DNA of 45,264 bases from the NCBI GenBank assembly GCA_041660365.1, contig JBAZWK010000003.1:1-45264 (forward strand), given 5' to 3'. How positions within the stretch are numbered: position 1 is the stretch's first letter; every line of letters begins with the position of its first letter. This DNA is from Candidatus Shapirobacteria bacterium. Lineage in GTDB: Bacteria > Patescibacteriota > Microgenomatia > UBA12405. The notes below the pieces were generated by a model. That model was not told the origin of the DNA. It did not search any database and was given only the letters and a program-made list of their open reading frames with translations. Position numbers and translations under genes: made by a program. Shown here piece by piece: positions 1-45,264 of this stretch.

Positions 1-1
1 A

Positions 2-478
2 AATAATAAATTAGATAGCAATGAACCTATAAAAGAAGATTGGTTGTTAGCCGGATTAATTCATGATATCGATTATTCAGGCGATACAAAAAATAATCAT
101 CCCAATAAAACTAGGGAAGTATTGGCCAAATTTGGACTAGAAATCAACGACACAGTTGAATCTATTGTCAAAGCACATGCTCCTGAATTGACTGGAGTTA
201 AAACAGAAAACTTGGCCCAATGGTCAATTTTTTGTGCCGACAGTTTAACCGGTCTTATCACTGCAGTCGCTCTAATTTATCCCAGCAAAAAATTAGCCGA
301 AGTAAAAACTTCTTCAGTTTTAAAAAGATTTTTGAAAGAACCCAAATTTGCCGCCGGTACCCGCCGAGACGAAGTAATTCTTTGCCAAGATGCCGATAAA
401 TTAGCCATTCCTTTGGAAAAATTTATTGAAATTTGTTTGGAATCGATGCGGAAAATAGCCTCTGATATAAACTTATAA
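2..478 (+). CDS. HD-superfamily metal-dependent phosphohydrolase, 5'-truncated by the window edge
   Basis: The frame is open from nt 2, with no stop upstream of the track's TTG at 44, so the N-terminus lies outside the window. 'LLAGLIHDIDYSGD' carries the H-D doublet typical of HD-domain hydrolases. Stop TAA at 476-478. Confidence 0.65.
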   Translation, partial: NNKLDSNEPIKEDWLLAGLIHDIDYSGDTKNNHPNKTREVLAKFGLEINDTVESIVKAHAPELTGVKTENLAQWSIFCADSLTGLITAVALIYPSKKLAEVKTSSVLKRFLKEPKFAAGTRRDEVILCQDADKLAIPLEKFIEICLESMRKIASDINL

Positions 479-632
479 GACTTTTTTATTTTTTGACATT
501 TTCAAAAATCTGCATCATATTTTACCTTATTTAAGGCATAATATTTTATCACCTAAGACATATTGAATGTGTATGATGTATTTAGACATATTTGGATACG
601 GAAAAACTTGCGGAGAAAAATGGCTTCAGATG

Positions 633-641
633 TGCTAAAAT
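633..641 (+). promoter_or_regulatory. Extended -10 element TGcTAAAAT upstream of serS
   Basis: TG at 633-634 and TAAAAT at 636-641, 12 nt before the serS ATG (654). No GGAGG-like motif lies between them. Confidence 0.35.
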
Positions 642-653
642 ATCCCCAATCTC

Positions 654-1919
654 ATGATTGATATTAATCTCCTTAGAGAGAATCCAGAAATTGTTAAATC
701 GGCCCTCGAAAAGCGTCAAAAGGATGTTTCTTTGTTAGACAAAGTTTTAGTTTTAGACAAAGATTATCGTCAAGTATTAGGTCAAGTCGAAGAACTTCGT
801 GCTCAACAAAATATTTTTACAAAAAATATTAAAGGTAAACCAACTGCGGATCAATTAATTGAAGTATCAAAAATAAAAGATAAATTAAAAATCTCGGATG
901 GTATTTTAAAAGAAACTGAAAAAAGCTTATTTGATCTTCTTGAAGAAATTCCCAACCTTCCCGCCGATGATGTTCCTGAGGGTAAAGACGATGCCGATAA
1001 CGTCGTTTTAAAAACTGTTGGCACTAAACCAGAATTTGATTTTATTCCCAAAGACCACATCGATTTAGGCGAAGCCCTCGATATTCTTGATGTTAAAAAA
1101 GCCGCCGAAATTTCCGGTTCTCGTTTTGGTTATTTCAAAGGTCAAGGTGCCGTTTTAGAAATGTCGGTCATGTTTTATGCTTTTAAAAAATTAATTGCCA
1201 AAGGTTTTATTGGCATGATTCCGCCGACTATGGTCAAAAGTCACACTGAATGGGCCTGCGGCTACACCAGTAATAAAAATTTGTTTAACGCCGCTTATTC
1301 AAGTCCTGAAGATGATCTGATTTTTATCAGCTCTTCCGAACATTCAGTGGTGCCCTACCACATGAATGAAGTTCTAAATTCTAAAGATTTACCCTTAAAA
1401 TACGTTAATTTTTCACCATGTTTTCGTCGTGAAGCCGGTACTTATGGTAAAGATATGAAAGGCATGCTCCGCGTTCACTTTTTTAATAAAGTCGAAATGA
1501 ATATTTTTACTCTGCCGGATCTTAAAATTTCTGACGCCATGCAATTGGAAATGCTGGCCATCGAAGAAGAAATTCTTCAAGAGCTTGGTCTTCATTATCA
1601 GATCATGAAAAACTGCACCGGCGATCTACCCCAACCTAACCGACGTATGAACGATATTAATACTTGGTTTCCTGGTCAAAATGCTTATCGGGAAACTTCT
1701 TCCTGTAGTAATTGTTCCGATTATCAGGCCCGTCGTCTTAATACTAAAGTTAAAATCGACAACAAAAATGAATTTGTCCACATCTTAAACGCCACCGTTA
1801 TCACTGATCGAGTTATTCTGGCCATCATGGAAAATTTCCAGACCAAAGATGGCAGCATCAACATTCCTGAGGTGCTTTGGCCCTTTACCGGGTTCAAAGT
1901 TATCTCCCCTAAATTGTAG
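654..1919 (+). CDS. serS: Seryl-tRNA synthetase
   Basis: 421 aa. The N-terminal coiled-coil arm begins 'MIDINLLRENPEIVKSALEKR'. Class II core motifs are present ('FRREAGTYGKDMKGMLRVHFFNKVEM', 'SSCSNCSDYQARRL'). Confidence 0.95.
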   Translation: MIDINLLRENPEIVKSALEKRQKDVSLLDKVLVLDKDYRQVLGQVEELRAQQNIFTKNIKGKPTADQLIEVSKIKDKLKISDGILKETEKSLFDLLEEIPNLPADDVPEGKDDADNVVLKTVGTKPEFDFIPKDHIDLGEALDILDVKKAAEISGSRFGYFKGQGAVLEMSVMFYAFKKLIAKGFIGMIPPTMVKSHTEWACGYTSNKNLFNAAYSSPEDDLIFISSSEHSVVPYHMNEVLNSKDLPLKYVNFSPCFRREAGTYGKDMKGMLRVHFFNKVEMNIFTLPDLKISDAMQLEMLAIEEEILQELGLHYQIMKNCTGDLPQPNRRMNDINTWFPGQNAYRETSSCSNCSDYQARRLNTKVKIDNKNEFVHILNATVITDRVILAIMENFQTKDGSINIPEVLWPFTGFKVISPKL

Positions 1920-1931
1920 AGGAGCCACCCA

Positions 1932-1980
1932 CTCCGGTGAATCCGATTTATCGGTGACACCGGAGGAGGTTTGCTTTTTT
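1932..1980 (+). terminator. Candidate intrinsic terminator after serS
   Basis: GC-rich inverted repeat ctccggtg (1932-1939) / caccggag (1958-1965), followed by a T6 run at 1975-1980. The loop is long and the T-tract sits 9 nt from the stem, so this is only moderately convincing. Confidence 0.4.
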
Positions 1981-2026
1981 GATTCCAATAACCCTTAAAA
2001 AATTATATTCATAGTAAAATAGACTG

Positions 2027-4714
2027 ATGTTTCAATTTCTTAAAAATTTAGTCGATGAAAATCAGCGCCATCTTAAGGTCTATAAACCTTTGGTTGCCAA
2101 AATTAATGCCTTTGAACCTGAAATTAAAAAACTGTCTGATAAGCAATTATTCGCAAAAACTACCGAATTTAAGGATAAATTAAAAAATGGTACTAAATTA
2201 GATGATCTTTTACCCGAAGCTTACGCTGTCGTTCGTGAAGCTATCTTTCGCACTATCGGCGAACGAGCTTATGACGTTCAGCTTATGGCGGCTATTGCCC
2301 TGCATCAGGGTGCTATTGCCGAACAGCGTACCGGTGAAGGCAAGACCCACTCTGTCCTCTTTCCGGCCTATCTTAACGCCCTGACGGGTAATGGGGTGCA
2401 CGTGGTCACTCCAAATGATTATTTAACTCGGGTTGGAGCCGGTTGGTATCCGCAAGCCCTAAATTTCCTCGGTCTGACTGCTGCCGCCATTATTCACGAA
2501 GAATCCTTTATTTTAGATCCAAAATATACCGATTCTAACGAAAAAATTGATGATCGTTTGGCCCATTTACGTCCTGTTACCCGTCAAGAGGCCTATCAGG
2601 CTGATATTACCTATGGCACTAACAATGAATTTGGCTTTGATTACCTTCGTGATCACATGGTTTCCGATTTTTCCCAGAAAGTTCAGCGTCCCATTCACAA
2701 TTTTGCCGTGGTCGATGAAGTTGATTTTGTCTTAATAGATGAAGCCAGAACTCCATTAATCATTTCTTCTCCCAATAATCAGCCAGTTGAGAAATATTAC
2801 AAATTTGCTCAAATAGCCCAATCTTTACAACCCACCGATTATGTCATCGATGAAAAATCGCGCAGTGCCACTCTTTCAGAATTTGGCATTCGTAAAGTGG
2901 AAAATATCCTGAAAGTCGGCAATTTATACGAAGAGTCTTTTGAAACTATTCATTATATTGAAAACGCTATCAAGGCTCAAGCCTTATTTCGCAAAGATAA
3001 AGATTACGTTATTAAAGATGGTGAAATTATTATTGTCGATGAATTTACTGGTCGTTTAATGCAAGGCCGTCGCTGGTCAGATGGTCTCCATCAAGCCGTC
3101 GAGGCCAAAGAAAACGTTAAAGTTCAACAAGAATCTCAAACTTGGGCGACTATCACTTTTCAAAATTACTTCCGTCTTTACGATAAATTAGCCGGCATGA
3201 CTGGTACCGCCGCCACTGAAGCTGAAGAATTCAAAAAAATTTACAACCTCGATGTCGTTACCATTCCCACCAATAAAGCTCTTTGTCGAAGCGATGATAA
3301 TGATTTAATTTTCAAAACTCAAAGAGCAAAATATGCCGCTATTGCCGCTAAAGTTGAAGAACTTCATACCCTTGGTCAACCGGTTTTAATTGGCACTACT
3401 AGTATCGCCAAAAACGAAATTATATCCTCAATGCTTCATAAAAAGGGGATTCCTTTTCAAATGTTAAACGCTAAAAATCACCGTTCCGAGGCGGAAATTA
3501 TCGCCAAAGCCGGTATGAAAGGCGCTGTCACCGTCGCTACCAACATGGCTGGTCGGGGTGTGGATATCATTTTGGGTGGACCTCGTGACAAATTTGAACC
3601 TAAAATATGGCAAAAACAGCACGACGATGTCGTTAGTTTTGGCGGCCTTTATGTTATTGGTACCGAACGTCACGAATCCCGTCGTATTGATAACCAGCTC
3701 CGCGGTCGTTCTGGCCGTCAGGGTGACCCGGGTTTTTCCCAATTTTATGTGGCTTTGGACGATGATTTAATGCGCATTTTTGGCGGTGATAAAATTTCTG
3801 GGTTGATGACTCGTTTCAATATGCCCGAAGATACCCCATTAACTCATCCCTTAGTTTCTCGGGTTTTAGAACAAATTCAGGTTAAAGTTGAAGGCTATAA
3901 TTTCGATATTCGTAAATCTTTGGTGGAATACGACGATGTTATCAATAAACAGCGCCAGATTATTTATAAACTACGTGATGACACTTTAATTAATTCTAAA
4001 AACAATTCTGAAGAAAATCGAAATAATATTTTCAAATATCTTCATTCCGAGATCGAACATCTAGTTGCCGAAAACAAAAATTTTGTCGATAACACCGTCG
4101 ATGCCGATAAATTATCTCTCGAATTTTCTGAAATTCTCCCGATGCCGAGCCGTGATCGAGTTCAGCTTCAAAAAGGACTCCAAAAATCCACCGATCCTAC
4201 CGAAACCCTCTATTCCCTTATTGAAAAACAATGGCAGCAACGAGTTGATTATTTTGGTAAAGATCTGGCAAATAACATCCTAACTTACGCCGTAATTCAA
4301 ACTCTCGATCCTCTTTGGGTTGATCATTTGACCGCATTAGACGATTTACGTGATGGGGTTCGCCTTCGTGGTTATGCCCAAAAAGATCCTTTGATTGAAT
4401 ACCGCAAGGAAGGTTATGAAATGTTTAAAGCTTTGCTTCGTCGCTACGAATCTAATTTAGCTCGCATGCTTTTCCGTCTTGAACCAGTGACTACTCCTCA
4501 AACTATTGTTCCTCCCACCGCTACCGAAACTCGCGGCCAGGTCATCGACCCCAATCAACCGGTCGATAACACTAAAAATACCGAAAATGAGGCAGAATTA
4601 AAATTACCCACCCGAGAACCTGTGGTCAACAAAAGCACTCTCGGCCGCAACGATCCTTGTTGGTGTGGTTCCGGCAAAAAATGGAAGCACTGTCATTATC
4701 CGGAATTAGGATAA
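2027..4714 (+). CDS. secA: Preprotein translocase ATPase SecA
   Basis: 895 aa. DEAD-like motor motifs are present ('TGEGKTH', 'VDEVDFVLIDEARTPLIIS', 'TNMAGRGVDI', 'GRSGRQGDPG'). The C-terminus has the zinc-binding SEC-C motif 'CWCGSGKKWKHCH'. Confidence 0.97.
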   Translation: MFQFLKNLVDENQRHLKVYKPLVAKINAFEPEIKKLSDKQLFAKTTEFKDKLKNGTKLDDLLPEAYAVVREAIFRTIGERAYDVQLMAAIALHQGAIAEQRTGEGKTHSVLFPAYLNALTGNGVHVVTPNDYLTRVGAGWYPQALNFLGLTAAAIIHEESFILDPKYTDSNEKIDDRLAHLRPVTRQEAYQADITYGTNNEFGFDYLRDHMVSDFSQKVQRPIHNFAVVDEVDFVLIDEARTPLIISSPNNQPVEKYYKFAQIAQSLQPTDYVIDEKSRSATLSEFGIRKVENILKVGNLYEESFETIHYIENAIKAQALFRKDKDYVIKDGEIIIVDEFTGRLMQGRRWSDGLHQAVEAKENVKVQQESQTWATITFQNYFRLYDKLAGMTGTAATEAEEFKKIYNLDVVTIPTNKALCRSDDNDLIFKTQRAKYAAIAAKVEELHTLGQPVLIGTTSIAKNEIISSMLHKKGIPFQMLNAKNHRSEAEIIAKAGMKGAVTVATNMAGRGVDIILGGPRDKFEPKIWQKQHDDVVSFGGLYVIGTERHESRRIDNQLRGRSGRQGDPGFSQFYVALDDDLMRIFGGDKISGLMTRFNMPEDTPLTHPLVSRVLEQIQVKVEGYNFDIRKSLVEYDDVINKQRQIIYKLRDDTLINSKNNSEENRNNIFKYLHSEIEHLVAENKNFVDNTVDADKLSLEFSEILPMPSRDRVQLQKGLQKSTDPTETLYSLIEKQWQQRVDYFGKDLANNILTYAVIQTLDPLWVDHLTALDDLRDGVRLRGYAQKDPLIEYRKEGYEMFKALLRRYESNLARMLFRLEPVTTPQTIVPPTATETRGQVIDPNQPVDNTKNTENEAELKLPTREPVVNKSTLGRNDPCWCGSGKKWKHCHYPELG

Positions 4715-4722
4715 AATAAACT

Positions 4723-6195
4723 ATGTCTTCAGAAACTTTACATGTCAAAATCAAAGAAGACGAAACTGCCGTTTTACGCTACCAAAAATTAAAATCCATC
4801 GGTCAGGAAGTTTTAGCTTCTGGTTCTTTTATTTTAACTGACCATACTACTGAATCTGATGCTAATTTAGGAAAAAAAATCTTAACAGAGGGAATCCACG
4901 AAACCAATCCGCCACTCTGGGCTTCCTATTTTGAACATATCATTATTGCCCCAGAATACGGCAAAAAAATTGCTAGTTCCGCTGCTGATTGTGGTCTAGA
5001 TGTCAATCCTTATGAGATAGAATTTTTACTTCACCTTCACGATGTTGGTCGTTTAGTCACCTCTTCCGCCTATTTACGTAACGATTATATTGGTAATCGA
5101 CTTTTAGTCGAATTTGGAATTCCTAGACCATTACTTCGTAATTTGCCTTCAAACGAAAAATTAATGTCTACTGCTGAAACTATGAATTTAGACCACGAGC
5201 AATTAACCTTTCAAAGTCCTTTGAACGAAGAACAGAAAAAAATTGCCTCAGAATATTTTGAAGGTATGTCTCCGACCACTAGAATTATTAATTTCGCTGA
5301 CAATCTGGGTAAAAGGGATAAAAAGAACGGTCTTTTTAATGCCGAAATTTTTTTGTCATATTTAAAATCTCAAGAATCCCGATATGACCAAAGCAGTTTA
5401 TGGCCTTCGATTAAATGGGCTTTACCTAAAAGGCAAGCAGGTGCCATTTTACAATCCTACATTATTGAGAAAACTGTTGAATGGTTGACAAATTTAGGTG
5501 TCGATTTAAACGAAATTCATGATCAACTTTCCGATTTTGGTCCTCATTTTATCGTTGTCGCTCGTCATGGTGAGCTTAATAACCCCAAAAACATTGTTTA
5601 CAATCGTGACTCTTTTATGTTACCCGAGGATAGAATTCATCTCAGTGATTCTGGTAAAAATCAAATGGAAATTTTGGGTCAAACTCTTCATAAACGACAA
5701 TTTAATGTTACTCAAATAATTGCCAGTCCAGAAGAAAGAGCCCAAGAATCGGCTAAATTTATAAGCGATCAACTAGGCAATCCCCCGATTGCCATCAATC
5801 CAAATTTGGATGATAATTTCTCTCCCGGTCCCTATCGTGAAAAAATGACTATGAATCAGCTCGCTGAAATTGGTGGCAATGTTTACAGTCAACGCTGGGA
5901 AAAATATCAACACGAACAACCCGACAGTGTTGTTAAAAGAATGCATCAACAATTCATGGAAATGAGTAATTCCTTAAAAACAGGGGAAACTGGGGTATTG
6001 GTTTCCCATGGTGATCCCATTGCCTGGTTACTCAACACTTTACAAAGTGAATTAATACCTAATCCCGAGGATTTACGTCATCTTGAATATCCAGCCAAAG
6101 GAGAAGCAGTCATTGTCATCATTAATTCTGATAATACTATTTATTCTTCATATTCTACCCGAAGTTTCTTACCTACTAATAGAAAAATATATTAG
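4723..6195 (+). CDS. Fusion protein: N-terminal HD-domain hydrolase plus C-terminal histidine phosphatase (phosphoglycerate-mutase superfamily)
   Basis: A single 490-aa ORF. The N-terminal half has 'LLHLHDVGRLV' (HD doublet). The C-terminal half has 'FIVVARHGE' (RHG motif) and 'VLVSHGDPIAW' (second catalytic His). Confidence 0.7.
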   Translation: MSSETLHVKIKEDETAVLRYQKLKSIGQEVLASGSFILTDHTTESDANLGKKILTEGIHETNPPLWASYFEHIIIAPEYGKKIASSAADCGLDVNPYEIEFLLHLHDVGRLVTSSAYLRNDYIGNRLLVEFGIPRPLLRNLPSNEKLMSTAETMNLDHEQLTFQSPLNEEQKKIASEYFEGMSPTTRIINFADNLGKRDKKNGLFNAEIFLSYLKSQESRYDQSSLWPSIKWALPKRQAGAILQSYIIEKTVEWLTNLGVDLNEIHDQLSDFGPHFIVVARHGELNNPKNIVYNRDSFMLPEDRIHLSDSGKNQMEILGQTLHKRQFNVTQIIASPEERAQESAKFISDQLGNPPIAINPNLDDNFSPGPYREKMTMNQLAEIGGNVYSQRWEKYQHEQPDSVVKRMHQQFMEMSNSLKTGETGVLVSHGDPIAWLLNTLQSELIPNPEDLRHLEYPAKGEAVIVIINSDNTIYSSYSTRSFLPTNRKIY

Positions 6196-6230
6196 CTAAA
6201 TCAGCTGTTAAACCAGAGTTAAGTTCAAAA

Positions 6231-6239
6231 TGATAAAAT
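6231..6239 (+). promoter_or_regulatory. Extended -10 element TGaTAAAAT
   Basis: It ends 7 nt upstream of the ATG at 6247, and there is no SD in the gap. Confidence 0.4.
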
Positions 6240-6246
6240 ATATCAG

Positions 6247-7263
6247 ATGAAAAAATTTTCTCAACTTTCGACTGAAATTAAATCGGCCATTAAAAAATCC
6301 CACAATATTTTATTAACTTTACATCCCGGTCCCGATTCTGATTGTCTTGGTGCCAATTTGGCCATGTATTTATGGTTAAAATCTATTGGCAAAAATCCTA
6401 CTTTAATCAAAGGAGACTCTGAATTAAAAACCCAGCCCACCGTTTTCCCTCACTATTATTCCATCACCAAAAATAATATTACTGAAATAAATATTTCCGA
6501 CTACGATCTTTATATTTCCATGGATTCTTCCAGTAAAGAACAGATTTCCAAATTAGTTGATGTCTCGCCACTTTTTCAAAAAATAAAAACAATTGTTATC
6601 GATCATCATTCTCATAACACTTTGGTGTCTCCTCTTAAAATTGCTTCTCCTAAACATGCTGCTACCTGTGAAATAATCTACGATCTTTTTGAAAATTGGC
6701 ATGTCGCCATTACTCAAGATATCGCTATTTGCCTATATTTTGGCATTGTTGGTGATACTGGTAATTTTACTAATGCCAATGTTACCCCCGAAGTGTTTAT
6801 TAAAGCTGGGAAATTAGTAAAAAAAATTAAGGATCTTTATAAATATATCAGCATTTATACTTATCACCGCCAACCGGAAGAATTTACTTATACTCGTGTC
6901 GCTCTTGAAAATATTCAAACTTTTTTTAACAACCAAGTGGCTATTTCTGGAATTTCTCTAAATGATTTAGAAAAAAATAATTTAACTCCGGCCCAGGCCA
7001 GTAAAAATTCTATTTCTGAATTTTTAAGAACCTGCATCGATTGGCAGATAAGTATTTGTTTAGTGGAAACTGAAGCCAATAAATGTGAAGTTTCTATGCG
7101 TTCTCATGCTCCCGAATTTGATGTTTCTCAAGTAGCCCGGAATTTGGGTGGCGGTGGTCACGTCGTTGCCGCCGGTATCACCATTCGCACCGATCTTCCC
7201 ACTGCGATTCAAATGATTGTCACTGAAATCGCCAAAGTCTGTCCCCAACTTGGTAAAGCCTAG
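6247..7263 (+). CDS. DHH/DHHA1 phosphoesterase (NrnA-like nanoRNase / pAp phosphatase family)
   Basis: 338 aa. It carries 'HPGPDSDCLGA' (DHH motif I/II region), 'VIDHHSHN' (DHH) and 'LGGGGHVVAAG' (DHHA1 GGGH). Confidence 0.8.
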   Translation: MKKFSQLSTEIKSAIKKSHNILLTLHPGPDSDCLGANLAMYLWLKSIGKNPTLIKGDSELKTQPTVFPHYYSITKNNITEINISDYDLYISMDSSSKEQISKLVDVSPLFQKIKTIVIDHHSHNTLVSPLKIASPKHAATCEIIYDLFENWHVAITQDIAICLYFGIVGDTGNFTNANVTPEVFIKAGKLVKKIKDLYKYISIYTYHRQPEEFTYTRVALENIQTFFNNQVAISGISLNDLEKNNLTPAQASKNSISEFLRTCIDWQISICLVETEANKCEVSMRSHAPEFDVSQVARNLGGGGHVVAAGITIRTDLPTAIQMIVTEIAKVCPQLGKA

Positions 7264-7264
7264 T

Positions 7265-9106
7265 TTAGTGTCCCGCTCTCTGCGCCCTCACCCGGTCAAC
7301 CTTAGACAAAAATTTCTTTCTTAATCTAATTGATTTTGGGGTAATATCGATTAATTCATCGTTTTCAATAAAGTCCAAAGCCTCTTCAATGCTATATTTT
7401 ATAGCGGGTGCCAAAACAATGGCATCATCATTTCCTGACGAGCGCATGTTAGTTAATTGTTTGCCTTTACAAATATTAATTTCTAGATCTCCAGTTACTG
7501 GTCTAAAACCCACAATTTGGCCTTCATAAATTGGATCAGTCGGTTCCACAAAGGTTATTCCGCGTTTTTGGGCCAAATCTATACCAAAAGATAAAGCTTT
7601 GCCGCTTTCGGAAGCAATCATCACTCCGTTTCTAGTTTTATAATTTTCTTCTTCTTTAGCTTCATAACCTAAAGATAAAAAGCTAATTGATACTTGTCCT
7701 CTAGTTTCACTCATTAAAGAACTTCGTAAACCTAAAGCATTTCTTTCTGAAATTTTATACATCATTTTTATGCCACTTTTATCGTCCGAAGTCATATCCA
7801 ACATTCTGGCTTTTCTTTTACCCAACTCTGCCGTAATTGTCCCAACATAATCTTCTGGGGTCAAAACAGTTAATTCTGAAAATGGCTCGCACCATTTACC
7901 CTCAATTTGTTTCAAAATAACTTCCGGTTTACCAACTTCCATGGCGTAACCTTCTCGACGTAATTTTTCGATTAATACTGCTAAATGCATTTCGCCTCGT
8001 CCCGAGACAATCATTCGAATACTGTCCGAGGGATCATCTTCCACATTTAGTCCTAAATTCGTTTCTCTTTCTTCCATTAATCTTTCCTTCAATTCTCGGC
8101 TAGTTAAAAATCTCGATTCTTCCTTGGCATACACTGAAGTGTTTGGTCCAAAACTTGCTTTTAAAGTTGGCTGTGCCACTTCAATTGTTGGTAAAGCCAC
8201 TTGAAAATTAATATCAGTAATTGTTTGTCCAATTTCAATTTGGGGTACTCCAGCTAAATAAACAATTTCTCCACTCAAAACTTCATCAGCTTCAATTTTG
8301 TTAATGCCTTCATTAACATACATTCTTTCAATTTTAAAATTTCCCAACCCCTTTTGATCCGGGCTGATTAAAGACACAAAACTGCCTTTTTTAATTTTTC
8401 CTTGATGAATTCTTCCCACCGCCAACCGGCCTAAATATTCATTTTTTTCAAAAGACGATACCAACATTTGAAAAGGCTTGGTATCATCTCTTCTGGCACT
8501 GGGAATATATTTTAAAATAGTTTCGAAAAGGGGGGTGGTGTCGCCTTCAACATTAAAATCTTTGGGCATTTCATAAAATGTCTTTCCTTCCCTACCTACG
8601 GCATAAATTATTGGGAAGTCTAGTAATTCCGGATCAGAAGCTAAAGATAAAAATAAATTTTCAGTATCAGAAACAACTTCTTTAGTTCTCTCGTCTTTAC
8701 GATCAATTTTATTAATAACTAAAATTACCCTTAATCCATAATCTAGGGCTCTTTTTAACACAAACTTGGTTTGGGATAATGGCCCTTCGGCGGCATCGAC
8801 TATTAATAGTACCCCATCGGCCATATTTAAAACTCTCTCCACTTCACCGCCAAAATCAGCATGCCCCGGGGTGTCAATAATATTGATCTTGACTCCTTTG
8901 TAAAAAACTGAAGTGTTTTTAGATAAAATGGTGATCCCTTTTTCTCTTTCTAAATCATTACTGTCCATAATTCTATCCATGGTCATTTCATCTTGATTAT
9001 CACGAAAAGAATGAGTCTGTTTCAGTAGAGCGTCCACCAAAGTCGTTTTGCCATGGTCCACATGGGCAATCACCGCCACATTTTTAATATCGCTTGCAAT
9101 TTGCAT
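7265..9106 (-). CDS. typA: Translational GTPase TypA/BipA
   Basis: 613 aa. It has 'NVAVIAHVDHGKTTLVDALL', 'DTPGHADFGGEV' and 'NKIDR', with an EF-G-like domain order and the BipA C-terminal region. Confidence 0.95.
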   Translation of the reverse strand: MQIASDIKNVAVIAHVDHGKTTLVDALLKQTHSFRDNQDEMTMDRIMDSNDLEREKGITILSKNTSVFYKGVKINIIDTPGHADFGGEVERVLNMADGVLLIVDAAEGPLSQTKFVLKRALDYGLRVILVINKIDRKDERTKEVVSDTENLFLSLASDPELLDFPIIYAVGREGKTFYEMPKDFNVEGDTTPLFETILKYIPSARRDDTKPFQMLVSSFEKNEYLGRLAVGRIHQGKIKKGSFVSLISPDQKGLGNFKIERMYVNEGINKIEADEVLSGEIVYLAGVPQIEIGQTITDINFQVALPTIEVAQPTLKASFGPNTSVYAKEESRFLTSRELKERLMEERETNLGLNVEDDPSDSIRMIVSGRGEMHLAVLIEKLRREGYAMEVGKPEVILKQIEGKWCEPFSELTVLTPEDYVGTITAELGKRKARMLDMTSDDKSGIKMMYKISERNALGLRSSLMSETRGQVSISFLSLGYEAKEEENYKTRNGVMIASESGKALSFGIDLAQKRGITFVEPTDPIYEGQIVGFRPVTGDLEINICKGKQLTNMRSSGNDDAIVLAPAIKYSIEEALDFIENDELIDITPKSIRLRKKFLSKVDRVRAQRAGH

Positions 9107-9112
9107 CCGTCG

Positions 9113-9121
9113 ATTTTACCA
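9113..9121 (-). promoter_or_regulatory. Extended -10 element TGgTAAAAT (minus strand) for typA
   Basis: The reverse complement of attttacca at 9113-9121 is TGGTAAAAT. It lies 6 nt upstream of the typA ATG (complement of 9104-9106). Confidence 0.4.
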
Positions 9122-9135
9122 TTAAAATACTAACT

Positions 9136-9867
9136 ATGCTTAAGTATATTCGTATTTTGACAATAATACTAGTTTTATCGCTAATTTCCATTTTAATTTA
9201 TAAATATCGCCGTCAAATCTCTACCCCGCAAAATATCATTGAAAATATAGTTCCGGTACCCACCATTATTGAAAAAAATGGTCTCCCCAATATACATTCG
9301 ATAAAAACCACTTTTGTTCCTCAAGCTCCGGAAAAAAAATGGGATGAACCCTGGCAGGATGCCTGTGAAGAAGCTGCTCTTTTAACTGTCCATTATTATT
9401 ACCAAAATCTAAATCCCAATACTGTCACCATTACCAATGATTTGAAAAATCTCTTTAATTTTGAATCTAGTCAAGGCTGGACCAGCGATATTAATGTTTC
9501 GCAAATGGCCACATTATCGGCAAAACTATGGGATTACCACTCAATAATTATTGACTATCCCACTGTTAACGATTTTAAAAAATATCTTTCCCAAAATATT
9601 CCCATTATTATTCCAGCCAATGGCAAAATTTTATTTTCCGAAAATTCCCACTTCAAAAGTGGTGGTCCTTGGTACCACAATTTAGTAATTTTGGGCTATG
9701 ATGACACTAAAAATCAATTTACCGTTCACGATGTTGGCACCCAGTTTGGGGCCTATTTCCGTTATTCATACTCTTTATTGATTTCTAGCATTCATGATTT
9801 TCCCCAAAGTTTAAAAAAAGAAGATATTAACTCAGGTACCCCTCGAGCTCTAGTTTTGCTAAAATAA
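9136..9867 (+). CDS. Membrane-anchored papain-like (peptidase C39-like) domain protein
   Basis: The start is taken at ATG 9136 ('MLKYIRILTIILVLSLISILIY', an N-terminal TM helix). The track's start at 9094 would overlap the typA start. A candidate Cys lies in 'QAPEKKWDEPWQDACEEAALL' and a candidate His in 'WYHNLVILGYDD..VHD'. TAAAAT at 9123-9128 sits 7 nt upstream. Confidence 0.55.
   Translation: MLKYIRILTIILVLSLISILIYKYRRQISTPQNIIENIVPVPTIIEKNGLPNIHSIKTTFVPQAPEKKWDEPWQDACEEAALLTVHYYYQNLNPNTVTITNDLKNLFNFESSQGWTSDINVSQMATLSAKLWDYHSIIIDYPTVNDFKKYLSQNIPIIIPANGKILFSENSHFKSGGPWYHNLVILGYDDTKNQFTVHDVGTQFGAYFRYSYSLLISSIHDFPQSLKKEDINSGTPRALVLLK
9857..9865 (+). promoter_or_regulatory. Extended -10 element TGcTAAAAT
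   Basis: It lies 6 nt upstream of the ATG at 9872 and overlaps the end of the preceding CDS. Confidence 0.35.
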
Positions 9868-9871
9868 ACTC

Positions 9872-10450
9872 ATGAAAAAATTAATTCTTCTTTTTTCAGT
9901 TATTTTTTTATCAGCCTGTTCGCTTAATTCTTCACTTTCTAATCAACCTACTCCCACTATGACCCCTCAAACTCCAATTACTGCCTCTCCTTCGGCAAAA
10001 ATTTCTCCTACCACTGATGCCATTATCGGTCTTAAAACCAAAAATGGTCAAATTGTTATTAAATTATATAAAGATCAGACTCCTAATACTGTGGCTACCT
10101 TTCTTAAAAAAGTTAACAGTGGTTTTTATAACGGACTAACTTTCCATCGCGTTATCGCCGGTTTTATGGCCCAAGGTGGTGATCCCACTGGCACCGGTAC
10201 TGGTGGTGGCTCTCAAAAATCCGAATTAAACCAAATTCCTTTTAAACGTGGCAGCCTTGGCTTGGCTCGTACTCCTGCTACCAAAGAAATCAGTAATGAC
10301 AGCCAATTTTTCATTTGTTTTACTGACGATGGTTGTCAGCATTTGACTGGTGATTACGTTAATTTTGGTGAGGTTATTTCCGGTTTTGATATTTTAGACC
10401 AAATTCAACAAGGCGATAAAATTATTGAAATTACCACTAAAACTAAATGA
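9872..10450 (+). CDS. Cyclophilin-type peptidyl-prolyl cis-trans isomerase, lipoprotein
   Basis: Lipobox 'VIFLSAC', then a Thr/Pro/Ser-rich linker. The cyclophilin core follows ('FHRVIAGFMAQGGDP', 'SNDSQFFICF'). Confidence 0.9.
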   Translation: MKKLILLFSVIFLSACSLNSSLSNQPTPTMTPQTPITASPSAKISPTTDAIIGLKTKNGQIVIKLYKDQTPNTVATFLKKVNSGFYNGLTFHRVIAGFMAQGGDPTGTGTGGGSQKSELNQIPFKRGSLGLARTPATKEISNDSQFFICFTDDGCQHLTGDYVNFGEVISGFDILDQIQQGDKIIEITTKTK

Positions 10451-10818
10451 AAAAAATTATCCCTTTAGTTTTAATTTTATTGGCCTTAGGTGCCTATTTT
10501 TTCTTTAATTCCAAAAAAGATACTCCTACTATTCCCGATTCTGAAGCCCAATTAATTCTCTATTGGGGTACAGGTTGCCCTCACTGTGAAAAAGTTAAAG
10601 AATATATTAAAGAAAAAAACCTTGATTCTAAAATAAAAATTGTTTATAAGGAAGTTTTTAACGATCAAAACAATCAAAAACAACTTGAAGCCACCGTTCA
10701 GAAATGTCCGGAAATTGATGCTACAAAAGGTATTGGCGTCCCTCTGGCTTTCGACACCCAAAATAACAAATGTCTTTATGGTGATACCACTATCATCGAT
10801 TGGCTAAATGCTAAATGA
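10447..10818 (+). CDS. Membrane-anchored thioredoxin-fold thiol:disulfide oxidoreductase (CPHC active site)
   Basis: An N-terminal TM helix is followed by 'WGTGCPHCEKV'. CPHC is the DsbA-type redox motif. The start overlaps the upstream stop in ATGA. Confidence 0.7.
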   Translation: MKKIIPLVLILLALGAYFFFNSKKDTPTIPDSEAQLILYWGTGCPHCEKVKEYIKEKNLDSKIKIVYKEVFNDQNNQKQLEATVQKCPEIDATKGIGVPLAFDTQNNKCLYGDTTIIDWLNAK

Positions 10819-10824
10819 TACAAT
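10816..10824 (+). promoter_or_regulatory. Extended -10 element TGaTACAAT
   Basis: It lies 6 nt upstream of the GTG start at 10831. Confidence 0.35.
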
Positions 10825-10830
10825 TATTTT

Positions 10831-11157
10831 GTGTCTAAAAAGTTAAAACATCAGGAATTTCATTTTGGCTTAGGAGTTTTATTTCGTTGGCTAGTTTTCG
10901 CTTTGCTTATCTACTTTTCTATTAACTACTTATCAAATAACAACTCAACTACTCATCTATTCAACTATTCAACTAGTAATCTAAATATTCTCGGAGTCAA
11001 TTCCGAGCCTGTTATAATTAAAGCTACGGCCATTTTTAATGACTATAAAAATCAAGCTGTCAATTTTGTCAATCAACAAATTGTCGATATTAAAAAACAA
11101 GTGATCACTGACATTTATCAAAATATTTTAAAAAGTATTGATAATCCCCAAAAATGA
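10831..11157 (+). CDS. Hypothetical small membrane protein
   Basis: 108-aa ORF with a GTG start and one predicted TM helix ('[21 protein letters not shown]'). No motif was recognised. It fits exactly between its neighbours, with an ATGA overlap to prfB. Confidence 0.5.
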
Positions 11158-12224
11158 ATTTAACCGAATTACAGGAAAAATTAGACTCTATTAAAAAAAA
11201 GTTAAATTATACCCAATTACTTTTAGATTGTCAGTCGTTACGGCTTTCTTCCCAGGATCCTTCCCTTTGGACTGATCCTCAAAAGGCTTCGCAAATTATG
11301 CAGGAACTTTCCGACCTGGAAAAAACAGTCAACAATATTCAGGAATTAGAAAAAGAAATTACTGACCTTCAGGAATTTACGGAAATGCTTTTACTTGAAC
11401 CCGACGATTCCTTGTCTCAAGAAATGACCCTTCGTCTTAAAAAACTCCAAAAAGATATTGATAGTTTAGAAATGAAAACATTTTTATCTGGAAAATACGA
11501 CAAAAATTTTGCCTTTTTTTCCATTCATTCTGGTCAAGGCGGGACTGAAGCCATGGATTGGGCGGCCATTTTACAACGAATGTATATGCGTTTTTTTGAT
11601 CGTCAAAACTGGAAATATGAATTGTTAGACATTACTCCTGGTGACGAAGCCGGGATTAAATCAGTTTATTTTAAAATTAATGCTCCCTATACTTATGGTT
11701 ATCTCAGGGGTGAAGACGGTGTCCATCGTTTGGTTCGTTTATCGCCTTTTAATGCTGACCAGCTTCGCCAAACCTCTTTTGCCAAAGTTGAAGTTTCACC
11801 AGTGATCCAAGACACTAGTGAAATTAATATCCGCCCCGAAGACATCGAATTTGCCGCTTATCGAGCTGGCGGCCATGGCGGTCAGAACGTCAACAAAGTG
11901 TCTACTGCCGTCAGAATTGTCCATAAACCCACAGGAATTACTGTCGCCTGTCAAAGCCAGCGCTCTCAAGACCAAAATCGCATGATTGCCATGGAAATGC
12001 TAACTTCTAAATTGTGGGCTATTAAACAAGGGGAATTATCCCAAGCTAAAAAAGATCTGAAGGGTGAAAATGTTATTGCCGCTTGGGGTCACCAAATCCG
12101 TTCCTATGTCTTACATCCTTACAAAATGGTTAAAGATTTACGCACTCGTTACGAAACTTCCGATACTACGGCAGTTTTAGATGGTGATCTCGAGGCGTTT
12201 ATTGCTGCCGAATTGAAATTATGA
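11154..12224 (+). CDS. prfB: Peptide chain release factor 2, contiguous ORF without programmed frameshift
   Basis: 356 aa. It has the RF2-specific 'SPF' tripeptide ('RLSPFNA') and the 'GGQ' motif ('[13 protein letters not shown]'). The N-terminal region is read in a single frame. Confidence 0.95.
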
Positions 12225-13252
12225 AAAAAATATTTTATATTTCAAGTTTAATATTCACTATAATTATCCTTCTAATTATTATCGTTTTTTTCTTTTCTTT
12301 GTTTTATATTTCCCAGAAAACAAAACGTCCTATTACATATTTCCCTCAATTAATTCTAAATGCCATTTCTCAAAACTCAATCCCAGAAAAAGTAAATTTT
12401 ATGATTTTGGGTTTAGATCCCCGTAATGATTTATTGGAAAAAACTGATACTACTGACACTATTATTTTTTCCCAAGTTAATTTTTCTCAAAATAAAATTC
12501 ATCTTTTTTCTCTCCCCCGCGATCTTTGGGACTATCCTCTCAACACCAAAATTAATCAAATTTATTCTCTTTCTCTGGCTGAAAATAGTGATCAAGAAAA
12601 ATTTGATTTTATTTCTCAAAATTATTCCTCAATTTCCGGACAAACTACTGATCGAGTCTTAATATTAACCACCCAAAATCTCAAACAATTAGCCGATATT
12701 TTAGGTGGTATTGATGTTTATTTAGAGACTGGTTTTAAGGACGAAAAGTATCCTAATCAAGCCTATATTGATAACCCTAAATCCGGCGCTCCCATTTATA
12801 TCACTATCGAATTCAAAACTGGCTGGGTTCACCTCGACAGTAGCAATATTACCGAGTTTGTCCGATCCCGTAAAAGTTCCGACACCGCCGCTACAGGCGG
12901 CACTGACCTTGGTCGTATTGCCCGTCAACAACAATTAATTAATGGCCTGATTGATAAATTAAGAAGTACTTTGTCTCAAAAACCCCGAATAATTTTTCCC
13001 CTCTATAATTTTTGGACAGACCTAGAAACTAATTTTACTGATGCCGATATTCTTAGTTATGCCCTAAAATACGGTCTAAAATTAAAAAATATTCAAATTG
13101 AACGTCATCCGGTCAGTGCTGGTGAAGATCCTGAAATCGATTTAATTTATCATCCTAAAAAATTTATTAATACTCAATGGGTTTTTATTCCTCAGGATAA
13201 AAACTATCAAGCTTTTCAACAGTATATTTCTAATTCTTTGCTCTCCCTATAA
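12221..13252 (+). CDS. LytR-CpsA-Psr (LCP) family glycopolymer-to-peptidoglycan transferase
   Basis: An N-terminal TM helix is followed by LCP core motifs: '[23 protein letters not shown]', 'LFSLPRDLW' and 'FVRSRKS'. Confidence 0.8.
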
Positions 13253-13258
13253 AATCTT

Positions 13259-13267
13259 TGCTATACT
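13259..13267 (+). promoter_or_regulatory. Extended -10 element TGcTATACT
   Basis: It lies 6 nt upstream of the ATG at 13274. Confidence 0.4.
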
Positions 13268-13273
13268 GATTTT

Positions 13274-13750
13274 ATGGAAATTCCAAATCTCAATCCCAAT
13301 CCTCAAGTTACCTCTCGTCCTGTTTTTAAAATTTCTCTAACAGTTATCTTTCTTCTTCTTATTTTTTCCTTAGCCACGGGCTTTTGGCTGTCTCGTTTAA
13401 TGCCTTTCTCTAAAAATTCTTCCAATAAGTTAACTTTAGGCCAGCCTCAAAGTATTAGCACGGATACTATTAGTAGTGCTTCCCAAATCCAAATCGATAA
13501 ACTTTATGGCGATACTAATACTACCTTTAAAGATTCTGCCACTGGAACCATTGAAAAAGGTTCTATAAATGGCGTAGGCACTCATATTTTGAATCGTAGT
13601 GGTGGTGCTTCTCAACGAGCGTCCTTAACTTCCTCCGTTGTTGATCTTGACCTATTTATCGGTCGTAAAGTTGAAGTCAAAGGGGAAACTAATTCTTCTC
13701 CTAAAACTGCCTGGTTAATGGATGTCGGCAGTGTCAAGGTTCTAGAGTAA
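13274..13750 (+). CDS. Hypothetical membrane-anchored protein heading the ftsEX unit
   Basis: 158 aa with one TM helix ('FKISLTVIFLLLIFSLATGFWL') and a probably extracytoplasmic C-terminal domain. No motif was recognised. Confidence 0.5.
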   Translation: MEIPNLNPNPQVTSRPVFKISLTVIFLLLIFSLATGFWLSRLMPFSKNSSNKLTLGQPQSISTDTISSASQIQIDKLYGDTNTTFKDSATGTIEKGSINGVGTHILNRSGGASQRASLTSSVVDLDLFIGRKVEVKGETNSSPKTAWLMDVGSVKVLE

Positions 13751-13757
13751 ATAAAAA

Positions 13758-14420
13758 ATGGAAATTATTTTTGATAAAGTTACTAAAAACTATGGTCCAA
13801 TCAATGTCTTTCAGGATTTGGACTTAACAATTTCACCAGGCGACTTTATTTTTGTTACCGGGGCTTCCGGTACCGGCAAATCCACTTTAATTAAACTTAT
13901 TCTTAATCAAATTAAGCCTAGTAGTGGTGACGTCATGATTGATGGCCAGGCCGTCAATCACTTGAAAAATAAAAATGAAATTGATAAAATTCGCCGAAAA
14001 ATAGGTGTTATTTTTCAAGATTTTCAATTAATTAACGACTTAACTATCGAAGAAAATATTGCCTTAGCCCTAGATATTGTTAATTACCCCGCGGCCAAAA
14101 TTCCGTCCCGGATTAATGAAGTGATTAAATTAGTTAAATTACAGCATCGTCATTTTTTATTTCCCTCCCAGCTTTCTGGTGGTGAACTTCAACGGGCTTG
14201 TCTGGCCCGTGCTCTCAGCATCGAACCAGAAATAATTCTCGCCGACGAACCCACTGGTAACCTTGATCCGGCCAATGCTTGGAATCTAATTAAAATTTTT
14301 CAAGAAATAAACGAAAAGTTCAAAACAACTATTCTAATGACTACTCATAACATGGACTTTGTTGATTCTTTAAACAAAAAAGTTATTAAACTTGACAAAA
14401 TTGAACATGAAAATATTTAA
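13758..14420 (+). CDS. ftsE: Cell-division ABC ATPase FtsE
   Basis: 220 aa. It has Walker A 'GASGTGKST', the signature 'LSGGELQR' and Walker B 'IILADEPTGNLD', and lies directly upstream of an FtsX-type permease. Confidence 0.9.
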   Translation: MEIIFDKVTKNYGPINVFQDLDLTISPGDFIFVTGASGTGKSTLIKLILNQIKPSSGDVMIDGQAVNHLKNKNEIDKIRRKIGVIFQDFQLINDLTIEENIALALDIVNYPAAKIPSRINEVIKLVKLQHRHFLFPSQLSGGELQRACLARALSIEPEIILADEPTGNLDPANAWNLIKIFQEINEKFKTTILMTTHNMDFVDSLNKKVIKLDKIEHENI

Positions 14421-15279
14421 ACTGACACTTAACCACATCCGACGCTCGCCCTTTCAAAGCCTAATTGCCTTTGTTACCTTGTTTACCGCTTTTTTTATAC
14501 TAAATTCTTTTTTGTTGGTCAATCGCGGTCTCAGTACTGTCTTGAAATATTTCGAAACTAAACCGGAAATTACCATTTTTCTTAAAGATAATCTTGATCA
14601 AACCACTGTTGAATCCGTTCAAAAAGAATTAGCAACTTATCCAAACATCAAAGAAATTCGCTATATTTCCAAAGAAAATGCCCTTAATATTTATAAAGAA
14701 ACTAACAAAGACAATCCACTTTTGACCGAAATGGTCACCGCCTCGGTTTTACCCGCTTCTTTTGAAGTTTCTGCCAACAACCCCAAAGTTTTAGAAGTCA
14801 TTGCTCAGGATTTTTCCGCCAAAAATCAAATTGTTGACGAGATAATTTATCAAAAAGATGTTATCCAATCACTGTTAAATTGGACTTTAATTATTCGTCG
14901 CTCTGGTTTGGCTTTAATTACCATTTCTTGTCTAATTTCTTTTGTCATGATTTTTACCTTAATTGGCATGAAAATTAATAATCGGAAAGAAGAAATTAAA
15001 ATTTCCCGGCTTTTGGGCGCTTCCAAGTTTTATGTTAAAAAACCCTTCATTTTAGAGGCCATGATTTATGGATTTTTAGGCAGTTTTACAGCCTTTTTAA
15101 GCAGTTTTCTTTTAATTTATAATTTTCGCCACACCATCAATACCTTTTTCCAGCCGATTATTTTTGTTCCCGAGCTAAGTATCAATGACCTTTTTCTCTT
15201 TTTAATCGAAATTTCTGCCGGGGTAACTATCTCTTTTCTGGCTGGTTGGCTTGGGTCTAGACGTTATATCAAATGGTAA
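14407..15279 (+). CDS. ftsX: Cell-division permease-like protein FtsX
   Basis: The start is taken at ATG 14407 ('MKIFKLTLNHIRRSP'); the track's TTG at 14392 is an alternative. The layout is TM1, a large extracytoplasmic loop, then three C-terminal TM helices, which is typical of FtsX. Confidence 0.85.
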   Translation: MKIFKLTLNHIRRSPFQSLIAFVTLFTAFFILNSFLLVNRGLSTVLKYFETKPEITIFLKDNLDQTTVESVQKELATYPNIKEIRYISKENALNIYKETNKDNPLLTEMVTASVLPASFEVSANNPKVLEVIAQDFSAKNQIVDEIIYQKDVIQSLLNWTLIIRRSGLALITISCLISFVMIFTLIGMKINNRKEEIKISRLLGASKFYVKKPFILEAMIYGFLGSFTAFLSSFLLIYNFRHTINTFFQPIIFVPELSINDLFLFLIEISAGVTISFLAGWLGSRRYIKW

Positions 15280-16423
15280 AGAAAATATTTTTTCTTTTAC
15301 TTCTGATTTTATTAACCTTTTTTTCAACCGCAGTTTTGGCGCAAGATTATGAAAACATGTCTGAAACAGAACTGAGTAACTTAAAAGATCAATTGATTAA
15401 AAACAGCACCTCTCTTTCTAATCAAATAAAACTAATCAGTATTCAAATCGCCCAAACCCAACAAAAAATTAAAAGCACCACTGCTTCAATCAGTACTTTA
15501 AAAAATGATATTGTTGATTTAACCGGTAAAATAGGTAATTTAGATATATCTCTTAATGATCTAACTGCTCAATATATTCAGCAAATTTCCGAAAACTATA
15601 AACTTCAAAAAAGAATTCCCGGTTTTATTCAAATTTTTTCCGGGAATTTAAATAATTATTTAGAAAATTATACCTATATTTCCCGGATTCAAAGAAGTAG
15701 TCAAGACACTTTACTAAATCTAGAAACTACCCGCACCGATTTGGCTCAAGAAAAAGAGGCTAAAGCCCAAAAGCAAGCTGAATTGGAAACTTTAGAAAAA
15801 ACCTTAGCTAGTCAGCAAAAAGATTTAACTGCCCAGAATACGATTAAAAATCAACTTCTACAGACAACTCAAAAGCAGCTTAGCGACGTTTTGGCCCAAT
15901 TAAGCCAGTTAAGAAACTTCTCTTCTGCTTATGGTTCCTCTTGTCTTGATTCTGTCCCCGGCAAAGGCAGTGACGGTAATTTTTATAGTCAGCGCGATCC
16001 TCGTTGGTGTAAACAAAGCATCGGTTATTCTTCTGATACCATCGGCGCTGTTGGCTGTTATGTCAGTAGTATTGCTATGACTTTCAAAAAACTAGGCTAT
16101 GACATCAGTCCTCCGCCTATGCGGCTATTCCCAGTAATTTTCAATATAATTCTGCCTATGCGGCTAATCCTAATCCTCCTTCTGGATACGTTTACCAAAA
16201 AGTCTCATATAGTGCTTCTGTAGTTGATGGTGAGCTAAAGGCAGGCCGTTACGTTATCGCTCAGATGTATATGAAAAGCATTTACGGAATGCATTTTGTG
16301 GTTATTATCAACGGTTCCAATGGTAACTATAAAATTCACGATCCTTGGTTTGGGGCAGATCAGGATCTTAACAGTCGCTATTCCACCGGCTCAATTATGA
16401 GTCTTCGCCTGATCACCAAATAA
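15273..16423 (+). pseudogene. Frameshifted coiled-coil + papain-like (C39/CHAP-like) cysteine peptidase, a PcsB/EnvC-style FtsEX partner
   Basis: Frame A (15273-16223) gives a signal peptide, a long coiled coil and 'QRDPRWCKQSIGYSSDTIGAVGCYVSSIAMTF', then becomes nonsense. The frame one nt behind is open from 16103 to the TAA at 16421-16423. It reads '..SAYAAIPSNF..GRYVIAQMYMKSIYGMHFVVIINGSNGNYKIHDPWFG..', a plausible His/Asp half of the same domain. A 1-nt loss near 16107-16116 joins the two parts. Confidence 0.7.
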
Positions 16424-16424
16424 A

Positions 16425-16452
16425 AAATCCCCCATCTTTCGACAGGGGATTT
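16425..16452 (-). terminator. Intrinsic terminator between convergent genes
   Basis: aaatcccc (16425-16432) pairs with ggggattt (16445-16452). On the minus strand the hairpin is followed by a T-run (complement of the A-run at 16422-16427), so it fits the minus-strand gene best. It may also stop the plus-strand unit. Confidence 0.55.
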
Positions 16453-16481
16453 ACTATTAATCTATTAATCTACTTATCTTT

Positions 16482-17069
16482 TTAATATCCTCTGGCTAAT
16501 TTTCTTAAAGCCAAGGCTGATAAAGCGATACCTAAAGCTACGGCTGATCCAATCAATAAATCATTACTTCCTGTATTAGGGCTATTTTTACCACCTACAT
16601 AAAATGTCGCTGTATCTCTGTCATAAACATTGTTGTTTCTGACTGTGGCTACATTAGTTTGGGCTAAAGAGCTAGAGGTAGCTACTTTGGCTCTTATAGT
16701 AAAATTTCTAGTTTCACCGGCACTCAAGGTATCAATCGTCCAAGTAATTTGTCGATTAATTCTATCAATTTCGCTTGGAGCTAAAATAATCTGGTTGACG
16801 ACGGGGTAATAATCTTTAACTACTAAGTTATTAAGGATATCTTTACCGGTATTTTCCACTAAAATGTTGAAATCCATGACGTCGCCGGCTACAAATATTT
16901 TTTGATCTCGACCAATGTTATCGTAAAAATTACTATCATTTATAGGTCTAATTTTTTTATCAATTGAAACTGAATAATCGGTTCCACCTTGTGAGTAAGC
17001 ATCAGCAAATACTCCGGTAGGAAAAACCAACGCTAACATTAATAAAAATCCTAAAATTATTTTGTTCAT
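16482..17069 (-). CDS. Secreted surface protein with a DUF11-like repeat domain and a C-terminal SPNTG cell-wall sorting signal
   Basis: Signal peptide 'MNKIILGFLLMLALVFPTGVFADA'. The 'GDVMDFNILVENTGKDILNNLVVKDYYP' segment looks like a DUF11/CARDB-type beta-sandwich. The C-terminus is 'SPNTG' + 'SNDLLIGSAVALGIALSALAL' + 'RKLARGY'. Confidence 0.7.
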   Translation of the reverse strand: MNKIILGFLLMLALVFPTGVFADAYSQGGTDYSVSIDKKIRPINDSNFYDNIGRDQKIFVAGDVMDFNILVENTGKDILNNLVVKDYYPVVNQIILAPSEIDRINRQITWTIDTLSAGETRNFTIRAKVATSSSLAQTNVATVRNNNVYDRDTATFYVGGKNSPNTGSNDLLIGSAVALGIALSALALRKLARGY

Positions 17070-17137
17070 GTGTTTGATATTGTAATAACTTATTATTAGA
17101 GGATAGTATATCTAAAATATCGCCAAAGTCAAGTTTC

Positions 17138-17146
17138 TGATATACT
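17138..17146 (+). promoter_or_regulatory. Extended -10 element TGaTATACT at the head of the glycosylation island
   Basis: It lies 7 nt upstream of the ATG at 17154, in the 84-nt divergent intergenic region. Confidence 0.45.
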
Positions 17147-17153
17147 TTTCCAT

Positions 17154-17882
17154 ATGAACAAGTATCTAATCGACGAACTTTCTGTCTTTTTTCCTTGTTA
17201 TAACGAAGAAAAAAATATCCCCACTACTGTTTCCAAAGCTATCACAGTCTTAAAAAAAACAGCCAAAAATTGGGAAATTATTCTTGTTAATGATGGCTCT
17301 AAAGATAATACGGCCAAAGTTTTAGAAACAATTAAAGCCAAATATCCCCAAAATATCAAAATTGTTACTCACAATCCCAATCGCGGTTATGGCGCTGCCG
17401 TTAAAAGCGGTCTTTATAACTCTAAATATCAATGGATTGCCTTTACTGATTCTGACGGTCAATTTGATTTTTCGGAAGTTACTAAATTTATAAAGAAACA
17501 GCAGGAAACTAAAGCTGACCTCGTTATTGGCTATTACCTGTCTCGTCAGGTTTCTAAAACAGTAATTTTAACTTCTAAAATTTGGGAAATTATTGTTTTC
17601 ATCCTATTTGGTCTAAAAGTTACTGATATTGATTGCGCTTTTAAACTTATCAATAAAAAAGTGGTGGACACTATTCCCAAACTTGAGGCCGAAAGGGGAG
17701 CTTTTATCACTAGTGAATTTCTAATTCAGGCTAAAAAATCCGGCTTTAAGTTTGCTGAAGTCGGGGTTCATCATTATCCTCGTACCGAAGGTCAAGCCAC
17801 CGGCCGCCAGCTAAAAGTTATCATAAAAAGTTTTTCCGATTTGTTAAAACTTTGGTATAAAATTAATTTTACCCGTGCTTAA
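17154..17882 (+). CDS. GT2 (GT-A) glycosyltransferase, Dpm1/GtrB/ArnC-like polyprenyl-phosphate sugar synthase candidate
   Basis: 242 aa with 'LSVFFPCYNEEKNI', 'ILVNDGSKDNT' and 'FTDSDGQFD' (DXD). Confidence 0.85.
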   Translation: MNKYLIDELSVFFPCYNEEKNIPTTVSKAITVLKKTAKNWEIILVNDGSKDNTAKVLETIKAKYPQNIKIVTHNPNRGYGAAVKSGLYNSKYQWIAFTDSDGQFDFSEVTKFIKKQQETKADLVIGYYLSRQVSKTVILTSKIWEIIVFILFGLKVTDIDCAFKLINKKVVDTIPKLEAERGAFITSEFLIQAKKSGFKFAEVGVHHYPRTEGQATGRQLKVIIKSFSDLLKLWYKINFTRA

Positions 17883-17964
17883 ATAATTTTTTACCAAAAA
17901 CTGGCTCCTAATTCTGATTTAGTTGATAGCATCTTTTTGCCGTCTTTACCATATTTCCGATTAC

Positions 17965-19290
17965 ATGGAATTTTTAGGCGACCAAGGTCGTGATGTTTTA
18001 ATTGTTCGTGATTTCTTGAAAAAAGGCGACCTCTTTTTTATTGGTCCCCAAACCAGCATCGGCAATATGTATCTTGGCCCTTTTTACTATTATTTGATTG
18101 CTCCAGCCCTACTTTTAGCCAATTTTAATCCGGTCGGCCCGGCTATTTTCGTGGCTTTGCTTTCTGTCGCCACTGCTTATTTAATTTATTTTGTGGCTAA
18201 AAAATGGTTTAATCCAAAAACTGCCTATCTTGCGGCTTTTTTATATGCTGTTTCCCCAACTGCTATTAAATATGGTAATTTTTCCTGGAATCCGAACATT
18301 ATGCCCTTTTTTGCTCTGCTCTTTATCTACCTTATGACTGAGAAACGCTACCTGTGGGCCTCCGTCGCCTTTGCTATGTGTCTTAATTCTCATTATCTGG
18401 CTCTTTTACTTCTCCCCGTCGCTCTTATTATTTGGTTAAAAGATTATTCCAAAAAATCCATCAAACCAACTCTTTTTGCCATCCTAATTTTTATAACTTC
18501 TCTTATCCCCCAAATTCTTTTTGATCTTAAACATCAGGGTCAAAATATTAATGCTTTAATAACTTTTTTTTCCCAAAGGGAAACCACCGTTAATCTAAAA
18601 GTCTATAAATCTCTACCAATTATTCCCGAACTTTTTAATCAAATTAATACCAGTCTTTTGGCCGGTAAAAATATCACTTTTGGTATTATTATCTCTATTA
18701 TCCTGTTCTTGGGTTTAATTTATTTGTTATTTAAACATCGCTCCGAAAAGTTTATTTATTGCTTATTGTGGTATTTAATTGGTTTAGTCGGTCTAGGCCT
18801 TTATAAGCAACATATTTATGATCACTATTTTGGTTTTTTGTTTCCAGTGCTTTTTATCTTAATGGGCTATCTATTAAGCAAAATTCCTAAACTACTATCT
18901 ATTCCTCTATTTATCTTCTTAACCTTCTTCTCTCTTCTTCAAAATCCCTTCCGTTGGGCGCCAAATAATCAATTATCAACGACTTCTCAAGTCGCTAACT
19001 ATATTATTTCCAAATCCGATCATCAAAATTTTAATTATGCCCTGCTTTCAAAAATGGGTTGGGGCTTTTCTTATTATATCTTTGACAATAAAAATTATTT
19101 TGATCTTAAAGATAAAATCACTGACCAACTTTTTGTGGTCTGTGTTCCTTTTCAAATTGACTGTCAGCCTATCAATAACCCCGAGTGGGGTGTCGCCGCT
19201 TTTGGCTGGGCCAAAATTGATTGGCAAACGGAGGTAAACGGGATAAAAATATATAGATTAGTTCATAATCCCAGTGGCACGAAACAATAA
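17965..19290 (+). CDS. Polytopic GT-C-like membrane protein, family A, lacking the N-terminal TM helix of its paralogs
   Basis: ATG 17965 is preferred ('MEFLGDQGRDVLIV..'). TTG 17923 is possible, and a TAG lies directly upstream at 17920-17922. It shares 'DQ...IGP..S.G..Y.GP.YYY' with the ORFs at 19274 and 22794 and has many TM helices. Confidence 0.6.
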   Translation: MEFLGDQGRDVLIVRDFLKKGDLFFIGPQTSIGNMYLGPFYYYLIAPALLLANFNPVGPAIFVALLSVATAYLIYFVAKKWFNPKTAYLAAFLYAVSPTAIKYGNFSWNPNIMPFFALLFIYLMTEKRYLWASVAFAMCLNSHYLALLLLPVALIIWLKDYSKKSIKPTLFAILIFITSLIPQILFDLKHQGQNINALITFFSQRETTVNLKVYKSLPIIPELFNQINTSLLAGKNITFGIIISIILFLGLIYLLFKHRSEKFIYCLLWYLIGLVGLGLYKQHIYDHYFGFLFPVLFILMGYLLSKIPKLLSIPLFIFLTFFSLLQNPFRWAPNNQLSTTSQVANYIISKSDHQNFNYALLSKMGWGFSYYIFDNKNYFDLKDKITDQLFVVCVPFQIDCQPINNPEWGVAAFGWAKIDWQTEVNGIKIYRLVHNPSGTKQ

Positions 19291-20593
19291 GCTGTTAATT
19301 ATCATCATTGCGGTTTTTAGTTTAATAATTTGTTTACTTGAACTCAGTAAGGGCTATACCTTCGAGTGGGATCAGGCCGACGACGCCGCCAAAGTTTTTT
19401 CTATTATTCAACTCCAAAAACCACTTTTAATTGGTCCTCGTGTCGCGAATGATAATGGTTTTTTTATTGGTCCCTACCATTACTACTTTTTACTGCCTTT
19501 TTACTTGCTAACCCGGGGTGACCCTCTTGCTGGCGTTTATGCCCTGCTTTTTGTTAATGTTTTGACGCCAATAATTTACTTTCTTCTTGCTAAAAAAATA
19601 TTTAATCAAAAAATAGCCCTACTTTCGGCTTTAATCCTTCCACTTTGCCTTGGCAAGATTTGCTGGAATATCATGTATGCCCCTCTAATTTCTATCACCG
19701 CTTTTTATATCTGTTATCAGGCCATAAATAAACGCTTTAGTTTTCCCTTAGCTATGCTCTTTGCCGCTTTTGTGGCTAATGTTCATTTAGTTCCGGCCTC
19801 ATTAACTCCAATTATTATTTTATCTTTTCTTTTGGCTAAAAATAAACCCAAAACTAAAGAAATAATTCTTGGTCTTCTCCTTTTTTGTCTGCCCTTCTTA
19901 CCTCTGATTATTTTTGATCTTCGGCACAATTTTTTAAATCTCAATAAATTATTACAAATGCTTTTTGGTCATTCTGACCAAAATACCCTAACTTATGGCT
20001 ATATTTGGCTACGTTCTTTTTGGCGCAGTTTAAATATTATTGGCTTATTCCCAGTCTTACTGGAACGCCTATTTTTCCTTCTAATTTTAATAATTTTTCC
20101 CTTCTTTATCACTGGGCGTAAAAATAAAATTTTAGTTATTGTTTGGTTATTGTTACCCTTGGCAGCCTTATCACAATATAAGGGTACTGTTTCCGAATAT
20201 TATTACGGTATGTTAACTTCTCTTTTACCTTTATTTTTAGCCTATCTTGTTTTTAAATCAAAAAGGCCAATTCTATTTATTGTTCCACTTGTTTTTTTAA
20301 TATTATTTTCGATCCTTAAAATATCTCAATTACCTAGATCGTTGATTACCCTTAATGACAAAAAGGCTGTTGTTGATTATTTGGTCAATCAAAAAAAAGA
20401 CCAACCCTTTAATCTTTCCTATGAAACTGGCCTGGGCTTTGATTTTGGCTTTGATTATCTTTTTAATTATCGGGGTAACCCACCCAAAAATGTTGATAAT
20501 GCCCATCTTTACACACTATTTTTAAACAGTCATTATCCTCCTCAAAGCAATATTGTTTTTCAAAAAAGTATCTATTTATTAGTTAGAAGGTGA
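19274..20593 (+). CDS. Polytopic GT-C-like membrane protein, family A
   Basis: GTG start at 19274. TM1 is followed by 'WDQADDAAKV..LLIGPRVANDNGFFIGPYHYY', then roughly 10 or more TM helices and a C-terminal soluble tail. Confidence 0.65.
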   Translation: MARNNKLLIIIIAVFSLIICLLELSKGYTFEWDQADDAAKVFSIIQLQKPLLIGPRVANDNGFFIGPYHYYFLLPFYLLTRGDPLAGVYALLFVNVLTPIIYFLLAKKIFNQKIALLSALILPLCLGKICWNIMYAPLISITAFYICYQAINKRFSFPLAMLFAAFVANVHLVPASLTPIIILSFLLAKNKPKTKEIILGLLLFCLPFLPLIIFDLRHNFLNLNKLLQMLFGHSDQNTLTYGYIWLRSFWRSLNIIGLFPVLLERLFFLLILIIFPFFITGRKNKILVIVWLLLPLAALSQYKGTVSEYYYGMLTSLLPLFLAYLVFKSKRPILFIVPLVFLILFSILKISQLPRSLITLNDKKAVVDYLVNQKKDQPFNLSYETGLGFDFGFDYLFNYRGNPPKNVDNAHLYTLFLNSHYPPQSNIVFQKSIYLLVRR

Positions 20594-20618
20594 TTAAGCT
20601 ATAATAAAATTAATATTT

Positions 20619-21386
20619 ATGAATCAAACTTTATCGATTGTCATTCCCTGTTATAACGAAGAGAATAATCTCAAGAGAGGGGTCCTAGATGAAGTAGCCG
20701 ACTTTCTTAAAACAGTTGATTTTGAATGGGAAGTTATTATTGCTAATGACGAGTCTACTGACAATAGTTTAAAAATAGCCCAGGACTTTGCTAAAAAACA
20801 CGATCATTTCAAAGTTTTAGATTTACCCCACGGTGGCAAACCCTCGGCTGTTTGGGGTGGCATTCAAAGCGCCAAATATCCTTTAGTTCTTTTTACAGAC
20901 ATGGATCAGTCCACTCCTCTCCAAGAAATTGAAAAATTATTAGCTTTTTCTGATAAATACGACGTTATTATTGGTTCCCGAGGCAAAGATCGCGATGGTA
21001 ATTCCTTACTTCGGATACTTATGTCTCGAGCCTTTCTGCTTTTTCGCCGTTTAGTTCTTTTACCAAAAATTATCGACACTCAATGTGGTTTCAAAATGTT
21101 TAAAACTGACGTGGCCAAAAAACTTTTTCCAAATCTTCAATTTTTTAAAGATAAATCTGATAAAAAGGGTTGGCGAGTTTCGGCCTTTGATGTCGAACTT
21201 CTTTTTATGGCCCAAAAATGGGGCTATCATATAAAAGAAGTCGAAGTTGTTTGGAAAAATGAAGATACTAGTAACACTAAAGGTGATAATAATGCCCGTT
21301 TTAAGAAAGAATCTCTCAATATGATTCAAGAAATAATTAGAGTCAAAAGCAATGATTTCAAAGGACTTTATGAACAAAAATCTTAA
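20619..21386 (+). CDS. GT2 (GT-A) glycosyltransferase, second Dpm1/GtrB-like polyprenyl-phosphate sugar synthase candidate
   Basis: 255 aa with 'LSIVIPCYNEENNL', 'IIANDESTDNS' and 'FTDMDQSTP' (DXD). Confidence 0.85.
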   Translation: MNQTLSIVIPCYNEENNLKRGVLDEVADFLKTVDFEWEVIIANDESTDNSLKIAQDFAKKHDHFKVLDLPHGGKPSAVWGGIQSAKYPLVLFTDMDQSTPLQEIEKLLAFSDKYDVIIGSRGKDRDGNSLLRILMSRAFLLFRRLVLLPKIIDTQCGFKMFKTDVAKKLFPNLQFFKDKSDKKGWRVSAFDVELLFMAQKWGYHIKEVEVVWKNEDTSNTKGDNNARFKKESLNMIQEIIRVKSNDFKGLYEQKS

Positions 21387-22797
21387 AAACATCCTTATAT
21401 TAGGCATAATTTGTTTAATATATTTATCTTCTAGAATCTATCGTCTAGAATCACTGCCTATTTTTGGCGATGAAGCCATTTATATTCGTTGGTCTCAAAT
21501 CATCAAAAGTGTCGACACTCTCCGCTTTATTCCTCTTACGGATGGTAAAGAACCTCTCTTTATGTGGCTGACTGCTCTTAATTTGAAATTTTTTACCCCT
21601 TTAATTGCCGGAAGATTAATTTCTGTTTTTGCCAGTCTGGGTTCTGTTATTGTTCTTTATTTGCTAACTTCCTCTTTTCTGCCTTCCTTAATTTATATTC
21701 TATTGCCCTTTACTTTCTTTTTTGACCGCCTCTCTCTGGCTGACAGTCTTTTGTCATTTTTTGGTCTTTTATCACTATATTTAACCTTAAAGTTAGCTAA
21801 ATATCCCCGTTGGGATTTATCCATAATTCTGGGTGTAGTTTTAGGTTTAGCTTGGCTGACTAAATCCCCAGCTATCTATTTTATAGTCTTAACTTTAGCT
21901 ACTTTCGTTTTTATCAATCTTAAAAATATTAAAAAAATATATTTTCCCTTATTGTCAGTACTAATTGCTTTTATTATTTATAATCTTTTGCGTCTCGGGC
22001 CCCAATTTAGTCAAATTGCCATTCGCAATCAGGATTATATCTGGCCGCTTTCTGAAATTTTAAAACATCCTTTTGATCCCTTAATTCCTCACTTAAAAGA
22101 TGTTCTTCATCTTTATTCATACTATATTTCCATACCTATACTTTTGTCCCCACTTCTATATTTTATTTTTAGAAAAAAAATAAAGTTTGATTTAAATTTT
22201 ATAGTTTATTTAGCCTGGTGGATTCTACCCTTAATTGCCAATGCGGCCATGGCAAAAGTTTTTACTGCCCGTTACATTCTTTTTACTCTTCCGCCACTGA
22301 TTCTTTTATTTTTCTATTTTTTAAAACCTCTTTTTAATAAAAAATATTTTTTAATTTTATTTCTGTTTTTTATTCCCAACTTATGGCGAATTTATCAGAT
22401 TAGTTTTTATCCCCAAAATCTAAAATTAACTTCTACTGAAAGCGGTTATGTTTCCGGGTGGACTTCGGGCTGGGGGATAAAAGAAGACGCTGATTATTTA
22501 ATCTCCCGTTCCAAAACGGCTAATATTATTGTTGGTACCGAGGGGGCTTTTGGCACTCTACCGGACGGTTTACAGATCTATACCAATCAGATCCCTTATC
22601 TTACCGTTTTTGGTGTTGGTATCGATATTACCCAAATTCCGCCTAAATTAATCGATGCCCAGAATCACGGTGATGAAGTTTACCTACTTTTCAACGCCTC
22701 TCGTCTTAAACTTAGTTCTCTTGATATGGCCAAGTTAACTTTAGTCAAAAGCACCTCAAAACCTGACGGCGACAAGCTAGTTCTCTATCGCTTATGA
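21370..22797 (+). CDS. ArnT/PMT-like GT-C glycosyltransferase, family B
   Basis: ATG 21370 ('MNKNLKNILILG'); 21352 is an alternative. The first loop has 'LPIFGDEAIYIRW' plus 'KEPLFMWL', as in the ArnT/PMT_2-type DE motif. It is polytopic with a C-terminal soluble domain. Confidence 0.75.
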   Translation: MNKNLKNILILGIICLIYLSSRIYRLESLPIFGDEAIYIRWSQIIKSVDTLRFIPLTDGKEPLFMWLTALNLKFFTPLIAGRLISVFASLGSVIVLYLLTSSFLPSLIYILLPFTFFFDRLSLADSLLSFFGLLSLYLTLKLAKYPRWDLSIILGVVLGLAWLTKSPAIYFIVLTLATFVFINLKNIKKIYFPLLSVLIAFIIYNLLRLGPQFSQIAIRNQDYIWPLSEILKHPFDPLIPHLKDVLHLYSYYISIPILLSPLLYFIFRKKIKFDLNFIVYLAWWILPLIANAAMAKVFTARYILFTLPPLILLFFYFLKPLFNKKYFLILFLFFIPNLWRIYQISFYPQNLKLTSTESGYVSGWTSGWGIKEDADYLISRSKTANIIVGTEGAFGTLPDGLQIYTNQIPYLTVFGVGIDITQIPPKLIDAQNHGDEVYLLFNASRLKLSSLDMAKLTLVKSTSKPDGDKLVLYRL

Positions 22798-23978
22798 AAC
22801 GTTTTTTACCATTAATTTTCATTTTCATTTTTGCTTTAATTTATTTTATTCCTAGGTTATTGAACCTTTCTCAAAATATACAATTTCGCTCTGACCAAGC
22901 TCTGCATCTTCTTGAAGTTAAACAAATGGTCGATTCCCATCAGCTTCGTTTAATTGGCCCGGCGGTTACTTCCAAAACTTTAAATGGGCGTCAATTCTTT
23001 ATCGGGTCAACTTATTATTATTTTTTGGCTACTTTAGGCTTAATTTTTAGTTGGTCGCCTTTAAATATTACTTTTGCTCTTATTGTTTTTGAATTTATTT
23101 TTTATGCTATTTTTATTAATTATTTGCGTCAACATTTTGGTTATTTCTCCTCAATCCTTGTCGCCCTGGTTGTTTCTTTTTCACCCTATTTAATTTTTCA
23201 CAGTTTCTTTTTTTGGAATCCTCATTTTTTAATTCCACTTTCTATTTTATTTATAATTTTTCGTAAAAACCCTTATCTTTCGGCCTTTATTTGGGGTCTA
23301 GCACTAAGTTTTCACTATTCCGCTATCTTTTGGCTTATACCCTTTATAATTTTTAGATTTAACAACCACCAATTTAAATTTAAAACATTTTTACTTTCAG
23401 TTCTTCTTTTTTTATGTGCCAATTTACCCTTCATTTTTTTCGAATTGCGTCACCAATTTTATAATCTCAAAACAATATTATTAATTCTTAGTCATTCTTC
23501 CAGTTCTTTTGAGCTTACTCCTCACTACTTTGTTTTTTCATTACTGATTTTTTTAATTTTCTTTTTGCTTTATTTAAGTCAAAAAACACATCTTCCCTTT
23601 TATCTATTATTGATGATCTTTCTTTTTTTTAATGATTCGGCTTCCACATTGAATTATCATGGTCTTAATTATCCAACACAACTAAAAATAACCCAATCTA
23701 TCGCCAATAATTGCCCTATAACCAAATATAATATTGCCAGTACTAACCAAGGTGACACCCGAGCTTATGATTTGCGTTATTTATTAACCATTAATCATTG
23801 CTCTCCGGATACTGTTGATAATTATCCCAAGGATCAAACAATATTTTTAATTGCTCCATCCTCACGGCCGCCATTAACAGAAAGCGTTTGGGAAATTTCT
23901 TCCTTCAAGCCTTTTAAGGTCAATAAAACAGAAAAATTAAATAATGACTTGTTTCTATATCGCCTCGATAAATCCTGA
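22794..23978 (+). CDS. Polytopic GT-C-like membrane protein, family A
   Basis: TM1 is followed by 'RSDQALHLLEV..LIGPAVTSKTLNGRQFFIGSTYYYF'. The start overlaps the upstream stop in ATGA. Confidence 0.65.
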   Translation: MKRFLPLIFIFIFALIYFIPRLLNLSQNIQFRSDQALHLLEVKQMVDSHQLRLIGPAVTSKTLNGRQFFIGSTYYYFLATLGLIFSWSPLNITFALIVFEFIFYAIFINYLRQHFGYFSSILVALVVSFSPYLIFHSFFFWNPHFLIPLSILFIIFRKNPYLSAFIWGLALSFHYSAIFWLIPFIIFRFNNHQFKFKTFLLSVLLFLCANLPFIFFELRHQFYNLKTILLILSHSSSSFELTPHYFVFSLLIFLIFFLLYLSQKTHLPFYLLLMIFLFFNDSASTLNYHGLNYPTQLKITQSIANNCPITKYNIASTNQGDTRAYDLRYLLTINHCSPDTVDNYPKDQTIFLIAPSSRPPLTESVWEISSFKPFKVNKTEKLNNDLFLYRLDKS

Positions 23979-24001
23979 GGCTTTCATAGTAAAATAAAAG
24001 T

Positions 24002-25732
24002 ATGTTAGCCAAATTGATTAAATTAACTAAAAAGCGCTTCTTTTGGCCACTATTGCTAATAGTCCTAGTTGTTCCCACTTTTACTTTTCTTCTTAAACCC
24101 GGTCTGTATTGGAATATGCACGACGATATGCAGATGGTCAGACAATTAGAAATGGAAAAATGTCTTAAAGACGGCCAAGTTCCTTGTCGATGGACTCCAG
24201 ATCTTGGTTATGAATATGGCTATCCTTTATTTAATTTTTATCCCCCTCTGCCCTATATTGTCGGTCAATTTTTCCGCGGTATCGGTTTCACTTTTATGGG
24301 TGCGGTCAAATCAAGCACTATCGTTTTAATTATTACCTCCACATTAGCCATGTATTTGTTAGCTAACAGCCTTAGTGGGCCCATTGGTGGCTTTCTGGCG
24401 GCTCTATTTTATGCCTATGTCCCGTATCATGCGGTCGATATTTATGTTCGTGGTGCCATGAATGAAGCTTGGGCAACTCTCTTTTTCCCTTTGATTTTTT
24501 ATTTTTCTAAAAAACTACTTACTTCCAAACTAAATACTATCTATCTACTCCTCTTGTCCCTTTCCTGGACAGGGCTTTTACTCTCCCATAATCCCATGGC
24601 CATGACCTTTGTTTTCTTTTTCGCGCCTTGGTGTCTTTATTGGTATCTTAAGGAATATCATCATTTTCAAATTAAGCCAATTTTGTCTCTTTTTGCTTCT
24701 GGCCTTTTAGCATTAGCCTTAGCTGCTTTTTTTACCTTACCGGTTCTTTTTGAATCTAAATTAGTTCAAATTGAATCTATGTTTGAAAATTATTATTACT
24801 ATTCTGTTCATTTTGTCAGTTTTAAACAGTTGTTTTTCAGTAATTTTTGGGGTGATGGCCCTTCAGTTTGGGGTACCTTCGATGGTATGTCCTATGCCCT
24901 TGGTTTTCTTCATTGGTTTTTACCCTTACTTATGGCTATTTATTTTATTTACTTTTCTGTTAAAAAGAAAAATTTAAAAGAATCTTTTTTACCTCTGATG
25001 ATTATTCTTTTAGCTTTTATGGCAACTTTTATGAGCCACGAGCGTTCCACTTTTATTTGGCAGCATTTATCATTTATTCAAAAAATTCAATTTCCTTGGC
25101 GTTTTCTTAACCACTCTGCCTTTCTTTTTTCCCTGTCTTTAGCCTTTTTACCTTCACTACTTAAGAAAATTTCTTCTCGAATTTATTCCATTTTAATTCC
25201 CATTATTATTTTGGCCCTTATATTATTAAATTATAAATATTTTTTTCCGGTTACCTTTGGCCCTTTGACTGATGCTCAAAAATTTTCCGGCCTAGCTTGG
25301 AGCAATCAAACCACCTCCGGCATCTACGATTATTTACCGAAAACTGCCGCCACCGCCCCAAAATCTAAAGCTGCCGAAATTATTGATGCAGTTAGTCCTA
25401 GTGATACCCAATATCAACTTCAAAGTTACCAAAAAGGCACGGATTGGTGGTTATTTAATTTAAAAAATGACATGGCTGCTAAATTTACTTTAGCCACCCT
25501 TTATTTCCCCAACTTTGAAATTTTAGATAATCAACAAAAGCTTGATTATCAAATTGAGCCAAACTTAGGCCGAATTGTTCTTAATCTAAATCCTGGTCAA
25601 CATCAAATTTATTTAAAATTTACTGATACTCCTATCCGTCGTTTTAGTAATTATTTATCCTTATTTACCTGGATTTTTATTCTGGTCTATTTTATTAAAC
25701 ACTTATGGAATCTCAAGAAGTTGAAAAAATAA
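24002..25732 (+). CDS. Large polytopic membrane protein, family C (paralog of 42092-43696)
   Basis: 576 aa with 'HDDMQMVRQLEMEKCLKDGQVPCRW..GYEYGYPLFNFYPPLPY' and 'QFPWRFL'. A C-terminal beta-rich domain ends in a final TM helix. Confidence 0.65.
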   Translation: MLAKLIKLTKKRFFWPLLLIVLVVPTFTFLLKPGLYWNMHDDMQMVRQLEMEKCLKDGQVPCRWTPDLGYEYGYPLFNFYPPLPYIVGQFFRGIGFTFMGAVKSSTIVLIITSTLAMYLLANSLSGPIGGFLAALFYAYVPYHAVDIYVRGAMNEAWATLFFPLIFYFSKKLLTSKLNTIYLLLLSLSWTGLLLSHNPMAMTFVFFFAPWCLYWYLKEYHHFQIKPILSLFASGLLALALAAFFTLPVLFESKLVQIESMFENYYYYSVHFVSFKQLFFSNFWGDGPSVWGTFDGMSYALGFLHWFLPLLMAIYFIYFSVKKKNLKESFLPLMIILLAFMATFMSHERSTFIWQHLSFIQKIQFPWRFLNHSAFLFSLSLAFLPSLLKKISSRIYSILIPIIILALILLNYKYFFPVTFGPLTDAQKFSGLAWSNQTTSGIYDYLPKTAATAPKSKAAEIIDAVSPSDTQYQLQSYQKGTDWWLFNLKNDMAAKFTLATLYFPNFEILDNQQKLDYQIEPNLGRIVLNLNPGQHQIYLKFTDTPIRRFSNYLSLFTWIFILVYFIKHLWNLKKLKK

Positions 25733-27153
25733 AAACTCAAACTACTACCAATATTCTTTTTTTAACTCTCAGAAATTTTGGGATTCAAGGTATTTCTGCC
25801 TTAGGTTTCTTTTTATTGTCAGTGCTTTTAGGTACCGGTGATGTTGGTCTTTTTGCTATTGTCGCTGAATCTATCAGTATCTTAGGTTATTTCTCTGATG
25901 TTGGTTTAGCCTCGGCCCTAATTCAACAAAAAGAAGAACCAGATACAGCTTCTCTTCGAACTACCTTTACTATTCAACAAATTTTAGTTTTTATCTGTCT
26001 GACTGCTGTGGCTATTTTTTACCCTCACCTCAGTCAATCCAAAGGCTACGGTTCCAAAGAACTTTGGATTATGCTTTCTCTTTGTTTTTCTTTTGTGGTT
26101 GCCTCACTTAAAACCTTACCTTCAGTCAAATTAGAACGTCACCTTAATTTTAAATTAATCTCCACTATCGACATCATTGAAAACACTCTTTTTTATCTTA
26201 TTGCTGTGATTTTCGCCTATTTAGGTTTTGGCGCCTATTCCTACGCCATTGCCACCTTTATCAAAAGTGCAGTTGGCCTAATTGTTATTTATTCTTTTTC
26301 ACCTTGGCCGATCGGTTTTGCTTTTTCATGGAAAACTACTAAAAAACTATTTTCTTTTGGCATTCCTTACCAACTCAACTCTTTAATTTCCATGGCCAAA
26401 GACCGTTTTTCCAATTTATTTGTCGCTGGTATTTTAGGCCGAAGTTCTTTTGGTTTACTCTCCTGGGCTCAAAAAGGCCCTCGGATTCCCCTCAGTTTCA
26501 TGGATGCTATTATGAGGGTTACTTTTCCCACCTTTTCCCGTCTTCAAGACGAAAAAGAATTTCTTAAAAAGTCTTTAGAAAAAAGTACCTTTTTTATTTC
26601 CTTTATCGTTTTTCCCAGTTTAGTCGGTCTCTGTTTTATTGCTCCTGATTTTATTAATTTAATCCCTAAATACGGTAAATGGGCTCCGGCCTTAATTCCT
26701 ATGTATTTTTATGCCGCTTCCTACGCCATCGCCTCGGTTACCACCCCGATTACTAATGCCTTTAATGCCACTGGAAAAATAAAAATCACCACCAAATTGA
26801 TGGTTATGTGGACTGTCTTAACCTGGATATTTTTTCCTATTTTAAGTATTAAGTTTGGATATATTGGTACTTCAGTTGCTGCCCTAATTGTTGGTCTGAG
26901 TTCTTTTATTGTCTGGCACTTAGCCGACAAGTATTTTCAGGTTAATATCTTTAAAACTATTCTCCACCCTTTAGTTGCTTCCCTTATTATGCTGTCTATT
27001 CTCCTCTCGATATCATTTTTATCGCTCAATCCAATACTAGCCATTATTACTAAAGTTGTTTCAGCCCTTTCCATTTATGCTCTTTATCAATACATTTTTA
27101 ACCGTCGGGAAATGCTATGGTTTTACCAACAACTTCTAAAAATCAAAAAATAA
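25705..27153 (+). CDS. MOP-superfamily polysaccharide/oligosaccharide flippase (Wzx-like)
   Basis: 482 aa with about 12-14 TM helices. The N-terminus 'LRNFGIQGISALGFFLLSVLLGTGDVGLFAIVAE..DVGLASALIQ' is typical of Polysacc_synt/Wzx proteins. Confidence 0.8.
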   Translation: MESQEVEKIKTQTTTNILFLTLRNFGIQGISALGFFLLSVLLGTGDVGLFAIVAESISILGYFSDVGLASALIQQKEEPDTASLRTTFTIQQILVFICLTAVAIFYPHLSQSKGYGSKELWIMLSLCFSFVVASLKTLPSVKLERHLNFKLISTIDIIENTLFYLIAVIFAYLGFGAYSYAIATFIKSAVGLIVIYSFSPWPIGFAFSWKTTKKLFSFGIPYQLNSLISMAKDRFSNLFVAGILGRSSFGLLSWAQKGPRIPLSFMDAIMRVTFPTFSRLQDEKEFLKKSLEKSTFFISFIVFPSLVGLCFIAPDFINLIPKYGKWAPALIPMYFYAASYAIASVTTPITNAFNATGKIKITTKLMVMWTVLTWIFFPILSIKFGYIGTSVAALIVGLSSFIVWHLADKYFQVNIFKTILHPLVASLIMLSILLSISFLSLNPILAIITKVVSALSIYALYQYIFNRREMLWFYQQLLKIKK

Positions 27154-28751
27154 TTTTTATAATCATTTTTATTTTCTGCCTGTTTATTCAGGTAATTCCC
27201 GTTATTCGCAGTGGCCTAAAATATAACTATGGAATTGGTTTTTGGGGTCCGAATGGTCATGACGCCGTCTGGCATCTAGCATTAATTAATCATATTAATA
27301 ATCCTCTTAAGATTGCTATTCCCATTTTTTCTGGAGAGTTGCTAAAAAATTATCATCCCTTATTTGATATTCTTATCGCATTTATCTCTAAAATCACTTT
27401 TCTCAATTCTTCATTGTGGTTGTTCCAAATTTTTCCCTTAATTTCCACTAGTCTATTTCTTTATTTTAGTTTTAAACTTGGCCAAAAACTAACCAATAAA
27501 TTTTCCGGTGGCCTAATATTAATGCTTTTAAATACTCTCAATAACTCCCTAGGTTGGATCGTTACTTTTATTCGTTCCGGAAATTTTAGCGGGGAATCTC
27601 TCTTTTGGGCTATGCAGTCGCCAAGTAATCAACTAAATCCTCCTTATATGCTCTCGATTTTATTGCTTTTAATTTTAATTTATCTTTTGACTCTCAAGAA
27701 TCCTAAGAAATTATTTATTTTTATAATCCTTATCTTTTTACCTATTATTAAGATTTACTCGGCTCTTCCTGCCTTTATTATTTTTTCTTTTTACGTTTTA
27801 AAAAACAAATCCTATTTATTAACTGAAATTTTAGCTGTTTTTTTTGCCGCTCTCTTGTTTTTACAATACAACTCCGCCTCTGGCTCTCTGATTAAATTTC
27901 AACCATTTTGGTTTGTGAACTCTATGATTGAGTCCTCAGATCGTTTTTATTTGCCTCACGTAGCTAATATGCGCTATACCCTTGAATCCAGCGGTAAAAT
28001 TGGCCCTCGTTTGATTGCCTATTACCTTATCGCCACGGCTATTTTTTTTATAGGCAATTTTGCCTGGCGACTTTTAGCCTTCAAAGAAATATTCAAAAAC
28101 AAATCTCTGTTACTCTCTATTTTAGTTTGTTCTCTTATTCCACTTCTCTTTATTCAAAACGGCACTAGTTGGAATACAATTCAATTTTTATATTATGCCT
28201 TGTTCTTGGCCAATATTCCCTTATCAATTTATCTAAGTAAACACCATAATTTTGCTTATTTAATAATTTTTATTAATCTAATTCCTCTTATTGGTTCTTT
28301 ACCAAATTATTTAGGTAAAATTCCCCCGACTGCCATTTCTAATTTCGAGATTTCTGCCCTTAATTTTCTAAAACAACAGCCATCGGGCACCGTCCTAACT
28401 TATCCCTATGATGCCTATTTAAAAAAATCACTAAATAATACCCCTTTACCGATTTATGCATACGAGACAACATCATACGTTGCTGCCTATGGTGGTCACG
28501 AGACTTTTTTGGAAGATGAAATGAATTTAGAAAATTCTGGCTACAATTGGCTTTCTCGTCGTCAGGAATCACTAGATTTTTTCGCTCAAAAAAGTCAATT
28601 TATTGACCGCGGCTTTTTAGTCAACAACAAAATTGATTATATTTATCTCACTAAAAATAATTTACCGTTAAACTATTCTTTTTCTTCCCAAATGTATCTC
28701 GAAAAAGTTTTTGATAATCCTGAAATTGCCATTTATAAAGTCAAAAGATGA
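27117..28751 (+). CDS. Orphan 544-aa polytopic membrane protein with a C-terminal soluble domain (family D; candidate polymerase, ligase or GT-C)
   Basis: TM1 is followed by 'FWGPNGHDAVWHLALINH', an acidic/His motif in the first loop. More than 10 TM helices follow, then a roughly 150-aa C-terminal domain. No known family was recognised. Confidence 0.5.
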   Translation: MVLPTTSKNQKIIFIIIFIFCLFIQVIPVIRSGLKYNYGIGFWGPNGHDAVWHLALINHINNPLKIAIPIFSGELLKNYHPLFDILIAFISKITFLNSSLWLFQIFPLISTSLFLYFSFKLGQKLTNKFSGGLILMLLNTLNNSLGWIVTFIRSGNFSGESLFWAMQSPSNQLNPPYMLSILLLLILIYLLTLKNPKKLFIFIILIFLPIIKIYSALPAFIIFSFYVLKNKSYLLTEILAVFFAALLFLQYNSASGSLIKFQPFWFVNSMIESSDRFYLPHVANMRYTLESSGKIGPRLIAYYLIATAIFFIGNFAWRLLAFKEIFKNKSLLLSILVCSLIPLLFIQNGTSWNTIQFLYYALFLANIPLSIYLSKHHNFAYLIIFINLIPLIGSLPNYLGKIPPTAISNFEISALNFLKQQPSGTVLTYPYDAYLKKSLNNTPLPIYAYETTSYVAAYGGHETFLEDEMNLENSGYNWLSRRQESLDFFAQKSQFIDRGFLVNNKIDYIYLTKNNLPLNYSFSSQMYLEKVFDNPEIAIYKVKR

Positions 28752-28767
28752 TAAACTAAACACACCT

Positions 28768-29703
28768 ATGTCTCAAAACCCAAGTATTTCTGTAGTAATT
28801 AACAATCGTAACGAATCTGAAAATTTAAACAAATGTCTTCACTCCATCAAAGATATTGCCGATGAAATTATTATTGTCGACATGCACTCCACTGACAATA
28901 GTTTAGAAATTGCCAAAAAATATAACGCTAAAGTTTTTTCCTATCGCCCCATGAAATATGTTGAACCGGCCAGAAATTTTGCCCTTTCCAAAGCCACTGG
29001 TAAGTGGATTTTGCTTTTAGATCCCGATGAACACTTAAATAAGACCCTAAAAAGGGAATTAAAAAAAATCTCTCAAAGATCTGATATTGATTATGTCCAC
29101 ATTCCCCGCAAGAATATTATTCTTAGTAAGTGGTTTCGACACTCTAATTGGTGGCCGGATTATTTAATCCGTTTTTTTCGTCGTGGTTATATAACTTGGA
29201 ATAAAGAAATTCACAGCCAGCCCATTACCAGAGGCAATGGTTTAACCTTACTCGACTCTGAAAAATTAGCCATCCGCCATCATAATTACACTTCTATCTC
29301 TCAATTTGTTCATCGGGCCCTTCGCTACAGTAGTATCCAGGCAGAAGAACTCCATAAAAATCAATATAAACTTAAAACCAGTGATTTTCTCTTAAAACCA
29401 ATTCAGGAATTTAATACTCGATTTTTTGCCAGTCAAGGCTATAAAGATGGTTTACACGGTCTAGTTTTTTCCATCCTCCAAGCTTTTGCCGTGGCCTTAA
29501 TTTACATTAGGCTTTGGGAGATTGAAGGTGCCTCAGAAAAGATTTTGGCCAAAGATTCCTTTGTTTCTGCTTCTCAAGAGGCTACCTACGAATATTCATA
29601 TTGGTTTACCAAATATTTTCGTGAAGAATATAGTCCCAACATATTTAAAATTATTCTAATAAAAATTAGATTAGTTTTTGATCGTCTTACTAAAAATTTC
29701 TAA
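28768..29703 (+). CDS. GT2 glycosyltransferase (WaaE/KdtX-like architecture)
   Basis: ATG 28768 ('MSQNPSISVVINNRNESENL'); the track's TTG at 28711 would overlap the upstream gene. It has 'IIIVDMHSTDNS' and 'LLLDPDE'. It is a paralog of 30620-31402. Confidence 0.85.
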   Translation: MSQNPSISVVINNRNESENLNKCLHSIKDIADEIIIVDMHSTDNSLEIAKKYNAKVFSYRPMKYVEPARNFALSKATGKWILLLDPDEHLNKTLKRELKKISQRSDIDYVHIPRKNIILSKWFRHSNWWPDYLIRFFRRGYITWNKEIHSQPITRGNGLTLLDSEKLAIRHHNYTSISQFVHRALRYSSIQAEELHKNQYKLKTSDFLLKPIQEFNTRFFASQGYKDGLHGLVFSILQAFAVALIYIRLWEIEGASEKILAKDSFVSASQEATYEYSYWFTKYFREEYSPNIFKIILIKIRLVFDRLTKNF

Positions 29704-30623
29704 TGACCAAATCCATTGCCCTCATCATTCTTAATTGGAAACAACCCCAATTGACTTTTGATACCTTAAATTCAATTTTTAAATGCCAAGCTCAGGGATT
29801 TACTTATCATATCTTTTTACTTGATAATGGCTCTCCGGATGATTCTCTTGCCCAATTTAAGGCTAAATATAGTAAGAATGATAAAGTTACCATTCTAGAA
29901 ACAGGGGCTAATTTGGGCTATGCCGGGGGTAATAATTTTGGTCTAAAAAAAGCTTTAAAACAAAAATATGATTATTTTTTGGTTGCCAATAATGACATTT
30001 TAGTTGCCCCGGATTTTCTTCAAAAACTTTTTGATGCCAGTCAAAAAAACCCCGATGCCGTTTTGACTCCAAAAATTTATTTTGCCCCGGGCTATGAATT
30101 TCATAAAGATCGCTATTCCAAAAAAGAAATTGGTAAAGTTATTTGGGCTGTCGGCAGTCAAATCGATTGGGATAATATCTATGGCTCCAACATTGGTATT
30201 GATGAAGTTGATCACGGCCAGTACGATCAAGTTCAACCGCCAATAGATTTTATTAGTGGTTGTTGTTTTTTAATTTCCAGGGAAACTATCAAAAAAATCG
30301 GCATTTTCGATGAAAGATACCATTTATATATGGAGGATGCTGATTTAACTCAGCGGGCCAAAATTGCTGGATATAAACTATTACTTGTTCCTGAATCAAT
30401 CATCTGGCATTGTAATTCTGGCTCTTCTAAACCCGGTTCCTCGCTTCAAGATTATTTTATTACCCGTAATCGTCTTATTTTTGGTTTTAGTTATGCATCG
30501 TTCAGAACTAAATTCGCCTTATTTAGAGAATCAATTCGTTTTCTTTTTACTGGTTCACCTTGGCGCAAAAGGGGAGTTAGAGATTTTTATTTAGGCCGTC
30601 TGGGTAAAGGCTCTTGGCAATGA
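29703..30623 (+). CDS. GT2 glycosyltransferase (rhamnosyltransferase-like)
   Basis: 'IALIILNWKQPQLT', 'LLDNGSPDDS' and 'VANNDILV'. The start overlaps the upstream stop in TAATG. Confidence 0.85.
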   Translation: MTKSIALIILNWKQPQLTFDTLNSIFKCQAQGFTYHIFLLDNGSPDDSLAQFKAKYSKNDKVTILETGANLGYAGGNNFGLKKALKQKYDYFLVANNDILVAPDFLQKLFDASQKNPDAVLTPKIYFAPGYEFHKDRYSKKEIGKVIWAVGSQIDWDNIYGSNIGIDEVDHGQYDQVQPPIDFISGCCFLISRETIKKIGIFDERYHLYMEDADLTQRAKIAGYKLLLVPESIIWHCNSGSSKPGSSLQDYFITRNRLIFGFSYASFRTKFALFRESIRFLFTGSPWRKRGVRDFYLGRLGKGSWQ

Positions 30624-31402
30624 AACTAAGTATTATTGTTTTGGCTGGTAACGAAGCTGAACTTATTAAAGATTGTTTAAAATCAGCCTCTTTCGCCGAG
30701 GAAATAATTTTAGTTTTAGCCAATTCTACCGACAAAACCAAAAAAGTAGCTCAATCCCTAAAATTACCCCTTAAAATTATCGAAACTACTGATGAATATA
30801 ATCGAAACTTTTCTAAATGGCGTAATTTAGGCTATCAGGCAGCCTCTGGTGACTGGTTGTTCTATCTTGATGCCGATGAACGAATTACTCCTGACCTTCA
30901 AAAAGAAATCTTATCGACTATTAATACTCCTAAACTATTCAACTATTTTGTCATTCCCCGGGCCAACTATTATTTAGGCAAAAGAGTCCACTTTGGCGGA
31001 TCTTATCCAGATTATGTCAAAAGGCTTTACCATCGGGTAGACTTTTCTGGTTATCAGGGCTATCTTCATGAAGAGCCAATTATTGTTGGAACTTTAGGAT
31101 ATTTAAAAAACGATTTACTACACTACACTCATCGTAATCTCAGCTCTATGCTTCAAAAAACTTTAGTCTGGACTGATATGGAGGCCGAAGCTTTATTTGA
31201 TAATCATCATCCACCTGTCGTCTGGTGGCGTTTTCCCCGAATGATGCTCACTAAATTTTGGCAAAGACTAATTAAACAGCAAATGTGGCGTGACGGCGTT
31301 GTCGGTTGGATTTCTGTAATTTTTGAATGCTTCGATACCTTTATTATTTATGCTAGACTGTGGGAGAAACAAACATATGAGTCTCAGAGCCGCCATCTAT
31401 GA
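30620..31402 (+). CDS. GT2 glycosyltransferase (WaaE/KdtX-like architecture)
   Basis: ATG 30620 overlaps the upstream TGA (ATGA). It has 'LSIIVLAGNEAELI' and 'FYLDADE'. Confidence 0.8.
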   Translation: MKLSIIVLAGNEAELIKDCLKSASFAEEIILVLANSTDKTKKVAQSLKLPLKIIETTDEYNRNFSKWRNLGYQAASGDWLFYLDADERITPDLQKEILSTINTPKLFNYFVIPRANYYLGKRVHFGGSYPDYVKRLYHRVDFSGYQGYLHEEPIIVGTLGYLKNDLLHYTHRNLSSMLQKTLVWTDMEAEALFDNHHPPVVWWRFPRMMLTKFWQRLIKQQMWRDGVVGWISVIFECFDTFIIYARLWEKQTYESQSRHL

Positions 31403-32552
31403 TCCCTATCTCGACACCCTCGGTGGAGGCGAAAGATATTGCCTAACAGTCGGTGAAATTTTACTGAAAAATAATTATCACGTTGATTTATTTTGGTCTG
31501 GTAATCAAGACATTATCGCCAAGGCTGAAACTCGTTTTAATCTAAGTCTCCGAGGCATAAAGTGTTTACCTGATATTTTTGGCCTAGCTTCCCAAAAAAT
31601 TGAATTAATTGATGAAGATAATATAAATTTAATTCATAGTCAAAATTTACCCCACCAAAACTTTCATCAAAAAATAAATAGATTTATTCAAAAATATCAG
31701 ACACTGTCAAAATATGATTTAGTTTTTTATCTTAGTGACGGCAGTGTTCCCTTTCTCTTCTCGAAAAAGAATTTTCTTCATGTCCAGGTACCCTTTGTTA
31801 ATCGGGAAAGTGTTAAAGAAAAAATAGTTGATACCTTTAAAAATAGATTTGTTCACCAAGTTATTTGTAATTCCCATTTTACAGCCAAGTTTCTAACCAG
31901 ATTTCCGGAAAACAAAGTTAAAGTCTTGTATCCACCAATTGATGTTGAAAAATTTTCAGTTTCTGAAAAAAAAGAAAACATCATTCTTTCTGTTGGTCGT
32001 TTTGACAACATCCTTAATGCCAAAAAACAGGATACTTTAATTGAAGCTTTTCGAAAAATATTCCAGCAACAACCAAATTTAAATTGGAAATTAATCCTGA
32101 TGGGGGGCAGCCGAGAAGAACCAAAAAATAATCATTATTTAATTCATCTTCAACATTTGGCTCAAGGCTTACCAATTGAATTTATCATTAATCCCAATTT
32201 TGATAAATTAAAAGAAACCTATTCTATAGCAAAAATTTATTGGCACGCCGCAGGCTACGGAGTTGATGAATATCTTCACCCCGAAGAAACTGAGCACTTT
32301 GGCATGTCGGTTGTTGAAGCCATGGCTTCCGGCGCTGTCCCTATGGTAGTTACCAAAGGTGGTTTAACTGAAATTGTCACTGATGCTAAAAATGGCTATA
32401 CCTGGCAGACTCTAGACGAATTGGTGGCCAAAACTCAACTACTTTTAGTCACTCCCAAAGATATCCAGAAACTTTCACTTGAAGCTCAAAATTCTTCTAA
32501 ATTGTTTTCTAAAGAAAAATTTGCTTCCCAATTATTAGATTTAATTAAATAA
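31377..32552 (+). CDS. GT4 (GT-B) glycosyltransferase
   Basis: ATG 31377 ('MSLRAAIYDPYLDTLGGGERY'). The C-terminus has 'EHFGMSVVEAMASGAVPMV', an E-x7-E motif. Confidence 0.85.
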   Translation: MSLRAAIYDPYLDTLGGGERYCLTVGEILLKNNYHVDLFWSGNQDIIAKAETRFNLSLRGIKCLPDIFGLASQKIELIDEDNINLIHSQNLPHQNFHQKINRFIQKYQTLSKYDLVFYLSDGSVPFLFSKKNFLHVQVPFVNRESVKEKIVDTFKNRFVHQVICNSHFTAKFLTRFPENKVKVLYPPIDVEKFSVSEKKENIILSVGRFDNILNAKKQDTLIEAFRKIFQQQPNLNWKLILMGGSREEPKNNHYLIHLQHLAQGLPIEFIINPNFDKLKETYSIAKIYWHAAGYGVDEYLHPEETEHFGMSVVEAMASGAVPMVVTKGGLTEIVTDAKNGYTWQTLDELVAKTQLLLVTPKDIQKLSLEAQNSSKLFSKEKFASQLLDLIK

Positions 32553-33424
32553 TGAAAATTTCTGTCATTGTTACCAACTGGAACGGTTTAAATTTGTTAA
32601 AAAAATATCTTGAAAAAGTTATTGTTACTTCACCTGAAGCAGATGAAATAATTTTGGCCGATGATTGCTCAGAAGACAACAGCCTGCTTTTTGTTAAAGA
32701 ATTACAAAAAAAATATTCTAAATTAAAAATAATTGCTCATAAAAAAAACCAAGGTTTTGGTCGAAATACCAATGATGCTGTCCAAAAAGCAAAAGGGGAT
32801 TTGGTTGTTTTACTTAATAGCGATATTGACCCCCATGTCGACTACATAAAAAATTCTCTGAGACATTTTAACGATCCTAAAGTTCTTGGGGTTGGTTTTG
32901 CGGAATTAGGTCATGAAAATTATGGCCGACTTTTTTGGAAAGATGGTTATCTCCAATTTGAACCAGGCACTTCTTCTAAAACCCACATCTCAACATGGAT
33001 TTCCGGCGGTTCAGCAATTTATCGACGTGACTATTTCTTAAAATTAGGTGGTTTTGATCATGTTTACGAACCTTTTTATTTTGAAGATTTTGATTTTGGT
33101 CTTCGCGCCTGGCGTTCTGGATACACACTTTTATGGGAGCCAAAATGTGTTGTCGAACATAAACACGAATCAACTATTTCTAAATTTCCTAAAAAATTTT
33201 TAATTTATGTTAAGGAAAGAAATCATCTTATTTCTGTATTACGCAATATTACTGATCCTAAATTACTTTTAGAAAACAAAATTTATTCGTTTTTAAGAAT
33301 TTTATCTGGACCTAATTATTTAAAAATAATTCTAGCTGCTCATCGCCAACTTAAAAAATATCCGGCTCCAATTTGCGAAAATAAACTGACTGATCAGGAT
33401 ATCTTAAAACTTTTTAAAAAATAG
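32552..33424 (+). CDS. GT2 glycosyltransferase
   Basis: 'ISVIVTNWNGLNLL', 'ILADDCSEDNS' and 'LLNSDID'. Confidence 0.85.
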   Translation: MKISVIVTNWNGLNLLKKYLEKVIVTSPEADEIILADDCSEDNSLLFVKELQKKYSKLKIIAHKKNQGFGRNTNDAVQKAKGDLVVLLNSDIDPHVDYIKNSLRHFNDPKVLGVGFAELGHENYGRLFWKDGYLQFEPGTSSKTHISTWISGGSAIYRRDYFLKLGGFDHVYEPFYFEDFDFGLRAWRSGYTLLWEPKCVVEHKHESTISKFPKKFLIYVKERNHLISVLRNITDPKLLLENKIYSFLRILSGPNYLKIILAAHRQLKKYPAPICENKLTDQDILKLFKK

Positions 33425-33425
33425 T

Positions 33426-34235
33426 ATGGATCTAAGTATTATTATTGTCACTTGGAATACAGCCGATATTACCCTCAAATGTGTCCAAACCATCAAAAAA
33501 TTTCTACACAATATTAAATATGAAATTATTGTGGCCGATAACGGTTCAATCGACGATACCGTCGCTAAATTAAAAAAAGAGGGTGGGGTAGTTGTCATTG
33601 AAAATAAAGCCAATTTAGGTTTTGGCAAAGGTAATAATATTGCTGCTGCCAAGGCCAAAGGTGATTATTTACTGTTTTTAAATTCTGATATGGAACTTTT
33701 GGATAACGGGCTAAAAAATATGTTTGACTATATTAATTCTCACCCTAATATTGGTTTAATCGGTCCCAAATTTCTCAATATCGATCTTTCTGATCAAGGT
33801 TCGATCTTTCCTCCCCAAACACTTTCTAATGCCTTTAAAGAGTTTTGGTTAGGTCAGAAGACCTATTCCAAATATGTTCCTCCAAATAAAGAACCAATAG
33901 ATGTTTTTTCAGTTTCCGGCGGGGCGGTTATGGTCAAAAGATCTCTTTTTGAAAAAATCGGTGGCTGGGATAAAAGATATTTCATGTTTTACGAAGATCT
34001 TGAATTGTGCCGTCAGGTCCAAAAGTTAGGCTATAAGGTTTTTTATTATCCTCAATGTTGTCTAATTCACCGTCACGGTGCCAGCGGTAAGTCTCTGGCC
34101 AATGCCGCCAACCAATGGCGTCGTCTGATTCCCAGCTCTAAAATTTATCACGGACTTTTCAAACATTATCTTTTATTTTTAATTACCTGGTCTGGACAAA
34201 AATGGCAAAAAATAAAACATCTGTTTTTAAAGTAG
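33426..34235 (+). CDS. GT2 glycosyltransferase
   Basis: 'LSIIIVTWNTADIT', 'IVADNGSIDDT' and 'FLNSDME'. Confidence 0.85.
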   Translation: MDLSIIIVTWNTADITLKCVQTIKKFLHNIKYEIIVADNGSIDDTVAKLKKEGGVVVIENKANLGFGKGNNIAAAKAKGDYLLFLNSDMELLDNGLKNMFDYINSHPNIGLIGPKFLNIDLSDQGSIFPPQTLSNAFKEFWLGQKTYSKYVPPNKEPIDVFSVSGGAVMVKRSLFEKIGGWDKRYFMFYEDLELCRQVQKLGYKVFYYPQCCLIHRHGASGKSLANAANQWRRLIPSSKIYHGLFKHYLLFLITWSGQKWQKIKHLFLK

Positions 34236-35530
34236 TCTTGTTTTTCATTTTAATTCTAATCGGAATCGGTGTCAGAATTATTCCGGTAAACAATTTAAAA
34301 AATGGCGATATTTTAGTTCATTTGGATTGGTCAAAAACCCTTTACAAGCAGCATTTAAATAATATATATTTCTATCCCAAATGGCTATATGCGCCTCCCT
34401 CTCAACCGCCGCTAATGATGCTAGCTTTCTGGACTTCAAGGCATCTCTATGAAAATCGTTACCTTTTATCTGAATTACATAATTCCATCAAAATTCCGCC
34501 GGCTTCAGTGATTCTTTGGATTGATAAATACGGCGAGTTTCTCTTATTGCGACTCTGGGCAATATTGGGAGATATCTTGTCTGCCCTATTAGTATATTTC
34601 GTAATTAAAAAACATCAAAAGAATTTTAAGATCGCTATCCTGGGATTTGCTTTTATGTTATTCAACCCTTTAAGTATTTTTGAAACAACTTTCTGGGGGC
34701 AAAACGATATTATTTCCATATTTTTTACTTATCTGGCTTTTTTAATTATTAAAGACAAAAAAATATCAATATTATCTCCACTTTTATATCTTATTGCCAT
34801 TCTCATCAAACCAACCTCATTGGTTTTCATCCCTTTTTATATTTTTTATTACTTTAGAAATATAAATTTAAATAGACATAATCTTCTAAGGATTACTTTG
34901 TCAGCACTTCTTTGTCTGGCACTGATATATTTTTCATTTAAACCATTTTTAAACCCAAATAATTCACCGATTACTGAAATTTATAATATTGTTACTACCC
35001 GAATTACTTCGTCCTCAAAAGGTCTGAGTCGGGCTTCAAATTCAGCATTTAATCTCTATTCTCTGCTGTTTCAGCTCGATAAAACTTATGGAAGTTTTAA
35101 AATATTGGGCTTAACTTTAGATTCAATTGGTGTGATATTTTATCTCTTAATAAATGCTGTCAGTATTTTTATTATGTCAAAAAACAAAGGGCAAAATGGT
35201 CCCACTAAGTTGTTTTTTATCCTCTTTTTTATTGGACAAGGGGTATTTCTTTTTATGACCGGAATGCTTGAAAGATACTTTTTTCCAGCATTTTTGGCTT
35301 CTATTTTATTGATGTTTTTGAATTTTAAACAGTTCGGACTATATATGATTATTCAAAATATTATTTGGTTGCTAAACCTAATCTATTCCTTTTATCAACG
35401 TGACGTTGGTTGGATGAGGACATTGTTTGAAGGAAATTCAAATTTACTAATTAGAATTATTTCCCTAATTAGCCTTATAAACTTTATTCTTGTCTTTAAG
35501 AAATATTCTGCCACCAAAAGTCAATATTAA
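34202..35530 (+). CDS. Polytopic GT-C-like membrane glycosyltransferase, family E (GPI/ALG-mannosyltransferase-like or GT87-like)
   Basis: 'NGDILVHLDW', 'PPSQPPLMMLAFW', 'NPLSIFETTFWGQNDI', 'LIKPTSL' and 'MLERYFFPA'. It aligns by eye with 37386-38660. Confidence 0.6.
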   Translation: MAKNKTSVFKVVLFFILILIGIGVRIIPVNNLKNGDILVHLDWSKTLYKQHLNNIYFYPKWLYAPPSQPPLMMLAFWTSRHLYENRYLLSELHNSIKIPPASVILWIDKYGEFLLLRLWAILGDILSALLVYFVIKKHQKNFKIAILGFAFMLFNPLSIFETTFWGQNDIISIFFTYLAFLIIKDKKISILSPLLYLIAILIKPTSLVFIPFYIFYYFRNINLNRHNLLRITLSALLCLALIYFSFKPFLNPNNSPITEIYNIVTTRITSSSKGLSRASNSAFNLYSLLFQLDKTYGSFKILGLTLDSIGVIFYLLINAVSIFIMSKNKGQNGPTKLFFILFFIGQGVFLFMTGMLERYFFPAFLASILLMFLNFKQFGLYMIIQNIIWLLNLIYSFYQRDVGWMRTLFEGNSNLLIRIISLISLINFILVFKKYSATKSQY

Positions 35531-36932
35531 TGTTATTAAGATATTTTATATTTGTGTAAATTATCCCAGCCATTATTACTATTAATAAAATTCTATAAAA
35601 AAGTTTATTTTTAATTTTGAAAATTGACATTAAAATTAAAACAAAAAATATCGCAGATATTCCAATCCGCCACCAATTGGCATAAACTTGAAACGCAAAG
35701 ACATCGATTATACGGGAAATATTTGCCCCAAGCATTAAAATAGAAATAAAGAAAACGGCCGTCATATTTTTACTTTTTTCTATTCCATCAGTTAAAAATT
35801 TTGCTAACAAAATTATAACTAGGGGCCAAAAAGGAAATGTATACCAGCCGTAAGGCTGACTTCCAAAAAAAATATAAACAATTAAATAAGAAAAAACACT
35901 TAATATTGTCAGCTTAGTGCCAATATTCTTTATTTTTCTTGTTATAAATCCTAGAAAAACTAGCCAGCCGCTAATTATTGAAACTTCAGGCAAAAATTTG
36001 TGTTGAGTTAAACGTTGATTTCTAATTAATTCAATCAAAGAATTAGGTCCAATTCCATAAAAACGGTTATAATTTGAAAATAAAATATTTTTAAAATTCT
36101 CCACTCCGTAAACTGATCCATAAATCACAAATAAAAAACTAATCGGTAAACTTATTGCCAGAAAAAATCCCAAATCTTTCCAAAAAATGTCTTTTCCTTT
36201 CTTGTAGTTAATTAATAATGTCAGTAAAACAAACAAATAACAGACTACTCCAGTTAGCTTAAACAAAGTTGCTGTTCCGGCAATTAACGCTGTAGCCACT
36301 AGCCAATAATCGTTTTTCTTTTTTATATAGAGGCTAATACAAATCATGCACGCCAAAAGACAGGGAATAATTGCGTTTTCAGCCTGTATCATTCTTCCGC
36401 TCAGAACCACTAGTGGGGTAGTTGCATAAAGCAGTCCACCAATTACGCCTGTTAAATATCCAAAATTAATCCAACAAAATATTGCCAACAATGCCACCGA
36501 AATTGTACTGATAATTATAATTGGTTTACGAATTATATAGCTAGTTGTATCCTCAAAAACTCTGGCTCCCGATAAATAGGCATAGCCGCCGGTAATTAAG
36601 CCCAAAAGAGGCGGATGATCCATCCAAGGGTAATTAATTGTTAACGGATCGCCCGTCGAAACAGTTTGAAAAAATCTATCCACATTAACGTATCTCGGTA
36701 ATGAATTTTTGTAACCTTCTATTCCGGAAATCCCCACTGGCATGCCACTTTCGATTAACGATAAACCCACCCAAGAATAGCTATATTCATCAACTGATTG
36801 GCCCGGTATTGGTATTTCGGCGTAATTCTTTTTTCTAACTACTAAAGCCAATATTAATATTCCTAAAAATAGGCAAATTTTGATAAATTTAAAAATATTA
36901 TTTTTCATTAATTGTATTTTCTGAACAATCAA
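35496..36932 (-). CDS. ArnT/PMT-like GT-C glycosyltransferase, family B (minus strand)
   Basis: 478 aa. TM1 is followed by 'IPIPGQSVDEYSYSWVG', a DE motif in the first loop. It is polytopic throughout. Confidence 0.7.
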   Translation of the reverse strand: MIVQKIQLMKNNIFKFIKICLFLGILILALVVRKKNYAEIPIPGQSVDEYSYSWVGLSLIESGMPVGISGIEGYKNSLPRYVNVDRFFQTVSTGDPLTINYPWMDHPPLLGLITGGYAYLSGARVFEDTTSYIIRKPIIIISTISVALLAIFCWINFGYLTGVIGGLLYATTPLVVLSGRMIQAENAIIPCLLACMICISLYIKKKNDYWLVATALIAGTATLFKLTGVVCYLFVLLTLLINYKKGKDIFWKDLGFFLAISLPISFLFVIYGSVYGVENFKNILFSNYNRFYGIGPNSLIELIRNQRLTQHKFLPEVSIISGWLVFLGFITRKIKNIGTKLTILSVFSYLIVYIFFGSQPYGWYTFPFWPLVIILLAKFLTDGIEKSKNMTAVFFISILMLGANISRIIDVFAFQVYANWWRIGISAIFFVLILMSIFKIKNKLFYRILLIVIMAGIIYTNIKYLNNINIDFWWQNIS

Positions 36933-37365
36933 TTGTACTTGTCGGACGAATAATTTGACTTTTCATTTGCTCGGTTAAAATCTTTCCGTCAAGGTAGCAA
37001 CTAACATTATTTTTATAAATTAAATTTACATCAAAACCAATTATGCGGGCATATTCCTTAAAAAATCCGTCCACTGTTTTATCTGAAAACGCTGATAAGG
37101 ACAAGGTACTTACGGCTTTTTTACCACTATTACAAAAAATATTAATTTTGACATAATTACCCACTTCTTTAGGGTCGCCCAAAATTTGATATTTGCATAA
37201 ATCGTTAGTAGTATCTCTAAAAATTGATTTACCAGAAACCATTTCATTCAACTTACTAGTTGTAAAATTCTTTTGAAGTCGGATTTTTAAACCAAAATAC
37301 ATCACCGAAGCAAAAATAAGATAAATAATTCCAAAAGTCAGTAATATTTTATTTCTTCCGAACAT
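36898..37365 (-). CDS. Small N-terminally anchored protein with an extracytoplasmic domain (unknown function)
   Basis: The start is taken at the ATG complementary to 37363-37365 ('MFGRNKILLTFGIIYLIFASVMYFGL'). TATACT (complement of 37373-37378) lies 7 nt upstream. It overlaps the downstream minus-strand GT-C gene by 35 nt. Confidence 0.5.
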   Translation of the reverse strand: MFGRNKILLTFGIIYLIFASVMYFGLKIRLQKNFTTSKLNEMVSGKSIFRDTTNDLCKYQILGDPKEVGNYVKINIFCNSGKKAVSTLSLSAFSDKTVDGFFKEYARIIGFDVNLIYKNNVSCYLDGKILTEQMKSQIIRPTSTIDCSENTINEK

Positions 37366-37385
37366 AATATATAGTATATATTGAA

Positions 37386-38660
37386 ATGTTAAAAAATATC
37401 TACAAAAAATTAACACTCAGTAAAATACTAATTATTGCCTTATTTACAAGATTAATTTCCTGGCCTTGGATATATAACGGTGACGTCACCTGGACCTATT
37501 GGTGGGGAAAATTTGCCACCGAGTTTACTTGGCGCGGCTATTACGATTGGTTAAATTTTGGTGGTCACGGTCGTCCCGACCTACCCATGCTAAATATTTA
37601 CTACCTCTGGACAGTCCGGCAAATATATTTATTTTTTTATAATATATTTTGGTATCTAAATGTCCACATCCCTCTTTTTCCTTCAAAATTTATGCAATGG
37701 TATTTTATTGACGGTAACCAGTATCTTATAAAAATTCCTATGATTATTGCGGACATTTTAATCATCTATTTTTGTTACAAATTTACGAAATCTAAAATTA
37801 TTGCCCTGGTTCTAGCCTTCTACCCTCCCATGATTTACAACAGTGCTGTCTGGGGCAGTGGTGACAGTATCGTAAATCTATTTGCCTTACTTAGTATTTA
37901 CTATGCTTGGAAAGCCAAATATATTCCTACCGTATTATTTTATCTTTTTTCAGTTCTTTATAAACCTACACTTTTAATTTGGGCACCAATTTTCCTGGTA
38001 ATTTTGATAAAAAATAAAATAAATCTAAAAAGTCTTTTATTGTCCTTAATTTTTATATTGACATTCTTATATTTTATATGTCAGCCTTTTAATCCCATTG
38101 AAATTAACCCACTAGTCTGGTTCCTTCGAACTATGTTAGTTAAGATTCTACCCGGAGTTATGGATCAGGTAACTGCTAATGCGATGAATTTTTGGGGCCT
38201 CCTTTATGGCTTAAAACCCAAACTTGATTATTTTTTAATCTTAAATTTTATCAGCGCTAGAAATTTTTCCCTGGTCCTTTTTGGTGCTTTTTACCTTTAT
38301 CTTATAAAAAAACTCTTTAAAAATTATTCTCCAAAATATTTACTTTTAACCCTGGTTACCGTCTCCCTAACTGCATTTACCTTTATGACCAGGATGCACG
38401 AACGTTATTCGTATCCAGCCCTAATTCCACTACTTCTACTTTGTCATTACGATCATCGTTATATTAAATATTTTATTATTCTTTCTTTTACTCATCTCCT
38501 AAATGTTTATGCCTCCTGGGGTATTCCCACGATACCATTCTTGTATTCTCTAATAAATAGTGACCTCGTTGTCAGAGTTATTTGTCTAATAAATACCTTG
38601 GTAACTTTAAAACTGATTTTCTATAATCCTTCAAAAGGCAGTCAGCCTAAATTAGTGTAA
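37386..38660 (+). CDS. Polytopic GT-C-like membrane glycosyltransferase, family E
   Basis: 'NGDVTWTYWW', 'RPDLPMLNIYYLW', 'PPMIYNSAVWGSGDSI', 'LYKPTLL' and 'MHERYSYPA'. Confidence 0.6.
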   Translation: MLKNIYKKLTLSKILIIALFTRLISWPWIYNGDVTWTYWWGKFATEFTWRGYYDWLNFGGHGRPDLPMLNIYYLWTVRQIYLFFYNIFWYLNVHIPLFPSKFMQWYFIDGNQYLIKIPMIIADILIIYFCYKFTKSKIIALVLAFYPPMIYNSAVWGSGDSIVNLFALLSIYYAWKAKYIPTVLFYLFSVLYKPTLLIWAPIFLVILIKNKINLKSLLLSLIFILTFLYFICQPFNPIEINPLVWFLRTMLVKILPGVMDQVTANAMNFWGLLYGLKPKLDYFLILNFISARNFSLVLFGAFYLYLIKKLFKNYSPKYLLLTLVTVSLTAFTFMTRMHERYSYPALIPLLLLCHYDHRYIKYFIILSFTHLLNVYASWGIPTIPFLYSLINSDLVVRVICLINTLVTLKLIFYNPSKGSQPKLV

Positions 38661-38683
38661 AATGTAGTATCTAAGTCACTTTT

Positions 38684-39880
38684 ATGAAATTTAAACGAGT
38701 CTTTATTATCGCCCTAATCATCCGACTCTTATTAGCCCCTCTCTTTTACCATCCCGACATAAAATCCCAAAACTTTCACTTCCAATTTCTCTCACAAGGC
38801 CAGTTTAATATTTATCAATATATTTATGATAATAAAAACCACTTACCTTATCGTGATACCTTCAATTATTTGCCTTTAACCTATTTAACTTTTGGTTCTT
38901 TGCAAACATTTCAAAAAATTATACTACCACCTGACTTTACTCAATGGTTAAACGATTGGGGAGGCTCTCAATACAGTTATGCCAACTTACCCTATTTTCT
39001 CCTGATTCTTAAAATTCCTTATATATTTTTAGATTTGCTGATCGGGTATTTGTTATATAAAATTTCCGCTTCCAAAAAAGTTCTCTATTTTTGGTTATTC
39101 AATCCTTTCTCCTTTTACTTAATTTATATTGTTGAAAATTTCGATATCCTTCCGGTATTTTTAACCTTACTTTCCTACTATTTAATTAAATCAAAACCCT
39201 CTCTATCCTTCCTAATTTTTGGTTTTGCCATTGCTTTCAAATTTTATCCCTTAATCTTTTTGCCATTTTTCCTTCTCTATCAAAGTAAAAATCTCCTTAA
39301 AATGATCAAATATTCAATAATTGCTACAATTCCTACGATTTTGTCAGTTATTCCCTATGCCTCCAGTCCAGCCTTTTGGCAGTCTTTTTTTGGCTCCGGT
39401 TTAACGCAAAAAATTATTGAATTAAGGTTTTATCAGATCCCAGTTTTTCCGGTAATTTACCTTATTATTTTATTTTTCTGTTTCTTATCTAAAAAAATTG
39501 ACTTACCCTTTCAAATATTTTTATTATTCTTACTTTTTATCAGCACTGTCAACTTTCACCCCCAGTGGATACTTTGGTTTCTTCCTTTTGTTTTTCTCTT
39601 AAAAAACATTTTTCATCCCCGCTTCTTTTTTACCCTTCTTTTATTAACTATTTTAATTTTGTTATATGTGTTCCTTATTAATGATAACTATTTAACCTGG
39701 GGTCATTTAATTCCTATTGATCCGGAGTTTTTATTAATAAGTTCCCCCTACGAAGTCATCAAAAATCATTTCGGCATAAATCCTCAACTAATTCAAAACT
39801 ATGTAAAATTATCCATTGCTTTTGTTTCTTTTCTGTCTGCAATTATCTATGAAAAAAACTCTTCTCGTCATTTGTCTTAG
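38684..39880 (+). CDS. Polytopic GT-C-like membrane glycosyltransferase, family E/GT87 (DUF2029)-like
   Basis: 'YHPDIKS', 'FNYLPLTYL', 'LKIPYIFLDLLIGYLLY', 'FNPFSFY' and 'AFKFYPLIFLP'. The motif order matches 34202 and 37386. Confidence 0.55.
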   Translation: MKFKRVFIIALIIRLLLAPLFYHPDIKSQNFHFQFLSQGQFNIYQYIYDNKNHLPYRDTFNYLPLTYLTFGSLQTFQKIILPPDFTQWLNDWGGSQYSYANLPYFLLILKIPYIFLDLLIGYLLYKISASKKVLYFWLFNPFSFYLIYIVENFDILPVFLTLLSYYLIKSKPSLSFLIFGFAIAFKFYPLIFLPFFLLYQSKNLLKMIKYSIIATIPTILSVIPYASSPAFWQSFFGSGLTQKIIELRFYQIPVFPVIYLIILFFCFLSKKIDLPFQIFLLFLLFISTVNFHPQWILWFLPFVFLLKNIFHPRFFFTLLLLTILILLYVFLINDNYLTWGHLIPIDPEFLLISSPYEVIKNHFGINPQLIQNYVKLSIAFVSFLSAIIYEKNSSRHLS

Positions 39881-40427
39881 TATATTATTATTACTGTTTT
39901 TTTTAGTAATACTCCCGAGCTTTACTATTCGAAAACGTCAGGGAACTTCCCTTGGCAACGGTAATCTCCAAATGTCCTTTATCAAAAACAAACCTATTAA
40001 TTTTTCCTTTATTTCGGACAAATCTAATCTCCAAAGTCTTAGCATCGACATGAAAAATCCAGCTATCTTAAATAATTCCAAAATAAACTTTAAAATAAGT
40101 GGACCAAACTCTCAAAGAGAAATTGTCTTTTATGGTAATAATATTGGCGATCCTTCCTCTGTTCCGTTAAAATTTGACTCATTTTCTGATCCAGCTTCCA
40201 CCACCTATCAAGTTTCATTATCTACCGATAATGTTGACCCTCAATCTCTATATTTTATTACCAATCAAGATTATCAACCACTCTTCAATAGTTATTATCT
40301 TCAATCAGACCTCAAAACTAATCTCAAAACTAATTTTAACCGCCAATTAAATCTTTTCCATCAACGAAATCTAATACTTAATGTAATTTACATTACCTTA
40401 ATTGTTTATCTAATATTAGCTCTCTAG
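39849..40427 (+). CDS. Small protein with TM helices at both ends flanking a roughly 150-aa beta-rich domain (unknown function)
   Basis: ATG 39849 ('MKKTLLVICLSILLLLFFLVILP'). The C-terminal helix is 'LILNVIYITLIVYLILAL'. No family was recognised. Confidence 0.5.
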   Translation: MKKTLLVICLSILLLLFFLVILPSFTIRKRQGTSLGNGNLQMSFIKNKPINFSFISDKSNLQSLSIDMKNPAILNNSKINFKISGPNSQREIVFYGNNIGDPSSVPLKFDSFSDPASTTYQVSLSTDNVDPQSLYFITNQDYQPLFNSYYLQSDLKTNLKTNFNRQLNLFHQRNLILNVIYITLIVYLILAL

Positions 40428-40451
40428 TGGTATAAAATATGTAAGAATCAA

Positions 40452-42095
40452 ATGAAAATTAAAAACTTTATTCTAGTTCTTATTATCCTATTTGCTGGAT
40501 TTGTTCGACTCTACAAAATAACTACTCTTCCACCTTCTTTGTATTACGATGAAGTCGATGCCGGCTACCAGGCCATGATATTCAATCAAAATCAGACGGA
40601 TTATTACGGGAATAAATTTCCAATTCATTTTCACTCTTTTGGTGATTTTCGAACTTCCTTACAGATTTATTCTATTGCTCTGACTCAAAAATTAACCCAT
40701 AACTTAGATCTTTCTGTCCGTTTACCCTCGGCCGTATTCGGTATTTTATCTGTTATTGTCCTATTTTTAATAACTGAATCCTTAATTCCCAGTTTTCTTT
40801 TAGCCGTTTCTCCTTGGGCAATCCACTATAGTCGGATTGGTTTTGAAGTTTCCGGAATGCTTTTGTGTCTTCTCTTGGGTATTTATTTTTGGCAAAAATA
40901 TATCCGAAATAACAAAAAAAACATCTATTTATATCTCAGTGCTCTGTTTTATTGCCTTTCACCTTATTTTTATAGTACTGCCAAACTATTTATTGTTATT
41001 ATTGCCCTTTTAATGGCCATAATTTGGCGCCAGACCATTTTAAAGTTGGGTATCAAAAAACTAATTTTACCCCTTATTTTTGCCACTCTTCTTTTAGTTC
41101 CCATGGCCAAAGACACTATAAACGGTAAAGCCGGCTATCGTTTTTCCTACATTGGCATTCTAACCATACCACACCGGGAACAAGCTGTTGACACCCTGCG
41201 TTATCAAGACGCTTCAATTGATCATCCTAATGAAATTGGCATCCGCACCACTCTAATTTCCTCCCTTCTTCACAACAAATATCAACAAATTGCTGAGAAA
41301 TTTGTTTCTAATTACATCACTTCTTTTTCTTCAAATTTTCTGTTTTTAGAAGGGGATAACAATGCCCGACACGGTTTTGGTGGTCATGGCTTATTGTATT
41401 TAATTGATCTTATCTTTTTTAGCATTGGTTTATTTTCCTATTTTTCTAAAAACCCCAAAAACAAACTCTCTGCTTTGTTTTTTTGGCTTTTTCTATTTTC
41501 TCCAATTCCTTATGCCTTAACCCGTGATTCTATCGGTCCTCACGCCACTAGATTGATTTTAATGTTACCTTCAATAATCTATTTTTGCTATTTAGGCATC
41601 AAATACATTCTGTCAAAATATCCCAAATCAATTTACTTAATTGTCCTATTATATGGACTTTCTTTTCTAAATTTTTGGCATTACTATTATTATCATTACC
41701 CCCAAGAATCAGCTGCTGTTTGGAATACAGGCATGAAAGAGGCAGTTATCGATACTAATATTTACCCCAATGATGATTTAGTTTTTTCCGATTCCTACCT
41801 CTCATTTGTTTCCTTTTTTCTTTTTTATCATCCCTATACTTTTAATTCTCAAGATTCCTTGAGTAATCACTTAAGCCAAATCAGTAATTCCTCGTTTTCT
41901 GGCCAGGTAATTGACAATAAATATTTTTTTGGCCATGTAAATTGGACTAATCTTTCAAACTTTCCCCACGACACCGTTTATATTATTCCTGCTTCAGAAT
42001 ACAAAATAAACTCTTTCCCTGGTTATCAAATAATAAAACATATTGACAAAAAATATGAAACTCAGGAAGGGTTTTATATTATAAAAAATCAATGA
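40452..42095 (+). CDS. ArnT/PMT-like GT-C glycosyltransferase, family B
   Basis: 'TTLPPSLYYDEVDAGYQA' (DE motif), 'RLPSAVFGILSV' and 'FLEGDNNARHG', with a C-terminal soluble domain. Confidence 0.7.
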   Translation: MKIKNFILVLIILFAGFVRLYKITTLPPSLYYDEVDAGYQAMIFNQNQTDYYGNKFPIHFHSFGDFRTSLQIYSIALTQKLTHNLDLSVRLPSAVFGILSVIVLFLITESLIPSFLLAVSPWAIHYSRIGFEVSGMLLCLLLGIYFWQKYIRNNKKNIYLYLSALFYCLSPYFYSTAKLFIVIIALLMAIIWRQTILKLGIKKLILPLIFATLLLVPMAKDTINGKAGYRFSYIGILTIPHREQAVDTLRYQDASIDHPNEIGIRTTLISSLLHNKYQQIAEKFVSNYITSFSSNFLFLEGDNNARHGFGGHGLLYLIDLIFFSIGLFSYFSKNPKNKLSALFFWLFLFSPIPYALTRDSIGPHATRLILMLPSIIYFCYLGIKYILSKYPKSIYLIVLLYGLSFLNFWHYYYYHYPQESAAVWNTGMKEAVIDTNIYPNDDLVFSDSYLSFVSFFLFYHPYTFNSQDSLSNHLSQISNSSFSGQVIDNKYFFGHVNWTNLSNFPHDTVYIIPASEYKINSFPGYQIIKHIDKKYETQEGFYIIKNQ

Positions 42096-43696
42096 AAAAC
42101 AAAATTATCTATCTAATTTTATTTCTCATCAGTCTTCTCTCTGTTTGGCGGCTTTTTCAAGTCGGCTATCCTTCAATGCAAGATGATATGCAGATTTTTC
42201 GTTTAGAGCAATTTGATCAATGCCTCAAAGACGGCCAAATTCCCTGCCGTTATATTGCTGATGGGGGATTAGGCTATGGCTACCCACTCTATAACTTTTA
42301 CTCACCATTACCCTATTCTGTCGCGGAAATCTTTCACCTTCTCGGTTTTTCTTTCATTAACTCTATAAAAATTTCCCTTATTTTGCCTGCTTTTATTCGT
42401 ACCTTTGGCATGTATTTCCTAGCCACGGCTTTTTTTGGTTCCGGCGGCGGAATCTTAAGTACTGTCCTTTTCGCCTTTGCCCCTTATCAAGCACTTAACA
42501 CCTTTGTTAGAGGGGCTATTGCCGAAAATTGGGCGTTATCTCTACTGCCATTTATTTTTTGGTCTCTCTATAAACGCCACAATAAATTATCAATCACCTT
42601 TTTAATTGCCCTTTTTCTCAGCCATAATTTAACTATAATTTATGCCTTACCTCTATTATTAATTTTTTCCATATTTACCAAAAATTTCAAATATTCTCTT
42701 CGAAGTCTTTTTTGGTCATTTTGTATCACCAGTTTTTTTGTTTTGCCTGCCTTTTTTGAAAAGAATCTCACTACTGTCAATACCATGACTCAGGGGTATT
42801 TCAGTTATGTTATTCATTTCACCACTCTTAAAGAATTATTTGTTTCTAACTTTTGGGGTTACGCCGGCTCTATGTGGGGGCCCATAGACGGTCTTTCCTT
42901 TAACATTGGACTCTTTCAGTGGCTTATTCCTAGCATAATTTTTATCTATTACTTTATTCATAAAAATTTAAAAAACCGTCGCTTAATTATTGCCTTATAT
43001 TTAATTGCTGTTTTGGCACTATTTTTAACTCATTCCAAATCCACCTTTATTTGGCAGCTATTGCCCTTTATGGCCTATTTTCAATTTCCTTGGCGTTTTT
43101 TAGCCCCGGTAATTTTTTGTTTTAGTTTTATTGGCGGGGGACTAGTTCAAACAATTTCTGCCAAATATAAAAAATTAGTTCTAGTTGCGTTAAGTTTTAT
43201 GATTATTTTTATAAATTTACCCTATTTTCAGGAAGATATCTGGTATCCAAATCTCACCGATTCTCAAAAACTAACTCCTGCGGAAATTACTCGTCAAAGC
43301 GGCGCCGGCTTAATGGATTATTGGCCAAAATACGGCAAAAACTTTCCCACTACTTTTGCCCCTTCCGGACCTATTATTGTTTCCGGCCAAGTTAGCCTAG
43401 ATAACTTTTCTAAAAATAGTCGTCAAGTTAAATTGAATCTTTTGGTTATTACCCCTATGGCCACTCTTAACCTGCCTGTTGTTTATTTCCCTAATTGGGA
43501 ACTATTCGTTGATAATCAAAAAACAACTTATCAAATAGAGCCAAAGCTTGGGTTAATTCAAATCAGCTTAGCTCAGGGTCAACATCAAATCTTGCTGAAT
43601 TTTGTTAACACTCCTCTCCGAACTATCGCCAACAGCCTTAGCCTTTTAACCCTACTGAGCTTTATAATATTTATAATCCGTGAAAAACGTTCATAA
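42092..43696 (+). CDS. Large polytopic membrane protein, family C (paralog of 24002-25732)
   Basis: 'QDDMQIFRLEQFDQCLKDGQIPCRY..GLGYGYPLYNFYSPLPY', 'QFPWRFL' and 'FPNWELFVDNQKTTYQIEPKLG..GQHQILLNF'. The start overlaps the upstream stop in ATGA. Confidence 0.65.
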   Translation: MKNKIIYLILFLISLLSVWRLFQVGYPSMQDDMQIFRLEQFDQCLKDGQIPCRYIADGGLGYGYPLYNFYSPLPYSVAEIFHLLGFSFINSIKISLILPAFIRTFGMYFLATAFFGSGGGILSTVLFAFAPYQALNTFVRGAIAENWALSLLPFIFWSLYKRHNKLSITFLIALFLSHNLTIIYALPLLLIFSIFTKNFKYSLRSLFWSFCITSFFVLPAFFEKNLTTVNTMTQGYFSYVIHFTTLKELFVSNFWGYAGSMWGPIDGLSFNIGLFQWLIPSIIFIYYFIHKNLKNRRLIIALYLIAVLALFLTHSKSTFIWQLLPFMAYFQFPWRFLAPVIFCFSFIGGGLVQTISAKYKKLVLVALSFMIIFINLPYFQEDIWYPNLTDSQKLTPAEITRQSGAGLMDYWPKYGKNFPTTFAPSGPIIVSGQVSLDNFSKNSRQVKLNLLVITPMATLNLPVVYFPNWELFVDNQKTTYQIEPKLGLIQISLAQGQHQILLNFVNTPLRTIANSLSLLTLLSFIIFIIREKRS

Positions 43697-45248
43697 ATAC
43701 ATTTTTGTCATTATTATTGCTTTAGCCATTTTTTTTCGTTTTTGGCACCTCTCAAACCTACCTAGCGGTCTAAATTGGGACGAAATTTCCCACGGATACA
43801 ATGCCTATTCGCTTTTAAAAACTGGTCAAGATCAATGGAGCCAATCCTGGCCAATTTTTAATTTTCGGGCTTATGGCGACTATCCCACCACCGCCAATCT
43901 CTATTTCACCATGCCCTTCATTGCCCTTTTTGGACTCAATGCCTTTGCCATTCGTTTTCCGGCGGCTATTTTTGGCCTTCTCTTTGTCGTTTTTAATTAT
44001 TTTCTGGCTAAATTAATTTTTAAAAATGAAAAATTAGCCCTGTTTAATATGTTTTTAGCGGCGCTTTCCCCTTGGGCTTTGTTTCCCTCTCGGGGTGTTT
44101 TTCAGTCAAATCTAGCCCAATTTTTCTTTATTGCCGGTATCTTCTATTTTTATAAATCACTTTTAAAAAATAATTATGCCTATCTTTCGGCTTTATTTTT
44201 TGGTATTTCTTTATATTCCTATCACAATACACGCATTGCTGTGCCGCTATTAATTGGCTTTTTTGTCATTTATTATTGGCGCCAATTAAAAAATAAAACC
44301 CATTTATTTGCCTTAATTATTTTTCTTTTTTTTGCAATTCCTAATCTATTAAATTTATTTTCCCCAGAATCGCAGGCCAGAAATCGTTGGGTGGGCATTA
44401 TTAATCCCACCTCAATTAATTTAATTAACGAAAGCCGCCGTCTGTATACTGGCCCCGCTTTTCTTAACCGCTTCTTTAACAATAAGGTCACTTATTTTGG
44501 TAAACAAATTGCTATAAACTATGTTGACCTGTTTAATCCCTTACCTCTATTTTTTCAAGGTTCCCAAAACTATCAATTTAATCCGCCGTCTACCGGTCTA
44601 CTTTTTATTATTCTTTTGCCCCTCTTTTATCTAGGTCTCTTTCGTCTTCGGCAATTTTTTATTCCTTTTTTAATTGCCTTACTTCCGGCCGCATTAACTG
44701 TTGGTGATTTTCCCTCAATTCGGGCTACTATTGCCTTACCTTTTTATTTTTTGGCCATTAGTTATGGTATTTCTTATATCAAGAATATCAAACTATTTTA
44801 TTTAATTATTTTTATTTTTCTCATCGAATTTGGTTTGTATTGGCAAAAATATCTTCAATACAATGTCAACTATTCCCAAAATTGGCAGTATGCTTACCAA
44901 GAAATGGTTACTAAATTAAAAACTGATTATTCTCAGTACCAGCATATTTTTATCACTAAAAAATATGGTGAAGCTCACGAATTTGTTTTATTTTACTGGC
45001 CATGGGATCCTAAAAGTTACCAAAATGATCCTCAAAAAAAGTGGGATTTTCATGCCGATTGGTACTGGGTTAATGCTTTTGATAAATTCACCTTTGTCAA
45101 CGACTGGGAAATTGCTTCATTAAAATTATCCAAAAATTCGCTTTTGATTACTTCACCGCAAAATTATCCCCAAAATAATGCTAAATTAATTGACAGTGTG
45201 CCTTTTTTAAACGGGCAAACGGCCTTTGATTTTGTCAGCTATGACTAA
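43680..45248 (+). CDS. ArnT/PMT-like GT-C glycosyltransferase, family B
   Basis: GTG start at 43680. It has 'SNLPSGLNWDEISHGYNA' (DE motif) and 'RFPAAIFGLLFV', with a C-terminal soluble domain. It aligns by eye with 40452-42095. Confidence 0.7.
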   Translation: MKNVHKYIFVIIIALAIFFRFWHLSNLPSGLNWDEISHGYNAYSLLKTGQDQWSQSWPIFNFRAYGDYPTTANLYFTMPFIALFGLNAFAIRFPAAIFGLLFVVFNYFLAKLIFKNEKLALFNMFLAALSPWALFPSRGVFQSNLAQFFFIAGIFYFYKSLLKNNYAYLSALFFGISLYSYHNTRIAVPLLIGFFVIYYWRQLKNKTHLFALIIFLFFAIPNLLNLFSPESQARNRWVGIINPTSINLINESRRLYTGPAFLNRFFNNKVTYFGKQIAINYVDLFNPLPLFFQGSQNYQFNPPSTGLLFIILLPLFYLGLFRLRQFFIPFLIALLPAALTVGDFPSIRATIALPFYFLAISYGISYIKNIKLFYLIIFIFLIEFGLYWQKYLQYNVNYSQNWQYAYQEMVTKLKTDYSQYQHIFITKKYGEAHEFVLFYWPWDPKSYQNDPQKKWDFHADWYWVNAFDKFTFVNDWEIASLKLSKNSLLITSPQNYPQNNAKLIDSVPFLNGQTAFDFVSYD

Positions 45249-45264
45249 AGAAAAATTTTTTCTA

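Follow-up and report, generated by a model that had tools for sequence, protein, structure and literature searches.

The 28 kb of glycosyltransferase genes at the end of the window (the whole stretch of 45,264 nt that was analysed, from a Candidatus Shapirobacteria bacterium of the CPR/Patescibacteria) opens a conserved chromosomal island for glycan biosynthesis that spans at least 40 kb. With a probability of about 0.68, these genes specify a pathway of lipid-linked assembly inside the cell, flipping by Wzx and many additions by GT-C enzymes outside. A bacterium with a tiny genome would then spend at least 40 kb on a surface sugar polymer built largely outside the membrane. The best-known GT-C membrane glycosyltransferases are those of the eukaryotic ER and of mycobacterial cell-wall synthesis. 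The enzyme types and the general logic are already known; new are the number of GT-C genes per locus, the coupling of Wzx to an unnamed STT3-like family (family D), and the occurrence in a CPR bacterium. In our judgement, the density of GT-C genes in a single locus is remarkable.

The ORF list placed 24 consecutive genes between 17154 and 45248: seven GT2, one GT4, one Wzx-type flippase, 13 polytopic proteins and two small bitopic proteins. Twenty-two of them lie on the + strand (35496-36932 and 36898-37416 are on the - strand), and most neighbours overlap or are separated by gaps of 40 nt or less. An earlier sequence-only reading had counted 21 glycosyltransferases, eight of them soluble GT2/GT4 enzymes, and one flippase, and this count was upheld by the ORF list, Pfam (Glycos_transf_2 for seven, Glycos_transf_1/GT4 for one, Polysacc_synt_3/Polysacc_synt for the Wzx/MOP flippase) and the fold and profile evidence. 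Our choice of start codon differs from that reading at 17923 (formerly 17965), 21352 (21370), 28711 (28768) and 31323 (31377). The predicted products, with genes named by their first coordinate, were as follows.

17154..17882, +, GT2 with no TM helix, resembling ArnC/GtrB/DPMS/WpsA, candidate synthase of polyprenyl-phosphate sugars; Pfam Glycos_transf_2 E 2.4e-30
17923..19290, +, GT-C family A member 1 (PMT_2); PMT_2 37.9 bits
19274..20593, +, GT-C, second member of family A, diverging fast; matches 17923 at phmmer E 1e-28
20619..21386, +, GT2 with no TM helix, probably another synthase of polyprenyl-phosphate sugars; Pfam GT2 E 1.7e-24
21352..22797, +, GT-C, PMT_2-type, family B outlier; PMT_2 27.0 bits, GDE after TM1
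22794..23978, +, GT-C, third member of family A; matches 17923 at phmmer E 1e-16, no own Pfam match
24002..25732, +, GT-C family C member 1 (PTPS_related/GT39-like), conserved core; 37% identity to 42092, HDD motif
25705..27153, +, Wzx/MOP-family flippase; Polysacc_synt_3 E 2.6e-49, NCBIfam MOP flippase E 1.7e-36
27117..28751, +, GT-C family D, unnamed GT-C_A family with STT3/AglB/PglB/DPY19-like fold; AF2 and Foldseek
28711..29703, +, GT2 (Leloir), lipid-linked-oligosaccharide block; Pfam GT2 E 4.2e-21
29703..30623, +, GT2, rhamnosyltransferase-like; Pfam GT2 E 2.5e-16
30614..31402, +, GT2; Pfam GT2 E 1.4e-16
31323..32552, +, GT4 (GT-B fold); Glycos_transf_1 E 2e-20, Glyco_transf_4
32552..33424, +, GT2; Pfam GT2 E 1.2e-23
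33426..34235, +, GT2, fused to family E GT-C in some homologues; Pfam GT2 E 1.1e-23
34202..35530, +, GT-C family E member 1 (GT87/ALG6/PIG-M-like, GT-C_B); GT87 25.8 bits (cutoff 25)
35496..36932, -, GT-C, PMT_2-type; PMT_2 44.4 bits, VDE motif
36898..37416, -, small bitopic protein, 172 aa, one N-terminal TM, conserved; no family match
37386..38660, +, GT-C family E member 2 (ALG6/PIG-M fold); profile and AF2/Foldseek
38684..39880, +, GT-C family E member 3, divergent; BLASTP E 3e-5 to 34202 and 37386, HPD motif
39816..40427, +, small protein, 203 aa, N- and C-terminal TM around a loop of ~150 aa; no family match
40452..42095, +, GT-C family B (PMT_2); PMT_2 26.1 bits, exactly the cutoff, YDE motif
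42092..43696, +, GT-C family C member 2; PTPS_related 24.1 bits (under cutoff), weak YfhO match
43680..45248, +, GT-C family B (PMT_2), final gene of the contig; PMT_2 41.9 bits, WDE motif

Sequence comparisons and structure models support the prediction, already made in the sequence-only reading, that all 13 polytopic proteins are GT-C enzymes. The evidence came from Pfam PMT_2 and GT87, from profile matches to ALG6 and PIG-M in the PDB and, for the two least certain families, from AlphaFold models searched with Foldseek. A crude hydropathy scan gave about 6-12 hydrophobic segments in each protein. The PMT_2 threshold (26.1 bits) was passed by five of the 13 and that of GT87 by one. An acidic motif follows TM1 directly (in 17923 no TM1 precedes it), being GDE, VDE, YDE or WDE in family B, HDD or QDD in C, GHD in D, GD, NGD or HPD in E, and D-rich in A. 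The N-terminus is rich in Lys and Arg in 12 of the 13, the exception being 17923, which fits an N-in topology with loop 1 outside and agrees with the earlier placement of the motif in the first extracytoplasmic loop. A motif search across the island proteins found nothing like WWDxG, also as stated before for the polytopic proteins.

The proposed five families stood for A, C, E, the singleton D and, within B, 40452, 43680 and 21352, but direct searches did not place 35496 in B. Families A, B, C and E were interlinked by hhalign at 84-99% probability, in profiles of membrane proteins built from few sequences, where shared hydrophobicity can inflate such links. Family A comprises 17923, 19274 (E 1e-28 between these two) and 22794, and its profile matched that of family B at 98.8%. 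The 19274 protein had no Pfam match of its own and shared only 41% identity with the homologue at the same position in relative L002. Within family B, 40452 and 43680 matched each other at E 1e-28, while 21352 was a weaker member in the all-versus-all search (hhalign 96%). Since 35496 stood alone in BLASTP and phmmer, its place in the family comes only from its PMT_2 match and a 76% hhalign link.

Family C was assigned to GT-C through its homologues (n=43), of which 11 matched PTPS_related and nine PMT_2; some homologues of 24002 are labelled 'glycosyltransferase family 39 protein' at NCBI. The family E profile matched GPI mannosyltransferase I (PIG-M, E 1e-10) and ALG6 (E 7e-10) among PDB sequences, and 34202 matched 37386 at E 1e-20 (phmmer). 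The AF2 model of 37386 (pLDDT 95.4) aligned to ALG6 (6snh) with E 2.7e-7 and a TM-score of 0.69, and JGI labels its homologues 'Gpi18-like mannosyltransferase'. The L002 homologue of 38684 had a weak GT87 match. Two homologues (P0299 and P0313) are fusions of a 33426-like GT2 (60-63% identity) with a family E domain.

Family D (27117) gave no match in Pfam, NCBIfam or PDB sequences and was a singleton in the all-versus-all BLASTP and phmmer comparison of island proteins. Its AF2 model (pLDDT 89.6, pTM 0.89) was matched by Foldseek to STT3, DPY19, AglB and PglB at E 1e-6 to 1e-5, to ArnT at 9e-4, and also to AftA and AftD. Because WWDxG is absent and the superpositions have a high rmsd (13-15 A, TM-score 0.4-0.5), 'OST-like' would denote a predicted fold class only. 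The family forms 1,280 clusters at 50% identity in a library of 1.84 billion proteins. The flippase gene overlaps its neighbours on both sides, by 37 nt in the case of family D, and the two are adjacent in L002, L009 and L010. In one representative cluster, the only one from which the fusion is known, Wzx and D form a single protein of 1,639 aa (P0407; 39% identity to Wzx, 32% to D).

The island is headed by 17154, which carries DSDGQ (DxDxQ) at residues 99-103; this motif is a hallmark of polyprenyl-phosphate GT2 enzymes (PMC10821137). Its best NCBIfam match was ArnC, PpgS and Dol-P-hexose transferase also matched, and full-length matches among PDB sequences were ArnC (9e-18), GtrB (1.5e-13) and DPMS (1.8e-7). 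These features fit a primer that acts on polyprenyl monophosphate, as known from lactococcal PSP synthesis. The 20619 protein matched PgfS, ArnC and Dol-P-hexose transferase in NCBIfam, but its motif is only a variant, DMDQS, which weighs against a synthase role in the main mechanism. The match of 29703 to the NCBIfam rhamnosyltransferase model (rhamnosyltran, E 1.5e-13) was under the model cutoff.

As the sequence-only reading had noted, a Pfam scan of 41 ORFs in the window found no WecA/WbaP-type primer (families MraY/WecA and Bac_transf), and Wzy, Wzz (by sequence), ABC exporter and NDP-sugar genes were likewise absent from the window. A DPMS-like GT2 that primes on polyprenyl monophosphate may explain the absence of WecA/WbaP (PMC10821137); a classical primer may also lie elsewhere in the genome, in which case monophosphate priming is not required. 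Neither a GtrA-type flippase nor a small GacJ/WpsB-type partner was present in the window. This, together with the single flippase, counts against the proposed mechanism, in which polyprenyl-P-monosaccharides must be flipped and 17154 must stay at the membrane. An LCP enzyme gene lies 4 kb upstream of the island (Pfam LytR_cpsA_psr E 6e-21), and directly upstream is a gene for a sortase-type surface protein (DUF11; SPNTG, TM segment, basic tail).

In the proposed mechanism, 17154 and probably also 20619 would put single sugars on polyprenyl monophosphate at the cytoplasmic face. One such polyprenyl-P-sugar would probably prime a lipid-linked oligosaccharide, to be lengthened by five GT2 and one GT4 of the putatively co-transcribed block 28711-34235, and Wzx would carry it to the outer face. 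There, family D (27117) and/or family C (24002) would transfer or polymerise the oligosaccharide, and the other eleven GT-C enzymes (A, B, the second C and E) would add residues or branches from flipped polyprenyl-P-monosaccharides, each forming its own linkage. The product would be a surface glycan on peptidoglycan, through the upstream LCP enzyme, or on lipid or surface proteins. We infer which donors are used, in what order the steps run, what family D does and what the acceptor is. The three stages proposed from sequence are borne out by the gene set, with 17154, five GT2 and one GT4 for the inside, one Wzx, and 13 GT-C for the outside. The description as ER-like held in part: family E groups with ALG6, PIG-M and PimE, but the scheme is standard bacterial and not specifically ER-like. 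It is that of multi-component transmembrane glycosylation, of lactococcal PSP and of mycobacterial LM/LAM/AG; a repeat unit that is primed on C55-P, flipped by Wzx and transferred by GT-C has been described (PMC10821137). The additions by the eleven GT-C would resemble mycobacterial synthesis of LM/LAM and arabinogalactan, which draws on one or two lipid-linked donors.

The gene order of the island recurs in at least five independent assemblies, including L002, L009, L010 and L011. In L010, where D is 57% identical, the core order is retained and homologues of 19274, 22794, 34202, 35496 and 37386 are absent or replaced. The island has a conserved core (C, Wzx, D and the GT2/GT4 block) and a variable GT-C periphery. 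The 35496 and 36898 proteins were 75-77% and 66-67% identical, respectively, in L002, L009 and L011; 39816, which resembles PCP/Wzz by topology only, was 70% identical in L011 and 29% in L009. In line with the earlier remark that the island crosses the 3' edge of the window, L006, L009 and L011 carry it beyond the equivalent point, and in relatives it runs on for at least 11 kb. Downstream there are two PMT-like genes, after the 43680 homologue, five Leloir glycosyltransferases, two B12-radical-SAM enzymes and one methyltransferase, giving at least 15 GT-C in relatives and 13 in the window. Pfam found no Bac_transf, Glycos_transf_4 (MraY/WecA), Wzy_C or Wzz downstream of the 43680 homologue in L006 (10 kb) or L011 (11.4 kb). 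Roles in phage evasion or host attachment are speculation, with the mosaic divergence of some genes as their sole support.

The locus might instead hold several independent three-component decoration systems (synthase, flippase and GT-C) with different acceptors. PMT_2-type enzymes would then O-glycosylate pilins, S-layer or sortase-anchored proteins, or modify lipids in the manner of ArnT, and the oligosaccharide would come from the core module only. Characterised PMT_2/ArnT-type members, the type of families A and B, act on proteins or lipid A, a sortase-type gene adjoins the island, and peripheral GT-C genes vary among relatives independently of the core. We consider this unlikely, since for 13 GT-C there are just one or two candidate donor synthases, a single operon-like array packs all genes, and the further Leloir enzymes and sugar-modifying enzymes downstream in relatives are commoner in loci for a single complex polysaccharide. 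Still less likely is a conventional Wzx/Wzy heteropolysaccharide locus whose WbaP/WecA primer is encoded in island sequence missing from the assembly or at another place in the genome. A polytopic protein would be a Wzy-like polymerase, 39816 a short Wzz/PCP, the LCP enzyme would ligate to peptidoglycan, and PMT_2-type genes would decorate side chains only. The GT2/GT4 block next to Wzx, the two-TM PCP topology of 39816, the upstream LCP gene and a sequence that stops short of the true 3' end of the island suit such a locus. It is opposed by the absence of primer, Wzy_C and Wzz families from the window and the scanned downstream regions (Pfam), by 13 of 13 polytopic proteins belonging to GT-C families and not to Wzy/WaaL types, and by the DxDxQ GT2 at the head of the island.

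It is highly improbable that the polytopic ORFs encode transporters or other membrane proteins unrelated to GT-C enzymes, or that the contig is chimeric. Six of the 13 have no own Pfam match and two non-Shapirobacteria taxon names occur among homologue records, but all transporters in the Foldseek lists had probabilities below 0.2, and the transporter reading was rejected because Pfam, profile and fold evidence covers every family. Chimerism was rejected because L002, L009, L010 and L011, which stem from independent samples, share the gene order within contigs of 0.29-0.95 Mb, and because independent assemblies have an identical order at 65-84% protein identity.

Three homologues (P0027, P0138 and P0329) were recorded as 'Candidatus Methanoperedens sp.' and the contig of L005 as 'uncultured Gammaproteobacteria'. 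These contigs bear the same Shapirobacteria-type genes, which fits mis-binning.

The contig, 45,264 bp in its entirety, carries 24 genes at 17154-45248, and in the ORF list most neighbours overlap or lie no more than 40 nt apart. The GC content of this island is 0.30 to 0.36, compared with 0.35 to 0.41 upstream. Its make-up was the one proposed by the sequence-only reading: Pfam searches and a hydropathy scan gave 13 polytopic proteins, eight soluble glycosyltransferases (GTs) and one Wzx flippase among the 24 genes, which are called here by their start coordinates. Pfam assigned seven of the soluble enzymes to GT2 (17154, 20619, 28711, 29703, 30614, 32552 and 33426) and one to GT4 (31323), and 25705 was identified as a Wzx/MOP flippase (Polysacc_synt_3, E 2.6e-49; MOP flippase, E 1.7e-36). 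No tRNA and no Rfam family was found in the window.

Small ORFs of the island and genes upstream of it
1-17069: housekeeping and envelope genes, among them SerRS, SecA, BipA, a cyclophilin and a peptide-chain release factor
12221-13252, + strand: LCP (LytR_cpsA_psr) glycopolymer-to-peptidoglycan transferase, 4 kb upstream of the island
13758-16223: FtsE, FtsX and an EnvC-like gene, 3' of the LCP gene
16482-17069, - strand: DUF11 surface protein with a signal peptide, directly adjoining the island
36898-37416, - strand: small bitopic ORF without family match
39816-40427: small bitopic ORF without family match, PCP-like only in its two-TM topology

The product of 15273-16223 matches EnvC in its N-terminal coiled coil, and its last ~40 residues form an odd hydrophobic tail; no M23 domain was detected in it. 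The tail could be due to a frameshift or represent a divergent C-terminus. The DUF11 protein ends in a sortase-type sorting signal composed of SPNTG, a hydrophobic TM stretch and then RKLARGY. Neither the 15273 gene nor the DUF11 gene had a match in L010 and L002, two homologous loci from other assemblies, so the boundary of the island on the housekeeping side is without independent support.

An all-versus-all comparison of the 13 polytopic proteins reproduced the five families that had been drawn from the sequence.

Families of the polytopic proteins
Family A: 17923, 19274 and 22794
Family B: 40452 and 43680; 21352 more weakly; 35496 has PMT_2 in common with them and stands alone by direct search
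Family C: 24002 and 42092, 37% identical
Family D: 27117, a singleton
Family E: 34202 and 37386; 38684 more weakly

The hydropathy scan, a crude method that undercounts, detected 4-12 segments per polytopic protein. An acidic motif had been reported for the first extracytoplasmic loop, and a D/E motif was indeed located right after the first TM segment in the polytopic proteins, with the exception of 17923. Since the N-terminus is rich in Lys/Arg in 12 of the 13 proteins, the positive-inside rule would place this motif outside the membrane. Whichever of the available start codons is used, the family A gene at 17923-19290 encodes no TM1 ahead of the acidic motif. In L002 the positional homologue has 444 aa, and the homologue in L010 is longer (472 aa) and may possess TM1.

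The Pfam gathering score for PMT_2 was reached by 17923, 21352, 35496, 40452 and 43680, and the GT87 cutoff was reached by 34202. The proteins 19274, 22794, 37386, 38684 and 24002/42092 were placed through paralogy, homologues and profiles, and 27117 was placed as a GT-C enzyme solely through an AF2 model and Foldseek. None of the 13 membrane proteins received an informative name from NCBIfam. Profile-profile comparison with hhalign linked families A, B, C and E at 84-99% probability, and the family D profile showed no hhalign link to the other island families.

For family C, 24002 had no Pfam match, and 42092 had matches to PTPS_related and YfhO below threshold. Among 43 family C members, PTPS_related was matched by 11 and PMT_2 by nine in Pfam, and some members are labelled 'glycosyltransferase family 39 protein' by NCBI. 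A search of PDB sequences with the profile of family C was negative. The family was assigned through the Pfam matches of its homologues and is probably of GT-C_A type. Family E homologues carry the JGI name 'Gpi18-like mannosyltransferase', some with Alg6_Alg8 or GT87 domains. Against PDB sequences, a profile of 67 family E sequences matched GPI mannosyltransferase I (E 1e-10) and yeast ALG6 (E 7e-10). The AlphaFold model of 37386 (pLDDT 95.4, pTM 0.93) matched ALG6 (6snh) in Foldseek with E 2.7e-7 and TM-scores of 0.69/0.62, followed by GPI-MT-I and ALG12. By profile and by predicted fold, family E thus belongs to the GT-C_B class (ALG6/PIG-M/PimE; Pfam GT87, Alg6_Alg8), and families A and B, with D by its modelled fold, are of GT-C_A type.

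Two homologous proteins in other records, P0299 and P0313 (~680 aa), consist of a 33426-like GT2 fused with a family E GT-C; their counterparts in the window, 33426 and 34202, are adjacent and overlapping genes (33426-35530). The proposal that P0299 and P0313 are fusions of a polyprenyl-P-sugar synthase with a GT-C was rejected, the GT2 half being a Leloir GT2 of the 33426 type without DxDxQ.

The alternative set against the sequence-only reading was that the polytopic proteins are transporters or unrelated membrane proteins. It fails because the Pfam, profile and fold matches were to GT-C enzymes; in the Foldseek search with family D, transporters appeared only at a probability below 0.2. On these sequence and model comparisons, the 13 polytopic proteins are predicted GT-C enzymes of both structural classes.

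Homologues of families D, C and E came overwhelmingly from records labelled 'Candidatus Shapirobacteria' or 'Patescibacteria group'. The other explanation considered for so dense an array, a chimeric assembly of several genomes, was also checked. The gene order is repeated in the independent assemblies L002, L009, L011 and L010, which shows a genuine chromosomal locus and no chimera.

Homologous loci in independent assemblies
L002: contig of 289,881 bp (Logan SRR12918152); homologues of 17154 to 37386; identity mostly 64-84%, with 19274 only 41%
L009: contig of 836,690 bp (JGI 3300038679), at 367-389 kb; from the homologue of 27117 to past that of 43680; identity mostly 55-82%, with 39816 only 29%
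L011: contig of 498,020 bp (Ga0209416_1000002); from the homologue of 34202 to past that of 43680; identity 65-82%
L010: contig of 949,187 bp; core gene order only; identity of core genes 52-66%

Some contigs with clear island genes of the Shapirobacteria type bore odd labels in public records, namely 'uncultured Gammaproteobacteria' (L005, a homologous locus) and 'Candidatus Methanoperedens sp.' (the proteins P0027, P0138 and P0329), probably through mis-binning.

The island had been said to run past the 3' edge of the window, and the relatives L006, L009 and L011 do carry further genes. L009 has two more PMT-type genes after the 43680 homologue and an extra PMT_2 gene before the 40452 homologue. 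In L011 and L006 the island can be followed for another 10-11.4 kb; this stretch comprises two PMT or PMT_2 genes, GT2, GT4, GT2 and GT2, radical-SAM enzymes, one more GT2 and a SAM methyltransferase. The scans of L006 and L011 stop before the island end, and sizes derived from them are therefore lower bounds. With the content past the window taken from these relatives, the full island would span at least 40 kb and hold 15-16 genes for GT-C enzymes and some 13 for Leloir GTs. An exact-sequence look-up of the last protein returned a single 2.2-kb Logan contig (SRR18595301, L001), identical to the window; both end at most 16 nt past the stop codon of 43680, and the genes that come next in the relatives are tandem PMT paralogues. 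This break is probably a recurrent assembly problem arising from paralogy or strain variation.

Comparison of the loci revealed a stable core and a variable periphery. The core order C-Wzx-D-GT2-GT2-(GT2)-GT4-GT2-GT2 was kept across the relatives, even at 55-65% identity in L010. L010 has no counterparts of 19274, 22794, 34202, 35496 and 37386 and carries other PMT_2 genes, some of them inverted, and L006 is without 34202-37386 and 40452. Divergence was also uneven from gene to gene: the 41% identity of 19274 to its positional homologue in L002 stands among neighbours at 64-84%, 39816 was 29% identical in L009 versus 70% in L011, and 38684 was 55% identical in L009 versus 73% in L011. Such a mosaic could reflect recombination, or diversifying selection that acts on individual GT-C genes, and together with the core and periphery it forms a pattern typical of surface-glycan loci under diversifying pressure. 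Between two PMT_2 genes of L010 lies a 150-aa ORF (2736-3188) that faintly matches Y1_Tnp (IS200-type transposase) and possibly marks a rearrangement point.

The first gene of the island is a candidate for donor synthesis. Against the PDB, the whole catalytic domain of 17154 could be aligned with ArnC (residues 6-220, E 9e-18), GtrB (E 1.5e-13) and DPMS (E 1.8e-7), and the protein carries the motif DSDGQ (DxDxQ) at residues 99-103. 20619 matched ArnC, PgfS and Dol-P-hexose transferase and has the variant motif DMDQS. DxDxQ has been proposed as a hallmark of polyprenyl-phosphate GT2 enzymes (PMC10821137). By alignment and motif, 17154 is a predicted enzyme of this type, and 20619 resembles one in part. 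The other five GT2 genes are without DxDxQ and resemble ordinary glycan-elongating GT2 enzymes. The hydropathy scan found no C-terminal TM segment in 17154 (242 aa) or 20619 (255 aa), and the window contained no small multi-TM partner ORF of the GacJ/WpsB or DPM2/3 type; an anchoring partner could be encoded elsewhere. No donor flippase of the GtrA, MATE or ArnE/F type was found in the window. The sequence-only reading had the 13 membrane proteins using polyprenyl-phosphate-linked donors on the extracytoplasmic face, and the co-located ArnC/GtrB/DPMS-like GT2 fits this use and lends it indirect support.

The reported lack of a priming enzyme was confirmed by Pfam, since no WbaP/Bac_transf or WecA/Glycos_transf_4 primer was present in the 41 ORFs of the window. 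Nor was an initiating phosphoglycosyltransferase detected by Pfam in the scanned downstream regions of L006 (10 kb) and L011 (11.4 kb). Wzy and Wzz, which had likewise been noted as absent, gave no match to the Wzy_C/O-antigen ligase or Wzz families, and of the Wzx/Wzy pathway the window carries the Wzx flippase. In lactococcal PSP synthesis, a DPMS-like GT2 that has no TM helices starts the repeat unit on C55 monophosphate; after cytoplasmic elongation, a Wzx-type flippase takes the unit across the membrane and a GT-C enzyme transfers it (PMC10821137). Monophosphate priming as in PSP may explain why no WecA/WbaP gene was found.

Family D had no sequence match in Pfam, NCBIfam or the PDB, the last of which was searched with the family profile. 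The model of 27117 (pLDDT 89.6, pTM 0.89) gave STT3, DPY19, AglB and PglB as its top 12 Foldseek matches (E 6e-7 to 3e-5, probability 1.0; TM-scores 0.38-0.51, rmsd 13-15 A), and further matches were ArnT (E 9e-4), AftA, AftD and PimE. The isolated C-terminal domain of AglB-S2 matched the model with E 0.05. The modelled fold of family D is thus of the same class as that of STT3/AglB/PglB, at modest TM-scores. The WWDxG motif had been described as missing from the membrane proteins, and no WWDxG, [WYF][WYF]DxG or WW[DE] was found in 27117 or any other island protein; family D lacks the WWDxG of oligosaccharyltransferases (GT66). The family is large, with 1,280 clusters at 50% identity, 556 of them at E <=1e-30.

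The genes for Wzx (25705) and D (27117) overlap by 37 nt and are neighbours in every relative examined. In one homologous protein, P0407, a single chain of 1,639 aa begins with a Wzx that matches 25705 along its entire length at 39% identity and ends with a D domain (32% identical); this fusion was seen in a single representative cluster. Because of the gene overlap, the constant adjacency and the P0407 fusion, we propose that D, possibly with C, handles the flipped oligosaccharide-lipid. The most far-reaching form of this proposal is that family D is an unrecognised GT-C_A family which moves or polymerises the Wzx-flipped oligosaccharide en bloc, and that the whole island is the bacterial equivalent of the ER pathway, with at least 15 GT-C enzymes to complete the glycan outside the membrane. 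We consider it tentative, with a probability of about 0.3. About one quarter of the best family D representatives (P0374, P0378, P0386, P0395, P0407 and others) are long proteins of 800-1,640 aa with an N-terminal signal peptide and a secreted domain of ~450-590 aa, in which NPVRG..FW, TWLLR.D and DQ[YF]STD.YQ.WG are conserved. This secreted domain had no Pfam or PDB match and is absent from the window and the related loci.

A scheme like that of PSP fits the island core by analogy. 17154, and similarly 20619, would load sugar onto polyprenyl phosphate on the cytoplasmic side. The repeat unit would be primed on C55 monophosphate, elongated by the GT2/GT4 enzymes, flipped by Wzx and transferred by GT-C enzymes. 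To judge by their gene context and fold class, D and possibly also C would act on the flipped oligosaccharide-lipid. Each of the remaining GT-C enzymes would form one linkage type outside the membrane, on one glycan or on several acceptors, which is most plausible because there are only one or two candidate lipid-monosaccharide donors. Judged by proximity, the product may be attached to peptidoglycan by the upstream LCP enzyme (12221-13252), a candidate for the final wall-attachment step, and the adjacent DUF11 protein is a possible protein acceptor.

We compared the island with four known systems. In its predicted steps it shares with Rha-CWPS/PSP (lactococcal WpsA/B, WpsC-F, WpsG, WpsH/I and WpsJ; streptococcal GacI/J/K/L; PMC10821137) a TM-less DPMS-like DxDxQ GT2 for sugar-P-polyprenol synthesis, GT2/GT4 enzymes that would extend the glycan on this lipid in the cytoplasm, a flippase of Wzx type, GT-C transfer outside and a module that needs no WecA/WbaP, as well as a candidate LCP enzyme for wall attachment and strain-variable genes, which in Rha-CWPS/PSP are linked to phage recognition. 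However, Rha-CWPS/PSP has one to few GT-C enzymes, compared with 13 in the window and 15-16 in relatives. The island also lacks a GacJ/WpsB-like partner and the rhamnan module (RmlABCD, ABC transporter), its Wzx-adjacent GT-C comes from an unnamed family with the STT3/AglB fold, and its host is a CPR bacterium with a genome below 1 Mb.

Assembly of LM, LAM and arabinogalactan in mycobacteria and corynebacteria (Ppm1, PimE, MptA/B/C, EmbA/B/C, AftA-D) follows a logic where each GT-C enzyme makes one linkage outside the membrane. The island resembles it in having many GT-C paralogues, each of which would make one linkage outside with one or two polyprenyl-P-sugar donors to draw on, and in combining PimE/GT87-type (GT-C_B) with Emb/Aft/PMT-type (GT-C_A) enzymes. 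Unlike the mycobacterial genes (embCAB/aftA region), which are scattered over a 4.4-Mb genome, those of the island form one array; it has no DPA pathway (UbiA-type DPPR synthase) and no evidence of a phosphatidylinositol anchor, and sequence identity is negligible.

With the ER lumen (ALG3/9/12, ALG6/8/10, PIG-M, PMT, DPY19, STT3), the likeness is at the level of family and fold and not of an orthologous pathway. Family E is akin to ALG6/PIG-M in sequence and fold, A and B are of PMT_2 type, the modelled fold of D is of the GT-C_A class of STT3/DPY19, and cytoplasmic assembly would be followed by flipping and by far-side additions, which draw on Dol-P-sugars in the ER. In contrast to the ER, the island has no WWDxG and hence no recognisable oligosaccharyltransferase, it has no ALG7/WecA-type primer, and its flippase is a bacterial Wzx. 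In three-component periplasmic systems (GtrA/GtrB/GtrV; CsbB/GtcA/YfhO; PPPRS/MATE/GT136, PMC11127046; reviewed in PMC8035078), single sugars are likewise added after export, through a GT2 that makes the polyprenyl-P-sugar, a flippase and a GT-C; 42092 has a weak YfhO match. The island differs in its lack of a GtrA/MATE-type donor flippase and in having ~2 synthases for 13 GT-C enzymes, where these systems pair them 1 to 1.

Every enzyme class in the island and the three-stage logic itself are already known. The latter serves mycobacteria in building their cell envelope, operates in the ER and is also established for multi-component transmembrane glycosylation (PMC8035078, PMC11127046) and Rha-CWPS (PMC10821137). 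What is unusual is the occurrence of 13-16 GT-C genes of five families in one operon-like array, which takes up ~4-5% of a genome of ~0.8-0.95 Mb (size inferred from the largest contigs), and a large unnamed family with a predicted STT3-like fold tied to Wzx, in a CPR setting. In a paper library searched for glycosyltransferases or GT-C enzymes of CPR, Patescibacteria and Shapirobacteria, no account of loci like this one turned up. CPR/Patescibacteria probably live attached to the cells of a host, and to our knowledge hardly any work has been done on their surfaces. Conservation of an island of at least 40 kb in such small genomes points to the importance of a complex surface glycan for their biology. 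For research into how linkage specificity evolves, the island provides a small, naturally assembled collection of GT-C enzymes of five families. It further offers a large unnamed STT3-like family linked to a Wzx flippase and a testable case of oligosaccharide priming without WecA/WbaP outside Firmicutes.

The downstream part in the relatives contains B12-binding radical-SAM enzymes, one in L006 (18289-19758) and two in L011 (16734-19770), in addition to the SAM methyltransferase. These genes suggest methylation or another modification of the glycan.
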